Source: a virus (lineage: Duplodnaviria; Caudoviricetes). From it: 57,769 nt of DNA. This document shows, one piece after another, positions 1 to 57,769 of this stretch. The stretch spans positions 1 through 57,769 of the IMG/VR virus record IMGVR_UViG_3300006754_000018, one strand, 5' to 3'. The number at the start of each line of letters is the position of its first letter. The stretch's first letter is position 1. Both the position numbers and the translations under genes were made by a program. A model generated the notes under the pieces. The model was not told the DNA's origin and ran no database searches. It saw only the letters and a program-made list of their open reading frames with translations.

Positions 1-132
1 CCTATGCCTCTTACCTGTACTGTGCGCCCTTGCTTGTGCAGATCTAAATGCATCTCTCTCATTATGTTTAGTCACTAGATGCTTCCAATGACCAAACTGA
101 TCTTGCCATTCTATTTCAATCTTGGTGGCCAT
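1..132 (-). CDS. Hypothetical protein, 3' end truncated by the window edge (MATKIEIEWQDQFGHWKHL...)
   Basis: Manual translation: open from ATG at 132 to the window edge; not in the ORF track. Confidence 0.6.
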   Translation of the reverse strand, partial: MATKIEIEWQDQFGHWKHLVTKHNERDAFRSAQARAHSTGKRHR

Positions 133-322
133 TTTTATACCTGAAAAATATTTTGAATTCGTTTAATATATAGCTCTCGATTTCGGTTCGTTGTAGGTTA
201 GGGTAGTTAGCGGTTTTTAAGCCACCATCGCACATCACAACGCTTAACATAACATCACAAATCACTGCGAGATTCGCTGCTCTAACCTAGTGCATGATTA
301 CCTTGCTTATGCTTACATTAAC

Positions 323-351
323 ATCATAACATAAAAAAAGGAGAGTGTCAA
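323..351 (-). promoter_or_regulatory. Sigma70-type promoter TTGACA-N17-TATGAT with extended TG
   Basis: Minus strand: TTGACA at 351-346, 17-nt spacer, TATGAT at 328-323. Confidence 0.8.
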
Positions 352-362
352 CAACTCTCCTC
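333..362 (-). terminator. Intrinsic terminator overlapping the -35 box of the next promoter
   Basis: GGAGAGT/ACTCTCC stem followed by a T-run on the minus strand, just after the stop of ORF 372..557. Confidence 0.75.
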
Positions 363-371
363 TTGATTGTA

Positions 372-557
372 TTAGATAAGTGTAGCGGACTTGGTGTTAA
401 TCTTCCCCCTATTTGTGTTAGTTCTGATCCCTTTAGTTTGTGTTAACCAGAGTTCAGACTTGCGAGGGTTTCTAACAGGTAGTCTGACATATTTGATCTT
501 TTGTTGTGTATCTAAGATCTCTAAGTCTAGACGAGTTAGGTTAGCAATGTCGATCAT
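372..557 (-). CDS. Hypothetical protein
   Basis: ORF track; followed by a terminator. Confidence 0.55.
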   Translation of the reverse strand: MIDIANLTRLDLEILDTQQKIKYVRLPVRNPRKSELWLTQTKGIRTNTNRGKINTKSATLI

Positions 558-594
558 AATAAAGAAGAGGTTTGTGTTAGTTAGTGAGGACGAA

Positions 595-822
595 TCAGTC
601 GACTAGATTGTTAATCTCATCTTGTGTAATTGTCTCACAGTTTGCTTCACCTACCCACTTATTAATATGACGACTAGTTGTTACACTGTACTTAACTTCT
701 GTACGAAGGTAACCACGACTAGGAACGAATGCCGCAACTGGCGTACTATAAGAAAAGAAGACTTCTGTTCCATTGTTAACAGTAACTACGTTCTGATTAG
801 AAGCGATTGGTGTTAGTTTCAT
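595..822 (-). CDS. Conserved phage hypothetical protein (FFSYSTPVAA...YSVTTSRHINKW)
   Basis: Recognisable phage motif; AAGGA RBS; downstream of a palindrome promoter. Confidence 0.8.
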   Translation of the reverse strand: MKLTPIASNQNVVTVNNGTEVFFSYSTPVAAFVPSRGYLRTEVKYSVTTSRHINKWVGEANCETITQDEINNLVD

Positions 823-853
823 TTAGAAATGATCCTTTGTTTAGTACTCTTTA

Positions 854-911
854 ATTATACAGCAAATCGCTGTCTAATGGGAGAACACTATGCCAGTTCC
901 TTAACTGTCCT
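854..911 (-). promoter_or_regulatory. Early promoter: 22-bp palindrome (890-911) plus TATAAT (859-854)
   Basis: ATGCCAGTT-CCTT-AACTGTCCT; one of 12 copies with fixed spacing. Confidence 0.75.
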
Positions 912-971
912 TTATTGCTTTACATAAGACTCAAAGTGTGTTACTATGCTTTATAAACCCTTACAGAGTTA

Positions 972-1000
972 AGTATACAGGAGTTTCGGAGGATTGTCAA
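972..1000 (-). promoter_or_regulatory. Sigma70 promoter TTGACA-N17-TATACT
   Basis: Near-consensus match read directly. Confidence 0.75.
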
Positions 1001-1057
1001 GTAGTTTGTAACACTCAGATCCTTATGATTGGGTTTCGTGACATTATATGAACTTCC

Positions 1058-1086
1058 TTGACATTTCCGAGGATTCGTGATAGACT
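1058..1086 (+). promoter_or_regulatory. Sigma70 promoter TTGACA-N17-TAGACT, divergent and facing a non-coding region
   Basis: Near-consensus match with TG upstream of -10; no plus-strand ORF downstream. Confidence 0.65.
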
Positions 1087-1198
1087 GCTGCCCAAGATCA
1101 CTATAATTCGCTACCTTTATTCAACGTTAATCACGAAAGCAATATATCACACAAGTACGTTTATTTAACCTTTTATTTAATACACTAAAAACAACACT

Positions 1199-1562
1199 TT
1201 TTCCACAAAGTAATACAAATCTGTGGAAAACTATGTGTTAATTGTGTATAACTTGTGTAACTAATACTCCTATTCCGAGTATCACTGAAGCAAGGACAAC
1301 TGCATCCATTCCTAGTAACATTGCCATCATACATTGTCCCTCTGAATGTAATTAATCTTCCCTATCAGTTGTTGTAACATAGAGTAGATATTACCACTCT
1401 CGGATACATTTAAATCATCATACTTTTGTAAGTTCTCTAACACTAACAGTTTTAACAAAGATAACTCTTCCTTAGAGAAAGTACCTCCCTTAAGTGTAGC
1501 ATTCAATGAATTGATTGTCTCTTGCATAATAATAGTTACCTGTGGAAAAGTGTTGTGGAAAA
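1199..1562. promoter_or_regulatory. DnaA-box cluster / candidate replication origin
   Basis: TTTTCCACA at 1199-1207(+), 1222-1230(-), 1541-1549(-), 1554-1562(-); TTATACACA at 1243-1251(-); adjacent AT-rich tract ~1160-1200. Confidence 0.55.
1327..1527 (-). CDS. Hypothetical protein
   Basis: ORF track; lies between DnaA-box groups. Confidence 0.55.
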   Translation of the reverse strand: MQETINSLNATLKGGTFSKEELSLLKLLVLENLQKYDDLNVSESGNIYSMLQQLIGKINYIQRDNV

Positions 1563-1602
1563 GTTGTATATTACGTTAGTAATGTTCAACGGTATGTAAT
1601 AC

Positions 1603-1839
1603 TCAAATATCATAACTTAGTTCAAATTCTATCTCATACTCCTCGTATTCTACTTCACGAAAGTTATCATCAGGATCATACAATCTGTTAAAGAAAGTAA
1701 CACTATCCTCTTGAACATGTTTAACGAAACGTGTTACAGAAGACGGTCTAATTGCATTGAGCAAAGTAATACTATTTCCTGTCATTCTTCCGTCCTCTGT
1801 TGTTACGTCTAGATGCAATTTGTCCGAGGTTTTCGACAT
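1603..1839 (-). CDS. Hypothetical protein (true start possibly at the internal Met near 1785)
   Basis: ORF track; overlaps upstream ORF. Confidence 0.5.
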   Translation of the reverse strand: MSKTSDKLHLDVTTEDGRMTGNSITLLNAIRPSSVTRFVKHVQEDSVTFFNRLYDPDDNFREVEYEEYEIEFELSYDI

Positions 1840-1981
1840 AAACCTCTTTTACCTTTTCGTTATCTTTCAGTTGTAGCAATTCTTTCCAATTCCAGTTACT
1901 TGGTTGCACACAGTTCTTATCATTAACTGTGAAATCTAAAGTAACTCTATAACGTGTAACATGCGGTGTTTGAACGGACAT
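1772..1981 (-). CDS. Hypothetical protein
   Basis: ORF directly downstream of a perfect sigma70 promoter. Confidence 0.7.
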   Translation of the reverse strand: MSVQTPHVTRYRVTLDFTVNDKNCVQPSNWNWKELLQLKDNEKVKEVYVENLGQIASRRNNRGRKNDRK

Positions 1982-2010
1982 GGAAGGGAGAAAATAGAAG
2001 AACTATTGTT

Positions 2011-2039
2011 ATTATATAGGAGTGATATTGATATGTCAA
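2011..2039 (-). promoter_or_regulatory. Perfect sigma70 promoter TTGACA-N17-TATAAT
   Basis: Exact consensus. Confidence 0.85.
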
Positions 2040-2186
2040 GTATTATAACGAACTTGTGTTAATATCACTGGTTGGTTAATACTTATGGAGAACGATTGTG
2101 TCTTGTGAGTGTTAAAAAATCTGCGGCGTTCGTCTCGGAGAGACTCACACAATGAGAGACAAATAGAAGGAGATAATTATAAAGAA

Positions 2187-2381
2187 TTACCATGAAAATG
2201 GGTTCTCCTCGTTATCACTTTGTTCAATCAAATTGCAATCCCAATCTAACAACTTCTCATCCATAATTAAACACTCATTAACAACGTCTGGGATCCATTT
2301 ACGGGGGTGTTGATGACACTTAATGGTCAATGTTACCTCGTATTCCTTATACTCGGTAGAGGACGATTTGGTTGTACTCAT
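2187..2381 (-). CDS. Hypothetical protein
   Basis: ORF track; ATGA coupling with upstream ORF. Confidence 0.65.
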   Translation of the reverse strand: MSTTKSSSTEYKEYEVTLTIKCHQHPRKWIPDVVNECLIMDEKLLDWDCNLIEQSDNEENPFSW

Positions 2382-2509
2382 TGTAAAGAATCCTCGAATC
2401 TTTGTCTTGCAATTGATTCACATTGTTCCTCATCATACTGTGGAAAGTATTCATCAAGAACTTCTTCGTAGATAGTTTCTAGGAGTGATTCGTGGTGTAA
2501 AACTGACAT
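2378..2509 (-). CDS. Small acidic hypothetical protein (MSVLHHESLLETIYEEV...)
   Basis: Manual translation, 43 aa, fills the gap and is coupled to both neighbours. Confidence 0.6.
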   Translation of the reverse strand: MSVLHHESLLETIYEEVLDEYFPQYDEEQCESIARQRFEDSLQ

Positions 2510-2761
2510 TTAGAGACCTCTCTGATTAACAAATTGATAGGGTGATTTAGTGTTATCGGTTATTATATAATCACCTGAATCGTTCTTCTCTATAATATCA
2601 CTTCCAAGTGCGTAATCGTTAAGGATAACTTTATATTGAGTACGTCCATTAAGTGTAACAACCTTTAGGTTATTATCGGGAATTGGTTTGTTATTTAAGA
2701 TTGATTTTGTTGGATAGTAATCAATAACGAGATTACCTGATTTGTCTTGTATTTGCATCAC
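2510..2761 (-). CDS. Hypothetical protein
   Basis: ORF track, operon context. Confidence 0.65.
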   Translation of the reverse strand: MMQIQDKSGNLVIDYYPTKSILNNKPIPDNNLKVVTLNGRTQYKVILNDYALGSDIIEKNDSGDYIITDNTKSPYQFVNQRGL

Positions 2762-2994
2762 TTACTCCATGATAGATTGTATTTTTCAAGTATAATATCT
2801 CTTACATTTTCCCTGTCTAAACTATCACCATCACCCCACGTATAATGTGGAAAAGATGGATAACAACACATCTGTAAATATAACCAACTAACCGTCAATA
2901 TCATTTCCTTTGTTATACCTTCAATAGGGTATAATCCATCGTCTGAGTTATAGAAACTCCAGACATATTCAATGAAATCAGGAAGATCATTCAT
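2758..2994 (-). CDS. Hypothetical protein (GDSLDRE motif)
   Basis: ORF track, operon context. Confidence 0.7.
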   Translation of the reverse strand: MNDLPDFIEYVWSFYNSDDGLYPIEGITKEMILTVSWLYLQMCCYPSFPHYTWGDGDSLDRENVRDIILEKYNLSWSK

Positions 2995-3215
2995 GGTTAA
3001 TGTGTTTAAATAAAGGACTAATTAGATAAGAAATACTCTTTAACATCTTCAGAAGGATTGATGAGTTGTTCATAAACTTCCTTAGACAATTGTGTAAAGT
3101 TCTTATCAGTTTGTGATTCTTTTTTGATTGTTACGGTGTAACGATCTTCACCACATTTGAAAGTTGCAGACATTTAGTAAGAAATAAAATGACTGTGGAA
3201 TTCCTCCACTCTTTA

Positions 3216-3272
3216 ATAATACATCATTTAGGGGACAAATGGGGAATATATAGACACTTAAATTAGTGTCAC
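3216..3272 (-). promoter_or_regulatory. Early promoter: palindrome (3251-3272) plus TATTAT
   Basis: TAGACACTT-AAAT-TAGTGTCAC. Confidence 0.75.
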
Positions 3273-3329
3273 ACAGTTTTACCATTTGGGGTCATTGTAT
3301 GTTAGTAAGTGTTACTGTATTTGGCATGA

Positions 3330-3557
3330 TTACTGACCTCTATGTGATAATGAACCTGCGTAATTAACTTTGTTAAGTAATTCCGTCTTGTAAATGTCTA
3401 ATAGGTGAGATACATTTAGATCTTGCAATCCGTCCCACTCTTTAACATAATCCTCATTGTTAAAATCACCTGTATTATCTACAAATGATGGACAACTTCT
3501 GAATTCATATTCATCATCAACCCAGAAATGTCTTCCGAAAGTTTCACTTTGAAACAT
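3330..3557 (-). CDS. Hypothetical protein
   Basis: ORF with GGAGG RBS. Confidence 0.75.
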   Translation of the reverse strand: MFQSETFGRHFWVDDEYEFRSCPSFVDNTGDFNNEDYVKEWDGLQDLNVSHLLDIYKTELLNKVNYAGSLSHRGQ

Positions 3558-3571
3558 GATGATTGTCCTCC

Positions 3572-3754
3572 TTAATAGTTCTTTAGTGTTCTATGTGGTG
3601 GATACACATAGTTTCTGTTATTCTCAAATTGAATAACATGATTGTATGGGTGATTCTTATCACCTATCACCTCTACAGTTGCTGTTACTTTAGAGGGACG
3701 ATTGTTGGAATTAGTTGTCATTTGGATTTGGGAATTGATTGAGGTGTGCTTCAC
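3572..3754 (-). CDS. Hypothetical protein
   Basis: ORF track. Confidence 0.5.
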   Translation of the reverse strand: MKHTSINSQIQMTTNSNNRPSKVTATVEVIGDKNHPYNHVIQFENNRNYVYPPHRTLKNY

Positions 3755-3922
3755 TTAGTCCGTTAATCATTGACCATACCATTTCACCACTTAATTGATT
3801 CTCTCTGCAAATATATTCTACTGCGTCTTCTACAACTTCTTTAACTTCAAGTGCATCCTTTTGTAGATACTCAGGAATCTGATCTGACATGATTAAATGT
3901 TATAAAAGGACATAAAAAGAAC

Positions 3923-4162
3923 CTACAATGAGTAGGTTCCTGACTTTGTTAGTTGATAAAGTGACTCAATCTTTGAATCAATTGAATTAACTCTATCTGA
4001 CACACTACGACCCCCAAGTAACTCACTAGGGTGTGCATTTGGATCATCATAATTGATGTAATCCTCTAACGCACATGAGATGGTTTCCCACTCGTCATTA
4101 GTAAAAAATGATTTGATTGTTTCTCTCTGGTCGAAAGAATAATCTTGAACAGTTGTTTTCAT
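3923..4162 (-). CDS. Hypothetical protein
   Basis: ORF downstream of a palindrome promoter, AAGGA RBS. Confidence 0.7.
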   Translation of the reverse strand: MKTTVQDYSFDQRETIKSFFTNDEWETISCALEDYINYDDPNAHPSELLGGRSVSDRVNSIDSKIESLYQLTKSGTYSL

Positions 4163-4191
4163 TTGAATGAATCCTTTTGATGTACAAGTAC

Positions 4192-4250
4192 ATCATAACA
4201 TAAAAAACCACCCTCATGGGGTGGTCTTGTGACAGTTATTCAAGTGGTTT
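4192..4250 (-). promoter_or_regulatory. Early promoter: palindrome (4229-4250) plus TATGAT
   Basis: GTGACAGTT-ATTC-AAGTGGTTT. Confidence 0.7.
4202..4225 (-). terminator. Intrinsic terminator nested in promoter
   Basis: ACCACCC/GGGTGGT stem plus T-run on the minus strand. Confidence 0.75.
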
Positions 4251-4584
4251 AGTTGAACGCACGTTTGTAAGAATCTTTGACATAATTAACAGATTGAACA
4301 ACAAATGGTTTAGAATTGTTGTAACCTTTAACGACATCTTTCCAGAGTTCTTGTGTTTCCCACTGGTGAATGTTCCATCTAATCTTTATATCGTCCTGAT
4401 AATCTTTCAAAGAAAGATTAGGATTTGCAGGACGTACATTTGTCTCTACTTTGTTATCTTCCATAACAACTTTTGCAATTGTCTTATTTAGTTGAGGTGA
4501 AGGATTCATAGAGGTTGTTGTTACTTTACGGGTGCGTCTTTTACGAGGAGTTGTTGTTTTCTTCGTGGTAGTTGCACTTGGCAT
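4249..4584 (-). CDS. Hypothetical protein with basic Thr/Lys/Arg-rich N-terminus
   Basis: ORF track; promoter upstream, terminator downstream. Confidence 0.75.
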   Translation of the reverse strand: MPSATTTKKTTTPRKRRTRKVTTTSMNPSPQLNKTIAKVVMEDNKVETNVRPANPNLSLKDYQDDIKIRWNIHQWETQELWKDVVKGYNNSKPFVVQSVNYVKDSYKRAFN

Positions 4585-4668
4585 AAGTTACATTTAGTAG
4601 AGTGAATAAGTGTAGAGAGGTTCGATTTAAAGACGATTAATTAACGTCACCCTTGCCTCTACTCTTAT

Positions 4669-4725
4669 ATTATACATGATTTCAAAGGGAATACAACCAA
4701 AAATGGACACTTTGCGAACTGTACT
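4669..4725 (-). promoter_or_regulatory. Early promoter: palindrome (4704-4725) plus TATAAT
   Basis: TGGACACTT-TGCG-AACTGTACT. Confidence 0.75.
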
Positions 4726-5236
4726 ACAGGAAGTCGGTTCTGTACTTAAATGATGGTAACTTATTGCATAAGGATTGCAATACTTCAGTATCACCATCCT
4801 GTAAAGATGTTACAAAGTTAGTAACAAGAATGTCCTCTAATAATTGGTACTCATCCTCATTTAAGTTGAGTGTAAAATAGTTCATGCTGATACTTCCATC
4901 CATTTAATAGGGTTTCCAGTTGTTAGTTTCCATAGGTAAATTGGGCAACCTTCGTTATCATTAGACCAAGCATATGCTGCAGTCTTTGCTTCATCAAAGG
5001 TGTCATATTCCCTATTATAAGTTTCATCATAGTTGAAACTAATTGTTAGTGACCATTTCATTATCGTACCTGATAAGTGATACTGTCATCTGCATCTGCA
5101 AGATAACCTAACTTTTTAATAATGGAAGATTGTTGTACTGAGTATAAATCTTCTCTTACATCATACGCACGTTTCTGTAATATATCAATGAGGAAATCAC
5201 ACTCCCTCGCTGTTAAGTTAATTGACCCTTTCATTG

Positions 5237-5431
5237 TTAATTAACCTCCATATAATGATTGAAGTAAGTATCACTTACATCTTCATTATTCTCTTCTAAC
5301 TTCTTCCAAAATACATATGTATCCAGACCATTTCTATATTTTCTGTAAATATTACCATCACTAATAACATACTCAGAACCGATAGATGTCATCGTTGGAT
5401 GATTATGAACATGTTCAATCATTGGTGTCAT
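5237..5431 (-). CDS. Hypothetical protein
   Basis: ORF track, coupled operon. Confidence 0.6.
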   Translation of the reverse strand: MTPMIEHVHNHPTMTSIGSEYVISDGNIYRKYRNGLDTYVFWKKLEENNEDVSDTYFNHYMEVN

Positions 5432-5667
5432 TCTTCTTTCCTCAATTCATCGTCAATTAAATCACTTATTATGTCATTATTATATGACCAATCTGAACCT
5501 GTAAAACGATCAATTACATTGTCTAATTGTTCATCAGTGAGAACAACTTCTTCACACTCAGCAACATTTAATACGTCTGCTTTTACATCAATAAATCTAC
5601 ACATAAAAGCATAATCGTTTGGACATTCAGATAACCATTGTTCAAGTGATTTGGTTGCAGTTTGCAT
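5428..5667 (-). CDS. Hypothetical protein
   Basis: ORF track, coupled operon. Confidence 0.65.
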   Translation of the reverse strand: MQTATKSLEQWLSECPNDYAFMCRFIDVKADVLNVAECEEVVLTDEQLDNVIDRFTGSDWSYNNDIISDLIDDELRKEE

Positions 5668-5951
5668 TAGTTTTCCTCCGAAAGTTGTTCTAGTTTGAGT
5701 AAAATACTACCATATTCTTCATCTTCTTTCTTATCAAACTCTCTGTGATTCTGTTCTAATGACCATATAATAAGATCTACTTCTGATTTAGTGAATTTAG
5801 GGGTCAAAGTTACACTGTCAGGTGTAATAATAACCTTTGCATCTAACTCACTATTTGTAGCATTGGGATTGGCAATTCCATGATAAACTCCATCATCGGA
5901 CTCCCAAAATCTCTTCCACTGTGTAGGATCGTTTGTTACATCTTTAATCAT
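5667..5951 (-). CDS. Hypothetical protein
   Basis: ORF track, coupled operon. Confidence 0.65.
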   Translation of the reverse strand: MIKDVTNDPTQWKRFWESDDGVYHGIANPNATNSELDAKVIITPDSVTLTPKFTKSEVDLIIWSLEQNHREFDKKEDEEYGSILLKLEQLSEEN

Positions 5952-5954
5952 TGT

Positions 5955-6152
5955 TTATACCTCATCTCCTAAGATTGATCCTACTAATACTTCATATTCT
6001 TTCACTTCAGTATCACTTAGGCGATAAACATAGTCATCCAAAATTTGCTCTAATACAGACCTATCTTCCTTCACTACAAACATAAGATCATCAGTTAATT
6101 CTCTTCTACGTTGTAACTCTTCCTTTGATTTTGAAATGAAAGAAGTTTGCAT
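5955..6152 (-). CDS. Hypothetical protein
   Basis: AAGGAG RBS, downstream of promoter. Confidence 0.7.
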   Translation of the reverse strand: MQTSFISKSKEELQRRRELTDDLMFVVKEDRSVLEQILDDYVYRLSDTEVKEYEVLVGSILGDEV

Positions 6153-6178
6153 TAGTCTCCTTTTGTTGGTACTTTTAA

Positions 6179-6237
6179 ATTATACCATAAAAAAAGGGAG
6201 GTTTGAACCTCCCTTGTGACACTTATTTGACTGGTAC
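6179..6237 (-). promoter_or_regulatory. Early promoter: palindrome (6216-6237) plus TATAAT
   Basis: GTGACACTT-ATTT-GACTGGTAC. Confidence 0.75.
6189..6215 (-). terminator. Intrinsic terminator nested in promoter
   Basis: AAGGGAGG/CCTCCCTT stem plus T-run on the minus strand. Confidence 0.75.
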
Positions 6238-6666
6238 GGGTGACAAGTAATCTCGTTCAAATTCCTCTACACTAACATCTGGGATGTCTTTAATCAATCC
6301 TACATTGTTATAAACATCGTAACATATCCAATCTCCATTATACCAAATGTAACCATATTCTGCACCACAATTATCACATCTTTCATAGAACTCTGTGATA
6401 GAATAATCTAACTCAGGAGGACTATCTTCGCTTCTCTCACTATAATATAAGGGACGAGGTTTCCCATCAATTTGTTTCAAATTCCAGTCACTATCTGTCA
6501 GGAGTGATGATATATCACCACCATCGATTAACTCACTAATTGAATCTTTGTCATTATATAAGTGTTCCAAAATAACACCATTGTACTGAGGATAACCATC
6601 CCAGTGACAATAAACAGAGACAATTCCTCCATTTAATTGTAATCCAATTCGTGATCTTGTACCCAT
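6223..6666 (-). CDS. Conserved phage hypothetical protein (MGTRSRIG...YCHWDGYP)
   Basis: Recognisable widespread phage family motif; GGAG RBS. Confidence 0.85.
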   Translation of the reverse strand: MGTRSRIGLQLNGGIVSVYCHWDGYPQYNGVILEHLYNDKDSISELIDGGDISSLLTDSDWNLKQIDGKPRPLYYSERSEDSPPELDYSITEFYERCDNCGAEYGYIWYNGDWICYDVYNNVGLIKDIPDVSVEEFERDYLSPVPVK

Positions 6667-6970
6667 GTTTGCTCCAATTAGTAAGTGAAAAAAGGAGGGG
6701 AAGTTCCTTAGTTATTTTACACAATCGTCATGTGTCTGCTTCTAAGTCAGACTAGATTGCAACCCCTATGTGTTACTCTATCTTATGAATTACCCTCCAC
6801 ATAAGCATCAATTGCGTCAAGAAGTTCTGCACCAGATTGTGCTTCTTCTAGTGAATATAGAAGGTCTTCTTGTGCTGTTTCAGGAGCGTTTTGCAAGGAC
6901 ATTGTAATAAAATAAGCAAGGTGAATTACCCAGTTTAAAGTCATATGATAGGACTAATTGGTCTATTTAA

Positions 6971-7240
6971 TTATAGATTTGCAGGATCAGATTCCATGAG
7001 ATTATTAACAGGTCTGAGTGCAATTCGTTCTGCAATTGCTACAACTAGATCCATTGACATCTCACCATCTAATTGACAAGTTCCGTCAGGTCTTTTGTTA
7101 CCCAATTTGTCACAAATTGCGTCACCAATTACTTCCATCAAAAACTCATTTAGACGAGGAAAATCATCCTCTATGTATGCTATAACTTCTGGTACAAGTA
7201 CATCAGCAAGTTGAGCAAGAGTAGATTCAGATAATGCCAT
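6971..7240 (-). CDS. Hypothetical protein
   Basis: ORF track, downstream of promoter. Confidence 0.75.
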   Translation of the reverse strand: MALSESTLAQLADVLVPEVIAYIEDDFPRLNEFLMEVIGDAICDKLGNKRPDGTCQLDGEMSMDLVVAIAERIALRPVNNLMESDPANL

Positions 7241-7313
7241 TGATTGTTAATGAATGGGAGGTGGCGGGTGTTTCCTAACCAGTGTTGGATGTATAACCCC
7301 TGACCACTCTCTT

Positions 7314-7370
7314 ATAATACACGAGTTTGAATGGTTTGGGGAGAAATATGGACACTAATCAAAGTGTCAC
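7314..7370 (-). promoter_or_regulatory. Early promoter: palindrome (7349-7370) plus TATTAT
   Basis: TGGACACTA-ATCA-AAGTGTCAC. Confidence 0.75.
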
Positions 7371-7375
7371 ATGAT

Positions 7376-8290
7376 CTAACGTTTCCAATTCTGTCTTATA
7401 GTAAAGTTTGCATAAGAGAATTGTTTGCGATTAACTAACTTATAAGTTCCATACTTATTAGTCATAACATAACCTTCATGGGTGCATTTATCATCACCAA
7501 TGTAACATTCAACCTCTTCATCTGTTCCAATTCCTGTCATCAATAAGAGTTTAATCTCTCTGATAAAATTATATAGATGGAAGAGATTTGCATGACATCC
7601 TGTCTCTTTTGCAAGATCATTTGGATTCAATTCTCTCTGTTCCCTGATGAACTTATTAACAATAGTCTTGATAACTTCACCTTCTTTCTTATCAGGGAAC
7701 TTAACAAATCTGATTGCAGTTTGAGCAAGTCCAAGTAACAAATCAACAGTGAATGGTGTATAAACTATATTCGCATTTGTTGATAGAAACTTAACCTCTT
7801 CTGCCCTCGCATCTTTATAGTTAAACTCTGCAATCATTGACTGCAAAGTATTACCAACGTACTTAGTATGTGCAGCAAAAACTATATCTTCATCTACATT
7901 CTTATCAAACTTATAGGTAATTGTGTTGGGTGTGTATTCATTACCACCACCAAATCCTATGAAATCACCTTGATAAACTCCCTTAATCCTAGGTAGTTTC
8001 TCATAACATAGATGAAGGATTGATGCAACCGCAGGTGTATCCCCATGATTAACTTCAATGTCATAGTGTGTATAATTGACCTTAATCTTTACCTTATTAA
8101 ATACACTCTTCGTTCCTACAAAAAACTTATTATTCTCTGGATTTATACCCCAAACAACAGCAGGAGCACCGTCATACTTTACTGACAGTTCGCTACTCTT
8201 CTCTCTAAGGAATTGGATGATAGTGTGAGCACCATCTCTACCCTTATTAAGGATTGAATCTTCAGGATGTTCGAGGTGTTTGTTTTTCAT
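7376..8290 (-). CDS. Conserved cyanophage protein (DUF6267-like) with ligase/nucleotidyltransferase-like motifs
   Basis: MKNKHLEHPED start; KYDG, YQGDF, EGYV and YKLVNR motifs. Confidence 0.75.
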   Translation of the reverse strand: MKNKHLEHPEDSILNKGRDGAHTIIQFLREKSSELSVKYDGAPAVVWGINPENNKFFVGTKSVFNKVKIKVNYTHYDIEVNHGDTPAVASILHLCYEKLPRIKGVYQGDFIGFGGGNEYTPNTITYKFDKNVDEDIVFAAHTKYVGNTLQSMIAEFNYKDARAEEVKFLSTNANIVYTPFTVDLLLGLAQTAIRFVKFPDKKEGEVIKTIVNKFIREQRELNPNDLAKETGCHANLFHLYNFIREIKLLLMTGIGTDEEVECYIGDDKCTHEGYVMTNKYGTYKLVNRKQFSYANFTIRQNWKR

Positions 8291-8296
8291 ACTTAT

Positions 8297-8355
8297 AGTA
8301 TGACACAGAATCACCCAAAAATCAAGCGGTCTTGTGACACTTTGTCAAGTGTCTC
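8297..8355 (-). promoter_or_regulatory. Early promoter: palindrome (8334-8355) plus TG-n-CATACT
   Basis: GTGACACTT-TGTC-AAGTGTCTC. Confidence 0.7.
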
Positions 8356-8539
8356 ACTTAACCTGTTGTGTTCCTTTTCTTTTGTTAGTCTGTACTTTCT
8401 TACTTCCCCGATCAAAACAATCTTGTAGTTCCTCAACTGCATCAACGTTTGCTTCATCTTTCTCTTCAGAATAGAAGAACAGTGCTTCACTCAAGAGGTT
8501 GTATTGTTGGTTGGTTAGTTTTAAATTAAGTTGGTACAT
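8354..8539 (-). CDS. Hypothetical protein
   Basis: ORF track, coupled to upstream gene. Confidence 0.65.
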   Translation of the reverse strand: MYQLNLKLTNQQYNLLSEALFFYSEEKDEANVDAVEELQDCFDRGSKKVQTNKRKGTQQVK

Positions 8540-9144
8540 TACTTCAATGGAATGTTAAATGCCATAATAGTTCTTCTCACCTCTGATTGATTATTTGGTG
8601 CCTCATGTAATAACATAGAAGGGAACATAAGTATATCTCCCTCCTCAACTTGAGGTGTTGCATCTGAATAAAATCCAGTCCAAGGATCAACATAAGGTGA
8701 GTAGAATTTAGCGCCTAAATGATAGTTTGGATCAAATTCAAGATACAAACAACATGACACATTTCCTACTCCATGATTATGAGCACCATGATAGTGCCCA
8801 TTATCATAACTTTGTGACCATAATTGCCAAGGTGATTCTTTAGGAGTACATAGTAAATGTTTTCTCTCTTCTGAATCATAACCCATTGGAGGTGGAACTA
8901 ATATATCACCTTGATTAAAGATGTCATTAAAATCATCTTTAAGGATGTCTATCCAGTCTTCAAAGTAACTAGGATTGCCCTTTTCAGTATAGAAATCAGT
9001 ATGAACTGTATCTCCAGATTGTAACACACCATCATCAGAAAAGTCAAGTAGTGACAACAATTTGGGTTTCTTTTCCTCCCAATTTGTTATACTATACTTA
9101 AAAATGTTGATTTGAAATATAGGTGCAAGTGAAATTTGATTCAT
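8539..9144 (-). CDS. Putative 2OG-Fe(II) oxygenase (TIGR02466-like)
   Basis: HNH...EGDILMFPSMLLH...RTIMAFN motifs. Confidence 0.85.
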   Translation of the reverse strand: MNQISLAPIFQINIFKYSITNWEEKKPKLLSLLDFSDDGVLQSGDTVHTDFYTEKGNPSYFEDWIDILKDDFNDIFNQGDILVPPPMGYDSEERKHLLCTPKESPWQLWSQSYDNGHYHGAHNHGVGNVSCCLYLEFDPNYHLGAKFYSPYVDPWTGFYSDATPQVEEGDILMFPSMLLHEAPNNQSEVRRTIMAFNIPLK

Positions 9145-9300
9145 TTCTTTTTCCTCTGTATCCTATCTTTTTTTCTTAATGGTGTCTTTCTACCAGTCTT
9201 TAATTCTTTCTTCAACTGTCTAAGGTACTTCAAGTGTCGTTTGAGTGGATAAACCATAGACTCTAAATCTTTTTGAGTCCGTTTATCATCTCTATTCACA

Positions 9301-9528
9301 TTACTCTATTTCCTCCCATATAATGTTACTTAGGTCATCAATCTTCCAGTCAGTAATATCATCCATAAAGAACCAATGAGGTTGTTGTTCCTCATCAACT
9401 GTCATTTCTGACAGTATTGCTTCAGCATCTTCTAGTCTCAATTCATTAACTAATTCTTCCATTCGCTGTGCATATTGTGTCTCCACATTGTTAATGCAAT
9501 TGTCACGAATCTTGTCAATTTGTTTCAT
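9301..9528 (-). CDS. Hypothetical protein
   Basis: ORF track 9301..9609; likely start MKQIDKIR. Confidence 0.6.
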   Translation of the reverse strand: MKQIDKIRDNCINNVETQYAQRMEELVNELRLEDAEAILSEMTVDEEQQPHWFFMDDITDWKIDDLSNIIWEEIE

Positions 9529-9697
9529 GTTACTGAATAAGTTTGGATGGACGTTGTTGTAATTTAAAGTAAGTTTCTTGCTTAGTGTAAGAAGAACCAT
9601 TGTAATCACTGTTACCTACATTAACAAATACTGTCAATACTATTGCAATCATTGTTAATGAGGCAAACCAGATTACACTTGAATTGTTGTTATCCAT

Positions 9698-9928
9698 TCA
9701 CTCTACCTTCCAGTGTTCATTACCATTAACGGGAACCCAAAAATAGTATTCCCTTGTTAATGCTTTGAGGTTGATATATTTAATACCATCCTTAATCTGT
9801 TCATTTATGACAGTACATGTATGGAATTTATCCATCATGTTTGTAAAACGATCCTCTGCACTATTTGTTAGTGGAGTCACGCAAACTCGTTTGGTTTTAG
9901 TCTTAACTGTCATCAATGAACCTGACAC
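9698..9928 (-). CDS. Conserved cyanophage hypothetical protein
   Basis: VCVTPL...RF.N.M...YYFWVP motif; downstream of promoter. Confidence 0.7.
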   Translation of the reverse strand: MSGSLMTVKTKTKRVCVTPLTNSAEDRFTNMMDKFHTCTVINEQIKDGIKYINLKALTREYYFWVPVNGNEHWKVE

Positions 9929-9935
9929 TGTATAT

Positions 9936-9992
9936 ACATTAACACAGATTCAGTACAATGGAAATGTTATGTGACAGTTTCTTAACCGTCAT
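9936..9992 (-). promoter_or_regulatory. Early promoter: palindrome (9971-9992) plus TAATGT
   Basis: GTGACAGTT-TCTT-AACCGTCAT. Confidence 0.65.
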
Positions 9993-11218
9993 TTTCTAAC
10001 TTGACTTACTACTGGTTCTCCTTTATCAAAGATAGTATTAACGACAGTTTGTAACCTTCTCTCTGTACTTATACCAACGTTATTATACACTGGTACGAAC
10101 ATTTTACCAAATGGTTTCTTATAATTATCGAAATCACATGGTTTTAAGTTACCACTATCAATGTTCTTGATGTCCTCTTTATGTAGTCTAATTACACGAC
10201 CTATAGTTTGGGTCATGGTAATATAGTCAAGGTTTCTCATAAGAATACATGCAGTTAATCCACTGACACTAATACCTTCAGAGAGAATTGAGTGGTGAAA
10301 CATGATAAACTTCTTATCAGGATTTGCACCCCATTCATTCATAATCTTGAAGAACTTATCCCTAGAAACTTTAACTCCGTTGATGATTGCACCATACTTA
10401 GATGTTATCCACAGTACATTATATTTCAATGCGTGACATTTAAGTTGGAAGTCAGTTTGTGTGAGTAAGTTACTAATATCTCTAGTAGATTTCGCAGTAA
10501 CTAACACTTTATCCATGTTATCTTGTGTCTTCAAGACATCAATTAACATCTGATTATCCCTGACATGAGTATCACCAATGTGGTCAGAATACTTCATTGA
10601 TTTAACTTGAGGTGGTATAATATACCCCTCATTGATAAGTCTTGGTGCAGGAACTTGTACTATTTCTTTACCAAATATCGGTTCAAAGTTCATCCCTACT
10701 TTATTAGGAGTGAGGGAATGTTTAGGAGTTGCAGTAAAGAAGTAACAACGATTTGACTTCTCTGATAGAGTCTGAACTGGTTCAATAAAGTTTCTTTGAA
10801 CACTGTTATGTGACTCATCAAAGTATATTGTATCAACATCAATGTATGACTCCACTATTCTCCTAAGAGAATGATATGTGGTAAAGATTAACTTATGTCC
10901 TCTAGTTCCTTTGTTCCAGAAATATATCTCTTCAACTTTTGTAGTAGATTGATGATTAGTCTCTCCACTATGTACATGCAAAACAGACACATTCTTGAGA
11001 ACTTTCAAGAATTCAGTAGAAAGTTGTTCTGCAAGTAGGATGCGAGGTGCAACAACTACAATTGTTTTGTTACTCCCAGATCCCAAATTAAATAGGATAC
11101 GTTCTGCATCCTTTATCATACATAGAGTCTTTCCACCACCAGTAGGGACTATGATTTGTCCCTTGTTAGTGTGTCGCATGACCTCTATGACTTCTTTTTG
11201 GTGTGTTCTAAGAGTCAT
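9989..11218 (-). CDS. SF2 DExH-box helicase (ResIII-like)
   Basis: Walker A PTGGGKT, DESH, TAT, QTIGRVIR. Confidence 0.9.
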   Translation of the reverse strand: MTLRTHQKEVIEVMRHTNKGQIIVPTGGGKTLCMIKDAERILFNLGSGSNKTIVVVAPRILLAEQLSTEFLKVLKNVSVLHVHSGETNHQSTTKVEEIYFWNKGTRGHKLIFTTYHSLRRIVESYIDVDTIYFDESHNSVQRNFIEPVQTLSEKSNRCYFFTATPKHSLTPNKVGMNFEPIFGKEIVQVPAPRLINEGYIIPPQVKSMKYSDHIGDTHVRDNQMLIDVLKTQDNMDKVLVTAKSTRDISNLLTQTDFQLKCHALKYNVLWITSKYGAIINGVKVSRDKFFKIMNEWGANPDKKFIMFHHSILSEGISVSGLTACILMRNLDYITMTQTIGRVIRLHKEDIKNIDSGNLKPCDFDNYKKPFGKMFVPVYNNVGISTERRLQTVVNTIFDKGEPVVSQVRK

Positions 11219-11241
11219 TAAGTCTTTCGATCAATAGAATA

Positions 11242-11299
11242 ATTATAAACTAAAAAACCCCCTAGTAGGGGGTTTGGGGGACAGTTCAGAGTTCGTCCA
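11242..11299 (-). promoter_or_regulatory. Early promoter (degenerate palindrome 11278-11299 plus TATAAT) with nested terminator 11252-11275
   Basis: GGGACAGTT half-site; AAACCCCCT/AGGGGGTTT hairpin plus T-run. Confidence 0.65.
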
Positions 11300-11522
11300 T
11301 CATCTCAACCATTTCATCATGGTTGATAGTAGGATTGTCCCACTTAACCCCGTCGCCAGTGGTGGGCATTCCACCGTTCAACATACATCTGATGAACTTG
11401 ACGTAAGGGGTCTCGTCTTCGGGACAAAACTTGACACATGCCTTAGCGGTGTTGTACAAAAACTCATCATTGCCAATCCAGAGAGAAGCGTTCCAAGTCT
11501 CGTAGTTTTCCCAACCGTTCAT
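11286..11522 (-). CDS. Conserved phage hypothetical protein (MNGWENYETWNASLWIGND)
   Basis: Recognisable family motif; cassette context. Confidence 0.8.
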   Translation of the reverse strand: MNGWENYETWNASLWIGNDEFLYNTAKACVKFCPEDETPYVKFIRCMLNGGMPTTGDGVKWDNPTINHDEMVEMMDEL

Positions 11523-11547
11523 GGAGTCTCGTCGTATGTACCCCTGT

Positions 11548-11605
11548 ATTATGGCATAAAAAACCCCCTTGTGGGGGGTTTATGTGACACTATCAGAACT
11601 GGTTG
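11548..11605 (-). promoter_or_regulatory. Early promoter (palindrome 11584-11605 plus CATAAT) with nested terminator 11558-11581
   Basis: GTGACACTA-TCAG-AACTGGTTG; AACCCCC/GGGGGTT hairpin plus T-run. Confidence 0.7.
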
Positions 11606-11733
11606 AGTAGTTTGAGTGTGTCTGCATCAAATTTCTCTCTCACACCCGATGTAGGTAACCAGTCCTCTTCATTTGATTCTGTTAATGTTTCCCATGAATC
11701 ATCATTGTGAGGTAGGAACTCAAAATCTTCCAT
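11593..11733 (-). CDS. Small acidic hypothetical protein (MEDFEFLPHNDDSW...)
   Basis: Manual translation, 46 aa; sole ORF of its cassette. Confidence 0.55.
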   Translation of the reverse strand: MEDFEFLPHNDDSWETLTESNEEDWLPTSGVREKFDADTLKLLNQF

Positions 11734-11844
11734 AATATACTTCAAAGAATATAGGTGAGGAGAAACAAAACTAAGGGAGTATTCACCGAGGTGACCACTG
11801 AATAGGGGGAATAAATCCTTGCCCTTGTTTGTTTCTCCATTATT

Positions 11845-11903
11845 AATATAACAGATGTTACCTAATAATGCAAGTGGGGTTGTGACACTTATCCAACTGG
11901 TGG
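11845..11903 (-). promoter_or_regulatory. Early promoter: palindrome (11882-11903) plus TG-n-TATATT
   Basis: GTGACACTT-ATCC-AACTGGTGG. Confidence 0.7.
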
Positions 11904-12176
11904 TTCGCCTGGTTGTGCTGCTACCTGTCCTTCTAGATCAAACTTAGATGCAGCAGTATTTGATGCGTCAAGTTGATTGATTACTGCCCATGCTGCTTTA
12001 ATATCTTCTTGTTGTTTGAATAAAGCAGAATTTAACAATCCTTCCAAAGATGATATTCTCTCATCCATATTACCAACAGTTTGTGATAATACCTTCACTT
12101 GTTTGCGAAGACTATCAATACCTTGTAATTTTGCGTCTAGATTTGCTTCAGGGGAAGCAAGTGTTTCGTATGCCAT
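11889..12176 (-). CDS. Hypothetical coiled-coil protein
   Basis: ORF track, heptad pattern. Confidence 0.75.
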   Translation of the reverse strand: MAYETLASPEANLDAKLQGIDSLRKQVKVLSQTVGNMDERISSLEGLLNSALFKQQEDIKAAWAVINQLDASNTAASKFDLEGQVAAQPGEPPVG

Positions 12177-12198
12177 AACTAATCTTTAACTGATCTAT

Positions 12199-12420
12199 TT
12201 ATTGTGTAAGTTGTATGAATTTAGATGCGGATACTATTAACATAAAGGATAACATTGCCACTACATCATATGCTTTAGTTCTTACAAAGAATGGTATGCT
12301 TAATAAGCATGCTATTGCATGTAACATTGTACCATAAAATACATTTACATGCAATACAATAAAATAGGCAGATACGACCAAAACTGATCCTATCTGCCTA
12401 CTAATCGTCACTGTTCTCAT
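12199..12420 (-). CDS. Small membrane protein (about 3 TM)
   Basis: Hydrophobic segments, operon context. Confidence 0.7.
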   Translation of the reverse strand: MRTVTISRQIGSVLVVSAYFIVLHVNVFYGTMLHAIACLLSIPFFVRTKAYDVVAMLSFMLIVSASKFIQLTQ

Positions 12421-12422
12421 TA

Positions 12423-12611
12423 TTAATTGCCAGGAGGTGGTGCGTACATTTCAACAAGTAACCAATCATACTTATCAACCTTTGATTTACATGAAGGACA
12501 CTGAATTGAAGTCCAATCAAAATGATATATTTGATTTGTTACTTTACATATAGGGCAGGTAATTGGTTTCCCTTCTTTACCTGCCCTTGTGTGTTTTGTT
12601 ACTTTCTGCAT
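12423..12611 (-). CDS. Zinc-ribbon protein
   Basis: CPIC...CPSC. Confidence 0.75.
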   Translation of the reverse strand: MQKVTKHTRAGKEGKPITCPICKVTNQIYHFDWTSIQCPSCKSKVDKYDWLLVEMYAPPPGN

Positions 12612-12615
12612 ACAA

Positions 12616-13041
12616 TCACCTTAAGTAGAGATAACCACCTGCCCAGTCACAATTGGCAAGCATTGAATCACGTTGTCTGATGATTCGCATGTCATATCTA
12701 ACATGTTTCGCAGGTGATTTCCAAGAAGCAGGTTTATAAACTTCACCAGTCTCCTTATCAACAAAAGCATGAACACTTCCAACCCGACCATCATCAACCT
12801 GTACAATCTTATGATATTTCCTACCACTCTGGATGTGAAATTCCATATTAGATTCACCATCCTGTAACTTCTGGATTCTCTCCTCTAAGTATGGTGATGG
12901 TTCTCTTGAATTAGATCTCATTGCAGATCTTAATGAATAACCTCTATACTGTTCTTCAAGAGCAACACAGAGATCATTAGTCCATCTTAATACTCGTACT
13001 TTCATTTCTGCTTTAGCAGTGAGTGTGGATAATGATGTCAT
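12616..13041 (-). CDS. Conserved phage hypothetical protein (GRKYHKIV...SVHAFVDKETGEVYKPASWKSPAK)
   Basis: Recognisable family motif. Confidence 0.85.
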   Translation of the reverse strand: MTSLSTLTAKAEMKVRVLRWTNDLCVALEEQYRGYSLRSAMRSNSREPSPYLEERIQKLQDGESNMEFHIQSGRKYHKIVQVDDGRVGSVHAFVDKETGEVYKPASWKSPAKHVRYDMRIIRQRDSMLANCDWAGGYLYLR

Positions 13042-13066
13042 AAGTCATTTTCTTGATTACTTTATT

Positions 13067-13124
13067 AGTATAACCCATATTCTAGGGTTGTGACAATACT
13101 ATGTGCCACTTAATCAATTGACAC
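13067..13124 (-). promoter_or_regulatory. Early promoter: palindrome (13103-13124) plus TATACT
   Basis: GTGCCACTT-AATC-AATTGACAC. Confidence 0.7.
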
Positions 13125-13422
13125 CTATCCACACCTTAAATCCCCACCACAACAGAAAAGGTACAATCACTGCCCATAAATGGTAAAAGAGTGTTATCAA
13201 AAGAGTACCAAGTATAATCCAACCTGTTTCTGAACTAACAATACTTGTAACAAAAGGTGTTACTACATTAGGTCTATTCTCTGGAATTACATGAACATCA
13301 CTTGTACCATATCTTGCCCTTGCTTCACTTAACGCATCTTCTCTGTTAATACTTAAACTTTCAAAGGGAACATTTACCCTCCTATTAGTTTTAGTTGTTG
13401 TCCATAGTCTCCAGTTGAACAT
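13114..13422 (-). CDS. Hypothetical membrane protein
   Basis: C-terminal hydrophobic helices. Confidence 0.7.
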   Translation of the reverse strand: MFNWRLWTTTKTNRRVNVPFESLSINREDALSEARARYGTSDVHVIPENRPNVVTPFVTSIVSSETGWIILGTLLITLFYHLWAVIVPFLLWWGFKVWIGVN

Positions 13423-13425
13423 AAT

Positions 13426-14148
13426 TCACTCCATATCAGGATGTAGGAAGATTTGATTGCTCTTTCTCTTCTCGTTAAGTTCTAATTTCTGTTCTTCTGT
13501 TAATGGTTGAACATTCCATCCATAATCCCATCCACATACTGTCTCAGGCATAATGTTCATTGCAACAGTTACCCGATCATTTCCTTGGTTAGTATTATAA
13601 CCATGAAGTACATGCGATGGAAACAGAACTAAGTCGCCCTCCTTGCATTTCATTTCACCAACCTGATTATACATGGTCTTAGTCTCAAATGGCAAGGAAA
13701 TGTTAGGAACTGTTGCAAACATCCCTCCAACTGATCCCATCGCCTCTCTACTTACAAAATAAGTGTTTGCATGAGTATCATTTAAATTCACATAATATAC
13801 TCCAGTGATAACAGAATTAACATGAGTATGTGCTTCTTGTTTTCCACCCTTATCGCAAACATTGATCCAACTATCTGTTACAATCATTCCATTCTGTAAA
13901 TATTTCCCCATAACATCTTTTACAAACATTTTTGCTTGTTCTTCACACCAACTTTTCAATTCTTTAAACTTATCATCATGCAATAATGAATAGTAATCTA
14001 AATGATACAAAAAATCGCCACTTTCATTTGTATGGGGTGACCCAGACTTCACAGCGAGTTCTTTTAAAACTAGCGTTTTTATGTCTTTATGAAATGGACA
14101 TGCAATTACACCCAAAGGAGTAGGCAAAATAGGAAATACATCCATCAT
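13426..14148 (-). CDS. Putative 2OG-Fe(II) oxygenase (TIGR02466-like)
   Basis: SWIN...HTH...EGDLVLFPSHVLH...RVTVAMN. Confidence 0.85.
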   Translation of the reverse strand: MMDVFPILPTPLGVIACPFHKDIKTLVLKELAVKSGSPHTNESGDFLYHLDYYSLLHDDKFKELKSWCEEQAKMFVKDVMGKYLQNGMIVTDSWINVCDKGGKQEAHTHVNSVITGVYYVNLNDTHANTYFVSREAMGSVGGMFATVPNISLPFETKTMYNQVGEMKCKEGDLVLFPSHVLHGYNTNQGNDRVTVAMNIMPETVCGWDYGWNVQPLTEEQKLELNEKRKSNQIFLHPDME

Positions 14149-14765
14149 CTGTAGTTCTTACTCGTGCTTATTCTTTCTTTTCTCTTATCATCCATATATT
14201 CAGTTGGAAATGGAACAGTATTAAAACTAAGAGTGAATCTATCTTGATCTGTGTTATTAACTCTGCTACCATGTTCTAACCAAGATGGAAAGATAATCAA
14301 ATGATTATTCTTAAGTGCAACATCATGTTCATAATTTGTATATGGAGTTTGTGCTAAATGTGTCTCACACATTTTATATGGAGTTAATGGTGAGATTAAA
14401 TAAAAGTTACCATGATCTCCTTCTGGCAAGTCCCAATAAAATGCACCACTAAGTACACTTCCCTCGTGTCTATGTCTGTGAGTAAATCCACCTTTAGGAA
14501 GTATATTGTACCACGAACCACTCAACATAGCATCCCAATATCCAGACTTCCTACAATAATCATCTAGGCAATCTTGAAGTGCAAATAACATAGGGTGTGA
14601 AACTTCATCCTGTAATGGATCCCAACCACCATGAGAACTAACACCATTAACTGCTAATGAGTGTGGGTTATTCTTACCATTCTTTTTAATATGGTCAGTA
14701 AAGTCTTTAAGATTTGGATGAGTAGAGAGATCATATTCTTCTACTAATGTTGGAAATAAATTCAT
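14145..14765 (-). CDS. Putative 2OG-Fe(II) oxygenase (TIGR02466-like)
   Basis: SWYN...HRH...IIFPSWLEH...RFTLSFN. Confidence 0.9.
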   Translation of the reverse strand: MNLFPTLVEEYDLSTHPNLKDFTDHIKKNGKNNPHSLAVNGVSSHGGWDPLQDEVSHPMLFALQDCLDDYCRKSGYWDAMLSGSWYNILPKGGFTHRHRHEGSVLSGAFYWDLPEGDHGNFYLISPLTPYKMCETHLAQTPYTNYEHDVALKNNHLIIFPSWLEHGSRVNNTDQDRFTLSFNTVPFPTEYMDDKRKERISTSKNYR

Positions 14766-14767
14766 AC

Positions 14768-15271
14768 TTACAAATAAACAAAGTTACCTATGATTCTACG
14801 ATTAGCATTAGTACATGTTGTACCACCATGTCTATATCTGTTTGGAAATATTATACATCTATTCGCCTTACTCTCTACCCTAGTACCATCATCAAAATAT
14901 GTATAACCATCATTGTCATTCATGTATAAGACACAAATATTAAGATTAACTGGTTTATCATCCTGATCTATTACATCATAGTGTAATGGTGACTGTACAA
15001 TCTCCGATGTCTTAGGTGTAGCATTAAACTTTACTCTTGTTAATCCCAATGGACTCAGGTGTGATACCACTGGTCTTATATGTTCCCAATAATCTGAACA
15101 CGGTTCGCAATCAGAATAGAACATATGAGAGTATTGAGGACATCCATCATAATCAATGGTACTATCACTATGAAACCAAGGCAATCTCTCACCCAAGAGA
15201 AACTCTTGAAGTTTTAAGAATATATCCTCAGGCAAGAAGTCATCATATAGAGTTACACTTTGATCCATCAC
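14768..15271 (-). CDS. 2OG-Fe(II) oxygenase
   Basis: HYD...NRCIIFPNRYRH...RIIGN. Confidence 0.85.
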   Translation of the reverse strand: MMDQSVTLYDDFLPEDIFLKLQEFLLGERLPWFHSDSTIDYDGCPQYSHMFYSDCEPCSDYWEHIRPVVSHLSPLGLTRVKFNATPKTSEIVQSPLHYDVIDQDDKPVNLNICVLYMNDNDGYTYFDDGTRVESKANRCIIFPNRYRHGGTTCTNANRRIIGNFVYL

Positions 15272-15277
15272 TCTATA

Positions 15278-15469
15278 CTAACCCCTTCTAATCTTAATGT
15301 CAAGGACATCCATCGCCTTATTCATATATTCAGAGGTATCCACAGTGGCATCTATTTGATTCTTGTCGTGGTCGTCACGATGTTTAAGATAGTTTTGATC
15401 GGGTCTCTTAGTTGGATCCAATATTATACTATCAATCTGTTTTACTATCTCCTTCATTACCCTTCTCAC
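15278..15469 (-). CDS. Hypothetical protein
   Basis: ORF track. Confidence 0.5.
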   Translation of the reverse strand: MRRVMKEIVKQIDSIILDPTKRPDQNYLKHRDDHDKNQIDATVDTSEYMNKAMDVLDIKIRRG

Positions 15470-15626
15470 TTTCTATTACTTGTAACATTTCCAAGGCACC
15501 TTGTACTTTAAGAAACTCTTCCTTCTTTAATTCAAATTGTTTCTGTAACTCTACAATTTCTCTTTGGAGTATTTCTGCTCTCTGTGATAGAGTCTCTTTG
15601 TGGTTAGTCATTAAATTAATATGCAA
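15432..15626 (-). CDS. Hypothetical coiled-coil protein
   Basis: ORF track; ...LKVQGALEMLQ motif typical of cyanophage small proteins. Confidence 0.7.
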   Translation of the reverse strand: MHINLMTNHKETLSQRAEILQREIVELQKQFELKKEEFLKVQGALEMLQVIESEKGNEGDSKTD

Positions 15627-15643
15627 TCATAACTATTATACCA

Positions 15644-15661
15644 TATTTAGATCAATAAATA
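15644..15661. promoter_or_regulatory. Divergent T4-type late promoter motifs (CTAAATA on -, ATAAATA on +)
   Basis: 15644-15650 and 15655-15661, between divergent genes. Confidence 0.5.
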
Positions 15662-15687
15662 AGCATGTGATGTAGTATCTTCCGCAA

Positions 15688-17364
15688 ATGACTGAGACCA
15701 ATTATTCAGCAATTGAAGAACTTAAAGAAGAGGAGATGAATCTCAATCCAGATCTTTATAAAGGTTCTTTCACATATGCTCACTATACTACTGGACAGGA
15801 TAATCATCTGTACAAGAGTTTATCTACTGTTGGTGATTTCTATTGCAAAATATGGTATCGTAATGAAGAGTTCGATGACACCAGAGTAAATGGTGAAAGG
15901 AATGTTCTAATAGTTGGTACAAATGATGGTGATCCATTTATAAACGATGCTGAAACTATTCACAGATACCTTGACATGCCAGGAGCAGTATTTGTTAATG
16001 CACAATATAGACAACAACTAACTGACTTAACCTATGCCAACAGGGATCTCAAGGATTGTGTTAAATTCCTCTCTGCATGTATAGGTAAGTATAATGGTAA
16101 TAAAGATACAATCAAACTTGTAGATCCTAATAATAATGAACTAACATATACTATGGTGTATGATGAAAAAGCATTAACTTTAGAAGTTACTGATTCAGAT
16201 GCACCACTAACATTATCGGATACATTCCCCAACACAATGTCTGAGGATGCTCCTATTAAACAGTTTGGAAGTAATATCGCTGGTGAAGCATCATGGATGG
16301 ATGGTGCTATAAATAAGATTTACAATACCGTTCTAGGTAGTGGTTCTATTGGTTTTAATAACATAAAGGGTGACTTCCAAAGTGGAGATAACTCTATCAG
16401 TCAGTATTATAGAGGTGGTAATAATATTGGTAATATATCTCAGAATAATAATATACCTACTGGTGGAACAATAAGTTGGTCAAATTTCCGTAACGCATGT
16501 AATAAGATTGAAGCAAACTGTTCAGGAAACTTCGATCACTTAGAAGCACGTTGGGAGATATATGGAAACCAAGAATGGACTGCCAAAGTAAATAAGACTA
16601 TTATATTAAGTGGTCACTGTGGTACTAGAGATCAGAATCAACCTGCTCTTAGATTCAATAACTCTGGTAGTGGTAATACAATAGAATTTAAAATTATTGC
16701 TCAGGGTCGTGTATATGGTTGGGCAGGATCACCAGCGGGATATAACTTAAGTCAGGGGCCTGTAGATGGTAGTGGTACTCTGACTAACGGAGGTCCAGGC
16801 GGTTATGCAATACACATGGCATCATCCATCAAAATTGGGAACGAATGGAATGGTCAGATCGCTGGGGGCGGTGGAGGCGGAGGTAAAGGTGGAACGGGTG
16901 GTCAAGGTGGTTGTGGAGGACACGGCGGTTCTCGAAGATGCAATGGTTCATTCTGTTGGAACACGAAGAGAGTGTGTCACAGGAATGGTGGTGATGGTGG
17001 ATCGGGCGGTCAAGGGGGTCGAGGTGCATGGGGTTATGGATATAGTTGGGATTCCGCAAATGGAATCTGGTGCAATATTTCTGGTACTCACTTAACATCA
17101 CCAGGCGGAGGTCAAGGAGGTCAAGGCGGTAGAAGTCGTGGAGGTGGTTCAGGAGGAACTGGAGGTCAAGGAGGAAATGGTGGATCCCTAGAAAATGGCG
17201 GTCAAGGTGGAAGAACTGGTAATAAGGGTAATAATGGTGGTGGTGACGAACATGGATGTGGTTATCCCTGTAGTAGATCAGGATCCAACGGAAGTGGTGG
17301 AACCAATGGCGGTAGTGCCAGTGGCAAATATACTACAAGTCATACAGGTGGAAGATATACTTAG
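15688..17364 (+). CDS. Gly-rich tail-fibre adhesin-like protein (gp38-like polyglycine C-terminus)
   Basis: GGTISWSNF motif, then repeated GGxGG runs separated by Cys/aromatic loops. Confidence 0.65.
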   Translation: MTETNYSAIEELKEEEMNLNPDLYKGSFTYAHYTTGQDNHLYKSLSTVGDFYCKIWYRNEEFDDTRVNGERNVLIVGTNDGDPFINDAETIHRYLDMPGAVFVNAQYRQQLTDLTYANRDLKDCVKFLSACIGKYNGNKDTIKLVDPNNNELTYTMVYDEKALTLEVTDSDAPLTLSDTFPNTMSEDAPIKQFGSNIAGEASWMDGAINKIYNTVLGSGSIGFNNIKGDFQSGDNSISQYYRGGNNIGNISQNNNIPTGGTISWSNFRNACNKIEANCSGNFDHLEARWEIYGNQEWTAKVNKTIILSGHCGTRDQNQPALRFNNSGSGNTIEFKIIAQGRVYGWAGSPAGYNLSQGPVDGSGTLTNGGPGGYAIHMASSIKIGNEWNGQIAGGGGGGGKGGTGGQGGCGGHGGSRRCNGSFCWNTKRVCHRNGGDGGSGGQGGRGAWGYGYSWDSANGIWCNISGTHLTSPGGGQGGQGGRSRGGGSGGTGGQGGNGGSLENGGQGGRTGNKGNNGGGDEHGCGYPCSRSGSNGSGGTNGGSASGKYTTSHTGGRYT

Positions 17365-18458
17365 AAACTATAGTCAAGATCACCTAAACGCTTAAATGTA
17401 GTTGGTTGTTGTCCAGTCTTTGCACCAGATAATCCATATAACAATTCAGTCGTCAATCCATCCTTTGTTGCTTTAACTACAACATCACCAAAGGTTGCTT
17501 GAATGTTTTCGCATTGTTCCCATACTTCTAACTGTTCTCTCCAATCATCACTGATCCAATTATAATCCCTACTGTCATTAATAATCATACCTTTACCATC
17601 ATTATATGATGATTGATATGAATTAAATACTGGGAAATCATCCATTGGTTGAGAACCATATGGAGCATTATAACTATATGATGTTCCCATTTCAAATGAT
17701 AATTCCTTCTTCAATCCGTCAGCGTCAAACTCAACGTGTGGAGTTAATATACTATGTGGTGACTCTACTTGTGTTAAACCCAATGTACTAAACATTTGTT
17801 CGGAGTTCTTATAAGCATGACTATTCTTAGAACCACATACTTTATCAAGTATTCCTTCTACTTCTGAACTAACCCACGCTTCTTCATTCTTATTCAATCC
17901 TAACTTTATAGACTTAAGTTTTGTACTTATCCATAGAGTACCGAAACTCCAGTCATGTCTATCAGTCTCAATATTATCAAGTATCTCTAAGTATTCTCTT
18001 AACGGTTGTGTATTAGTATTACCAGTAACAGTAGCAGCAAGTTGGCATATTGCATCAATACTTGGTGTCAATACTGGAGGTTCATCCTGAAAATGTACCA
18101 ACTCCCACTCTGGAGTGGATGGATCATCAGCATCAAACCATAACGCTCTAGTACCATCAAGATACTTGAAGAGACTACAATCTAATACTGTTCCATCAAA
18201 TAATGTATACTGAGGTATTTCAGTTGCCATAAAGAATAGAAAAGCATACTTAGGGTTATCTACTTCAACTCCTGCCTTTATACTCTTCTTAAAATATACT
18301 CCTGAATCTCTACGTTTAGTATTAGGTTGATCCCATCCCAATTGAAACAATGCTGGATTAGCATCAACAATACTCCTGATATTTGACACATCAGTGTCAC
18401 TCATCAGTTTTGGATGACGATTAGCGTCTTTAGATATACTATCAAAATCTACTGTCAT
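17361..18458 (-). CDS. Hypothetical protein
   Basis: 365-aa ORF in operon. Confidence 0.8.
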   Translation of the reverse strand: MTVDFDSISKDANRHPKLMSDTDVSNIRSIVDANPALFQLGWDQPNTKRRDSGVYFKKSIKAGVEVDNPKYAFLFFMATEIPQYTLFDGTVLDCSLFKYLDGTRALWFDADDPSTPEWELVHFQDEPPVLTPSIDAICQLAATVTGNTNTQPLREYLEILDNIETDRHDWSFGTLWISTKLKSIKLGLNKNEEAWVSSEVEGILDKVCGSKNSHAYKNSEQMFSTLGLTQVESPHSILTPHVEFDADGLKKELSFEMGTSYSYNAPYGSQPMDDFPVFNSYQSSYNDGKGMIINDSRDYNWISDDWREQLEVWEQCENIQATFGDVVVKATKDGLTTELLYGLSGAKTGQQPTTFKRLGDLDYSF

Positions 18459-18461
18459 GTT

Positions 18462-19037
18462 TTAACTCCAGTCTTGTCCTTTTTGATACGAAAACCATAC
18501 AATAACACAGTACCTAGTACCCTTAGTCACTGGTTTGACTTCATGTGGATATAACATATTACTTGGATATACATGTATAGAATTACTATGTTTATCTAAG
18601 TTAGTATCACCCCAGAAGCAAATCTCACCACCTTCATAGTTATCATTAATACCAAATGATGCAGTTACAGAACCAGCATCACCATCAGCATCCGTATGAA
18701 TAGATAGGTATCCATTCTCAGGATATTTACATAACCAGTATCCTGAGTATTTATCATATTCTGGAGAATTTGGTGGATTTATCTCAGAATAGTCCCTATA
18801 AATCTTAGGCATGATCTTCATCATTGACTTATGAATCAAATCATAGATCTCTCCGTCATCTGGTGATAACAACTGTTGAGATCTATATCCATGTAAATTA
18901 TATAAAGTCTCTTGTCTGCAAGTATCATACTCAGGCCAGTCGAATGTATCACATAACTCTAGTAATCTCTTATGATTATATTCAGGTAAGACATCATGAT
19001 ACGAAAACATGAATGATGACAAATATTGATTAATCAT
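18462..19037 (-). CDS. 2OG-Fe(II) oxygenase (prolyl-4-hydroxylase-like)
   Basis: HTD...YEGGE...YPHEVKPVTKGTRY. Confidence 0.9.
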   Translation of the reverse strand: MINQYLSSFMFSYHDVLPEYNHKRLLELCDTFDWPEYDTCRQETLYNLHGYRSQQLLSPDDGEIYDLIHKSMMKIMPKIYRDYSEINPPNSPEYDKYSGYWLCKYPENGYLSIHTDADGDAGSVTASFGINDNYEGGEICFWGDTNLDKHSNSIHVYPSNMLYPHEVKPVTKGTRYCVIVWFSYQKGQDWS

Positions 19038-19041
19038 CCCA

Positions 19042-19848
19042 CTAAAGGTGAGTTACCCTATTTAATCCGTCTGGATTAGTAAATATTGAATGATCTATAA
19101 ACCCTACGAGACAATACCTAGGTTCATTAGGTTCGTTGAACATGTGATCTTTAACAGCAGGTTGATGCCAAAGATATGCAGGATATATAATCATCCTATT
19201 ATATTTCATTGGTACATGATGATACTCTTCATACACATCTTCGATGTGTCTATTATCCATCGTAACCTCTTCATTCTTCCTAGTCTTATCAAATACATAC
19301 TTCCATTCTTTATAATTCCAATATTGTTCTGTCCTCTTATATGCAGGATCAACATACTCCATGTTAGTCTCACCAGTATCTCTGTGTGAGAAGAATGAAG
19401 TGCCACCTTCACATTCCTCCTCTTTGTTTAGATAAAGAACATAGGCGAACATTGCATCATCAATATGTGGATTTATAGCAGATCTTTTACATGTTACACC
19501 ACCACGAAAGACATTGACTTGATTATTAATCTCAAGATCTTCGATATTCTGTATTGCCCCTTTGAAATCACTAAAATTATTAATAAACCAGGCAACCATA
19601 GTGTCGATTTCCTTTAAAATTACAGGAACCGCACCTTGATGGCCTGGAGCAACTACCGTTTCGTGTTCTATAACACCTAGCGGTACTTTCTTTATAATAT
19701 GTTCTACAAATTTGGAGGGATTATTCAAGACATTATCAACTATGACAATAGGATGGTTGTCCCTTTCACCAATCTTACGAGTCTTGTAATCAACGTTGTC
19801 TGATACTGCAATCCACGAATCATCAATATAATTCATTATAATCCCCAT
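19042..19848 (-). CDS. DUF6445-like 2OG-Fe(II) oxygenase-fold protein
   Basis: PHID...YLN...GGTSF...MKYNRMIIYP...H. Confidence 0.85.
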   Translation of the reverse strand: MGIIMNYIDDSWIAVSDNVDYKTRKIGERDNHPIVIVDNVLNNPSKFVEHIIKKVPLGVIEHETVVAPGHQGAVPVILKEIDTMVAWFINNFSDFKGAIQNIEDLEINNQVNVFRGGVTCKRSAINPHIDDAMFAYVLYLNKEEECEGGTSFFSHRDTGETNMEYVDPAYKRTEQYWNYKEWKYVFDKTRKNEEVTMDNRHIEDVYEEYHHVPMKYNRMIIYPAYLWHQPAVKDHMFNEPNEPRYCLVGFIDHSIFTNPDGLNRVTHL

Positions 19849-19858
19849 TTTTTAATAT

Positions 19859-22800
19859 TTATTCTGGTTTGTAGATTCTCTCTGCCTTAGTTCTCTTAAG
19901 GTCATCAACCTCATCTTTGAGTTCCTTGATTGCCTCAATCAATAGAGGAACAAGTTTCTCATACTGTACTGTTAGATACTTGTCATTACCAGGCGCAGGT
20001 CTAACTGCCTCTGGAAGAACCTCTTGTACTGCCTGTGCAGATACACCAGAGAATCTTTGACTACCACTATCTAAACCTACATCAGTCTTAGCAAGATCGT
20101 TATGTTGATAAGTGAATCCACTTAAAGTACATACCTTAGCAACTGCGTTATCGATCTGTTCGATACTTGTCTTAAGTCTCATGTCAGAGACAAATGCAGT
20201 TATATCGCCAGGAACCTTAAGATTTGAGTTACCCTCTAATCTAAAGTTACCAGACCATGTTGTACTGTTAGAAGAGTTGTTATATGGAATCTGTCCGTTT
20301 CCACCACCACCTAGGTGAGAAGCAACCTGAGCAGTAGCAGCATTAACCTGTGCAGTACCAGCAGCAGTGAATGTACCGTTACACTCAAAGTCTTTAACAG
20401 TTAGTTTATTACCATTAAACTGCAAGTTACTACTTGTAGTTGTATTGTTGGTTGATTGTTGATAAAGAACCTGACCACCAGTACCCTTACAATCATCTGC
20501 AAGACCAGCAGCATCTGCCTTACCTTCAAAGTCTGGGCAAGTTACCTTGGATCCAACCGTCAAAGTGGTTGATACATCCATGTTGCCATTACAATCTATA
20601 GCAAGACCACCACCAGAGTTACTGATAGTGAATCCACCATTACCACTCAATGAACCACCATTAAAGGCGTTCGCAACAATAACATTACCCTTGAAACTAC
20701 CAGCAGCGTCTCTTGCAACAATACTTGCTGCGTTCTGGACGTTTGCTTCTGCGTTCATTCCATCGAGGAGATCAACGTTAAGGTTAAGAACCTTCTGTGG
20801 AGAAGCAACAACGAATGGAGCAACGTTACTACCAAATGATGCAGTAGATTCAAACTGATAAGACTTAACGTTACCAACAGAACCTGCATCAATAACCATA
20901 GACTTGTTAGATCCAGCAGATAGGTTAGTAACAATACCAACGTCAGAGTAGATCTTAGGAGAACAAACACCGTCTCCACCAGTCTTCATGTTGATCCTCT
21001 CCATCGTCATGGCATAACCAGTCAGAGAGGTAACAATACCAGAGTTAAGATTAACTCTTATTTCAGGTTGTCCTGAACCTGCATTACCACGACCACCAAT
21101 GTATTGTGACTTAATAGCAGTAACAACACCAGAATTGATGTACATGTCAGGACCATAAAGGTCATCAATGAAGTGCAAGTCAGTTGCAGTAACAGCAGCA
21201 CCTGATATGTTATCAGACCAAATATTGGTAGAGGTTAGGTTAGTAACAACACCAGCAAGAGCATATAACTGAGGTGTAATGATATGGTTGGTTATTTTTA
21301 TCTGAGTTGCAATACCTGTGTAGATATTGGTCTCATTTACATAAGATGTACCAACATGTGCCAATGTAGTGATACCTACATCACTATAGTTTCTAGCGAT
21401 GGATGCGTCAGTTGCCTTGAAGTCAGTAACAATACCATTAGTTGCATATAGATTCTTAGGTACTGTAAGTGTCTCAGCATATGCAGTCCTTGCTTCAAAC
21501 TTATTAACAGTAATAGAACCAACACCAACTGTTATATCACCAACTTGAAGATGTCCAGCAAATGTACTGATTCCTGCCCATGTGGAGTGCCATGAAGACT
21601 CTGCCTTAATATGTGCAGCAGGTTTGAAGGATACATAAGTACCAACAACCTCCATGTTGTTCATTCTGGCAGTACCACCTTCATCTACGATGGTGTAGTA
21701 ACCGTATGTTTCCCAAGGAATACCCTGTGGTGAAATACCACCAGTAGTATTATAACCCCAGAGATCAACTACCTTCTTAACAACCAAGGTGTCATAAGAC
21801 ACACCAGCGAATGACTGATTAGATGCAAAGGTAACAATACCTGATACAAACAGGTCTTTAACCTTAACAACACCATTAACTTCTAGTGAATCCTTAAAGT
21901 TGAATACACCAACATTAGACTGACCAATACCAATCTGATCTACCTTGAGGAAGTTCCTATCTCTTTCTTGTGAGATTACACCAAACCTTCTCCACTCACC
22001 TTCTGCATATATGTGTCCTAAGTATCCACCAGCATCGGGGATACCAACAAGTGAAAGATCACCAGATCTCTTAGTTCCTGTAGGAGTGGAAATACCAACT
22101 GTAATTAATTTACCCTGTGGTGCATCACCTCTCAGATACATGTTGATTGCTTCAACACCCTCAGTAGAGTTACTTGTTAGTTTCTCAGTGAAATTAACAG
22201 GACCATAGAACTGTGATGTTCTATTGTTGTTGTCTCCACCCTCAACTGTGATTGATTCTCTAACAAGAACTTCATCAAATACACCAGATACTCTCTTAGT
22301 AGATTCTGCCTCAGCATCATCACCAGTGTATGAGAATACAGGTGCCTCAATGACTTCTTCCTCACCAGTAATAGAGGATAATCTCTTATATCCAGTGTAG
22401 AAGTCACCAGAGTCGTTCATACCAGTATAAACAACAGTACCACCGTCTAGTTCTTTCTTCTGAGCGGCAAGTGTCTCTTTATCAGATAGGACTCTATCTT
22501 GTTTCTGTGGTAATGAAGTTGAATAGTTACCAGAACCATATCCAAGATATTCAAATGTATGTCCAGATGCACGAAGAATAGATGGTCTGCGAAGTTCCAT
22601 CGGTAGAACATCAATCTTCTTGATTGTAGTTCCTACAACAGCATTAGATGCAAGAGTACCAAACTGACCACGAAGGATCTTGTTAATATTAGTATTAACG
22701 AATCTGACAATCTCACCATTAACCATACAGTAATCACCACGTTTAAATCCAGCGATTCCTGTCAAAGTAATAGCAGTATCAGTAGATGTCAGTGGAGCAT

Positions 22801-25800
22801 CAATTGTAGTAGAGATACCTGCATAGAAGTATGTTGCTCTACCTGCAAGATTATTCTCACCTAAACCTAATGTCTTAGCATTTGCACTAATACCTGTTCC
22901 GAATAGTCTTGCATCAGTAATTGAATATGAAGTATCAATACCAGCAGTAATAATACCAACATTACATACAATACTCCTTAAAGGAATATCAGACTCAACA
23001 TCATCAACAACTAGAAGTCTATCTTCAAATAATGGGTTCTTTGTTCCCCAAATCGTAAATACATTACCAGAAACCAATGTGTGGTTCTTGTTTACTCTAA
23101 TAGTTGCAATACCAGATGAACGATCTACATCAATCCATGTAACACCAGTACCAACGTTTGCAAGAGTATATGTTGCCTGTCTTCTATCATCTCTACCTGT
23201 AAAGTAAGGTGTTAGAGTTCTTGATGTTCCAATCTCAACAGAAACAGTCCTTGCAGTTGGGACATCTACAATTTTAAATGTACCATTCAACTCAGGAGTC
23301 TCAAATCCCTGTAATGTTAGACCATCACCCCGATTATTAAAGATTGAAGTAACAGAAACTACACCAGCGACTGTTGCATTACCTGCTGGGAAAGCAGATA
23401 CAGTCATGGTGTTACCTACACCATAAGTACAACCACCATCAATAAGTTCTACTCCAGTAATAGTACCAGCAGCAGAAACAGTAACCTCTGCAGCAGCATT
23501 CCTACCAGATAGTGCATTATTCTCAAGGTCTGCAGCATATATTACTGTTGCAATACCAGATCCATTATTATATCCAGAGCCTGGAGTGATTAGTTCTACT
23601 GATTTAATAGTATTCAGTCTATGCTCTACATCAGTATAAAGAGTAATAGTAGTATTACCTGTACCAGTAATAACTGCACCCGTTACAGCGAAACCTACCT
23701 GTTGTCCTTGCATGAAGTAAGATAATGCTTCACGAGTAACTGAATTCTTCTTGTCATTAGTTACAACTTCACCAATAACAGATGCACTTGAGTGAGTAAT
23801 TGCAGGTTGTGGATCAGACTCGTAGTTATCTCTATCCTGTTGTGGATATAAGTTCCTTACGTCCTGAGAGAAAGACTTCATGGATACACCATATCCAAGG
23901 TCTTTATCCAGTGGAATTGATCCACAAACGACGGTTAAGTTATATACCCCGTCTTGTCCAGATGTGCCTGGAACGTGCGGTCTAGACTCTTGTACCCTAT
24001 ACACAGAGAACGTATCAGCAGACTTAGATCTCTGTACTGTAGGCAGTGCATCAATCTGTTGTTGAGTAGTTCTTTGGTTGATCTGACTCTTAAATGCGCC
24101 AGGATCAGTTGATATACCAGCAACAGTAAATGACTTTGCAGTTGGAATAGTAGCAATGACATGTTCGCCATTATATCCTAGACCATATACACCAGTACTA
24201 TTATTGACACTATCAACACCTTTAATATCTACTAGGTCACCTATCTGTAACCTATGTTGTTTCTCAGTAGTGAATGTAAGAATCTGTGATCCAAATGTAG
24301 CATTCTTAAGAATCTTAACGTTCTTGAGTTGAGTTGGGTTACTCAAATCAGCACTCAAATAAGATGCACTACTTACACCAACAGTCTTAGATTCTTGTAG
24401 AATGAAACCAGGCTTAGGAGCACGAGCATTAGTATGTTCTTTAGGTAAAACATATCTCATTCTATAGAGTCTATCCAATAAGGATCTATTATCAACTCTA
24501 CGTTTGATGTATGTTGTACCTGTCTCTGAACCAATAACACCCAGACCAATTGTATTAAGTGCAGGGAATATTGTATTATAAGTTGTACTTGAGTGACCAA
24601 GAATATACCAGTTACTATTGGCAGCATCCCATTGAACTGGATGGCCTGGATCGCCTGGGTTCTTATCACTAACTGTAGATCTAACTGTTAATTTACCACC
24701 ATTGTTGGAAAGTCCAGTTATAGGTCTCCTAGAAGCAGCATCGTTAAATGTAGATGCCAACTGGATTCTATCAGCAGCAAGATTACCACCAGCGATAGCA
24801 AAATATACCTTATCATTTACTATACCATTTGGTGTCTCACCAGTATTACTAAAGACTCTAATCTTCTCACCATTAACTAACTGGTGATTAAAACTGAATT
24901 GAAGTACGTTAGAAATAATAGCATTAACACCAGAGTTTCTAATTACTTGATACTCTTTCTTAGATGATGTACCAATACCACTAGGAACCTGCATGAGAAC
25001 TGGAGTCTCATAAGTTTCTTGTACTGCCTGACCAGACAGAGTATTAACCAAACTTAAGTATAATGTTTCACCCTTTCTAGAACCAACCCTAAAGGAATCG
25101 ACTTCTGCTGGAGGAACAATCTCTTCACTATTATAACTGTTAAGATATAACCTATCAGTTACACCAACACCAATAGTCTTTGCTACATCAATTGTTAACC
25201 AAGATGAAGTACTATCATCATTCTGTAGTTCTCTTGGTGGAACAATATGAGTAATATAACCAACGTCATCTCTATCAAATGATTGTGGTCTGAATCCTGA
25301 TGCCTCAAGAGCGGTCTGACCAAAGTTAGAGTTAGAGTTCGTAATTGAAGCGTCACCACCTCTTTCTGCATGGAAGTGACGTGCATATGCAATAGCGAAA
25401 ACAGAAACCAACTGAACAACAGCGTTGTTCCTTACTCTCATGTGAGAGGTTTCATAGTTTGGTTTGTAAATTGCCCTAGAGTTGGCGTGCAATGGTTTAT
25501 CTGATTCTGATACAGTAGTTGTATCATTAAAGATTGCAGTTGTAGGATTGTAAAGAACGAACGCATTGTCATCCTTCTGAATGGAAATACCAGTGAACTG
25601 GGCACAAACCATAGATTTGAAACCAGTTGCCTTGTCTCCATCACAATCCAAACCATTCATACCATAAACTGATCTTAATGAACAGTTAAAGACATATGGA
25701 GATGCAGATCCTACAGTATCAGGTTCAACTATAACAGATGAGTTCTGAATTTCTTGTGCGGTAGGTAGTGCATTGCCAGGTGTGGCAGGAGTAACAAACC

Positions 25801-26836
25801 TAAACTGAGTATCACTAAGTACCTCATCAACTAAGAAGGAACCATTATATGAATTAATAGAAGTAGTAATACCAGCAATTAGAACAGGAGTATCCTTGAA
25901 TAGTCCATGATTTCTATCAGTATTAACAGTAATAATACTAGTAGGAGTATTACCATCACCAGACTTAATACTACTAATACCTACAGGGTCAGCAGCAAGG
26001 TCACCAACAATCCTAAACTCATCTACGTTAGGTTCAAAGTCACTGAATGTTGGATAATCACCAAGAGGACGACCTGAAGAATCACCATATGCTCTGGCAA
26101 CCTTGAAGTAGTACATATCAAGGTCAGTCAATTGACTGTCTGTGCCATCAATCAGCACATTATTCATACCATCAGCGAACGTAAATGTCGCTAGTTTATG
26201 GTGTGAATAAGTAGGAGTCTTAGTATTACTATCATAGTCATAGTATGCAGTCTTACCAATATCTGCATCAAAGATAGTAAAAGCAGTAAAGTAACAAGTA
26301 CCAGTTACACGAAGTACTCCAGAGTACTGCATGATATCATTTTCTGGATCTGGTACATATAATGGTCTCAGTTTTGTCTTACGAAGGTCAAAACCAATAA
26401 TAGATGTACCTCTAGGAAGGATAGCACCACCTTCAGTAGAGTTATACTTATATAATTCGTTATTAGGATCTAGTACATCAAAGTTAGTCTCTGAAGTGAA
26501 TTGACTAAGTGATGATGCCTGCCATCCTGCGTTCTTTCTTGCCTTATATTCTGCCGTTCCACTATTATTTGTTACAGTAAGCCCAGGCCTGTTATCAATA
26601 TAATGTACGCCTGGATATGCAAGTATAGTTGTTCTGTCTATCTTATCGTTATTCTGACCACTCTGATATGAAAATCTTGCCGCTTCAATCAGTGCCCTCT
26701 GTATAGTTTTAAAAGGACGAGTTTGTGAATTACCTCTGTTCTCGATACTGTCAGTAGCATCAAAATCACTGGGATTAACATATAGAATGTTACCTTCAGC
26801 ATTCTTCAGAAAGTTTTCTAATCTTGATAGAGGCAT
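19859..26836 (-). CDS. Long tail-fibre/structural protein with C-terminal peptidase S74 intramolecular chaperone
   Basis: MPLSRLENFLKN...RPFKTIQRALIE N-terminus typical of cyanophage fibres; SDMRLK...VQYEKLVPLLIEAIKEL C-terminus. Confidence 0.9.
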   Translation of the reverse strand: MPLSRLENFLKNAEGNILYVNPSDFDATDSIENRGNSQTRPFKTIQRALIEAARFSYQSGQNNDKIDRTTILAYPGVHYIDNRPGLTVTNNSGTAEYKARKNAGWQASSLSQFTSETNFDVLDPNNELYKYNSTEGGAILPRGTSIIGFDLRKTKLRPLYVPDPENDIMQYSGVLRVTGTCYFTAFTIFDADIGKTAYYDYDSNTKTPTYSHHKLATFTFADGMNNVLIDGTDSQLTDLDMYYFKVARAYGDSSGRPLGDYPTFSDFEPNVDEFRIVGDLAADPVGISSIKSGDGNTPTSIITVNTDRNHGLFKDTPVLIAGITTSINSYNGSFLVDEVLSDTQFRFVTPATPGNALPTAQEIQNSSVIVEPDTVGSASPYVFNCSLRSVYGMNGLDCDGDKATGFKSMVCAQFTGISIQKDDNAFVLYNPTTAIFNDTTTVSESDKPLHANSRAIYKPNYETSHMRVRNNAVVQLVSVFAIAYARHFHAERGGDASITNSNSNFGQTALEASGFRPQSFDRDDVGYITHIVPPRELQNDDSTSSWLTIDVAKTIGVGVTDRLYLNSYNSEEIVPPAEVDSFRVGSRKGETLYLSLVNTLSGQAVQETYETPVLMQVPSGIGTSSKKEYQVIRNSGVNAIISNVLQFSFNHQLVNGEKIRVFSNTGETPNGIVNDKVYFAIAGGNLAADRIQLASTFNDAASRRPITGLSNNGGKLTVRSTVSDKNPGDPGHPVQWDAANSNWYILGHSSTTYNTIFPALNTIGLGVIGSETGTTYIKRRVDNRSLLDRLYRMRYVLPKEHTNARAPKPGFILQESKTVGVSSASYLSADLSNPTQLKNVKILKNATFGSQILTFTTEKQHRLQIGDLVDIKGVDSVNNSTGVYGLGYNGEHVIATIPTAKSFTVAGISTDPGAFKSQINQRTTQQQIDALPTVQRSKSADTFSVYRVQESRPHVPGTSGQDGVYNLTVVCGSIPLDKDLGYGVSMKSFSQDVRNLYPQQDRDNYESDPQPAITHSSASVIGEVVTNDKKNSVTREALSYFMQGQQVGFAVTGAVITGTGNTTITLYTDVEHRLNTIKSVELITPGSGYNNGSGIATVIYAADLENNALSGRNAAAEVTVSAAGTITGVELIDGGCTYGVGNTMTVSAFPAGNATVAGVVSVTSIFNNRGDGLTLQGFETPELNGTFKIVDVPTARTVSVEIGTSRTLTPYFTGRDDRRQATYTLANVGTGVTWIDVDRSSGIATIRVNKNHTLVSGNVFTIWGTKNPLFEDRLLVVDDVESDIPLRSIVCNVGIITAGIDTSYSITDARLFGTGISANAKTLGLGENNLAGRATYFYAGISTTIDAPLTSTDTAITLTGIAGFKRGDYCMVNGEIVRFVNTNINKILRGQFGTLASNAVVGTTIKKIDVLPMELRRPSILRASGHTFEYLGYGSGNYSTSLPQKQDRVLSDKETLAAQKKELDGGTVVYTGMNDSGDFYTGYKRLSSITGEEEVIEAPVFSYTGDDAEAESTKRVSGVFDEVLVRESITVEGGDNNNRTSQFYGPVNFTEKLTSNSTEGVEAINMYLRGDAPQGKLITVGISTPTGTKRSGDLSLVGIPDAGGYLGHIYAEGEWRRFGVISQERDRNFLKVDQIGIGQSNVGVFNFKDSLEVNGVVKVKDLFVSGIVTFASNQSFAGVSYDTLVVKKVVDLWGYNTTGGISPQGIPWETYGYYTIVDEGGTARMNNMEVVGTYVSFKPAAHIKAESSWHSTWAGISTFAGHLQVGDITVGVGSITVNKFEARTAYAETLTVPKNLYATNGIVTDFKATDASIARNYSDVGITTLAHVGTSYVNETNIYTGIATQIKITNHIITPQLYALAGVVTNLTSTNIWSDNISGAAVTATDLHFIDDLYGPDMYINSGVVTAIKSQYIGGRGNAGSGQPEIRVNLNSGIVTSLTGYAMTMERINMKTGGDGVCSPKIYSDVGIVTNLSAGSNKSMVIDAGSVGNVKSYQFESTASFGSNVAPFVVASPQKVLNLNVDLLDGMNAEANVQNAASIVARDAAGSFKGNVIVANAFNGGSLSGNGGFTISNSGGGLAIDCNGNMDVSTTLTVGSKVTCPDFEGKADAAGLADDCKGTGGQVLYQQSTNNTTTSSNLQFNGNKLTVKDFECNGTFTAAGTAQVNAATAQVASHLGGGGNGQIPYNNSSNSTTWSGNFRLEGNSNLKVPGDITAFVSDMRLKTSIEQIDNAVAKVCTLSGFTYQHNDLAKTDVGLDSGSQRFSGVSAQAVQEVLPEAVRPAPGNDKYLTVQYEKLVPLLIEAIKELKDEVDDLKRTKAERIYKPE

Positions 26837-26868
26837 TGACCTTCAACCTATAGGATTTCTTCTTTACC

Positions 26869-26875
26869 TATTTAG
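26869..26875 (-). promoter_or_regulatory. T4-type late promoter (CTAAATA)
   Basis: 33 nt upstream of the tail-fibre ATG. Confidence 0.6.
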
Positions 26876-26879
26876 ACAC

Positions 26880-27569
26880 TCAAAGAAAGAGAATCTGTGC
26901 AACCCTAGGATATTCGTTAAACCATCCTAGTTTAAGTTCAGCAGAGTGCAACACATCAGTAGGATACAGAACTGCACGATTATATTTCATTTCAAGTAAG
27001 TGTTCTCTCTTAAACTTTTCATCCATAATGGATTGTATAGTGTCATAAGACTCATTCCTAACCTGATACAAGTATGGATCTAAACCCTCACTAATGGTCA
27101 TCTGACCCTCATAACTCCACATACTTGTACCACCATTACACTCATGTGGTGAATTCAAATATATTACTACAGCAAATTGGTTGGGATATGGATTCTTTTC
27201 ATATGTATCTTGATGTGGTATGAGTCCAACAGGATTACTCTTTATAGTATCATCCGTAATGAAATTGCACATATATGAGGCACTACCCCATGATGATTCA
27301 TACTTATCTCTATCAGTAGGTCTTCCCCATATATCCTCATCAAAACACAGTTCATCAAATATTGGTTTAACATTCCATATTTCAGGAGTATCCAAATATA
27401 CTCTATTTCCAGGCATACCACCACTTATTGGAAGATTACCTTGACCACGAATGGAACGAACCTCATCTGGATTCTGATAGAAATTATCAATAATAACAGC
27501 AGATCTCTTATCTATTCCAATATCACCTACAACAGTAATATCCAATACATCACTTAATTCAAACATCAC
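26880..27569 (-). CDS. DUF6445-like 2OG-Fe(II) oxygenase-fold protein
   Basis: IDNFY.NPD...PHQD...GGT...MKYNRAVLYP...H. Confidence 0.85.
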   Translation of the reverse strand: MMFELSDVLDITVVGDIGIDKRSAVIIDNFYQNPDEVRSIRGQGNLPISGGMPGNRVYLDTPEIWNVKPIFDELCFDEDIWGRPTDRDKYESSWGSASYMCNFITDDTIKSNPVGLIPHQDTYEKNPYPNQFAVVIYLNSPHECNGGTSMWSYEGQMTISEGLDPYLYQVRNESYDTIQSIMDEKFKREHLLEMKYNRAVLYPTDVLHSAELKLGWFNEYPRVAQILFL

Positions 27570-28273
27570 ATGTATAATGTTTGCGTCAGACGAGGGGTTT
27601 CAGGGTGTCTAAACCATCCCTTCTGAAGTTCTGGACAACTCAACAACTGTGTTTTATATAATATCGCTCTATTATATTCCATAGGGAAAGCATGTTCAAC
27701 CTTCCAAGCAAAAGAAGACTTCAATTGCATGTTCATATTATCAAAATCCTTCTCATCCTGCCACTTATCCAAGTTAGGTTTAGGTATAGTCATACTTCCA
27801 AGGAAACTGTATAAATCCGTACCACCCTTTGTCTCATCATTTGTATTCAAATACACCTCAAGTTTAAACTGGAATGGTGAAGGTATATGTGGATAACTAC
27901 TCTGGGAAGGCATTATCTTCAAAGGTTCATTAAGAAAATCCTTCTCAGTAATATACTCACACATAAAAGAAGCCCTATCCCACACTTGACCGTATGAATA
28001 TGGGTCAGTCTCATTAATCCAGAATTCCTTATCAAAACATATTTGATCAAATAATGGTCTTAAATTCTTTTGTAGATCCTGAATATCTAATGAATGTTCT
28101 GGTTTATTAGGATCTATTAAACCTTCCCTTTTCTTCAATGCTAATCTACGAACCGCATCTGGATCCTTATAAAAATGATCAAAAAGCATCACCCTGTTAT
28201 CATCGGGTCCTATATTGGTTATAGCAACAATATCAAGTTTATCGTGATCTAATTCAAACATTTTCTGATTCAA
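27566..28273 (-). CDS. DUF6445-like paralog lacking metal ligands
   Basis: Same frame motifs (DHFYKDPD, YLN, GGT, MEYNRAILY) but PSQSS and LLS in place of PHQD and LH. Confidence 0.75.
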   Translation of the reverse strand: MNQKMFELDHDKLDIVAITNIGPDDNRVMLFDHFYKDPDAVRRLALKKREGLIDPNKPEHSLDIQDLQKNLRPLFDQICFDKEFWINETDPYSYGQVWDRASFMCEYITEKDFLNEPLKIMPSQSSYPHIPSPFQFKLEVYLNTNDETKGGTDLYSFLGSMTIPKPNLDKWQDEKDFDNMNMQLKSSFAWKVEHAFPMEYNRAILYKTQLLSCPELQKGWFRHPETPRLTQTLYM

Positions 28274-28277
28274 TTTA

Positions 28278-28305
28278 ATGAAGAAGGGGGCATTTCACCC
28301 CCCAA
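28278..28305 (-). terminator. Putative terminator hairpin downstream of tmRNA
   Basis: GGGGG/CCCCC stem followed by TTCTTC on the minus strand. Confidence 0.55.
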
Positions 28306-28575
28306 GGATCAGTTGGTTAACAAGGTTGATCTAAACCCCGATTGCCCCTTAGGCAGTAGCGAGTTCGCTAGTGCGGGCAAATTCTCTTGTGAGAACACGA
28401 GAGAATGCTACGATGTTATTCGCAGCGGTGTCGATGTCTTTAGCATCTGTGTTTTGCTTATCCAAGCAGGTTTCAGTCATGTCCCGTATACCCTGTCGAA
28501 ACCTTGGCACCCCCTTGCAAAAGTGGAGGTGAGGGGAGTCGAACCCCTGTCCAGAATGTCGATTACACCACCTAC
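28306..28575 (-). ncRNA. ssrA: Circularly permuted (two-piece) tmRNA
   Basis: T-arm AGGGG-TTCGACT-CCCCT plus acceptor 3' strand CACCTCC-A (28548-28524), 9-nt intervening segment, 5' strand GGGGGTG-CCAAGGTTTCGAC (from 28514) forming G3.U70; tag frame ...ANNIVAFSR...ELATA* ending 28349; outer ends approximate. Confidence 0.93.
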
Positions 28576-28595
28576 ATGACTTTTTAAGTCATTCA

Positions 28596-28787
28596 TCAGG
28601 ACTTTTTAACAGGTTTGTCAGTTAATTGTGGTTTACCAGTCTGTTTGGCAATAAATGCAGCAAGTTCTGGAGTCTCTTCCCACTCCCATGTCTCTTCACG
28701 ACCTTTCTTATCAGTCTTTGTAAATGTTCTCTTAACCATCATTTTTCTCCAATAATAATTGATTAACTTGGGACTCAAGTAATGCAA
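28596..28787 (-). CDS. Hypothetical protein (likely start MVKRTFTK)
   Basis: ORF track. Confidence 0.6.
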   Translation of the reverse strand: MHYLSPKLINYYWRKMMVKRTFTKTDKKGREETWEWEETPELAAFIAKQTGKPQLTDKPVKKS

Positions 28788-28917
28788 CTGTCTGTTTCAT
28801 TTCCCTAAAATCATCACTAAGTTGTTTAATCTGAGAGTGATGATCTGAGATTGCCTGACCAAATGCATCTATGTTTTTGAGAAGCAACTCATTTCCATAA
28901 GGTGTGTCTTCAGTCAT
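28732..28917 (-). CDS. Hypothetical coiled-coil protein
   Basis: ORF track, coupled. Confidence 0.65.
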   Translation of the reverse strand: MTEDTPYGNELLLKNIDAFGQAISDHHSQIKQLSDDFREMKQTVALLESQVNQLLLEKNDG

Positions 28918-29506
28918 TTTCCTTCCTATTCATTCTAATAGTACCCTCTGGTTCTGGGGTTAGGTATTTCATGTATATATTACCAGCAACAGTAGTCCCT
29001 ACCTGACCAGAATTAACACTATGCATTATAAAGGATGGGAATATAATTATATCACCTTTTTTAAGATCTGGTTTATAATCCAGAGGAAATGCACCATGAC
29101 AATTACCCAACTGATTTTGAATCAAACCCATAGAAGGGTTAAAGAAAGATGTTCTTGATTTTTCTACAGTCTCATATACAATAAAACTCCACTGAGAATT
29201 AGGATGTATATGCGGATCCTGATAATCATGCTCACCGTATCTATTTCTCCATACATGTCCAATATTGGGGTCATTACCCATTAATCCCAAAGGACCTAGG
29301 TTTCTACCAATAATTTCTCCTAGATGTTCCCAGACTGCTGGAGTCAATTCTAGTTTAGTATTGAAAGTTGTTTTAACACCAGAATCCCATGTTGGTTGAA
29401 GATCTTCTTCTGGTTCGTCTTCTATCTTAAAAATATCCAGATCAACCTTATCTTCAAAGATTGGAATACTAAAAATTTGTTTTAAATTAGGGGCAGGTTC
29501 ATTCAT
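28910..29506 (-). CDS. Putative 2OG-Fe(II) oxygenase (TIGR02466-like)
   Basis: W.N.Y...HIH...GDIIIFPSFIMH. Confidence 0.85.
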   Translation of the reverse strand: MNEPAPNLKQIFSIPIFEDKVDLDIFKIEDEPEEDLQPTWDSGVKTTFNTKLELTPAVWEHLGEIIGRNLGPLGLMGNDPNIGHVWRNRYGEHDYQDPHIHPNSQWSFIVYETVEKSRTSFFNPSMGLIQNQLGNCHGAFPLDYKPDLKKGDIIIFPSFIMHSVNSGQVGTTVAGNIYMKYLTPEPEGTIRMNRKEND

Positions 29507-30135
29507 TTTTTAGCTGGCAAAGGGTTCTTTCTCATAAATTTATAAACTAAACTGGATCTCAATCCACGATATGTTTCGTTTGGTGGAGTTCCATGATGGT
29601 CTATATTACCCTTGAATAATGCAACTCGGCCTGGTGCAGGATCTACTCCTTGCCATTCATCATTTAGTTTAATCTTGAATTGGCCACCCCACTCTGGTTG
29701 CCAATGTTTATTAACATAGTAAGCGAAACTTATTCCATTATCACACTCACAATCCTTATGTGGAAAAGTGTTATGTATATATTGTTGTCCATTGATTAGT
29801 ATCTCACCCAGTTCTAAGTCGATATCCATTGTACCAAGTACGGCACCTGCAAGCATCTCAAAACAACTGTCTTTTGCAATTTCCGACTTAGGTGGGAATA
29901 TGGATTGCTTTAGAGCACCAACTTCGGGCCATGTAGGATCTGCTCCTATATCACGACCATCCGTTGGATATTCACTGGTATGTCCATAGAACCAACTATA
30001 ACTGGTCATTACAAGATTATCAACGTAGTTAATAAACCAATGTGGAAATAGGTTATCAACAACATATACCTCATCCTTAGATAAGTCATAGTTCGACCAA
30101 TCTAAGAATTCCTTATTTGCATCAATGTGTATCAT
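29503..30135 (-). CDS. 2OG-Fe(II) oxygenase
   Basis: HKD...W.PEWGG...PGRVALF...H...R.S. Confidence 0.9.
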   Translation of the reverse strand: MIHIDANKEFLDWSNYDLSKDEVYVVDNLFPHWFINYVDNLVMTSYSWFYGHTSEYPTDGRDIGADPTWPEVGALKQSIFPPKSEIAKDSCFEMLAGAVLGTMDIDLELGEILINGQQYIHNTFPHKDCECDNGISFAYYVNKHWQPEWGGQFKIKLNDEWQGVDPAPGRVALFKGNIDHHGTPPNETYRGLRSSLVYKFMRKNPLPAKK

Positions 30136-30156
30136 AGTCTTATTTTAATACCTTAT

Positions 30157-31812
30157 TTAGTCGTTGTCAACACCCACTCCTGGCCAGTCAAAGTCATCAA
30201 CTTGATCTGCTCTTAGTGCTAAATTCTTTCTATCCTCATTTATATATCCAATGCCCTGTAACATTGACCATGCTTGAGTTTCATCATCGTTTCGTATTTC
30301 TCTCAAAGCAGATGCTCCACCAATATAATGATTGATCTTAGGAACTTCCTCATTGATTAACTCATTCATAGTACTCTCAGCATTTGATATTGCAGTATCA
30401 TAAGTACCACAATCGCCTGGAACAGATCCTGCTGGAGGAACTTGTTTATATCCAATACTACCTGATGTACTAGCAAAAGAAACCGTAGTTCCTTCACTAA
30501 CATATACCTCTTGTCCTCCTGATCCTGCATTTTGAATATATGTCGGCCAATTAAGATCACCTACCCAATACTCTGCATAATGTGCTCCAACTGCTGGTTC
30601 TGGATCTTGTTGTACTTCATGCCATTGTGCAACAACATTTGGATCCTTATTGTTAATGAGTAATAATTTATGTCCTCTACCAATCTGATTACTCTTTAGA
30701 ATACCTATCTCCACTGGATCTATAGGATTCTTAGTAGCATCAAAAACAAGGTCAGTATTATCTGGACCACGAACAACCAAGAAAGAACTAAACGCAGCAC
30801 CAACAGATGTTGTTGTACTTAAAAATAAAGAAGTATATGTAGATACTATACCAACATTAAATGTATATCCAGTTGTTGCAGCAATACTTGCGGTAACTGA
30901 CTTGTTAAGAGTCATAAAATCATATGTGACTGATACTCCAGTCGTAATACCATTTGAATCAACCACTGTTTTAATTCCCACAGCAGTTCCAAACCCTGTT
31001 ATCCTTGCACCATTTGGTAAAACTCCACCAGTACTGAATGTAGTAATACCTGTAGTATCCTTGTCATAAACATAGTCTCCTATATTAGAATGAGTGAAGA
31101 TTCCAACATTCTTATCACCATATATCTTATTATCACTAGATGTACAGAATCCACTCAAGGCATATCTCATTCCAGGCCAAGATGTAGTTCCCAGTCCAAC
31201 AACAGTTGGAAGGTTACCAGTTGTATAAACATAAGGATCCTCAAGAGCATCAGTTATATAATCACCAACTTTAATTGATGCATCATATCCACTAGTTCCT
31301 CCATCAGTATTAAATCCAGTTAATTGTGGTCCTAGAACATCAAAAATTGCCATTGGGGATGTTCCGCCAGTGGTAACAGACAATATTCCAACACTAGCAC
31401 TTACAATATTAGTTACTACATCAGAACCATACTCCCTATTCTTGGGGTATCTCCAATACTTTGCACCATAATATCCAATAGTACGTCTCTGATCCGAGGA
31501 CTTTACTACTTTCCATGACTCATAGTTACTACCATTATTATCTTGCCAATCATTTACTTGTTTCTCCCACACCAAATCAGATCTACATCCATGTGCAACC
31601 CTTGCTTTATAAGCATCCTCTACTTGAGTAATAGCAACATTAATTGGTTGAATTAATGGAGGTATATTACCATCCAATTTAACAATAATTTCATCATATT
31701 CATCAATGACAGCATCAATTATCGTCAGTTGCTCTTGCATCTGATCAGCTTGAGATCCCTTCTGTTCTCTGGTATCTCTAAGTCTTTTAGCAATGTCCCT
31801 TGGTTTAGTCAT
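30157..31812 (-). CDS. Virion structural protein (baseplate/tail-associated)
   Basis: Gly/Thr-rich beta core with helical ends; in gp5 operon. Confidence 0.7.
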   Translation of the reverse strand: MTKPRDIAKRLRDTREQKGSQADQMQEQLTIIDAVIDEYDEIIVKLDGNIPPLIQPINVAITQVEDAYKARVAHGCRSDLVWEKQVNDWQDNNGSNYESWKVVKSSDQRRTIGYYGAKYWRYPKNREYGSDVVTNIVSASVGILSVTTGGTSPMAIFDVLGPQLTGFNTDGGTSGYDASIKVGDYITDALEDPYVYTTGNLPTVVGLGTTSWPGMRYALSGFCTSSDNKIYGDKNVGIFTHSNIGDYVYDKDTTGITTFSTGGVLPNGARITGFGTAVGIKTVVDSNGITTGVSVTYDFMTLNKSVTASIAATTGYTFNVGIVSTYTSLFLSTTTSVGAAFSSFLVVRGPDNTDLVFDATKNPIDPVEIGILKSNQIGRGHKLLLINNKDPNVVAQWHEVQQDPEPAVGAHYAEYWVGDLNWPTYIQNAGSGGQEVYVSEGTTVSFASTSGSIGYKQVPPAGSVPGDCGTYDTAISNAESTMNELINEEVPKINHYIGGASALREIRNDDETQAWSMLQGIGYINEDRKNLALRADQVDDFDWPGVGVDND

Positions 31813-32651
31813 TGAATCTCCGTACCTTCATACTCAATCTCCAGTTTATCAACGTCTTTCCGTTCTCCATAGACAACGAAACTACAATTTACTGGACCTC
31901 CAGCACTATTTAAAACTTTAATTTTAGTACCCCAATCAACTACCTCATAAGATAGTTCTTGATAAGATTGAATAGAAGTTAGTGTAACTGTTATTGTATC
32001 ATGATCTACCAAACCTTTCCAGTATTCTGGTAAATCAATAACGTTTCCTTTTACTGTACCTCTATGATATACACCAATCTCTGCACCCTCTATACAAGCA
32101 TGTCTAAGTCTCATACCCTCTTTAGTAGGATGAGGAATATCGAATTTCTTAAACGGTGCAGCGACAGCAGCAAAAGCACCAAAACCTGAAAATATCTTTG
32201 CACAAGTAATATTACCAGCAACTGCAAGTAATCCCTGAATAGTAACAAACCCAGAGACATTCAAATTACCATTCTGTTGTGCTATTGCATTACCAACAGA
32301 CAATGCATTTTTAATCTCAATACCATTCTTAAGACTCAAAGCATTCTTAATAGTAGTACCAAGTTTGGTACATAATCCCATAAAGGTACTAACTGCAATG
32401 ACATTAACTACACCATGAAAGTTAGCAATACCATCACACCTAAGTGATAATGGTGCAGATATACCAATAGGAGGACCAATCATCACTGTGGCAGTAGGGA
32501 TGCCAGGCGAAATTGCAGTACCAAAGTAACAGGGACCATTAGCAACTAATGTGCCTGGAAATAATCTACTGGTAACAGATAGAAATGACATGTCCAAGGC
32601 GCCAATGACGACCTTATCACCTGCCATTACTATAGATGCGGTAAGTGCCAT
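31809..32651 (-). CDS. Tail/baseplate-associated structural protein
   Basis: FDIPHPTKEGMRLRHACIEG.E.GVY.RG C-terminal motif. Confidence 0.75.
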   Translation of the reverse strand: MALTASIVMAGDKVVIGALDMSFLSVTSRLFPGTLVANGPCYFGTAISPGIPTATVMIGPPIGISAPLSLRCDGIANFHGVVNVIAVSTFMGLCTKLGTTIKNALSLKNGIEIKNALSVGNAIAQQNGNLNVSGFVTIQGLLAVAGNITCAKIFSGFGAFAAVAAPFKKFDIPHPTKEGMRLRHACIEGAEIGVYHRGTVKGNVIDLPEYWKGLVDHDTITVTLTSIQSYQELSYEVVDWGTKIKVLNSAGGPVNCSFVVYGERKDVDKLEIEYEGTEIQ

Positions 32652-33250
32652 TATAAGAAGTCCTTAAATTTATCCAACCATTTCATAATGGAACCCATAA
32701 ATGATCCTTGGAAGATATCGGTCTGTGTTCCTGCTTCAACACCCACACCACCAGTGGTTTCAACAAACTGAGCAGCCATACTTAAATTATTTGCTCCAAG
32801 AATATTAATATTAGTTCCTTTTAGATGAATAATAGGACTATCAAGTTGAATATGTTTTGTACTCTTTAATGTTATCTCACCATCTCCACCAGTGGATTGT
32901 AATCTTACATTTCTTCCTTTGAGTATAACATCACCATCTTGAGCCTCTATCAATATATGACCAGAACCAGCAGCAATTATCTTAGAAAAACCATCTTCTG
33001 GATTACCATCATTTACATCTGTAGCACCTCTGATACCACACATTTCATATGATGTACCCAGAACTACTTGTTTATAGTATCCATGCTGATAATATTGGAA
33101 CCCCTGAATGTTATCAGTAAACATTGATAGGTCAATAATAAATCCCTTCATATCACCTTCGGGGATTTTGATACCAGAAGCTATCCTAAAGCCAGGATAA
33201 TTAGCAACGTATTCTTTGGTATCTACCTTTTGTGGTTCGTTTTCTGCCAT
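32651..33250 (-). CDS. gp5-associated beta-helix spike-like protein
   Basis: GHILIEAQDGDVILKGRNVRL repeats; directly after gp5. Confidence 0.65.
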   Translation of the reverse strand: MAENEPQKVDTKEYVANYPGFRIASGIKIPEGDMKGFIIDLSMFTDNIQGFQYYQHGYYKQVVLGTSYEMCGIRGATDVNDGNPEDGFSKIIAAGSGHILIEAQDGDVILKGRNVRLQSTGGDGEITLKSTKHIQLDSPIIHLKGTNINILGANNLSMAAQFVETTGGVGVEAGTQTDIFQGSFMGSIMKWLDKFKDFL

Positions 33251-35763
33251 TATTCTCTAATAACCTCCTTACCAACACAGTCAATGACATCAATAACAAG
33301 AGCCTTTCCATCAGGACCATAGAGTCTGTTTCCATTCTCATCGTATTGATTTGGTTTTTCGCCAATATCCTGTACGAAGTCTGGAGCATATGATATGATC
33401 GGTAACAACTCAGCACCTCTACCATTTCTTGTGTCTATTGTCACGTTTGGAATTATATTATGTTTATCAGAACAATTGATATTCTTAACTCCAACAATAG
33501 ATCCAGCAGGAGTAGTAACTAAATCGAAGGTACATTGACCAACTTGGCCACCATCCCCATCAGTATATCCAATTCCAGGCCTATATGGAACAATATCAGT
33601 AACTATACCAACAGGTTCGCTTCCTATACCAGCAACACCTCTTGTAGTCCAGTTATATGTATCTGTATTTGCGATTCCTGCAAAACTATTACCAGCCAAA
33701 TCCTCAAATGCGCCAGGAGTTATAGTAAGATGATACTCTGTATTATGTTTCAAGTCAACTGATGGATCTATCTTGATTATAGATGCAGATAAGAATGATA
33801 TTCTACTATCAGTAATAGGTATAGTCTCATGAACAGCATTACTAGAAGATTCCATAATCCTTAGATCACCAGCTCCCCTAACAATAGCTTCACTGAATGT
33901 AACTGATAGAGACACAGAAGTTTGAACACCTACTGCATTATCAGCAGGAGTTGTAAAGGTAATATATGGTGATTCATCATCAAAAGGTTGTTCTGTAACA
34001 GGGAATTTAGGAGGTATAATACCATTAGTCTGACAATATCCTCCTCCACCACGAACCATAAAGACTTGAACTACTCTTCCCTTATCATCAATCCTTGTCC
34101 TAGCAATAGCTCCACCACCATGTCTAGTCTTATCAATAATACTAATTGTTGGGTTAACCGAATACCCAAGACCAGATTGAACTATAACTATGGTTAAAAT
34201 ACTACCATCTACAGCAGATACAACTGGTATCAACTCTGCCTTCTTAAGAGAATCACCAAATACTTCTACTTTTGGTGGAACACACTTAGGATAAGTAAAT
34301 CCTGGCGGAATGGAATCTCCCAAATCATCTTGATTCTTAGGATTATTAGTCCTCTCATTACAATCAAACCATTGATTAAGATCACCACCAAGCATACTTA
34401 AGAAGGATAGACTTCCATCTCCAGCATCAAAATCTAAATTATTAACAAAATCAAGATTGTCAAGAACACTGGACATCTTACCAGCCTTCTTGGTAGATAA
34501 TCCCCATCCCTGTGTCCAATCATCATATTCCTTGCATCGTAGAGAATCGCAAGCCAAGAAACTCAAGATCATATTCATATAAGAAGTTATCTTACTGAAT
34601 AGACTGGTAACATTATTAAGTATTCCCGATAACCAATCTAATCCGTCTAGAATTGGTTTTAGTAGACTGGAAATAGCACCCAATAACTTACTTAGTATTG
34701 CAGAGACAGCTTGTTCAATAGCACAAACACTTGCGTTAATGGTGTTTCCAATAAGATCCTTTAGCAACCCCTTAATGAAATCCATAAGATCGAAACCAGC
34801 CTTCTCGAAGAGACAGAAAATCAAATCCATGATTCTCTTGAAGGCTTGAACGATTGGGTTCTTTTGTGGTTCTGGTACTATTAATCCAATTAAGTTCCGA
34901 AACATCTTACCAAGATATTTCATTACTTTATCTCTTAGTCTTCTAATTATATTCTTAATTGCCCCAAGAATTAATCGTGATGCTTTACCAACAAGTCTGT
35001 CTATATCTGCAATGAAATTCTGAGCGGCATCTACATATACTCCTGCAAAACTAGTTAAAGAATTGATAGTCTTAACAAAACTACCTATGGTATGAGTTAT
35101 CTCAGAAATTGAATCATCTTCACAAGCATTAGAAGCAGTATGAGGACCAAGACTTGTATTGGCCAGTCTTACATCGCCATCAGTATGTCTTCTTAATCCT
35201 TCCTTCCCTCCATCAGGATCTGTTGATTCTCCAGCTTTATTATTTGCATTTTCTGTTGGGGTTGCAACTGGTTTAGCTTTCTGTAATGCTAATGTTGTTG
35301 GTCCAAAAGAACCAGCATTTCTACCACTTACTGTACCAAAAGCACCAGACTCCGCCTGCTTACCCTCACTTGAGAGTGTCATAGCATTAGTGGGAGACTT
35401 GATTTTATTAACACTTCTAGCTAAAGCACCCATTATAACTGGTTGCTGTGCGTCATCACCATCCATGAAGAATCCAAAGACAGTCTCGCCACCTACCATT
35501 CTAGAACTATCACCAAAACATGATTGTCCAGAACCAGAGTTGGCATCTACCATCACATGAGCCCAAGGAAGATCTTCATCAGACAATTCTGCCTCATCAA
35601 AAGGATGAGACCCAATAATCCTAACCTTACACCTATAAGCCCAACCTTCTTCCAAATCAGTCGCTTTGTTCTTCCAGTGCTTAGCATCGGCAACTTTGCC
35701 GATCCACCAAACGAAACCGTCTCGACCAACATAATTGGTCGTCAACATGGACTGATCTAACAT
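33250..35763 (-). CDS. gp5: Baseplate hub subunit gp5 with Ig-like domain insert
   Basis: GRDGFVWWIG...RCKVRIIG.H...LPWA...VFGFFMDG..AQQPVIMG OB-fold N-terminus. Confidence 0.9.
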   Translation of the reverse strand: MLDQSMLTTNYVGRDGFVWWIGKVADAKHWKNKATDLEEGWAYRCKVRIIGSHPFDEAELSDEDLPWAHVMVDANSGSGQSCFGDSSRMVGGETVFGFFMDGDDAQQPVIMGALARSVNKIKSPTNAMTLSSEGKQAESGAFGTVSGRNAGSFGPTTLALQKAKPVATPTENANNKAGESTDPDGGKEGLRRHTDGDVRLANTSLGPHTASNACEDDSISEITHTIGSFVKTINSLTSFAGVYVDAAQNFIADIDRLVGKASRLILGAIKNIIRRLRDKVMKYLGKMFRNLIGLIVPEPQKNPIVQAFKRIMDLIFCLFEKAGFDLMDFIKGLLKDLIGNTINASVCAIEQAVSAILSKLLGAISSLLKPILDGLDWLSGILNNVTSLFSKITSYMNMILSFLACDSLRCKEYDDWTQGWGLSTKKAGKMSSVLDNLDFVNNLDFDAGDGSLSFLSMLGGDLNQWFDCNERTNNPKNQDDLGDSIPPGFTYPKCVPPKVEVFGDSLKKAELIPVVSAVDGSILTIVIVQSGLGYSVNPTISIIDKTRHGGGAIARTRIDDKGRVVQVFMVRGGGGYCQTNGIIPPKFPVTEQPFDDESPYITFTTPADNAVGVQTSVSLSVTFSEAIVRGAGDLRIMESSSNAVHETIPITDSRISFLSASIIKIDPSVDLKHNTEYHLTITPGAFEDLAGNSFAGIANTDTYNWTTRGVAGIGSEPVGIVTDIVPYRPGIGYTDGDGGQVGQCTFDLVTTPAGSIVGVKNINCSDKHNIIPNVTIDTRNGRGAELLPIISYAPDFVQDIGEKPNQYDENGNRLYGPDGKALVIDVIDCVGKEVIRE

Positions 35764-35764
35764 A

Positions 35765-35992
35765 TTAATCGTCGTAAACTAAACATTCTGGTTCGTCTGG
35801 ATGCTGATCACAAAATAGTTCTAAACAGTTAGGATCATGGTGATCTCCTGCTACGATCTCTTCGTGATGATGCTCCTCATATTCAATTAAATCATGAAGT
35901 TCTTCCTCAACATGTCTCCTAGTTTGAGGATTAGTTTGAGGGTTGTCAAGGATCTCTTTGTCCCTGTCGATATGTTGTTCTATAGTTTCCAT
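35765..35992 (-). CDS. cp12: CP12 Calvin-cycle inhibitor
   Basis: C-terminal LELFCDQHPDEPECLVYDD. Confidence 0.95.
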   Translation of the reverse strand: METIEQHIDRDKEILDNPQTNPQTRRHVEEELHDLIEYEEHHHEEIVAGDHHDPNCLELFCDQHPDEPECLVYDD

Positions 35993-36020
35993 AATAGTAA
36001 CCTAATAATAATCAACCCAT

Positions 36021-37403
36021 TTACTCGATACCGTAAGAGTCACGAATTAGATTTAAAGATGTAGTATTAGTACCACCTGATATTTCAAAATGGTGCCTCA
36101 CTGATCTAATCAAATAAAGACTACTTTGTTGAGCGTCTGCTTTTTGTACATTGCCAACAGTACCGTCTGCTTTGGGCAGTTCAACGTATATTATATCACC
36201 TGCCTTGAGATTTGGGTTAATTGGTATCACTATATTTAGGGACTGTGTGAAAAGCAAGTTATATCTAGAAAAGGATTTACACATGTCGGATTTATCCCGT
36301 CCCTGTGTAGACATCTCACTGTTTTTACTTTCAGCAAAAGCTGGATCCCACATTCCAGTGTCACCAATTCTACACATTATTCTAGAAGAATAATCAATAA
36401 GTTCCCTCTCATCACCTTCGCCTGGAAGAGGTATAAAATCAGCTGATGTATTAAGGTTTTCTTTCTCGTCTTTCAATTCATACCTAATAGCATCTAATTG
36501 CCAATCAACTGGATCAAAGAAATACTGTAGATTATTGTATAATCCTGTTCTAAGATTCTTTTGTACATCAGTATTCTTATCAATAAAATAATGAATGATC
36601 TGCCTATCTGTTGTCTCTCTATCAGCTACACTAGATGCAGTATATTTTGGTATCTCTTTATTATCTGATGATTTACTATTAGTCTTCGCAGAAAGTAATG
36701 TCTCAATGGATTTAAAATTAAACCCATCTCTAGTCTCCCAAAAGAAAAATCCAGCTGTACCTCTTGCTTTTGAATCCTTACCTTTACCCTCAGTTCCAGA
36801 CTTAGACTGAGATGCTGTTGATGCTTTAGGAGCTAACCAAACCAATACCTGAAAGGGTTTCTTCATGTTACCCATGAAACCATAGGTAGTAGAAGATTCT
36901 TCTATATCATTTATTCTAGAACTATCTACCTTTAAAACTTCAGTAAGGATAGTTCTCACATGAGTACTAATACTTTGAATTTCAAATCTATTACTACACC
37001 TACTAATTTCATTATTAAAACATTCCTTAGTCTTACAAACTAATGTAAAAGTCTCACTAGTTTCATCCTGTATCAAATCCCTAACAGCAGCAACATAAAG
37101 AGGAGGTGTCTTTGACTCTCCATCAAATGACAAATCCCCATACTCAGTACCAAGGATAAGATCAAGTCTCTCAAATCCCCGTATAGGTATCGCACTATAA
37201 GCACCAGCAGTAGTATTAAGTTTAATATAAGCAGTTACATTAGGTGATAAGATATCCTCAAAATAATCAACAGTAACAATACCTTCCTCAATTCGGAAAG
37301 CCTTCCTATTACCAGACTCATCCAAAGAAGTCTTTGGAGGATTAGATCCCTTACATGGAGTAAGAGCTGCCTTCTTTATTGTAATATTCTGTAGAGATGA
37401 CAT
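36021..37403 (-). CDS. Baseplate hub protein (gp27-like)
   Basis: YFEDILSP, GFFFWETRDGFNFKSIE, YLI...H...T.L.LIRDS motifs; context. Confidence 0.65.
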   Translation of the reverse strand: MSSLQNITIKKAALTPCKGSNPPKTSLDESGNRKAFRIEEGIVTVDYFEDILSPNVTAYIKLNTTAGAYSAIPIRGFERLDLILGTEYGDLSFDGESKTPPLYVAAVRDLIQDETSETFTLVCKTKECFNNEISRCSNRFEIQSISTHVRTILTEVLKVDSSRINDIEESSTTYGFMGNMKKPFQVLVWLAPKASTASQSKSGTEGKGKDSKARGTAGFFFWETRDGFNFKSIETLLSAKTNSKSSDNKEIPKYTASSVADRETTDRQIIHYFIDKNTDVQKNLRTGLYNNLQYFFDPVDWQLDAIRYELKDEKENLNTSADFIPLPGEGDERELIDYSSRIMCRIGDTGMWDPAFAESKNSEMSTQGRDKSDMCKSFSRYNLLFTQSLNIVIPINPNLKAGDIIYVELPKADGTVGNVQKADAQQSSLYLIRSVRHHFEISGGTNTTSLNLIRDSYGIE

Positions 37404-37404
37404 G

Positions 37405-39180
37405 TTATCCTGTGTATCCTAATTTAGTTAAAAAGAGATCTGACATTTGAACTCCTCCACCACCCATAATTACCATTTGAGGGCCTCCTCCTTGGTTGCC
37501 ACCACTAACCACAACAGCATTCCCTTTTCGATCTGGTGGAGCCTGTGAAATAAGGTATGTATTGTTATTTACCAAACGACGTTTGGTCTTATTATAAAAA
37601 GGATACTCCTCTGGAACAGACTGAGCAACTTGAATTGGAACAACTCCACTCTTTTGTAATGTAGTTGAAACATCAGCAGGAGGTAGGGAGGAATGAGGTG
37701 GATGAGGAGGACCAGCCTTAGAATCTGTAGTCAAATGACCAACCCAAGTATGACCAGTTCCAGGCAAAATACCACTAACACCCTCATTACCACCATAAGC
37801 GTTGACATCAGTTAAAGCAACTGGAACCTTAGTACCTTCTGGTACAAATATATCTACTGATCTACCATCACCACTGTGTGAATGTTGTTGAATACCTAAT
37901 TTTATTAACTCAGTAATCTGTTCTTTACTCATTCCTTTTTCAAATTTCTGACCACCAGCTAATTCTGTTGGTACATCTTGTGCTACTAACTTCTCTACTA
38001 TAGGGATAACATCTTTTATAAGATCATTAACAGTACCACTATTAGTTTGGAAATGTCCATGAACCCATCCAGCAGCATTGCTTATGCGTCCAGTTGATCC
38101 AAATGTCGAACCACCACCAGTACCCTGAGCTAAAAGACCACCCATACCACCAGTAGAAGCTAGCAATGTCTCATCATTAGAAGGAAAAACAGAACTTGTT
38201 GGTTTAAACGATCCATATCCAACTCTATCACCTATATTAATTTTATTTCCATCACGATCATAATTATCTTCATCGTGTTTTTTATTAGGATTATTTGATC
38301 TTTTGTGGAGGGCCTCCACATCCGTATAATTTAATTTAATCTTAGAGAAGTTCTCTTCATCAAGAGCCCCATCAGCACGAGGGAACCCATCTTTATCAAC
38401 TGTTCTTTCAGGTTCATTCTTTTTATCAAAATCAAACCAATTAAATGTAAGAGCATCTAAAGTACCACCAGTAATTCTTTTAGTTCCTTCCAGCATATCT
38501 CTAGCTCTGTCACCAGACCATTCCCAGAAAGATGGGCCCATTGCTCTCATTAATAACCCACTATCGACAAGTTGTTCTAGTTCTTTTGATAACTTATAGA
38601 ACTTATCAACATCCAATTTCTCCTTCTTTGTTATACTATCATCCTCCTTCTTCATTAAACCACCAGTAAGAGACTTAGGCTGATTTGACTTAACACTTGC
38701 AAGATTCTTTACAGTCTTATCAATATTACTCTTTCTCTGTTCTGCAACATCATCAAAAGTTTTCTGTCCCTCCTCAGCTTTCTTCTTCTCAGCACTGAGT
38801 TCCTTCTTCATCTTATTCTTATCACCACCATATTGTTCTTGCAATACAGTCTCAGTTGTTCCTTTCTCTTCTGTTGGAGGAGCAAAAGCTAATGCTCCCA
38901 TAGTAAGTAATGCACTACCAGCAGATATAGGTAACATTTTATCCATGAAACCACCACCAAATCCAGAAGAACCAGATCCTTTAGCACCTTGAAGTCTATC
39001 AAGACTCTTAATAAATGCTTTGGCTTTAAAAAAAGTAACAGGTTCTGGTAACTTTACCTTAGAGAAATCAGCTACCTTACCAGTAATAAACTTATTAAAG
39101 TCCTTTATACGATTGTCAGCCTTTTTGACAGTCTTCTTAACCTTCTTTGTAACCTTATCGACAGAAATACCAGGCTTCAT
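37405..39180 (-). CDS. Tail/baseplate hub protein with possible His-rich peptidase-like domain
   Basis: Basic N-terminus, TM-like segment, HGHFQ / HSHSGDGRSVD / GHL motifs. Confidence 0.6.
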   Translation of the reverse strand: MKPGISVDKVTKKVKKTVKKADNRIKDFNKFITGKVADFSKVKLPEPVTFFKAKAFIKSLDRLQGAKGSGSSGFGGGFMDKMLPISAGSALLTMGALAFAPPTEEKGTTETVLQEQYGGDKNKMKKELSAEKKKAEEGQKTFDDVAEQRKSNIDKTVKNLASVKSNQPKSLTGGLMKKEDDSITKKEKLDVDKFYKLSKELEQLVDSGLLMRAMGPSFWEWSGDRARDMLEGTKRITGGTLDALTFNWFDFDKKNEPERTVDKDGFPRADGALDEENFSKIKLNYTDVEALHKRSNNPNKKHDEDNYDRDGNKINIGDRVGYGSFKPTSSVFPSNDETLLASTGGMGGLLAQGTGGGSTFGSTGRISNAAGWVHGHFQTNSGTVNDLIKDVIPIVEKLVAQDVPTELAGGQKFEKGMSKEQITELIKLGIQQHSHSGDGRSVDIFVPEGTKVPVALTDVNAYGGNEGVSGILPGTGHTWVGHLTTDSKAGPPHPPHSSLPPADVSTTLQKSGVVPIQVAQSVPEEYPFYNKTKRRLVNNNTYLISQAPPDRKGNAVVVSGGNQGGGPQMVIMGGGGVQMSDLFLTKLGYTG

Positions 39181-40772
39181 AATGCATCCACAATGTTATA
39201 CGTATTTTTGCTATACATGATAGCAATATTATTATTATCAAATGGTAGTAAGAATGGAACTCTAGAAGAATTAGAAGTATCTTGAGTTGATGCTATTGGT
39301 TGAGTTCCTTGTCTAGCAGCTTTATTAGGATCAGTTCCGAGAGGAACAGGAATTATATTCTCATTCGTCTCTACATCTGTAGATGCATCTGCTTGTTGAG
39401 ACACTCCAAGAGAATTATCCTTTCTTATATTAGAGTCACCTTTAGAAGGTTCTACTTTTGTTTGATTCTCTTTATCAGCATTCCAAGTATCACCAGTCAA
39501 TCCATCGAAAATCTTAGCCATCACTTTCATAACACCTTTTGGTTTCTCTCCTTCAGGTGTTTCTATATTAGTATTCTTCTTATCAAAATCAAAAGCATTA
39601 AATGTAAAGAGATCTCCTATACCTCTTATCACACTTGATATCCCCGTATGACCAGATTCGCCACGCTTACCTTTCATTCCTTCCTTACCATCAGTACCAT
39701 CCTCTTTGGCAGGTTTAGTACTTAATACATTAGATGTTGTAAGGGGAGTTGATTGTTGAACAGTACTTTCACCTGTACCATCCCCATCACCATGATCAGC
39801 AACCTTTACACCACTTCCAGTTGTCTCAGGAATTACTTTTTCTTTTGTAGTAACAGTACTATCTGGTTCTTGATAGGGTATTACCTGTAATTTCTGTACT
39901 GGGGCCGCAGATGTCTCATCTTCCCTTGGTAGGATAACATCTAATTCTGCTGGTGCCTCGCCTGGTATTAAGGCTGTCTGTGTTGTACCTGCTAAACTCT
40001 TCGGTTTTTCTTGTTCTTCTCCATTTTCAGGTTTTACTTCTTCTTCTTCTGGATCCTTCCCTTTAGCAGCTTTCTTTACCTGATCTTCAAAATTCCAAAT
40101 AGTTTCCTGAAGAGTCTTAACTGCTTTATTAAATTTCTTTATTTCCTTCTTGTTTAATAATTCTGTACCTTCTACTGGTTCTATTGGTGTAACCTTACTT
40201 CCTGGCTTAACCTTTTGTGATTCTCTACCTTTCTTCAGTAATTTACTAACACCCCAAGTTGTCAAAGCAATTAACCCAAGAGTTGCAGCACCCTTGAGAA
40301 TATTCTGAATTAAACCACCTTTCTTCTTCTTAGGTTCCTTAGCACTCTGAGTCTTAGGAGATAAATTTATTTTAGTAAGTTTCTTGAGAAGACTGACAAA
40401 TATCTTCTTAGCCTTGTCAATAAACTTAAATATCTCTTGAAGTGGTTTCTTAAGAGATTGCAAACTCTTTGCGAATGCTTCTAACTGACCCAGACCACCT
40501 TTAAAGATCTTAGCCAACATGGCTCTGGGATCAAATGGTTGTACTGCTTTGGAAACCTTCTTAACTATTTTTGGTTGGAGTCTAGTAATCTGACTCTTAA
40601 CTATCTTACGTACTTTAGTAACAGTTACTGGAGTACCATCATCCTCTGGAAGTTGTAACTTCTTAATGGATCCCTTAAGTACCGAATCCGCTCCTTTAAC
40701 TTTTCCTTCAGTCTTAGGAGAACCCTTTGATGAAGAAATCTTTCTGTTAAGTATAGGTGAAGCTACTACCAT
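39177..40772 (-). CDS. Tail/baseplate hub (tape-measure-like) protein
   Basis: Lys-rich helical N-terminus, short GXY run; directly after gp51. Confidence 0.6.
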   Translation of the reverse strand: MVVASPILNRKISSSKGSPKTEGKVKGADSVLKGSIKKLQLPEDDGTPVTVTKVRKIVKSQITRLQPKIVKKVSKAVQPFDPRAMLAKIFKGGLGQLEAFAKSLQSLKKPLQEIFKFIDKAKKIFVSLLKKLTKINLSPKTQSAKEPKKKKGGLIQNILKGAATLGLIALTTWGVSKLLKKGRESQKVKPGSKVTPIEPVEGTELLNKKEIKKFNKAVKTLQETIWNFEDQVKKAAKGKDPEEEEVKPENGEEQEKPKSLAGTTQTALIPGEAPAELDVILPREDETSAAPVQKLQVIPYQEPDSTVTTKEKVIPETTGSGVKVADHGDGDGTGESTVQQSTPLTTSNVLSTKPAKEDGTDGKEGMKGKRGESGHTGISSVIRGIGDLFTFNAFDFDKKNTNIETPEGEKPKGVMKVMAKIFDGLTGDTWNADKENQTKVEPSKGDSNIRKDNSLGVSQQADASTDVETNENIIPVPLGTDPNKAARQGTQPIASTQDTSNSSRVPFLLPFDNNNIAIMYSKNTYNIVDAL

Positions 40773-40961
40773 CTATTGAGCCTGATTTGCTGCTTTTTGT
40801 TTGGCCTTTAAATTCTCTTCTTCAATGTGTTGCCTGAGCAACCCAACATAGATGTCCCGTTCCCACGAAACCATATTTTCAATTTCCGTCAGTGAATATT
40901 TATGGAACTGCATCAAAGCAAAGTTGATTCGGAAGTATGTCTCAAGATCTACATGAGCCAT
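40773..40961 (-). CDS. gp51: Baseplate hub assembly catalyst gp51
   Basis: YFRINFALMQFHKYSLTEIENM..WERDIYV. Confidence 0.9.
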   Translation of the reverse strand: MAHVDLETYFRINFALMQFHKYSLTEIENMVSWERDIYVGLLRQHIEEENLKAKQKAANQAQ

Positions 40962-40963
40962 AC

Positions 40964-41734
40964 TTAGGCGAAAAAATCAGAGAGTCCCTCCAATGTGACA
41001 GGATTATCCTTACCAGTCTTAGGATTGGTAACAACAATATCATGGGTAAGTTTAGGCATAGTCTCAAAGAAGTTTTCAATCTTCTTGAATTGCTCTGAAG
41101 TAAGAGATTCAAGCCATTCTACAAGTTCCTTCTTAGTACATTCTTTAGCAGCCCAAACATTATCATCACTATAAACCATATCAATAGAAGATGCAATAAT
41201 CTGGAAAGACTTTTCAACCCCTCCATCATCTGGAGCACCAGCTCCTCGGATATCAGAATAGAGGAGCTGGTGCTCCACTCCATCATCAGAGAAATTATCA
41301 TCTAAGAATTGATTCAAAGAAGGATACTTCATCTTAAGAGTATATCCCTCACCCAATTGGATCTCTTGACTATGATTAGGATCGGTTTTAACCTCAACCT
41401 CATCAATGTTAATAAAAGCTGGGACTTGGGTTTCACCATCATCACCACAGGTAACAACAATTTCAATCTGTTCTCCAACAGACTTACCACGAACATTCAA
41501 AAAGATATATTCAATATCAAAACTAGGAAGAGTATCAACTTTGATTCCTCTAGTAATGATACAGTCTTTTAATACCTGTTTGACTGCGTTGGAAATTTGT
41601 TTTGGGTTCTGTGATTCTAAGGCTAGAATTAGAATCTTCTCTTCTCTAACTAAAAACGGTCTAAACTTAATTGTCTTTCCTGTAGAAGGTAGAGTCAATT
41701 CATGTTGAGAAGTACTAATTTTTGGTAAAGGCAT
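40964..41734 (-). CDS. gp26: Baseplate hub subunit gp26
   Basis: MPLPKI...LPSTGK.IKFRPFLVREEKIL...GKSVGE...LEGLSDFF. Confidence 0.95.
   Translation of the reverse strand: MPLPKISTSQHELTLPSTGKTIKFRPFLVREEKILILALESQNPKQISNAVKQVLKDCIITRGIKVDTLPSFDIEYIFLNVRGKSVGEQIEIVVTCGDDGETQVPAFINIDEVEVKTDPNHSQEIQLGEGYTLKMKYPSLNQFLDDNFSDDGVEHQLLYSDIRGAGAPDDGGVEKSFQIIASSIDMVYSDDNVWAAKECTKKELVEWLESLTSEQFKKIENFFETMPKLTHDIVVTNPKTGKDNPVTLEGLSDFFA
41221..41287. repeat. 47-bp hairpin (17-bp perfect inverted repeats) flanked by 10-bp direct repeats; in-frame insertion in gp26
   Basis: CTCCATCATC [TGGAGCACCAGCTCCTC-N13-GAGGAGCTGGTGCTCCA] CTCCATCATC. Confidence 0.9.
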
Positions 41735-41765
41735 GATAAGTTATCAATTCATTCATATCTAAAGT

Positions 41766-41772
41766 TATTTAG
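41766..41772 (-). promoter_or_regulatory. T4-type late promoter (CTAAATA)
   Basis: About 30 nt upstream of gp26. Confidence 0.6.
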
Positions 41773-41789
41773 AGGGTTTTTTAAGACTT

Positions 41790-42047
41790 TTATCCCTGTG
41801 CTCTATCACCTTTCTGTGTATATTCATCTTGTTTCGTAAAGAACTCACTCATGCTTGATTGACAATCAGGTGGTTCAGGGTACTTATATCCTTTCATCTT
41901 TCTCCATTTTCCATGCATTGCACCCATCATCCAGCTAGCTGCAAGACTCTTGGGACCATTCTCAAGCAGATCTAACTCATACTTGCTAGAGGTATAACCC
42001 TTATACTCTTCTCTCCAATTAGAATCGTCAAATGGTGGTTTGTTCAT
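41790..42047 (-). CDS. Conserved cyanophage hypothetical protein
   Basis: DDSNWREEY...LLENGPKSL motif; start taken at MNKPP. Confidence 0.75.
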   Translation of the reverse strand: MNKPPFDDSNWREEYKGYTSSKYELDLLENGPKSLAASWMMGAMHGKWRKMKGYKYPEPPDCQSSMSEFFTKQDEYTQKGDRAQG

Positions 42048-42558
42048 AGGTGTAAGTCTTTTTCCCAACTTTAGTGTGTCCATAGGGGCCAGTTTTATTT
42101 GGCCTTACTTGTCCGAGTTTAGAACCTTTATTAGAAACTCCAGTCGAGGTCTTTTTAGCTCTCTTGGCAGTAGGATGTAAAGTAGCTTTGCCTTTACCCT
42201 TCTTAGTGATTACTGAATCTTGGTTGTATTCTTTACCAAGACGTTTCATCCGTTTCTTAAAGGTCTTATACTTTTTCTTAGGAGCATTAACAACAACAGA
42301 TGGTTCACTCACTGTTTTTTTGTTGCCTTTATCATCCTTTTCAGGATATTCTCCTTTAACTTCCTTATATCCATAGCCGTGACTACGGATCTTCTGACGT
42401 AACTCCTTGTTACTCTTTTTATTCTCCTTTTTTGACTTATCACCTCTTGTTGCAGTTAGAACTGCCGTGTTGCGACTCTTGGAATGAGAAACCACACGAG
42501 ACATTCCACCCTCAGTAAGAGAGTTACATTCTAACACAAATTCGATGAAAGTCTTCAT
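42028..42558 (-). CDS. Basic protein with T4 capsid-targeting-like N-terminus (possible internal head protein)
   Basis: MKTFIEFVLE; late promoter ATAAATA at 42591-42597. Confidence 0.7.
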   Translation of the reverse strand: MKTFIEFVLECNSLTEGGMSRVVSHSKSRNTAVLTATRGDKSKKENKKSNKELRQKIRSHGYGYKEVKGEYPEKDDKGNKKTVSEPSVVVNAPKKKYKTFKKRMKRLGKEYNQDSVITKKGKGKATLHPTAKRAKKTSTGVSNKGSKLGQVRPNKTGPYGHTKVGKKTYTYEQTTI

Positions 42559-42593
42559 AGTACAGACACTTTGTAATGTGGCACAGTAATTAT

Positions 42594-43538
42594 TTATGCC
42601 AGACGGTTCTCATTAGCAGTGTTACTGGTTGGTGCTCCAGATGATGGTGGGAGTGCTGATCTGGCAGATCCACTTAAAACAGTCTGACCATCATGAGTTG
42701 TACCTTGTGAATTAGCCCACGTACTATCACCTTTATTATTATCAGGTTGTACGATAACGTACCTATCATATTTGAAATTAACAGTAACTTGAAGGACCTG
42801 AGCATCCCCATAAGATAACTGAATACTATCAACACTTTCTGGGAAAGCATTAACAAACTGATATGATAGTGGATTTGGTCTCTCTGGTGGGGTCAATGGT
42901 GTTACAACTCCAGGCCTATTAATCATTTTACCCATATCACCCACCATCAATCCTTCATCCTTATTTCTTGCACCAGCCCCTATATTCCTTTCAAATTTAG
43001 TAACAGTAATATCTCTCTTATAACTATGTGGATACCTAAATCTATGAAATCCTTGTCTATCCTTCTGATTGGCATATCCAATTGGGTTACCTTGAACATT
43101 TCTCATACCACCATTAGCGGCATATACAGGATTAATAAAATTAATCCATTCTTGAAATAATCTAAGAACTTGATAATCAGCTGAAAGATAAAACTTTAAA
43201 TTTAAATCAACATAAGCTCTTGACTGTGCAAAGAATTCAGTTACACCCTGTCTTGCTCCAGACTCTTCAATTGAAGCTAAATTAGTACCAGGCAAACTTG
43301 CTTCTGAACATAAAAAATCAAACCTCGCTGCAGTACTCTTATTGAATACTCCAGAAGTAACAAGCCAAGTGTTTAAATCTGTATTAGCACTACCATTATT
43401 CTTGTCAGATAGACCCAATGACACCTTAAATGTATTGGATAAAGCAGGAGACCCTAAAAAATTCTGAAACGATTGAGCCGCTATCCCTTCTCCACCACCA
43501 TCATTGGTTATATTAGCGAGTAAGTTACTTTCTGCCAT
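42594..43538 (-). CDS. Baseplate tail-tube initiator (gp54/gp19-like)
   Basis: LCSEASLPG...FQEWINFI...Y.F.NAFP.S.....LSY...VTVNFKY; start taken at MAESN. Confidence 0.75.
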   Translation of the reverse strand: MAESNLLANITNDGGGEGIAAQSFQNFLGSPALSNTFKVSLGLSDKNNGSANTDLNTWLVTSGVFNKSTAARFDFLCSEASLPGTNLASIEESGARQGVTEFFAQSRAYVDLNLKFYLSADYQVLRLFQEWINFINPVYAANGGMRNVQGNPIGYANQKDRQGFHRFRYPHSYKRDITVTKFERNIGAGARNKDEGLMVGDMGKMINRPGVVTPLTPPERPNPLSYQFVNAFPESVDSIQLSYGDAQVLQVTVNFKYDRYVIVQPDNNKGDSTWANSQGTTHDGQTVLSGSARSALPPSSGAPTSNTANENRLA

Positions 43539-43571
43539 GTGATCTAAATAATGCCATGATCCCCACATACT

Positions 43572-44015
43572 ATGTATATGGCTTATAAGGGAAAATATAA
43601 ACCAAGACACACCAAAAAGTATAAAGGAGACCCAACCCAGATAATTTATAGATCACTCTGGGAAAGGAAATTCATGGAATACTGTGATCTGAATGAGAGT
43701 ATAAGTCAGTGGCAATCAGAAGAATTCTGGATTCCATATAAGAGTCCTCTGGATAATAAGATGCATAGGTACTTCCCTGACTTCTTTATTAAATACAAGG
43801 ACTCTAAAGGAAAGAAGAGATCAGTTGTAATAGAAGTCAAACCAAAGAAACAACTATTGATGCCCAAAAGAAATCCCAAGAAGAGAACAAAAGCCTGGGC
43901 ATATGAAGTACAAACATATGTTGTCAATCAAGCAAAATGGGAAGCAGCAAAGGATTACTGTGATAATAGAAAGTATGAGTTCAAAATCATGACAGAGGAT
44001 GACCTAGGGATATGA
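43572..44015 (+). CDS. gp4: Head completion nuclease gp4 (TnsA-like)
   Basis: KYKGDPTQIIYRSLWE...YFPDF...IEVKP...NQAKW. Confidence 0.95.
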   Translation: MYMAYKGKYKPRHTKKYKGDPTQIIYRSLWERKFMEYCDLNESISQWQSEEFWIPYKSPLDNKMHRYFPDFFIKYKDSKGKKRSVVIEVKPKKQLLMPKRNPKKRTKAWAYEVQTYVVNQAKWEAAKDYCDNRKYEFKIMTEDDLGI

Positions 44016-44512
44016 TTGCTGAAACAATAAAAAAGAGAGCTGGTAAAAAGAACAAAAGTGGAGATTGGTATGTCTCTCAATTGGAAGATGAATTAGCTCC
44101 TCTACAAGATAAAAATATCAGTTTTGTTGATACTGGAGGGATAACTCTTGGTAGCATGTTCTTCTTCTCTTATGGTGCAAAATTTCCAGAAAGATATGAA
44201 TTTTGGGATGTACAACCACTAGCAGTTGCACTCAGTTTTTATAAAGATGGATTCCTAGGTGCGAACTTACACTACATAAATCCCCAATATAGAGACGCAG
44301 TTGCAAGAAGCCTACTAAATAGTGGTAGCGAAGGTGCAACGACTGTACCTAAAAACACTTTGCACAAATACCTATACTCTGGTATAGGTAATCTATATCA
44401 AGTTCCTGATGGTGAAGATTGGGCGGAGATATCCCTTCTCCCGACTGAAAAATTTATGAATAACAAAGGAATGAAATATCCTAAACATAAAGCCTGGAAC
44501 TGGAAAAAATAA
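44012..44512 (+). CDS. gp2: DNA end protector gp2-like
   Basis: F.Y.AK...WD..PL...GFLGANLHY. Confidence 0.8.
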   Translation: MIAETIKKRAGKKNKSGDWYVSQLEDELAPLQDKNISFVDTGGITLGSMFFFSYGAKFPERYEFWDVQPLAVALSFYKDGFLGANLHYINPQYRDAVARSLLNSGSEGATTVPKNTLHKYLYSGIGNLYQVPDGEDWAEISLLPTEKFMNNKGMKYPKHKAWNWKK

Positions 44513-46170
44513 TGGCCGCCACTGGACCCCAAGAAGTATCAACCGCAGCAATTACCACTAATGGTAAGCCAGGTATTACAGCGATTAATTCCAATACTAA
44601 TAAGGAACAAAATTATAAATTATACTATATCGGAGAAAGTAAATCAGCCGTTGTATTACCTGTAGATAATCAAACTCCTCCAAAACCGATAATCGGAGGT
44701 AAGCCAATATACACGAGTGGAGTATGGGATACCACACAGTTCAGTGGGATAGAATCAAGCGATCAAGCAGCAATACACAGTAAAATACAAACTGAAATAA
44801 GAAATCACACAACAACTACCAAACAAGATGTTCCACAATGGGCTTCTGTTGATAATCAAGGGTTTGATGTAACATCTACACAGACTCAAGTTGCTGCCGA
44901 CACAGAAGATAATAAAGCTGGTGGAATCTTACAATTTATCCCTGATGCATGGAACTGGACTAAGAATGCCACTAGTAATTTTATTGAGGGATCTCAACGT
45001 AACTTGGATCTTGGTATTCAAGTTTGGACAGATGGCCCAGCTGCTCTTGTTTTTAATGCTGGTGTGCAAGGTGGAGGATATGATAATGCTAACGATATTT
45101 TATTCAAGAAAGTGATTACATACCCATCAGACTTGTCTAGTCAACAAGATGTGATGAAAATTGATTGTTATTCATATCAACCTCCATACGAAGCTTCTAT
45201 GGCACAGAGCTTTGGTAAAAGTAATGGTAGTAATCTAGGATTGGGTCTTTCGAGACAATCTCCATACAGAAAGAAATTGGGTGCAGGAATTATACTACCA
45301 GTGCCAAATAATGTTTCAGATGCCAACTCTACCAGTTGGGTTGATGATAACATGTCAACCCTGTCAATGGGAGCAGCACAACATGTAAATGCTACCTTTA
45401 AAGGTAAGACAGCAACATTAGCTGCTGGAATGATGTTTGGTCAGGGTGGTATGAGACTTGCAGAAGGATTTAACAGATTAACTGGTCATGCTGCACTCTG
45501 GGGTAATATTGGTACAAAACAAGCAGGTCAAGGAGAACTAGGAGCTAACCTAATAAGTCAATTAACTGGGAAACTAGGATATGACATTACTCCAGAGACT
45601 ATTCTAAGTAGAGCTGGTGGTGTAATTGCAAACGCCAATACTGAACTAATGTTCTCTGGAGTGAAATTAAGACAATTTGGATTCCAATGGAGAATGACTC
45701 CAAGGGATGAAATGGAAGCACATCAAATTAGAATGATAATTCGTGCATTTAAACAGTGGTCTGCTCCTAAAAAGATAATAAAATTACATTCAGGTGATAA
45801 CGAAAAGGCTACTGCGGGGGCACCATCATATTTCCTAGGAACTCCAAACATCTTCAGACTTAGATACCTGACATCTGGTGGTAGAAACATACTTGGATTA
45901 AACAAATTCAAACCTTGTGCTTTAACTAGTATTCAAGTTCAATATACCCCAGATGGACAATGGAATGCTTATGAAGGTGGCCAACCAATATCTGTAATAA
46001 TGGATCTCAGGTTTGCAGAACTAGAACCAATATATAATACTGATTATAGTGGTAATAATATTGCAGAGAATAGAGCATTTGATTCTAATGATCCCAACTC
46101 TTTAGGAGATCTAATGCCCATTAGTATTATTCAACAAAACAATCCAGCATCATCAGACGTAGGGTATTAA
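44512..46170 (+). CDS. gp48: Baseplate tail-tube cap gp48
   Basis: ELMFSGVKLRQFGF...TP...LNKFKPCALT...YTPDG...F.ELEPIY. Confidence 0.9.
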   Translation: MAATGPQEVSTAAITTNGKPGITAINSNTNKEQNYKLYYIGESKSAVVLPVDNQTPPKPIIGGKPIYTSGVWDTTQFSGIESSDQAAIHSKIQTEIRNHTTTTKQDVPQWASVDNQGFDVTSTQTQVAADTEDNKAGGILQFIPDAWNWTKNATSNFIEGSQRNLDLGIQVWTDGPAALVFNAGVQGGGYDNANDILFKKVITYPSDLSSQQDVMKIDCYSYQPPYEASMAQSFGKSNGSNLGLGLSRQSPYRKKLGAGIILPVPNNVSDANSTSWVDDNMSTLSMGAAQHVNATFKGKTATLAAGMMFGQGGMRLAEGFNRLTGHAALWGNIGTKQAGQGELGANLISQLTGKLGYDITPETILSRAGGVIANANTELMFSGVKLRQFGFQWRMTPRDEMEAHQIRMIIRAFKQWSAPKKIIKLHSGDNEKATAGAPSYFLGTPNIFRLRYLTSGGRNILGLNKFKPCALTSIQVQYTPDGQWNAYEGGQPISVIMDLRFAELEPIYNTDYSGNNIAENRAFDSNDPNSLGDLMPISIIQQNNPASSDVGY

Positions 46171-46171
46171 A

Positions 46172-46939
46172 ATGTCTCTAGGATACTTTTCACATTTACC
46201 AAATATAAATTACGTTTCTAGAACTACTGATAGAAGTTCTAATGATGAATTTATTCCAGTAAAAAACCTCTTTAAAAGAGGAAGACTTCGTGAAGACTTA
46301 TCATCAGTCTTCACGGCATTTAATGATTATGTAATTGCCGAAGATATGAGACCAGAACAGGTCGCAATGGAGATATATGGGGACCCTAGGTTAGATTGGG
46401 TAGTCTTAACCTGCAACAATATAATCAACGTTAGAGACGAATGGCCACTCAATACAGACAGTTTTAGAAAATTCTTATTGGACAAATATGGTTCTGATGA
46501 GAACATGGCAAAAATCCATCATTACGAAACCCAAGCATTTAATGATAACTATGCAAGAATCGTAATACCAGCAGGATTAAAAGTAGATTCCAACTTTGAC
46601 TTCAACTTCATTTTATATAATAAAGAATACCAACAAGAACTAAGTTATAGTGGTGGTCTTGACAACACGTCTCTATCAAATACAACAAAGGTAGATGCAC
46701 AGGGAAATGCAACAGATTCCTCTGGAAACGTTATAACAAATAATAATCTTAGAGCAGTATCATATCTGGAATACGAACAAGACATTGATAATGGAAAGAG
46801 AAGAATCAAGGTTTTGAAAAAAGATTATCTTGATACTGTATATAATGATATGAAGAATATATTCAAGTACAAGAAGTCCAGTCAATATAGGACTCCATTC
46901 CTAAAAGAAGCACATAACCCAAGACTTAGCGGGTCATAA
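46172..46939 (+). CDS. gp53: Baseplate wedge subunit gp53
   Basis: YF..LP...KNLFKR...RPEQVA...YGD..LDWVVL..NNI...WPL. Confidence 0.95.
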   Translation: MSLGYFSHLPNINYVSRTTDRSSNDEFIPVKNLFKRGRLREDLSSVFTAFNDYVIAEDMRPEQVAMEIYGDPRLDWVVLTCNNIINVRDEWPLNTDSFRKFLLDKYGSDENMAKIHHYETQAFNDNYARIVIPAGLKVDSNFDFNFILYNKEYQQELSYSGGLDNTSLSNTTKVDAQGNATDSSGNVITNNNLRAVSYLEYEQDIDNGKRRIKVLKKDYLDTVYNDMKNIFKYKKSSQYRTPFLKEAHNPRLSGS

Positions 46940-46962
46940 AAAAAGAGCCCCCATCGGGGCCC
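46938..46962 (-). terminator. Intrinsic terminator (gp32 transcript)
   Basis: GCCCC/GGGGC stem plus T7 on the minus strand. Confidence 0.65.
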
Positions 46963-47007
46963 CAATATTCTGGTTCTCTCGGATCGATCCGTGGATCCCA
47001 CCAAAAG

Positions 47008-47049
47008 AAACCAAGCTGATGCAATCTAACATGCATCAGCGGTTTTTTT
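47008..47049 (+). terminator. Intrinsic terminator (gp4-gp53 transcript), possibly bidirectional
   Basis: GCTGATGCA/TGCATCAGC stem plus T7. Confidence 0.75.
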
Positions 47050-47060
47050 AGCTCCATAGG

Positions 47061-47978
47061 CTACTCTTCCGCTAACTGCTGGAAGTATTTAAGCGCATCG
47101 TCTTCTTCATCTGTATTAGATGTTGCAGCAACAGGAACTTTACTTAGTTCATCATCTGTTGCAACAGGAGCCGCAACCTCACGATGATTGTCTTCATCAG
47201 CAACCTCTGGATCCTGATAACGTAATGAACCAGTTGGTAGTTTAGAACCAAGAACTGTGTCAAGACGCTTCTTAAGAGCATCATACTCTTTGAACTGATC
47301 AGGAGCAACGAATTCACTTAGGTCATTAACCTTATCGTAAATTCCTTCAAGTGCCTTATCATCATCTAGTAGTGCTTCTACCTTACCGAACTCTGAACTA
47401 TCATAGTTCCAGAACCCTGCAACCTGTTTGATCTTCAACTTGAAGTTAGCACCTTTCCAGAAATCAAATGGATTGATTGGATCCTCATCCTCAAATTCTG
47501 GTTGCATTGAAGCAGTAATCTTATCAAAGATCTTCTTACCAAACTTGTAGATGAAGACTTTACCTTCATTCTCAGGATTGGAAGAATCCTTAACAACATA
47601 TACATTTGCATAGTAAGAAAGCTTACGCTTCTGCTTACGTGCAATATCCTTATCTGATTCCCGACCACTGTTCCAGAGACTACGATTTAGTTCTCCAACA
47701 GGATCATCTTTACTTACTGTGGTCAAAGAATTCTCAATATACCAACCGCCTGGTCCTTGAAAAGCATGGCTCCAAACCTGAACCCAAGGAAGTTCCATAT
47801 TAGCATGTTGAGGAAGGAACCTAACAACGGCATAACCGTTACCCGCCTTATCAACTGCTGGTTTCCAGAGTCGTTCGTCAGTATTATTGCCCCTCTCGTT
47901 GAGTTTCTCAACTTTCTTCATCAATCTCTCTGTGAGAGACCCCGAGCGGGATTGTTTTTTTAAGTCAGCAAATGACAT
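47061..47978 (-). CDS. gp32: Single-stranded DNA-binding protein gp32
   Basis: DERLWKP..DK.GNGYAV.RFLP...YIEN.LTT...GANFKLKI; acidic tail. Confidence 0.97.
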   Translation of the reverse strand: MSFADLKKQSRSGSLTERLMKKVEKLNERGNNTDERLWKPAVDKAGNGYAVVRFLPQHANMELPWVQVWSHAFQGPGGWYIENSLTTVSKDDPVGELNRSLWNSGRESDKDIARKQKRKLSYYANVYVVKDSSNPENEGKVFIYKFGKKIFDKITASMQPEFEDEDPINPFDFWKGANFKLKIKQVAGFWNYDSSEFGKVEALLDDDKALEGIYDKVNDLSEFVAPDQFKEYDALKKRLDTVLGSKLPTGSLRYQDPEVADEDNHREVAAPVATDDELSKVPVAATSNTDEEDDALKYFQQLAEE

Positions 47979-48023
47979 TTAGTATTCTCCGTATTTTTGT
48001 ATTTGGAAGTATTGACCGTATTA

Positions 48024-48052
48024 ATTATACTAGTATTAGTCGTGTTTGTCAA
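48024..48052 (-). promoter_or_regulatory. Perfect sigma70 promoter for gp32 (TTGACA-N17-TATAAT)
   Basis: Exact consensus. Confidence 0.85.
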
Positions 48053-48402
48053 TCCTCAGATTGGAAATCTGATATTTGACCTTCTAACCTGTTTAATGTA
48101 TCGGACAAGTGATCAAAGAAAGCATCAACGTTTTGATTGGGTTTTAATCCCAGAAATTCAGCAGACTTTAAAGCCTGTTCTCGCATCTCCTTTGCATCAG
48201 GATCATCCTTCTCAAGAGACAACCTGAACATAAAGTTCTTCTGTTTATCGACAAGTTTCCTCATCGTGTTAAGATGATGTTTGGTAAAAGGCGAATAAGG
48301 ATCAAATCCCTGTTTTGCCATAATATCCATTAAATCCTCTTGAAGCTCTTGTATCTCGGCCATTGCGGCTCTGACTACTGGAGATTTAAAGAAATCACTC
48401 AT
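48049..48402 (-). CDS. DUF1825-like cyanophage protein
   Basis: FF.S..V......IQELQE...KQK....RLSL..DPDA. Confidence 0.75.
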   Translation of the reverse strand: MSDFFKSPVVRAAMAEIQELQEDLMDIMAKQGFDPYSPFTKHHLNTMRKLVDKQKNFMFRLSLEKDDPDAKEMREQALKSAEFLGLKPNQNVDAFFDHLSDTLNRLEGQISDFQSED

Positions 48403-48411
48403 GGTTAAAAA

Positions 48412-48714
48412 TTAGCTTTCAACACTACTATTTATGTATTTTTCGACCCACATAGGTAGATATACCAAGGTAAGTGCGGCATTCCAAAAAGTAATAAAAA
48501 AGAATAAATGAAGTAGTCTGTTAGGTGAAAATATCAAACCCAACACAACAACAATCACCCACAGATAATCCAAAACTCTATGAAAGGCCTGCCACCCATC
48601 ACCAAACTTCTCTATCAGTTTATCTCTCTGATGAGCAAAGAATGGTGATACGTGTCTCATGATAACGAACCCCTCATTGAGGAACATTATTGTGAAACCT
48701 ATCCAGAATATCAT
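48412..48714 (-). CDS. Hypothetical membrane protein
   Basis: NEGFVIMRHVSP.F motif, hydrophobic helices. Confidence 0.7.
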   Translation of the reverse strand: MIFWIGFTIMFLNEGFVIMRHVSPFFAHQRDKLIEKFGDGWQAFHRVLDYLWVIVVVLGLIFSPNRLLHLFFFITFWNAALTLVYLPMWVEKYINSSVES

Positions 48715-48965
48715 AAAGGTAATTTAGATCTTGATGTTCTCTTAAGATAGTTTAGTTCAGTTGCTTGAGCTTTTAACTTCTCCTTAAGAGGTTTGGTAAT
48801 TAACTTACCTACTGACTCGAATTCTATATTCTTATCTTCACAATAACTAATTATTGCTTCAATATAATTTAGATTAGACTTCTGTACAAGTGTCTCGATG
48901 TCACTAGTAAATTTGTTCTGACAAAGAAACTTTTCTTTGAGCAGTTCGTTAACGTCTTTCGCCAT
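48711..48965 (-). CDS. gp33: Late transcription coactivator gp33
   Basis: F...IE.LV...NYIEAI..YCE...E...KLI.KPLKEKL..A..LNYL; start taken at MAKDV. Confidence 0.9.
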   Translation of the reverse strand: MAKDVNELLKEKFLCQNKFTSDIETLVQKSNLNYIEAIISYCEDKNIEFESVGKLITKPLKEKLKAQATELNYLKRTSRSKLPL

Positions 48966-49635
48966 ACTCTCCGAGTTTACATGTGACAAATTCTTCGACA
49001 TATTCTGTAAGAAGTTTAATATAGTCACGTTTGTTCGACTTTTCATAGACTTTCACCTTGCCATCATCGGCAACCATAAGGGTAACAATTTTTTTAACAG
49101 ATATGCCTGTCATCTCAAAATACATGCAAGCATAAGCGGTTTCTTGTACAAAGTACTGTTGAATCCACTTCTCTGGTTTTATCTTTTTTGAAGTCTTAAA
49201 ATCTATAATGGCTAATTCACCATTATATTCTGCAATACAATCAACCCTTCCAGCTATACCGAAATACTCACTATATAGTGGTTTTTCTAAAGCGTGAATA
49301 TTATTTATATTGTCTAAAGAATCCTTTGCTGCAAGGAATAATGCTTTAGTTGTAGGCAGAACATCTAACTTATCAATATCCTCATTTAGAAGATATTTTT
49401 CTACCAAATCGTGGAATCTAGTTCCCCTATCAGTAGAGACTTTTGTTATCTGATTTGCGACTTCTTCACCGACCTTCTTACGCCAATTCATAAAGATTTG
49501 ACGATTATAGAAACTCGTTATCGATGTAATAGATGGGGCTTTCTTCCCACTGGGAAGGGTATAATACCTCACTCCATCAATTTGATTAGCTTCTAACTCA
49601 AAGTCACCAAGTTTATTTAAATGAACAAACGTCAT
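48949..49635 (-). CDS. PD-(D/E)XK exonuclease (Cas4/RecB-like)
   Basis: R.Y..P.G...PSIT...RGT..H...AGRVDCIAEY....IIDFKTS...Q..AY. Confidence 0.9.
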   Translation of the reverse strand: MTFVHLNKLGDFELEANQIDGVRYYTLPSGKKAPSITSITSFYNRQIFMNWRKKVGEEVANQITKVSTDRGTRFHDLVEKYLLNEDIDKLDVLPTTKALFLAAKDSLDNINNIHALEKPLYSEYFGIAGRVDCIAEYNGELAIIDFKTSKKIKPEKWIQQYFVQETAYACMYFEMTGISVKKIVTLMVADDGKVKVYEKSNKRDYIKLLTEYVEEFVTCKLGEYGERR

Positions 49636-50396
49636 AAAGAAAGAGCGAGTTTAGTAACCAAATAGTTTCTTACTAAACCAGATCGAACAATATCATCAAG
49701 ACCAAATTCAACAACACCGAAATCATCTTCCATGATCTCAATGATACGTTTAAAGTCTAGGATTCCATTCTTCTCATTGGATTTAGTGAGATCTGTTTGT
49801 GTAGAGTCACCGCAAAATACTATTTTACAGTTATCTCCTACTCTTGTTATTATACTATCTAACTCGTGAAAGTTCAAGTTTTGCATTTCATCAACAAGAA
49901 CAATGCAATTATCAAGTGTTGTTCCTCTAATAAATGAAGTACTCCAGAAGGAAATAGTCTCCTGTGTTTTAAGATTTCCATAGAGCATCTCGAAATCTGC
50001 ATCTGTAGGCATCTCAAACATGTACTTCACCATGTTTTTGTAAGGTATCTGATAAAGTGAGGACTTGTCTTCATGATCGCCAGGAAGAAAGCCAATTTCA
50101 CGGGTACTAACAAGAGACCTAACAATATAAATTTTTTCGTAAGGCGTAGTTTCATTTAGAACGTCCTTAAGGGCCAGATATAGACTGATAAATGTCTTAC
50201 CAGTTCCAGCAGCTCCATAGGCAAAAAGATTCTTACCTTTGGCATAATAATCAAATAAAATCTTCTGATTATCAGTAATTGGTTCTACAGGAACCAACAT
50301 ACCATCATTAATAGGTTTCTTGCGACGCATTTGTTTCGCAGTCATTCCCACTCCAATAGGATCAGAGTTACTTGATGCTCTTTTCCGTCTTGCCAT
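49632..50396 (-). CDS. phoH: PhoH-like ATPase
   Basis: GAAGTGKT, IGFLPG, FIRGTT, DEMQN, GD..Q.DL, DIVRS. Confidence 0.97.
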   Translation of the reverse strand: MARRKRASSNSDPIGVGMTAKQMRRKKPINDGMLVPVEPITDNQKILFDYYAKGKNLFAYGAAGTGKTFISLYLALKDVLNETTPYEKIYIVRSLVSTREIGFLPGDHEDKSSLYQIPYKNMVKYMFEMPTDADFEMLYGNLKTQETISFWSTSFIRGTTLDNCIVLVDEMQNLNFHELDSIITRVGDNCKIVFCGDSTQTDLTKSNEKNGILDFKRIIEIMEDDFGVVEFGLDDIVRSGLVRNYLVTKLALSL

Positions 50397-50671
50397 TATC
50401 CGTTCCTAGTATTGATGCCACGACCTGCAAGTCTTCCTTGAATACCAGCAGACTTCTCCGCTTTCTTCAAGACCTCAGACCAGCCAGGATTCTTATTGTG
50501 AAGTTTATCTCTCCACTCACCAACTTCTCCAACGCCTGGACATGTACTAGGGTCAGAGAAGTCACGAGTCCAATTGGGATTGTCTTCCTTCCACTGATCC
50601 CAAGCATGAACACTCATAATAACTTCCTTTGTCTCACCAGTTTCCGTATTTTTTACAGGATAAGTAGCCAT
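50396..50671 (-). CDS. FmdB-like small protein
   Basis: MATYPVKN.ETGE...W.EVL; usual position upstream of phoH. Confidence 0.75.
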   Translation of the reverse strand: MATYPVKNTETGETKEVIMSVHAWDQWKEDNPNWTRDFSDPSTCPGVGEVGEWRDKLHNKNPGWSEVLKKAEKSAGIQGRLAGRGINTRNG

Positions 50672-51327
50672 TAATCTTCATCCTCAACGGTTATCCATTC
50701 CAAAGCTTCCGACACTATTGGAAATGTTTCGACAAAAACATCTCTACATGATTCTGCAATCTGCATATGTTCTTTCTGTGTTCCATGTGCAGAACGTAAA
50801 TTTATATAGTGTATCCAAGAACGACAAGATCCAGTCATATAGATCTTAGTGGGAGTACAAAGGGGAAGTACCATTCTAGCGCACTCCTTTGCCACACCAA
50901 TCTCTAACATCTGACCATATAAGTTAGTAGCAGAACTGAACAAAGTCTTCATCTGTCTTTCTAACTTATCCACAATTTCAGGATCCAAATCATCAATAGA
51001 GTTCTGACGATTCTTCACATCTTGTCTTCTAAGTTCTGGTAATTCAATCTTACCTAAGTCACTAGTACTAGCATACCTTTGAGAAAACTCTTGGAATGTA
51101 AAAGATCTATGACGTAGTATCTGTGCAGCAATCGCACGAGTTGTCTCAATCTCTAGTGTCATAGAGGATTGTTCAAAAACTGACCAATGATTATGTTTGA
51201 TGCAGTATCTAAGTAATCCAGCAAATTTATCATTCTCTTGATTAGACGGATTAGAAACTCTGGCAATATACGCCATCAGTTTTTCCGCATCAGGAGTTAC
51301 TGATACCAATTGTACATTTTTTGCCAT
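50671..51327 (-). CDS. thyX: Flavin-dependent thymidylate synthase
   Basis: HWSVFE, QILRHRSFTFQEFSQRY, ECARMVLP, HGTQKEH; start taken at MAKNV. Confidence 0.95.
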   Translation of the reverse strand: MAKNVQLVSVTPDAEKLMAYIARVSNPSNQENDKFAGLLRYCIKHNHWSVFEQSSMTLEIETTRAIAAQILRHRSFTFQEFSQRYASTSDLGKIELPELRRQDVKNRQNSIDDLDPEIVDKLERQMKTLFSSATNLYGQMLEIGVAKECARMVLPLCTPTKIYMTGSCRSWIHYINLRSAHGTQKEHMQIAESCRDVFVETFPIVSEALEWITVEDED

Positions 51328-51331
51328 ACAG

Positions 51332-51499
51332 TTAGTCGGTGTATCCGTCATCGTCGTCGCATGAGTCATAATGTGGTTCTTTTAATTGAGTCCGAATCTT
51401 GGTGGTATATGCATCCACATCAGAATATACTTCCGATTCTAACACATTTACCAGAGATTTCAAGTTTTTGACAACGGCTTTAAGTTTTTCCTTTTCCAT
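51332..51499 (-). CDS. Small conserved cyanophage protein (MEKEKLK..V.NLK.LV..LESEVYSD)
   Basis: Manual translation, 55 aa. Confidence 0.7.
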   Translation of the reverse strand: MEKEKLKAVVKNLKSLVNVLESEVYSDVDAYTTKIRTQLKEPHYDSCDDDDGYTD

Positions 51500-51501
51500 T
51501 A

Positions 51502-51981
51502 CTAGATATAGTAGTTGAAGTTTATTAACACCCTTTTGGCTGTATCAGTGGAAGTTACTCCACGATGCTTTTCATTTGAATCAAATGTAAGCATACGGTT
51601 TTCAACACTGTCAAATTTCATACCATTTTCAAATTCCGTGTATCCATTATTGGTATTAATATAATAGATGGAAGTTATACAGTCGTCAACATCCGAATGA
51701 AACGCATGTCCAACAGGCTGAGGTGTTTTCATATTTAGATTAGCTTTACTCCTAACAAATGCCGTTGCATCGAATTTCTGGAATACAGGATCCAAGAGCT
51801 CCCAACATCGGCTAACAGGTGCATAATCCAAATATAAACCATGAACAAACTGGAAATGTCCATCCCCAGGCATCACAACACCATCTATACAATTCCAAGG
51901 AATCTCCATACCCATAAAGACATCCTGAATATCTCTAAATTGGTTAGGAGGAAGGAAATTCTCAGTTATTTTATATTTCAC
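51502..51981 (-). CDS. 2OG-Fe(II) oxygenase
   Basis: HSD...YINTNNGYT.F...NRMLTFD...H...RVLINFNY. Confidence 0.9.
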   Translation of the reverse strand: MKYKITENFLPPNQFRDIQDVFMGMEIPWNCIDGVVMPGDGHFQFVHGLYLDYAPVSRCWELLDPVFQKFDATAFVRSKANLNMKTPQPVGHAFHSDVDDCITSIYYINTNNGYTEFENGMKFDSVENRMLTFDSNEKHRGVTSTDTAKRVLINFNYYI

Positions 51982-52201
51982 CGTGTTCTTCTGCCTCTTT
52001 CAATAACCCAGATACCAACTTCTCAGTATCATCCATTGTTTTCACAGCAAATATTGAAGACTTCATATACTTCTTCAACCTCTTGTACTTTTTAAGTACC
52101 TTCTTATATTCTTCTTGATTGATATTAACATTACCCTGTTTAGGGGTTGGTGTCGATTCCTGTACTGGTTCTTCCTGTACAGGTTCTTGTTCTTCAGTCA
52201 T
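51971..52201 (-). CDS. Hypothetical protein
   Basis: ORF track, coupled. Confidence 0.7.
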   Translation of the reverse strand: MTEEQEPVQEEPVQESTPTPKQGNVNINQEEYKKVLKKYKRLKKYMKSSIFAVKTMDDTEKLVSGLLKEAEEHGEI

Positions 52202-52398
52202 TGAGTCACCTTCTTAACAGTAAGTTCGATGGAATCATCATCCATCTCCCATTCCTCATCAACTACATATCCATTCTCAGAGATAGTTTCGTAAATAACC
52301 TCTCTTGCATCCTGTTGTGATACACTAGATCTAAAGACCTCTTTTCCAGATTGGTCTTCAATTGTACCATTGGGGTATATGTGAAATTTCTGCATCAC
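52198..52398 (-). CDS. Hypothetical protein
   Basis: ORF track, coupled. Confidence 0.65.
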   Translation of the reverse strand: MMQKFHIYPNGTIEDQSGKEVFRSSVSQQDAREVIYETISENGYVVDEEWEMDDDSIELTVKKVTQ

Positions 52399-52697
52399 TT
52401 TTCCTCCTCATCCTTGGGTTTCCTCTTTCTGGTCTTTCTCTCTGGTGGTGTAGGTTCCGCCTTCTTTATCATGGAAGATTTCCATAACTTAGGATTGACT
52501 TGACCATCTGACTGTTTCCAAGCTACGACATTTTTATACTTGTCATAGTAATAATCAAACATCTCAGTTGTACTATCACCTAAAGCAATATCGTAACAAG
52601 TTTTATCCTCATTACGATATTCAACGAGATATGCAGTATAAGGAAGTTTTTTATCCTTTGCTAACTCTGGATCACAGTTTTCGTGAATTACGTTCAA
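52395..52697 (-). CDS. Conserved cyanophage hypothetical protein
   Basis: CDP.LA....LPYTAYLVEY...FD.YYDKY...NPKLW. Confidence 0.8.
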   Translation of the reverse strand: MNVIHENCDPELAKDKKLPYTAYLVEYRNEDKTCYDIALGDSTTEMFDYYYDKYKNVVAWKQSDGQVNPKLWKSSMIKKAEPTPPERKTRKRKPKDEEEK

Positions 52698-53311
52698 CTT
52701 CTATTCCCCCAAGTAATCTCTGGAAATGCTTCGGAAACCAATTCTCTATCAATCTTATACTTTGATGATAGTTGTTTATCTTTTACAAGAATAAGAATAT
52801 CTGCCTCTTCTTTATGGAGAGTCTCAAGTAAATTAATAAACATACTTTCTCTCTTTATTTTGTTAAGTTGGTCATCACCACCTTTCACAAAACGATAAAA
52901 CTGTCTTCCACCAGTACGAATAGTAGTTCTCTGAGGCAACCCCTTCTTAGGATCCGCCTGTTGATCACCATCTACTGGTTGATATGGAACAGGTCCGTCT
53001 GGAAGCATAGAAACGACACTTTCATCAAAATTCCAGATGAACATCATTTTCATACCATCATTATTACAATGTGTTCTAATGAGATCTACCTTTTTGGACC
53101 TAACTCTCTCAGAACCAACTGCGTCTAAGATCTCATTAACCAAAGGATTAGGTGGCAATTCCCGTTTTTTAACTGCCACTGTCCTTGGTTTAGATGGAGT
53201 TGCTGCAGCTTTCGCTGCAGGCTTGCGTGTAGTTGTTGTCTTCTTACGAGCTGTGGATTTACTCTTCCTCGGTGTCGGTGTCTTCTTCGCTGTCGTCATA
53301 GTTGTTTTCAA
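52694..53311 (-). CDS. Conserved T4-like phage protein (DUF6433-like)
   Basis: LP.GPVPY...FY.FVKGG...KRE.MFI.LLE.LH..EA. Confidence 0.8.
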   Translation of the reverse strand: MKTTMTTAKKTPTPRKSKSTARKKTTTTRKPAAKAAATPSKPRTVAVKKRELPPNPLVNEILDAVGSERVRSKKVDLIRTHCNNDGMKMMFIWNFDESVVSMLPDGPVPYQPVDGDQQADPKKGLPQRTTIRTGGRQFYRFVKGGDDQLNKIKRESMFINLLETLHKEEADILILVKDKQLSSKYKIDRELVSEAFPEITWGNRS

Positions 53312-53504
53312 ATCGAAGTGCTAAAATCTCATCAGGGATTAAATTACCATTTTCATCAAACATTTCGGGGTGAGTTGCATAAGCAACTTGTTGATTTGCT
53401 TGTTGAAAAAGAATGTTTTGTTGGGCTAACCATCCTATTATACCACCAATCATCAAAAATGTCACGCACAATAGGGTCATTATAACAAGTGCTGTAGCTT
53501 CCAT
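53259..53504 (-). CDS. Membrane-anchored hypothetical protein
   Basis: N-terminal TM; HPEMFDENG motif. Confidence 0.75.
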   Translation of the reverse strand: MEATALVIMTLLCVTFLMIGGIIGWLAQQNILFQQANQQVAYATHPEMFDENGNLIPDEILALRFENNYDDSEEDTDTEEE

Positions 53505-53673
53505 AGCTCCTCTCCGTGGTTAGTTCTTTTTCTTTATGTCTAGAGAGAGATCAATTTCTCTGTTAAAGAGACTAAACCTCATCTCAAAGGTCTTCTTCGG
53601 TTCTGGTTTCTTAGGATCTCCTTTTAGTAAAAGTTCAACGCCCTTATTTATGTCAATATCTCCAAGTGACACG

Positions 53674-54201
53674 TTAAATTACCCGATGTTCTTTAAGGTA
53701 TCTAATAGCTTTCTGGGCATCACCAATGTGTTTTCCAGCTAACTCTACCTGTGGAAAGGATTTTGAATTTGGGAACTTCGTCTCAAACTCTTCTTCAGTA
53801 TAATCAACGCCAACTAACAAATATTCATAATCTTTTCCTACCATATCAAAAACCATTTGAAGTTTAGTACAAACGGCACATCCTTCTTTCCCATAAATTG
53901 TAAACATAGTTCTATTGCGTTCTGGTATAGGTTCAACGACTTCAACAGTTTCCCATTGATGTCTATAGACGATTAATCCCGTCAAAGTTTCTTCACTAAT
54001 ACAAACGGTAAAATACTCAGGCAATAAGCAAAGTATTCTACCTTCAGTATAAGATCCACCACAGTCAGGAACTCGTACTACTGTGTCGTGTCTGACTTTT
54101 TTGGTCTTCGCAGAATCTAAGAAAACTACTTTCGAGTCCTTCGGTTGTCTTGTTGCCCTGCGATACCCAGACATGGCAGAATTCGTAGACGGATCGTACA
54201 T
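53674..54201 (-). CDS. Glutaredoxin (NrdC-like) with N-terminal extension; internal start at 53907 possible
   Basis: IYGKEGCAVC...SFPQV...IGD. Confidence 0.8.
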   Translation of the reverse strand: MYDPSTNSAMSGYRRATRQPKDSKVVFLDSAKTKKVRHDTVVRVPDCGGSYTEGRILCLLPEYFTVCISEETLTGLIVYRHQWETVEVVEPIPERNRTMFTIYGKEGCAVCTKLQMVFDMVGKDYEYLLVGVDYTEEEFETKFPNSKSFPQVELAGKHIGDAQKAIRYLKEHRVI

Positions 54202-54349
54202 AATCTAAGGTAAGGTAGGGTTTAAGAGTCAAAAACGATTCCTGACGTAATAACATACGTTCGTCACTATATCTCCAATCTTCACAAGTCATCTTCTTCT
54301 CGAGCCTTGATAAATTGATCCATGTGATCAATGAGTTGATCCGCATCAA
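54065..54349 (-). CDS. Hypothetical protein (likely start MTCEDW)
   Basis: DWRYSDERM...YEFCH.WVSQG motif. Confidence 0.65.
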   Translation of the reverse strand: MMRINSLITWINLSRLEKKMTCEDWRYSDERMLLRQESFLTLKPYLTLDYVRSVYEFCHVWVSQGNKTTEGLESSFLRFCEDQKSQTRHSSTSS

Positions 54350-54503
54350 TTAAATTATTAATACTCGAAACCATCTGAGCGATTTCTCTTGCTACAAATG
54401 CCCTTTCGGACCTAGCAGCAAATGCAAGTGCGTTTCTTAAACATTCTTCCGCATCTTTCAATGATTCCTCTACTTGAGTTGAGAGTGACATTTTAACCTC
54501 CAA
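54282..54503 (-). CDS. Hypothetical protein
   Basis: LS.QVEESL..A...LRNALAFAAR.E. Confidence 0.75.
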   Translation of the reverse strand: MEVKMSLSTQVEESLKDAEECLRNALAFAARSERAFVAREIAQMVSSINNLIDADQLIDHMDQFIKAREEDDL

Positions 54504-55170
54504 CGGTATCTATTTGAGTTAGATTATCAGAAATAGAATTCCAATCATCTTGAAATAACTGCAAACCCTTCTCTGTAAGAATATGATTATACATCTTATC
54601 AAAGATTGTTGCAGGCATTGTTACAACTTCCGCTCCAACCCTAAAGGTATCGGAAACACTCCTAACGTCCCTCACAGAGGCACCCAGAATGTTGGTTCTA
54701 ACAAGGTGTTCTTTGTATATATCAGAGATGCTCTTTACTAAATCTAACCCACTAAATGAATTGTCATCCACCCTACCTAAGAATGGTGAAACGTAGGTGG
54801 CATCTGCCTTTGCAGCAAGAATTGCCTGTGCTGCAGAGAATACTAAAGTTACATTAGTAGTAAATCCCTCCCCAACAAGAGCCTTACAAGCTTTGAGTCC
54901 TTCGACTGTACAAGGAACCTTAATAGTTACATTAGACATTCCCTTGAATACTTGTGCCTGATCAATCATATCAGGAGCCGTATCTGCGACTACCTCAGCA
55001 GAAATAGACTCAAAGTGTGGAAACTGATTAGATATCTCTCTAACCACCTCCACTGGATCTCCACCACTTTTACGTATAAGTGTGGGGTTTGTTGTCACAC
55101 CATCAATAAGACCCGTAGAGTCACGACTGGCGATCTCTGCAATGTGGGCGGTGTCCAAAAAGATTTTCAT
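54493..55170 (-). CDS. talC: Transaldolase (TalC/FSA type)
   Basis: MKIFLDTA, GVTTNPTL, IKVP.T.EGL, NVTLVFS, YVSPFLGR. Confidence 0.97.
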   Translation of the reverse strand: MKIFLDTAHIAEIASRDSTGLIDGVTTNPTLIRKSGGDPVEVVREISNQFPHFESISAEVVADTAPDMIDQAQVFKGMSNVTIKVPCTVEGLKACKALVGEGFTTNVTLVFSAAQAILAAKADATYVSPFLGRVDDNSFSGLDLVKSISDIYKEHLVRTNILGASVRDVRSVSDTFRVGAEVVTMPATIFDKMYNHILTEKGLQLFQDDWNSISDNLTQIDTVGG

Positions 55171-55445
55171 AATTAATCTGGTTTCTTGATTTTTTTGTTT
55201 TGTCTTTTAATCAACTTTGCATATTTTACATCAGAATCTGTATAATATTCTGGATGTTTCTTTGCGATTTTAATCAGTCTCTTTGCTGTCTTTCTAAGAT
55301 CTTTTCTAGTCTCGTCCGTTGCCAATACGTATCCTCCCTGTTATGAACCTTAATATTTAACATTTCGGATAGGTTGAAATACTCTCTAGGAGTATCAGGC
55401 ATGGATTCTCTAAGTTTCTGAACTAATAACAATTGTCTTTCTAGT

Positions 55446-55649
55446 TTAGACATTTGATCTCCGTAATGTATGTAAATACCTCAAAACATCTTCTCTTATT
55501 TCTAATAACTCATTATAACACTTTTGGTTATGAGCACAAGCACGAAGTCTATTATCGGGTTTATGAACTGATTCAATAAAGATATCAAGTCCCCGATTAT
55601 ACTTCTCCGACTTAGTTTCCGTATCTACATCTATAGAGTTTTGATCCAT
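55446..55649 (-). CDS. Conserved cyanophage hypothetical protein
   Basis: RGLDIFIESV.KPD..LR.CAHNQKCYNEL. Confidence 0.75.
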   Translation of the reverse strand: MDQNSIDVDTETKSEKYNRGLDIFIESVHKPDNRLRACAHNQKCYNELLEIREDVLRYLHTLRRSNV

Positions 55650-55650
55650 T

Positions 55651-55920
55651 TTAATTATCGAATTTGTTTGTACCAGTGACCATTTTGATCTTTTCGATCT
55701 CCATCCACTGATTTTCGACTTCTCCTGCTATATACATGACTTTCTGATCCGTAATATCCCTCTGTTCCAACAAATAAGCTATAGTGTCGGCTAGAGATTG
55801 TCTATTACCCTCACCATCTTTAAGATAGATTGAGTAAGTAGTACGAAATTTCCTAACTAGATGTATTCTTAATACAACATATAGTATTAAGTTACTAATT
55901 AGGATCAATAAGAAAGTCAT
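55651..55920 (-). CDS. Hypothetical membrane-anchored protein
   Basis: N-terminal TM, coupled to ho1. Confidence 0.65.
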   Translation of the reverse strand: MTFLLILISNLILYVVLRIHLVRKFRTTYSIYLKDGEGNRQSLADTIAYLLEQRDITDQKVMYIAGEVENQWMEIEKIKMVTGTNKFDN

Positions 55921-56639
55921 CTATATCTCTCAGATACAGTCATTTCCCTAACAAAATCCCTAAAAAAACTTTTAAGAATTAGGAAAAGACCTTTCACTGC
56001 ATTACCTTGAATCTCATCAAACAAATGCATGTTCAACCTAAAAGCAAAGTTAGCTTCGGTAACAATAGCATTTGCCTGTGACTCATCAATTGGTAAATTA
56101 TCCAGAGCAGAACGATACTTGGTCTTAAAAGATTTCTTGTCTGGGATAGTTGGAAACTCATAAAAGTCCAATCCACCATCATCAAGAACTAAAACCCTTT
56201 CTGCAATGCCCTTAAGAATCTGACCGCCAGATAGATCTCCAAGATACCTAGTGTAATGATGACCCACAAGAAGATATGGTGTATCATGTGCTACTTCTTT
56301 GATTCGATTAACATAGTTCTGAGTAGCCTCAGAAGGATAAATGTTCTCTCTCCAATCAGCGCCCCAAAAATACTCACAATCTTTAACAAGTGCATCATGA
56401 CGTTTTAAGTCCTCAAATGCAAGAGGTCCTATTGTTGGATCCTCTTCCTTTAACCTATCAATCTCAGTTTCTAACGCATGATATACGAAATAGAAATTTG
56501 CAATTAATTGACGGTAACTATCTTTATCAAGAACACCTTTAAGAAAACCCTTAATGAATTTAGTGTTTTCAGCTGCGCTATGTGATTCTTTAGTACCGTC
56601 TTTTAATCTTTTTGCAAAATCAGTTACTGCCATATCCAT
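55917..56639 (-). CDS. ho1: Heme oxygenase
   Basis: GTKESHSAAEN, HHYTRYLGDLSGGQIL, EAN.AF.LN. Confidence 0.97.
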   Translation of the reverse strand: MDMAVTDFAKRLKDGTKESHSAAENTKFIKGFLKGVLDKDSYRQLIANFYFVYHALETEIDRLKEEDPTIGPLAFEDLKRHDALVKDCEYFWGADWRENIYPSEATQNYVNRIKEVAHDTPYLLVGHHYTRYLGDLSGGQILKGIAERVLVLDDGGLDFYEFPTIPDKKSFKTKYRSALDNLPIDESQANAIVTEANFAFRLNMHLFDEIQGNAVKGLFLILKSFFRDFVREMTVSERYR

Positions 56640-56654
56640 TAAGGAATAATGTTA

Positions 56655-56897
56655 TTATTGTACATCAAAATCATCAGTTTGTAAAGCTGGGAAAAAGTGA
56701 TATTCATTATCCCACCTCAATCCTGAGTTGTTTAATTCGTGTTTCGTAACATTCTCGCCCTTCCAATTCTCTAAGGTTTCAAGAATGTCTGTTAGTTTAT
56801 GTAATTTTTTTGTTGTGTCATCATTGGATGAATACCCAAGTGCTTTCCGTAAATGCTTCTGGGCTTCATCAAGATGAAATTTTGATACTGTGTTCAT
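56655..56897 (-). CDS. Hypothetical protein
   Basis: ORF track. Confidence 0.65.
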   Translation of the reverse strand: MNTVSKFHLDEAQKHLRKALGYSSNDDTTKKLHKLTDILETLENWKGENVTKHELNNSGLRWDNEYHFFPALQTDDFDVQ

Positions 56898-57336
56898 ATT
56901 CTCCTAAGTAATCTACAAATAGAATGCCATCCAAATGATCAATCTCATGTTGAACTACCCTTGCAGGTAGATCTTTAAGTTTCCAATGTTTGAACTTTCC
57001 AGATCTGTCTTGAAATTTAACTCTGATCTCTTTGGGTCTTGAAACTTCCCCATGTTCATCAGGAACACTCAAACAAGCCTCATCAAATAAACATTCCTCT
57101 TTACTCTTCCAAGTTATCCTTGGATTAATCATCATATAAGCTTCTCCTTCCTGATCAATAGTGATAACTCTTTTGTTAATCCCTATTTGTGGAGCAGCTA
57201 AACCAATGCCTTCATATTTATACATGGCATCGGACATTTTATCATATAATTGGTTAATAGTATCGTCCACTACAGGAATCTCAGTGGATACTACTCTAAG
57301 AACTTCATCTCCTATTATTCTAATTTCATCTGTCAT
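56869..57336 (-). CDS. def: Peptide deformylase
   Basis: GIGLAAPQIG, EACLS, QHEIDHLDG. Confidence 0.97.
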   Translation of the reverse strand: MTDEIRIIGDEVLRVVSTEIPVVDDTINQLYDKMSDAMYKYEGIGLAAPQIGINKRVITIDQEGEAYMMINPRITWKSKEECLFDEACLSVPDEHGEVSRPKEIRVKFQDRSGKFKHWKLKDLPARVVQHEIDHLDGILFVDYLGEYEHSIKISS

Positions 57337-57677
57337 CTTCTACCTATAACTACATCCCCACCACCATCATCTTCATCATCTTCTTCATCATCCCAAGGAT
57401 CTTCTACTTGACCACTATTCATACGATCCTGTAGGGATTTGTATAGTGGATCTTGAGGTTCTGTTGTTGGTGTTGGTCTATTAAAATTGACAACTAAAAG
57501 TTCATCTCCAGTCTTAACCTCTGCCATTTCTGGATGGGGTGGTTTAGTAACCGTTCTCTTCTCCTCAGTCAATACCTTATTAAGATGAGTATCATCAGCT
57601 GCTACCCACCCCTTAGACATCAACCTTACTGCAAATACAAATAGTATTACCCAAGTTAATATAAAAATTACCGTCAT
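57333..57677 (-). CDS. DUF2973-like membrane protein
   Basis: N-terminal TM; HPEM...GDELLVVNF; acidic tail. Confidence 0.75.
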   Translation of the reverse strand: MTVIFILTWVILFVFAVRLMSKGWVAADDTHLNKVLTEEKRTVTKPPHPEMAEVKTGDELLVVNFNRPTPTTEPQDPLYKSLQDRMNSGQVEDPWDDEEDDEDDGGGDVVIGRR

Positions 57678-57769
57678 TTATCCTCCTCTGCGGGATGATT
57701 AAGAATGTAGAACCACACAACAAACAATATGATGATAACAAACATCCTAATTGAACTTGGTGAGGTATC

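Follow-up and report, generated by a model that had tools for sequence, protein, structure and literature searches.

Why should a phage genome keep the sequence CCWGG only where a G precedes it or a C follows it? The question is raised by a marine T4-like cyanomyovirus near Synechococcus phage S-SSM7, whose whole 57.8-kb contig was analysed and is called the window below. The original prediction, made by eye, had counted about 44 CCWGG sites, all with a 5' G or a 3' C, had found none in positions 1-11900 and no CCGG at all, and had explained this by a conflict between restriction and modification. Exact counting over the window gives 44 CCWGG sites, the first at 11908 and the last at 51866, and no CCGG; every one (44 of 44) is preceded by G at -1 or followed by C at +1, a state called flanked here. 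The positions listed earlier were also right, 24644 being 24645. For a GC content of 37.0%, base composition alone predicts that 33.6% of CCWGG sites would be flanked, in line with the third that had been expected.

Flanked and unflanked CCWGG in the window

The complete set spans 11907..51871 (no strand assigned), each site being flanked on one side or on both. Twenty-six sites have the 5' G only (11908, 12430, 15979, 19643, 20208, 23580, 23967, 24099, 24645, 24654, 25776, 26610, 29630, 30416, 32554, 33192, 33713, 36421, 39961, 43894, 44493, 44569, 47749, 50080, 50484 and 50535), 17 have the 3' C only (16795, 17101, 19588, 19989, 24408, 26583, 27409, 30179, 31172, 33575, 34301, 37760, 39170, 40201, 42910, 43288 and 51866), and one has both (32503). 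A codon-preserving shuffle had been proposed as a check, and we ran 1000 synonymous-codon shuffles within 84 called ORFs, taken from a crude caller that keeps the longest ORFs that do not overlap, with a minimum of 60 aa. Against a shuffle expectation of 54.0±4.0 CCWGG sites in total (44 observed), flanked sites number 44 versus 16.6±2.9 (shuffle maximum 27), unflanked sites 0 versus 37.4±4.0 (minimum 25) and CCGG 0 versus 34.6±5.0 (minimum 19). The avoidance seen in the window is exact, and its status as a real depletion against a codon-preserving null is confirmed. By reading frame, 39 of the 44 sites lie in phase 0, where CCW GGN encodes Pro-Gly, five lie in phase 1 (GCC TGG four times, GCC AGG once) and none is intergenic. 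In a variant strain represented by contigs of four runs, position 29629 changes from G to C, and site 29630 would lose its flank there unless it is altered again among 52 further differences.

Codon choice at Pro-Gly

Since CCGG is banned, Pro-Gly must be written CCW-GGN and each Pro-Gly contains a CCWGG site, and it is because of this total ban that CCWGG is the most visible case. Such sites would be made safe either by GGC, a rare Gly codon in the window (74 of 1275 Gly codons), or by a preceding NNG codon. GGC is used at Pro-Gly in 22 of 22 cases after a codon ending in A, C or T, and in 1 of 17 after a codon ending in G. The original prediction had named Pro-Gly codon-pair usage as a possible full explanation, and this did not hold: phages that do not follow the rule write Pro-Gly with GGC at its background rate (21 of 319 Pro-Gly, 6.6%), and relatives use CCW-GGD freely. 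Clade-wide, flanked CCWGG outside Pro-Gly (phase 1) is neutral (19 versus 22.0±4 expected), while unflanked CCWGG is lost in phase 1 (0 versus 29.0 expected) and in phase 2 (1 versus 91.8). A translational preference for CCW-GGC, unconnected with restriction, would be in keeping with the 39 of 44 sites that are Pro-Gly codon pairs. It is scarcely credible given the dependence of GGC on the last base of the preceding codon, the losses in both other phases, the free use of CCW-GGD by relatives and the same rule at CTGCAG and other frame-independent sites (see below). Pro-Gly codon choice is an escape route and not the cause of the flank pattern.

The purge extends into the proteome, where Pro-Gly has an observed/expected ratio of 0.70-0.81 versus 1.07-1.10; roughly one in four of the phage's Pro-Gly dipeptides has gone. 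Positions 1-11900 and 51901-57769 contain no Pro-Gly dipeptide versus 5.0 and 3.2 expected, and a deficit of that kind is absent from the small ORFs of three relatives. We read these site-free window ends as composition or chance and not as a separate feature.

The same exemption at other sites

Four further sites, CTGCAG, CCATGG, CCTNAGG and CYCGRG, behave like CCWGG in the clade, their survivors being G-flanked apart from three unflanked CCATGG. In a clade pool of the window, G001, S-SSM7 and G002 (148,273 codons, 60 shuffles), flanked and unflanked counts were 58 versus 74.1 and 0 versus 88.0 expected for CTGCAG, 26 versus 21.8 and 3 versus 47.5 for CCATGG, 23 versus 17.9 and 0 versus 54.7 for CCTNAGG, and 18 versus 22.9 and 0 versus 55.0 for CYCGRG. 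Within the window all seven CTGCAG are flanked (7 versus 7.0 expected; unflanked 0 versus 8.1, minimum 3): four have the 5' G, at 4977..4982 (atgCTGCAGtct), 43328..43333 (tcgCTGCAGtac), 53215..53220 (tcgCTGCAGgct) and 54831..54836 (gtgCTGCAGaga), two the 3' C, at 23488..23493 (cctCTGCAGcag) and 23530..23535 (ggtCTGCAGcat), and one both, at 53203..53208 (ttgCTGCAGctt). Both CCTNAGG, at 15226..15232 (tatCCTCAGGcaa) and 28347..28353 (gccCCTTAGGcag), have the 3' C (unflanked 0 versus 5.5 expected, minimum 2), as do both CYCGRG, at 47941..47946 (gacCCCGAGcgg) and, as CTCGAG, at 54299..54304 (cttCTCGAGcct; unflanked 0 versus 5.2, minimum 1). None of these eleven sites is assigned a strand.

Sites beginning with CA receive no such rescue in the clade pool: CACGTG is absent in both classes (11.2 flanked and 14.9 unflanked expected), and CAATTG is reduced to 12 flanked and 30 unflanked (64.8 and 117.7 expected). 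Among 6-bp palindromes with an internal GCY only GCCGGC is fully purged, and it includes the banned CCGG; eleven other 6-bp palindromes are at or near zero. CCGG, CGCG and TTCGAA are purged outright in the window, and S-SSM7 purges many more palindromes, AT-rich ones included (TTCGAA, ATGCAT, TACGTA and CAATTG). Two observations count against a mark on GCY: CCGG is zero everywhere, GCCGG thus having no rescue, and GGGCC/GGCCC is absent from S-SSM7 despite containing GCC. In S-SSM7 and G002 the rule has exceptions, 13 CCWGG and 3 CCATGG without a flank; every one of them (16 of 16) overlaps GGWCC and needs a second protection.

Taken together, these footprints probably reflect restriction-site purging combined with a protective modification of the C:G pair in 5'-GCY-3' (equivalently 5'-RGC-3'). 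We infer from sequence statistics that the modification exists, that its context is GCY and that the phage encodes it. Picocyanobacterial hosts would exert the restriction pressure, and many short palindromes have been purged outright. At sites starting with C-C or C-T the purge has hit only copies without G before the outer C, and copies that read G|C-Y on one strand or both stay at the frequency expected without selection. Virion DNA of the clade would carry the mark on the C:G pair of 5'-GCY-3', and where this pair is the outermost of a restriction site cleavage would be blocked, one modified half-site being enough. The earlier idea of rescue by a GC-context modification of the outer C is supported by the exemption shared with CTGCAG, CCATGG, CCTNAGG and CYCGRG, and by a published phage C5-MT specificity with an identical context, GC[C/T] (PMC8256090).

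Distribution of the rule among related phages

The closest relative of the window, L006, keeps the rule (48 of 48 CCWGG flanked), and a quick gp32 tree places the rule-keepers in three or more clusters. Two near-complete cyanomyovirus genomes, G405 and G406, lack the exemption: 48 of 269 and 57 of 247 of their CCWGG are flanked, leaving 221 and 190 unflanked, and their flanked and unflanked CYCGRG are depleted equally. T7-like cyanopodoviruses (16 loci) purge CCWGG whatever the flank, with 1 flanked versus ~71 and 4 unflanked versus ~157 expected; of their 150 Pro-Gly, 148 are written CCC/CCG-GGN. The purged sets vary among close relatives, GGWCC being missing in some and GGSCC in others. The depletion is lineage-specific and not a universal codon bias. 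The rule also co-occurs with one allele class, of 161-170 aa, of the DNA end protector family protein gp2 (in the window at 44012..44512, plus strand; phrog_429, E 4.6e-34), found in 14 of 17 rule-keeping loci versus 1 of 88 others; when gp2 is located by synteny, this type is present at 15 of 16 rule-keeping loci. In all classifiable loci without the rule, the gp2 place is taken by a different ORF, at most 27% identical.

Host systems and candidate modifying enzymes

Of 401 genomes sampled from the Prochlorococcus family, 45 have C5-MTases and two (G195 and G282) have an island of Vsr, a Dcm-like MTase and MzaB-E. This Dcm-like MTase shares 50% identity with E. coli Dcm over the variable region and scores 445 bits with the PADLOC model of DrmMII, the DISARM methyltransferase that serves as a CCWGG marker. 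The MZA gene set is complete in the L178 operon (PADLOC: MzaB 3.9e-73, MzaC 7.6e-110, MzaD 5.5e-11, MzaE 2.6e-78; Pfam: HATPase_c_3, Z1, DUF4420 and AIPR). Of 16 Z1 matches, 12 are no more than about 10 kb away from one of the listed C5-MT matches, and one of 12 neighbourhoods examined has a SinI-type endonuclease (predicted specificity GGWCC) adjoining the C5-MT. A search for EcoRII-C (PF09019) gave 0 of 401 host genomes and is uninformative, the control genomes also giving 0. The host island is a plausible source of the anti-CCWGG selection. Purging of CCWGG by restriction, as first proposed, agrees with the depletion at synonymous sites, its absence in related phages and this Dcm-like MTase next to Vsr/MzaBCDE.

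The search for a C5 or N4 methyltransferase that had been suggested found none in complete S-SSM7 or three rule-keeping contigs: PF00145, PF01555, PF01702 and PF12851 had no match there by profile search, PF00145 (C5 cytosine methyltransferase) matching 0 of 4 records. A purpose-built C5-MT profile run with --max gave a best E of 1.2 and nothing below E=1, its controls reaching 2e-64 to 6e-111. PF12851 (TET/JBP) matched 0 of 5 records at E<=0.1, with uncertain sensitivity, as the control was weak and matched in 1 of 14 genomes. The complete S-SSM7 genome yielded no TGT, C5/N4 methyltransferase or TET; among its genes are many for 2OG-Fe(II) oxygenases, glycosyltransferases and carbamoyltransferases. 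The window carries a gene of the SAM lyase family (42028..42558, minus strand; PF23780, E 3.2e-16, 59.9 bits with a cut-off of 28), whose homologues were found in the window and L006 only, among the window and 85 loci. With this predicted lyase, a SAM-dependent mark would be less likely here.

The sole recognisable DNA modifier is a Mom-family gene in S-SSM7, G002 (96% identical) and G001 (74%), with matches to PF25680 (E 2.5e-32 and 9.4e-36) and PDB 8bv8 (E 2.7e-8). It lies outside the window, whose end corresponds by synteny to position 8731 of G001, ~6.9 kb from mom there. Its fit to the G-flank rule is poor, since the rule is set by the G|C junction with no adenine at a constant offset. 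GTGCAC, CACGTG, GACGTC and GTCGAC are purged although they carry SAS adenines, against protection by Mom, and unrelated Mom-bearing phages are inconsistent (two lineages rule-like, two purging both classes, two without purge). A tentative proposal is that S-SSM7-like phages make an undescribed SAM-independent GCY mark with an enzyme outside the DNMT, N4/N6-MTase, TET and TGT families, perhaps a member of the Mom family whose target has shifted from adenine to cytosine N4, perhaps an unrecognised protein, and that the genome has co-evolved so that every remaining restriction site sits under the mark. If true, this would explain why a mark defined at the dinucleotide level is enough to protect the entire genome.

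Alternative explanations

Host nucleases might simply fail on G:C-flanked sites, an HCCWGGD enzyme for CCWGG being one example, with no phage modification at all. Three-of-four-base specificities such as GDGCHC exist, either flank suffices as it would for a homodimer needing two good half-sites, and both the SAM lyase in the window and the lack of a modifying enzyme in the searched S-SSM7 and contigs would fit. We hold this very improbable, because five unrelated site families would have to share one 'not G' requirement; the same exemption at four further C-initial sites makes one common modification far better than five G-averse nucleases. In addition, cyanopodoviruses purge G-flanked CCWGG fully, and the GGWCC-overlap exceptions would still demand modification. 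It is also very unlikely, if a shade less so, that the purging agent is not host restriction but the phage's own host-DNA-degrading nucleases, whose targets it avoids or protects in itself. Several nucleases are indeed encoded (TnsA-like and PD-(D/E)XK in the window, HNH endonucleases in S-SSM7 and G001), and CCGG and CGCG are abundant in GC-rich hosts. Against this, AT-rich palindromes are also purged in S-SSM7, close relatives purge different sets, as variable host systems would give, and hosts encode systems predicted to match; the change would concern the agent only, and the G-flank exemption would still demand modification.

A real GCY mark could instead be made by a host methyltransferase fixed in the clade's host population and exploited by the phage. 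This we think unlikely, although no phage methyltransferase gene was found and hosts have diverse C5-MTases, many linked to Z1/DUF4420 systems. Any C5-MT is present in just 45 of the 401 sampled host genomes, the exemption is missing from other myoviruses and podoviruses that share this host group, and a SAM lyase should hinder host methylation of progeny, yet the window and L006 follow the rule at 44/44 and 48/48 sites. By the account in Burke et al. (PMC8256090), moreover, GpC[C/T] is not known for other C5-MTs in REBASE.

Comparison with known systems

Avoidance of restriction-site palindromes is a general phenomenon in phage genomes, and the pattern described here shares with it the purging of short palindromes by synonymous change in lineage-specific sets. 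It differs in being conditional on one flanking base, common to five sites, with flanked copies neutral. No paper that connects CCWGG with site avoidance in cyanophages came up in our literature searches. The multigene defence linked to Dcm and Vsr, in which MzaBCDE accompanies a cytosine MTase, appears by homology as the same set in hosts G195 and G282, only two sampled genomes, with both CCWGG specificity and restriction of unmethylated CCWGG being predictions.

Mu Mom (momylation of adenine; PMC13219725, PMC7261163) resembles the present case in its gene family and in giving a bulky, motif-limited, anti-restriction mark of the kind we propose; its SAM-independent chemistry would be compatible with the window's SAM lyase. 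According to PMC13219725 it acts on adenine in SAS, whereas the footprint here requires the C:G pair of GCY. M.CviPI of chlorella viruses, cited in PMC8256090 as methylating every GpC, is likewise a viral cytosine mark with dinucleotide-level GC context; here, by contrast, GCA and probably GCG give no rescue, and a C5-MT gene was not found.

The closest context is that of the phage C5-MT/TET (5mYOX)/glycosyltransferase hypermodification pathway, in which, as Burke et al. 2021 (PMC8256090) describe it, TET-associated C5-MTs have GpC[C/T] specificity and clade I enzymes do not target GpCA. Our rescue context, GC[C/T], matches this published specificity, and GCA is untargeted in both. Both would involve a post-replicative, motif-limited mark in phage DNA, here read from a genome-wide footprint and not from chemistry, and the S-SSM7 oxygenases, glycosyltransferases and carbamoyltransferases recall that pathway's gene content; C5-MT and Tet_JBP, unlike in that pathway, were not found in complete S-SSM7 or related contigs. 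The authors of bioRxiv 10.1101/2023.12.21.572611 doubted that a mark limited to GpC could protect a genome. The footprint described here suggests that such a mark can protect a genome, because restriction sites are kept only where the mark would fall.

Flank rule at CCWGG sites in the window

Exact counting found 44 CCWGG sites in the window, the first at position 11908 and the last at 51866, and all 44 have G at position -1 or C at position +1 (hereafter flanked). This bears out the original prediction, made by eye, of about 44 sites, all of them flanked and none within positions 1–11900, and the flanked share predicted from base composition (33.6%) agrees with the one third proposed there. 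When the counts were compared with 1000 synonymous-codon shuffles inside each of 84 ORFs that we called ourselves, the codon-preserving control named with that prediction, the shuffles gave 54.0 ± 4.0 CCWGG in total, with 16.6 ± 2.9 flanked (maximum 27; 44 observed) and 37.4 ± 4.0 unflanked (minimum 25; none observed). CCGG, which had been described as absent, was indeed found 0 times against 34.6 ± 5.0 by shuffle (minimum 19). Unflanked CCWGG has therefore been abolished and flanked CCWGG is enriched about 2.7-fold, and the flank pattern is confirmed as real and far beyond chance. Other palindromes absent from the window or scarce in it are CGCG (0), TTCGAA (0) and GCGC (10).

Spread of the rule among cyanophages

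T4-like cyanophages rank among the major killers of Prochlorococcus and Synechococcus. The record IMGVR_UViG_3300006754_000018 is one contig of 57,769 bp (37.0% GC; CheckV completeness estimate 25%), all of it in the window. Its fiber gene (2325 aa) has 78.6% nucleotide identity to Synechococcus phage S-SSM7 over 74% of its length, and its ORFs include gp32, baseplate and tail genes, PhoH, ThyX, transaldolase, heme oxygenase, CP12 and about ten 2OG-Fe(II) oxygenases; the window thus represents part of the genome of a T4-like cyanomyovirus. Positions 13043 to 57744 are collinear with the IMG/VR contig G001 (67–83% identity), and the phage sequence is present in marine metagenome runs from 16 studies. 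Two clade-specific proteins without a family match (15688–17364, plus strand; 17361–18458, minus strand) lie within a 2OG-Fe(II) oxygenase gene cluster, and the 558-aa member of the pair has a long Gly-rich C-terminal region.

The same rule, with sites kept wholly or nearly so as flanked copies, is seen in the complete S-SSM7 genome (232,878 bp; 196 of 206 CCWGG flanked; no CCGG) and in the contigs G002 (134 kb; 112/115), G001 (55 kb; 48/48) and G003 (35.5 kb; 30/30), the last from a different gp32 cluster. Among 80 loci around gp32 homologues, all close relatives keep the rule and most others do not, as exemplified by L071 with 1 of 32 CCWGG flanked; in two near-complete genomes lacking the rule, the flanked counts are 48 of 269 and 57 of 247. 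A quick gp32 tree splits the rule-keepers into at least three clusters, and the longest rule-keeping contig outside the S-SSM7 clade is 35.5 kb. One locus, L018, is intermediate (18 of 27 flanked, both classes interspersed). Another, L286, has a close mom homologue yet carries six unflanked CCWGG clustered at 1298–3242, which may be a mosaic segment. In contigs of four public runs, from a variant strain, window position 29629 reads C instead of G, which would turn the site at 29630 into an unflanked cgcCCTGGtgc, barring a second change there (52 further strain differences are unlisted).

An allele class accompanies the rule at gp2, the DNA end protector (44012–44512, plus strand, in the window; phrog_429, E = 4.6e-34). 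Across L006–L085 and L366–L423, the class of 161–170 aa occurs in 15 of 16 rule-keeping loci and in none classed as lacking the rule, which have a different ORF at that place, mostly of 114–150 aa and at most 27% identical; the neighbouring gp4 is not divided in this way. With this class common to nearly all the rule-keepers, the scatter on the gp32 tree may overstate the independence of their clusters. The association itself may stem from a genome module inherited from one ancestor, from linkage to the causal gene, or from a functional role.

Pro-Gly coding as an escape route

Pro-Gly codon pairs (CCW GGN) account for 39 of the 44 window sites, and the other five are GCC-TGG or GCC-AGG. The alternatives CCC-GGN and CCG-GGN would create CCGG, which is banned, so that CCWGG is unavoidable at a Pro-Gly, and all 39 in the window are so written. 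If the codon before Pro has A, C or T as its last base, glycine is GGC in 22 of 22 cases, compared with 74 of 1275 glycine codons in the window overall and 1 of the 17 cases in which that codon ends in G. In 16 rule-keeping sequences (146,460 codons; 337 Pro-Gly), the preceding codon ends in G in 39%, and elsewhere GGC outnumbers the other glycine codons by 196 to 9. The corresponding figures for 21 loci lacking the rule (319 Pro-Gly) are 14 G-ending codons (4.4%) and 21 GGC after Pro (6.6%), the latter matching the 6.4% background. Thus codon choice, tied to the preceding base and unbiased where the rule is lacking, is an escape route and not the cause, and the explanation held out as an alternative by the original prediction, a bias arising wholly from Pro-Gly codon-pair usage, fails. 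The arms race reaches the proteins, where Pro-Gly dipeptides are down by about 25% and a rare codon is imposed: in ORFs above 130 aa, Pro-Gly observed/expected is 0.70–0.81 in four rule-keeping genomes versus 1.07 and 1.10 in two others.

Four further sites under the same rule

A blind scan for an either-flank rule, run over all short palindromes, picked out G at -1 for CCWGG and for CTGCAG, CCATGG, CCTNAGG and CYCGRG. In the window, S-SSM7 and 12 further clade loci, compared with loci lacking the rule, the flanked fractions were 380/390 against 49/404 for CCWGG, 47/50 against 48/108 for CTGCAG, 25/28 against 12/33 for CCATGG, 30/30 against 9/44 for CCTNAGG and 15/15 against 2/14 for CYCGRG; the window alone has 7/7 CTGCAG, 2/2 CCTNAGG and 2/2 CYCGRG flanked. 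S-SSM7 contains 27 PstI, 21 NcoI, 18 Bsu36I and 8 AvaI sites. Codon-preserving shuffles within the CDS of four clade genomes (148,273 codons) gave flanked and unflanked expectations of 74.1 and 88.0 for CTGCAG (observed 58 and 0), 21.8 and 47.5 for CCATGG (26 and 3), 17.9 and 54.7 for CCTNAGG (23 and 0) and 22.9 and 55.0 for CYCGRG (18 and 0). Flanked copies of these four sites are therefore at neutral frequency, and so too is flanked CCWGG outside Pro-Gly (19 versus 22.0 expected).

Every rescued site begins with C-C or C-T. CA-initial sites that are under selection gain no such rescue, with flanked and unflanked counts of 0 and 0 for CACGTG (11.2 and 14.9 expected) and of 12 and 30 for CAATTG (64.8 and 117.7 expected). 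Of the 6-bp palindromes that have GCY inside them, GCCGGC, which contains the banned CCGG, is the only one fully purged; of those lacking an internal GCY, eleven are absent or nearly so. Judged from these counts, the common denominator of the rescued sites is the base pair at the 5'-G-C-Y-3' step.

The 233 kb of S-SSM7 wholly lack ATGCAT, TACGTA, TTCGAA, CAATTG, CACGTG and CGTACG, and likewise GACGTC, GGTACC, GTCGAC, GTGCAC, ACGCGT and TGCGCA. The set of restricted sites differs among subclades, since CCTAGG shows no constraint in the window (0 of 9 flanked, at 7988–46385) or in G001 (0/5) and is largely or entirely flanked in S-SSM7 (10/13) and G002 (7/7).

Predicted marking systems in the host group

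The psbA of S-SSM7 is closest to Prochlorococcus psbA (85–89%). We found C5-methyltransferases in 45 of 401 sampled genomes of the Prochlorococcus family, most commonly in a Z1/DUF4420 neighbourhood; Z1-domain genes occur in 16 of the 401, 12 of them within about 10 kb of a C5-methyltransferase among the matches listed. Two genomes, G195 and G282, carry Vsr, a Dcm-like C5-methyltransferase, MzaB, MzaC (Z1), MzaD (DUF4420), MzaE (AIPR) and an integrase; in the Prochlorococcus-size G195 the island spans 4234–14318 of L178 (G195:C1:342000-360000). The methyltransferase of both is 50% identical to E. coli Dcm through the variable region, and two other Z1-linked methyltransferases are not Dcm-like. 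Z1/DUF4420 systems also stand beside Vsr and C5-methyltransferases of 463–689 aa in L181, L182 and L183 (genomes G135, G308 and G212), where the variable region is not Dcm-like. A SinI-family (GGWCC-type) endonuclease with an adjoining C5-methyltransferase lies at 852–2670 of L176 (E = 3.2e-40) in G069, a picocyanobacterial genome of Prochlorococcus size with 33% GC. From these genes, CCWGG-type marking systems are predicted to exist in the host group, which does not imply that they drive the purge.

Search for the modifying enzyme

The original prediction had envisaged a methyltransferase as one source of the modification, and here it found no support: the C5- and N4-methyltransferase profiles PF00145 and PF01555, together with PF01702 (TGT) and PF12851 (TET), matched nothing in complete S-SSM7 or three or four related records. 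Our own C5-methyltransferase profile, made with 11 enzymes from hosts and E. coli, gave no match below E = 1 in six-frame translations, and four held-out methyltransferases scored 2e-64 to 6e-111. The S-SSM7 'putative methyltransferase' SSSM7_257 was rejected as a DNA modifier, as its atlas neighbours are sugar O-methyltransferases and it has no Pfam match. For 85 S-SSM7 ORFs, a rule-keeping contig has a homologue but neither G405 nor G406, near-complete cyanomyovirus genomes lacking the exemption, does. A Pfam scan of 59 of them (ORFs of at least 70 aa lying within a single locus, other than four scanned before) yielded oxygenases, sugar enzymes and unassigned proteins, with no DNA modifier besides Mom. 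A heme oxygenase query had 0 matches in the first scan of the genome contigs.

The sole recognisable DNA modifier is this Mom-family protein (SSSM7_282; PF25680, E = 2.5e-32), which G002 and G001 share and which G405 and G406 lack. The G001 copy (E = 9.4e-36; 2.7e-8 against the Mu Mom structure 8bv8) lies about 6.9 kb past the point matching the window end. Of 23 contigs with a Mom copy at least 87% identical and at least five CCWGG, 21 keep the rule strictly, all within one clade. The same signature appears in an unrelated Mom-bearing lineage, L293 (flanked and unflanked 12 and 0 versus 6.7 and 11.1 expected), and in an unrelated group at 35% identity (22 and 3 versus 13.9 and 11.3). Further Mom-bearing phages have purged both classes or neither, making Mom an inconsistent predictor in unrelated phages. 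According to PMC13219725, momylation uses Gly-tRNA, not SAM, which fits a phage with a SAM lyase of its own. A gene of that family (PF23780, E = 3.2e-16) lies at 42028–42558 on the minus strand of the window, between a baseplate gene and a tail-tube-like gene; among the 85 loci compared, a homologue occurs in L006 alone, the closest relative of the window, with none at the syntenic place in S-SSM7. Mu Mom modifies adenine in SAS, whereas here no adenine keeps a fixed distance from the G|C junction, and four purged sites contain SAS adenines, which counts against Mom. The Mom-family protein is thus a candidate only.

A putative protective mark at GCY

One putative modification on the C:G pair of GCY (RGC on the other strand), on either base as far as the footprint can tell, would cover all five sites, provided that a single modified half-site suffices to block cleavage. 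Five nucleases, each rejecting a flanking G, would account for the same counts in place of one mark, and we consider this implausible. The genome would have been edited so that its surviving restriction sites lie under the mark. These patterns support the original proposal that an overlapping GC-context modification spares otherwise purged CCWGG, and would generalise it to a GCY context and five site families. General GpC methylation was rejected, as GTGCAC, ATGCAT (in S-SSM7), TGCGCA and ACGCGT are purged though their GC precedes A or G. So were 7-deazaguanine at GGC, as in phage 9g (the TGT/DpdA family is found in 0 of 4 records), and overlapping GGCC methylation, which requires GG when most flanks are a single G. 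GCY trinucleotide depletion, sought as a cost signal, showed no clear difference.

The protection appears to be a property of the phage. In 16 T7-like cyanopodovirus loci (77,822 codons), flanked CCWGG number 1 (about 71 expected) and unflanked 4 (about 157 expected); CCGG is retained, and Pro-Gly is CCC/CCG-GGN in 148 of 150. Many of the cyanopodovirus loci L198–L260 have no CCWGG and normal CCGG, for example 0 and 23 in L254 (21.5 kb) and 0 and 26 in L258. In G405 and G406, flanked and unflanked CYCGRG are depleted alike. Either these phages have met other nucleases, or they lack the mark. Within the clade, GCCGG is not rescued despite its GCC, and S-SSM7 wholly lacks GGSCC, though GCC-containing, and tolerates GGWCC. 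The 13 unflanked CCWGG of S-SSM7 and G002, like the three unflanked CCATGG of S-SSM7, overlap GGWCC without exception, which suggests that GGWCC has a second protection in that subclade. Three GGNCC profiles were found among the rule-keepers: GGSCC absent and GGWCC present (S-SSM7 [L001–L005], L009, L010, L015, L016), the reverse (L007, L008, L011, L032, L040, L064), and both present (the window, L006).

With nothing but sequence as its basis, the footprint predicts that DNA is modified in a GCY context in the cultured S-SSM7, which has no known cytosine-modifying gene, and flank-conditional site statistics could likewise reveal modification motifs in uncultured viruses. As a general strategy, a cheap mark of narrow specificity combined with genome-wide editing of site contexts would give broad protection. 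A preprint on GpC-limited phage hypermodification (10.1101/2023.12.21.572611) doubts or leaves open whether such a mark protects the genome; the footprint suggests how a narrow mark can protect a whole genome. PMC8256090 describes C5-methyltransferases of phages that act together with TET enzymes of phages and 'mainly recognize a GpC[C/T] consensus', GpCA being no target for some of them; the GpC[C/T] motif described there matches the GCY context to which the footprint points here.

Follow-up and report, generated by a model that had tools for sequence, protein, structure and literature searches.

A perfect hairpin in the gp26 baseplate gene of an uncultured cyanophage as the probable scar of a templated inverted insertion

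A perfect hairpin within the gp26 baseplate hub gene of an uncultured cyanophage is, in our assessment, the trace left by one templated inverted insertion that template switching produced (probability about 0.8). Its material derives from one donor locus, gp7, in two pieces of opposite orientation: on the gp26 sense strand, 31–32 nt of gp7 antisense sequence are followed by 17 nt of gp7 sense sequence. The insertion is absent from four alleles at 98.6–98.9% identity and from all more distant gp26 loci, and each junction, inspected by eye, has 0–1 nt of microhomology. The event would have been a copying accident, either in replication or in the repair of a break, in an ancestor of the S-SSM7-like lineage: a segment of about 31–32 nt from gp7, which encodes a baseplate wedge protein, would have entered the acidic linker of gp26, a region of variable length, in inverted orientation. 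Directly behind it, the beginning of this gp7 copy would itself have been copied over 17 nt, inverted in turn, giving a 17-bp stem and a 13-nt loop. Relative to the nearest empty alleles, the net change would amount to 48 nt (16 codons) and one G/A difference, and the ribosome would read through the insert as a 16-residue extension that was tolerated, inherited and remains polymorphic. Template switching is the mechanism that we infer for this accident.

The window, by which we mean the whole stretch of DNA analyzed, comes from IMG/VR, where it is a virus record 57,769 bases in length with an estimated completeness of about 25%. The gene carrying the insertion lies at 40964–41734 on the minus strand and encodes 256 aa, of which residues 10–256 match the T4_baseplate family (PF12322, E 3.6e-73); cyanophage records label the matching gene gp26 or baseplate hub. 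A DNA search with gp26 returned 168 phage records, all of them cyanophages and 166 of them at no more than 80% identity, with S-SSM7, S-SSM6a and P-SSM2 among the best matches. The source is an uncultured S-SSM7-like cyanomyovirus.

Anatomy of the hairpin and tolerance of the insert

On the plus strand, the locus consists of CTCCATCATC (41221–41230), a 17-nt left arm (41231–41247), a 13-nt loop (41248–41260), the complementary right arm (41261–41277) and a second copy of CTCCATCATC (41278–41287). The initial annotation had described this arrangement, a 17-bp inverted repeat around a 13-nt loop with 10-bp direct repeats at its flanks, and we recovered it in full: the arms are complementary at 17/17 positions and the flanks identical at 10/10, or at 12/13 when the direct repeat is extended to 13 nt. 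The loop and the right arm are parts of the gp7-derived stretch, while the left arm repeats 17 nt of that stretch in inverted orientation. The first copy of the direct repeat corresponds to the native GAT GAT GGA G of the acidic linker, and the second stands where the empty alleles have an imperfect GAT GAT GAA. Measured against the nearest empty alleles, the in-frame insertion comprises 48 nt (41231–41278, minus strand, with a placement that is ambiguous by 1 nt) and its 16 codons encode V153–P168. When the repeat is counted as well, 57 nt are added, and translation of the ORF agreed with the earlier claim that these make up 19 extra codons in frame, reading DDGVEHQLLYSDIRGAGAP without a stop.

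Such a repeat goes well past what chance would produce: for this window, a rough estimate of the expected number of perfect 17-bp inverted repeats within 80 nt is 2.7e-4. The 17-mer had three matches at up to 3 mismatches, a count that was reached in 0/100 shuffles, and among the matches listed the gp26 hairpin is the sole perfect inverted repeat longer than 12 nt. The G+C content of the arms is 65%, against 37% for the window. As an RNA, the hairpin alone has a predicted folding energy of -34.9 kcal/mol, and folding of its 127-nt context gave a z-score of -4.7. A terminator function was considered and dropped, as neither strand has a U/T run after the hairpin.

By analogy with T4, we take gp26 to be essential. 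In an AlphaFold2 model of the protein (35-sequence alignment, mean pLDDT 80.8, pTM 0.75), residues 147–170 form the sole segment with pLDDT below 50, between helices 140–147 and 170–183; this segment is the acidic linker, which varies in both sequence and length among relatives. Because the insert is stop-free and is located in the low-confidence linker of this model, its plain translation as a tolerated linker extension would be sufficient, and the inserted residues are probably translated rather than skipped. The earlier suggestion that the insert was tolerated through preservation of the frame also held, since the frame stays open over 48 or 57 nt.

Occurrence of the insertion and its empty alleles

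The same insert was found in three further contigs from other assemblies, L042 (also listed as L017 and L138), L043 (also listed as L037) and L137, with 0–1 differences over 771 nt, and 15 contigs on record encode a protein identical over all 256 aa. In addition, 20 public marine runs from 15 studies contain at least 57% of the sampled words of gp26, and four of these runs (X6, X9, X14 and X16) were aligned to the gene as assembled Logan contigs. Among the runs listed for the gene there was no RNA data set, which has no bearing on whether it is expressed. The contigs of X9 and of X6, which may be the window's own sample, cover 40964–41276 and 41249–41734 with 0–1 other letters. In both runs, each contig extends from one flank through the adjacent arm and the loop into the other arm, of which it includes at least 16 nt. 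Amplified viromes give rise to inverted chimeras, and an assembly or amplification artifact of this kind would be in keeping with the fact that the Logan contigs break inside the hairpin. The breaks, however, fall at 31-letter words that the hairpin has in common with gp7, and the presence of the insert in three contigs of other assemblies, the record of its protein from 15 contigs and the reach of the X9 and X6 contigs well into the second arm leave an artifact with a negligible probability. Judging from these assembled sequences, the insertion is confirmed as real, and as recent, inherited and polymorphic in the sea.

We then compared 160 related loci of gp26, 80 from a viral and 80 from a metagenomic collection (the two overlap), four of which have the hairpin and four of which read NFSDDEDDGGVEKSF. 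The latter are empty alleles (L044, L045, L139 and L140) that show 8–10 differences from the window over 723 aligned nt and lack the 48 nt. Their site, TCT GAT GAT GAA GAT GAT GGA GGG (DDEDDGG), equals that of the window minus 48 nt and with one G/A change. The same empty form was present in the contigs of X14 and X16, in which 41232–41280 is skipped and a single T stands between the two sides. The next relatives, 84–88% identical, have four acidic codons at this place, with neither an insert nor such a near-tandem repeat. An alignment with relatives, which had been suggested as a way of finding empty alleles, was thus successful in that such alleles exist, but their sequence is not the predicted one: the single-copy allele expected after removal of the insert, NFSDDGGVEKSF, occurred in 0/160 loci.

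The origin of the flanking repeat has to be considered separately. The segment is derived relative to every relative outside the lineage, and to this extent the claim of an insertion stands; the "target duplication" that was part of the same claim, in contrast, was mostly there beforehand. Because 8/9 nt of the second repeat copy already stand in the empty alleles, the 10-bp repeat is ambiguous as a sign of transposition. We consider it somewhat probable that the flanking repeat is mostly a pre-existing near-tandem run, GAT GAT GAA GAT GAT GGA. Alternatively, the templated origin may be kept while the event itself is taken to have put a 47-nt hairpin into a single GATGATGGAG, duplicating 10 bp, so that the empty DDEDDGG alleles would be later losses, produced by an in-frame loss of 48 nt (removal of the hairpin) and a subsequent G-to-A change. 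Perfect palindromes are unstable, only one G/A difference separates the window minus 48 nt from the empty allele, and the flanks are perfect at 10/10, better than the 8/9 copy of the empty alleles, a difference that fits an event-made duplication or an excision footprint about as well. This course of events is nevertheless somewhat doubtful, although by no means far-fetched: the outgroups at 84–88% identity have four acidic codons, so that a two-codon ancestor needs an extra deletion; the single-copy allele was seen in none of the 160 loci; and a deletion caused by slippage between the 10-bp repeats should leave a single copy rather than the form observed.

The gp7 donor and the alternative readings

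A scan of 2.9 million viral contigs for the 17-mer yielded 39 loci. Both arms together were present only in L017 and L037, at the orthologous gp26 site, and at the remaining 37 loci the complementary arm had no nearby match with fewer than 4 mismatches in 17. Thirty-five of these loci share the 17-mer alone, mostly within unrelated coding sequence. Outside gp26, L031 and L034 are the only ones of the 39 viral loci to share more than the 17-mer, being exact over the arm and the loop. By blastn, the 32-nt stretch at 41247–41278 (plus strand, equal to the gp7 sense strand in related contigs and antisense in the gp26 mRNA) matches L031 at 4756–4787, and also L034, at 32/32 positions, and no further similarity to the window was found in these contigs. 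The match in L031 lies near the C-terminus of an open-ended ORF of 1622 aa, the last 299 residues of which match gp7, the baseplate wedge initiator, of S-SSM7 (68% identity) and of 15 other cyanophage records.

In gp7 itself, these nucleotides code for GYQNRGAGAPQ, a conserved motif. The motif (WG.IYGYQNR...) is found at that spot in 15/15 gp7 homolog loci, with a DNA identity that declines gradually, and the match to the window's stretch is exact only in the two closest of them (L122 and L123). Because all 15 gp7 loci have the motif and their DNA divergence is graded, the stretch is, on the evidence of these sequence comparisons, native to gp7 and was copied from there into gp26 rather than the reverse. 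The stem is perfect because the second piece repeats, inverted, the sequence with which the first begins. In S-SSM7, gp7 and gp26 share a strand and are separated by about 69 kb. gp7 is missing from the window, which holds about 25% of the genome, and its absence fits the synteny with S-SSM7, which places gp7 beyond the window start. Flanks of gp7 type appeared as loose ends at 41247 and 41278 in three of the four aligned runs (X9, X14 and X6). The donor gp7 co-occurs with the phage and is presumably located in the same genome (in cis). As a separate observation, the sense-oriented arm (41261–41277) is read within gp26 in the frame used by gp7, and the motif RGAGAP now occurs in both baseplate proteins; the shared frame is probably a coincidence, with a chance of 1 in 3.

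The initial annotation had interpreted the hairpin as a MITE-like element or as a bypass element comparable to that of T4 gene 60. Transposition of a MITE-like element into gp26, with generation of a 10-bp target-site duplication, would explain why the terminal inverted repeats of 17 bp are perfect (17/17), why a direct repeat of 10 bp is present at the flanks and why a G+C-rich hairpin stands within an A+T-rich genome. It would not be expected of such an element, however, that among 2.9 million viral contigs the hairpin is confined to a single locus, or that 32 of its 47 nt exactly reproduce conserved coding sequence of gp7. The duplication, moreover, largely pre-exists in the empty alleles, with the single-copy site in 0/160, and a relaxed scan of species genomes returned only hairpins with different loops. 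We therefore find a mobile element highly unlikely. The search for copies of the 17-mer with other duplications that had been recommended gave none among the viral contigs, the two arms occurring together only at the gp26 site of L017 and L037.

A programmed bypass, with take-off at the GGA before the hairpin and landing at the GGA after it, would produce gp26 without the 19 residues, either alone or beside the long form. Codons GAU GAU GGA are indeed matched on either side of the hairpin, as had been pointed out, with the GGA before and the GGA after it 57 nt apart, and a strong hairpin (-34.9 kcal/mol) occupies the gap between them; that the codons match follows from the flanking repeat. Of the features of a gene-60-like hop, however, none but the matched GGA pair and the gap hairpin is present. 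The codon next to the take-off GGA is GUG and not a stop, the predicted stem begins 1 nt past the take-off GGA and does not contain the take-off codon, and, since the insert is in frame and stop-free, nothing requires a hop; the same annotation had correctly remarked that no stop codon forces bypassing. Programmed bypass of the insert is accordingly scarcely credible, while occasional hopping, or pausing of ribosomes at the hairpin, may take place.

Mitochondrial byps are bypass elements comparable to the gene 60 cassette. The features that bypass cassettes conserve, according to 10.1101/2022.08.31.505936, include a take-off codon inside the take-off stem-loop. Compared with the gene 60 cassette as presented there, the gp26 insert is similar in being a structured insert of about 50 nt with matched GGA codons in a gene of a T4-type phage. 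It differs in that the take-off codon is outside the stem-loop and is followed by GUG rather than a stop, that the insert has no associated homing-endonuclease element and that the frame is uninterrupted.

Palindromic sequences that are translated have been described elsewhere. The Rickettsia palindromic elements are multi-copy families of about 150 bp, with 44 insertions in R. conorii, according to PMC10969869. As with these elements and other intragenic MITEs, a palindromic insert in gp26 would be translated in frame and add a segment to the protein; unlike the Rickettsia elements, the gp26 patch has 47 nt, is single-copy, derives from a coding gene and is confined to a single locus. The coding palindromes of Nematomorpha mitochondria, described in PMC6649704, resemble it in that a translated gene holds a perfect inverted repeat, but there the repeats are many and long and both arms lie in conserved protein regions, whereas gp26 has one short repeat in a non-conserved linker.

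We also searched for the hairpin with a relaxed pattern (11 nt per arm, 5–35 nt between). This DNA pattern covered the viral contigs and the species genomes, whereas the metagenome contigs were scanned with the protein. Among viral contigs it found four, namely L017, L037 and two unrelated ones, and in 185,579 species genomes it found 49 contigs, none with the phage loop and none from marine picocyanobacteria. A host-derived repeat was set aside, as all 49 genome matches have different loops and belong mostly to high-G+C bacteria. One Roseibacillus MAG (L225, L229, L233, L248, L253 and L262) has at least seven copies of a hairpin repeat of its own, about 52 nt long, the stems of which share 11 nt with the phage arms by chance and the loops of which are conserved among the copies. 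It looks like a REP- or MITE-like family that is unrelated to the phage.

For the templated inverted insertion that we favor, the mutational literature offers two sets of comparisons. We know of no NHEJ pathway in T4-like phages, and template-switch mutations at quasipalindromes or inverted repeats reportedly figured in the classical T4 rII work. In yeast, "distant inverted insertions" are events in which a double-strand break captures a pair of fragments that come from a single donor locus and face in opposite directions; in PMC11724301, they are explained by template switching followed by capture, and the median microhomology at inversion junctions is 6 bp. The gp26 insertion is like these events and like MMBIR (PMC11724301) in that a short insert came from a distant donor and formed an inverted repeat. 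It is unlike the yeast events in its T4-like phage host, in its microhomology of 0–1 nt and in being fixed in a wild lineage, in frame and within an essential structural gene. In the quasipalindrome template-switch mutations of E. coli and yeast, strand switching creates or perfects inverted repeats, also within coding sequence, as reported in PMC7202029 and PMC8604942; these mutations act on a local imperfect repeat that is already present, whereas the repeat in gp26 was built from the sequence of another gene.

Several specific paths were worked through and abandoned. Priming through a TGGAG/CTCCA pentamer that the gp26 flank shares with the gp7 stretch predicts a product that differs from the one observed, and the same is true of a strand switch at the GATATC palindrome of the loop and of a snap-back of the gp7 antisense strand. 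By eye, we derived no step-by-step template-switch path that reproduces the gp26 product. A limited literature search turned up no study that deals with templated insertions in a cyanophage or a T4-like phage.

A second patch and other features of the window

Upstream of gp26, a tail-tube-like gene (PF23849; 42594–43610, minus strand), in the position that corresponds to hypothetical gene 009 of S-SSM7, has a second patch in its C-terminal tail. Here, about 1.4 kb from the hairpin and in the window only, 37 nt (42628–42664, minus strand) replace 43 nt. A repeat search of the whole window identified 42630–42651 as an inverted copy, at 21/22 positions, of 41219–41240, where the gp26 flank passes into the arm, 10 nt of which are included. 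For this junction 22-mer, 100 shuffles did not yield a single match, and we count the patch in favor of a templated origin of the hairpin, as a further event of this type close by. The window has 15 listed exact repeats of at least 15 nt, the longest three being an A+T-rich motif, the 18-nt pair of the patch and the 17-nt hairpin arms. The patch turns ...SGS-VYNSVDPWNNGVNTA-SNT... into ...SGS-ARSALPPSSGAPT-SNT..., in frame. The unpatched version of 43 nt is present in L042, L043, L044 and L045, and L037 is otherwise nearly identical to the window, the differences being located almost entirely at 39.6–40.0 kb and in the second patch. The window's tail-tube-like protein is on record from one contig, while the unpatched tail is found in 12/12 other full-length members of its 90% cluster. 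The patch is thus known from a single assembly, and the 18-mer in this context was found in no other viral contig.

Because the hairpin occurs without the patch, in L042 and L043, and the patch was never seen without the hairpin, the patch most likely came later, by inverted copying of the gp26 junction after this had formed. The opposite order, with the neighboring gene (10 nt in common with gp7, 9 nt with the gp26 flank) acting as the template that bridged the two, was judged less likely: L042 and L043 lack the patch although the hairpin is present, and the patch is on record from 1 contig but the hairpin allele from 15. The first 13 nt of the second patch have no other match in the window at up to 3 mismatches; the start of the patch could conceivably be a 6-nt fold-back of the preceding GATCTG. 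Two nested patches are found within 1.4 kb, from gp7 to gp26 and then from the gp26 junction to the tail-tube-like gene. It is a tentative and on balance unlikely generalization that recurrent, multi-step template switching in T4-like cyanophages writes short inverted copies of other structural genes into those loops and tails that vary among the proteins of the baseplate and the tail, as a natural source of new loops. The new hairpin may itself seed further events.

If the templated reading is correct, the gp26 locus is a clean natural case of a templated inverted insertion in a virus, with the donor identified to the base and with filled and empty alleles both present in the ocean. The kind of mutation is already known, and here it is encountered in a wild phage. 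The reading also removes a false lead, as the hairpin, the flanking repeats and the matched GGA codons suggest a gene-60-style hop or a phage MITE, neither of which is supported. It would further mean that an essential baseplate protein tolerates 16 extra residues, with a second patch, made from the junction of the first, nearby. Should such events be common, they would constitute an overlooked route to new loop sequence in phage structural proteins, as well as a source of short inverted homologies able to drive rearrangements.

Several other features of the window were recorded. Downstream of gp26 and of an ORF of 62 aa, a 531-aa ORF (39177–40772, minus strand) contains a low-complexity region rich in Glu, Lys and Pro (39500–40050). 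It accounts for the greater part of the differences that are left between the window and L037 or L017, in the form of many small codon indels and clustered substitutions. Some of the states recur in L044 and L045, and the region has the appearance of a hypervariable mosaic. Positions 1–1500 of L017 do not align with the window, while the rest aligns at 98%, which places a mosaic boundary near 44.9 kb of the window (beyond 44907). Between the tail-tube-like gene and gp26, a 176-aa ORF (42028–42558, minus strand), which overlaps a 97-aa ORF at 41790–42083, matches S-adenosylmethionine lyase (PF23780, E 3.2e-16) and may provide a putative anti-restriction function inside the baseplate gene cluster. 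An A+T-rich motif of 25 nt that ends in CATAAAAAA occurs three times, at 314–338, 4183–4207 and 6170–6194, with an exact 18-mer shared by two of the copies, and may be a promoter or another regulatory motif. Finally, a structural gene contains GGN GGN repeats with a 9-nt period at 16870–17183, which encode a Gly-rich, collagen-like segment.
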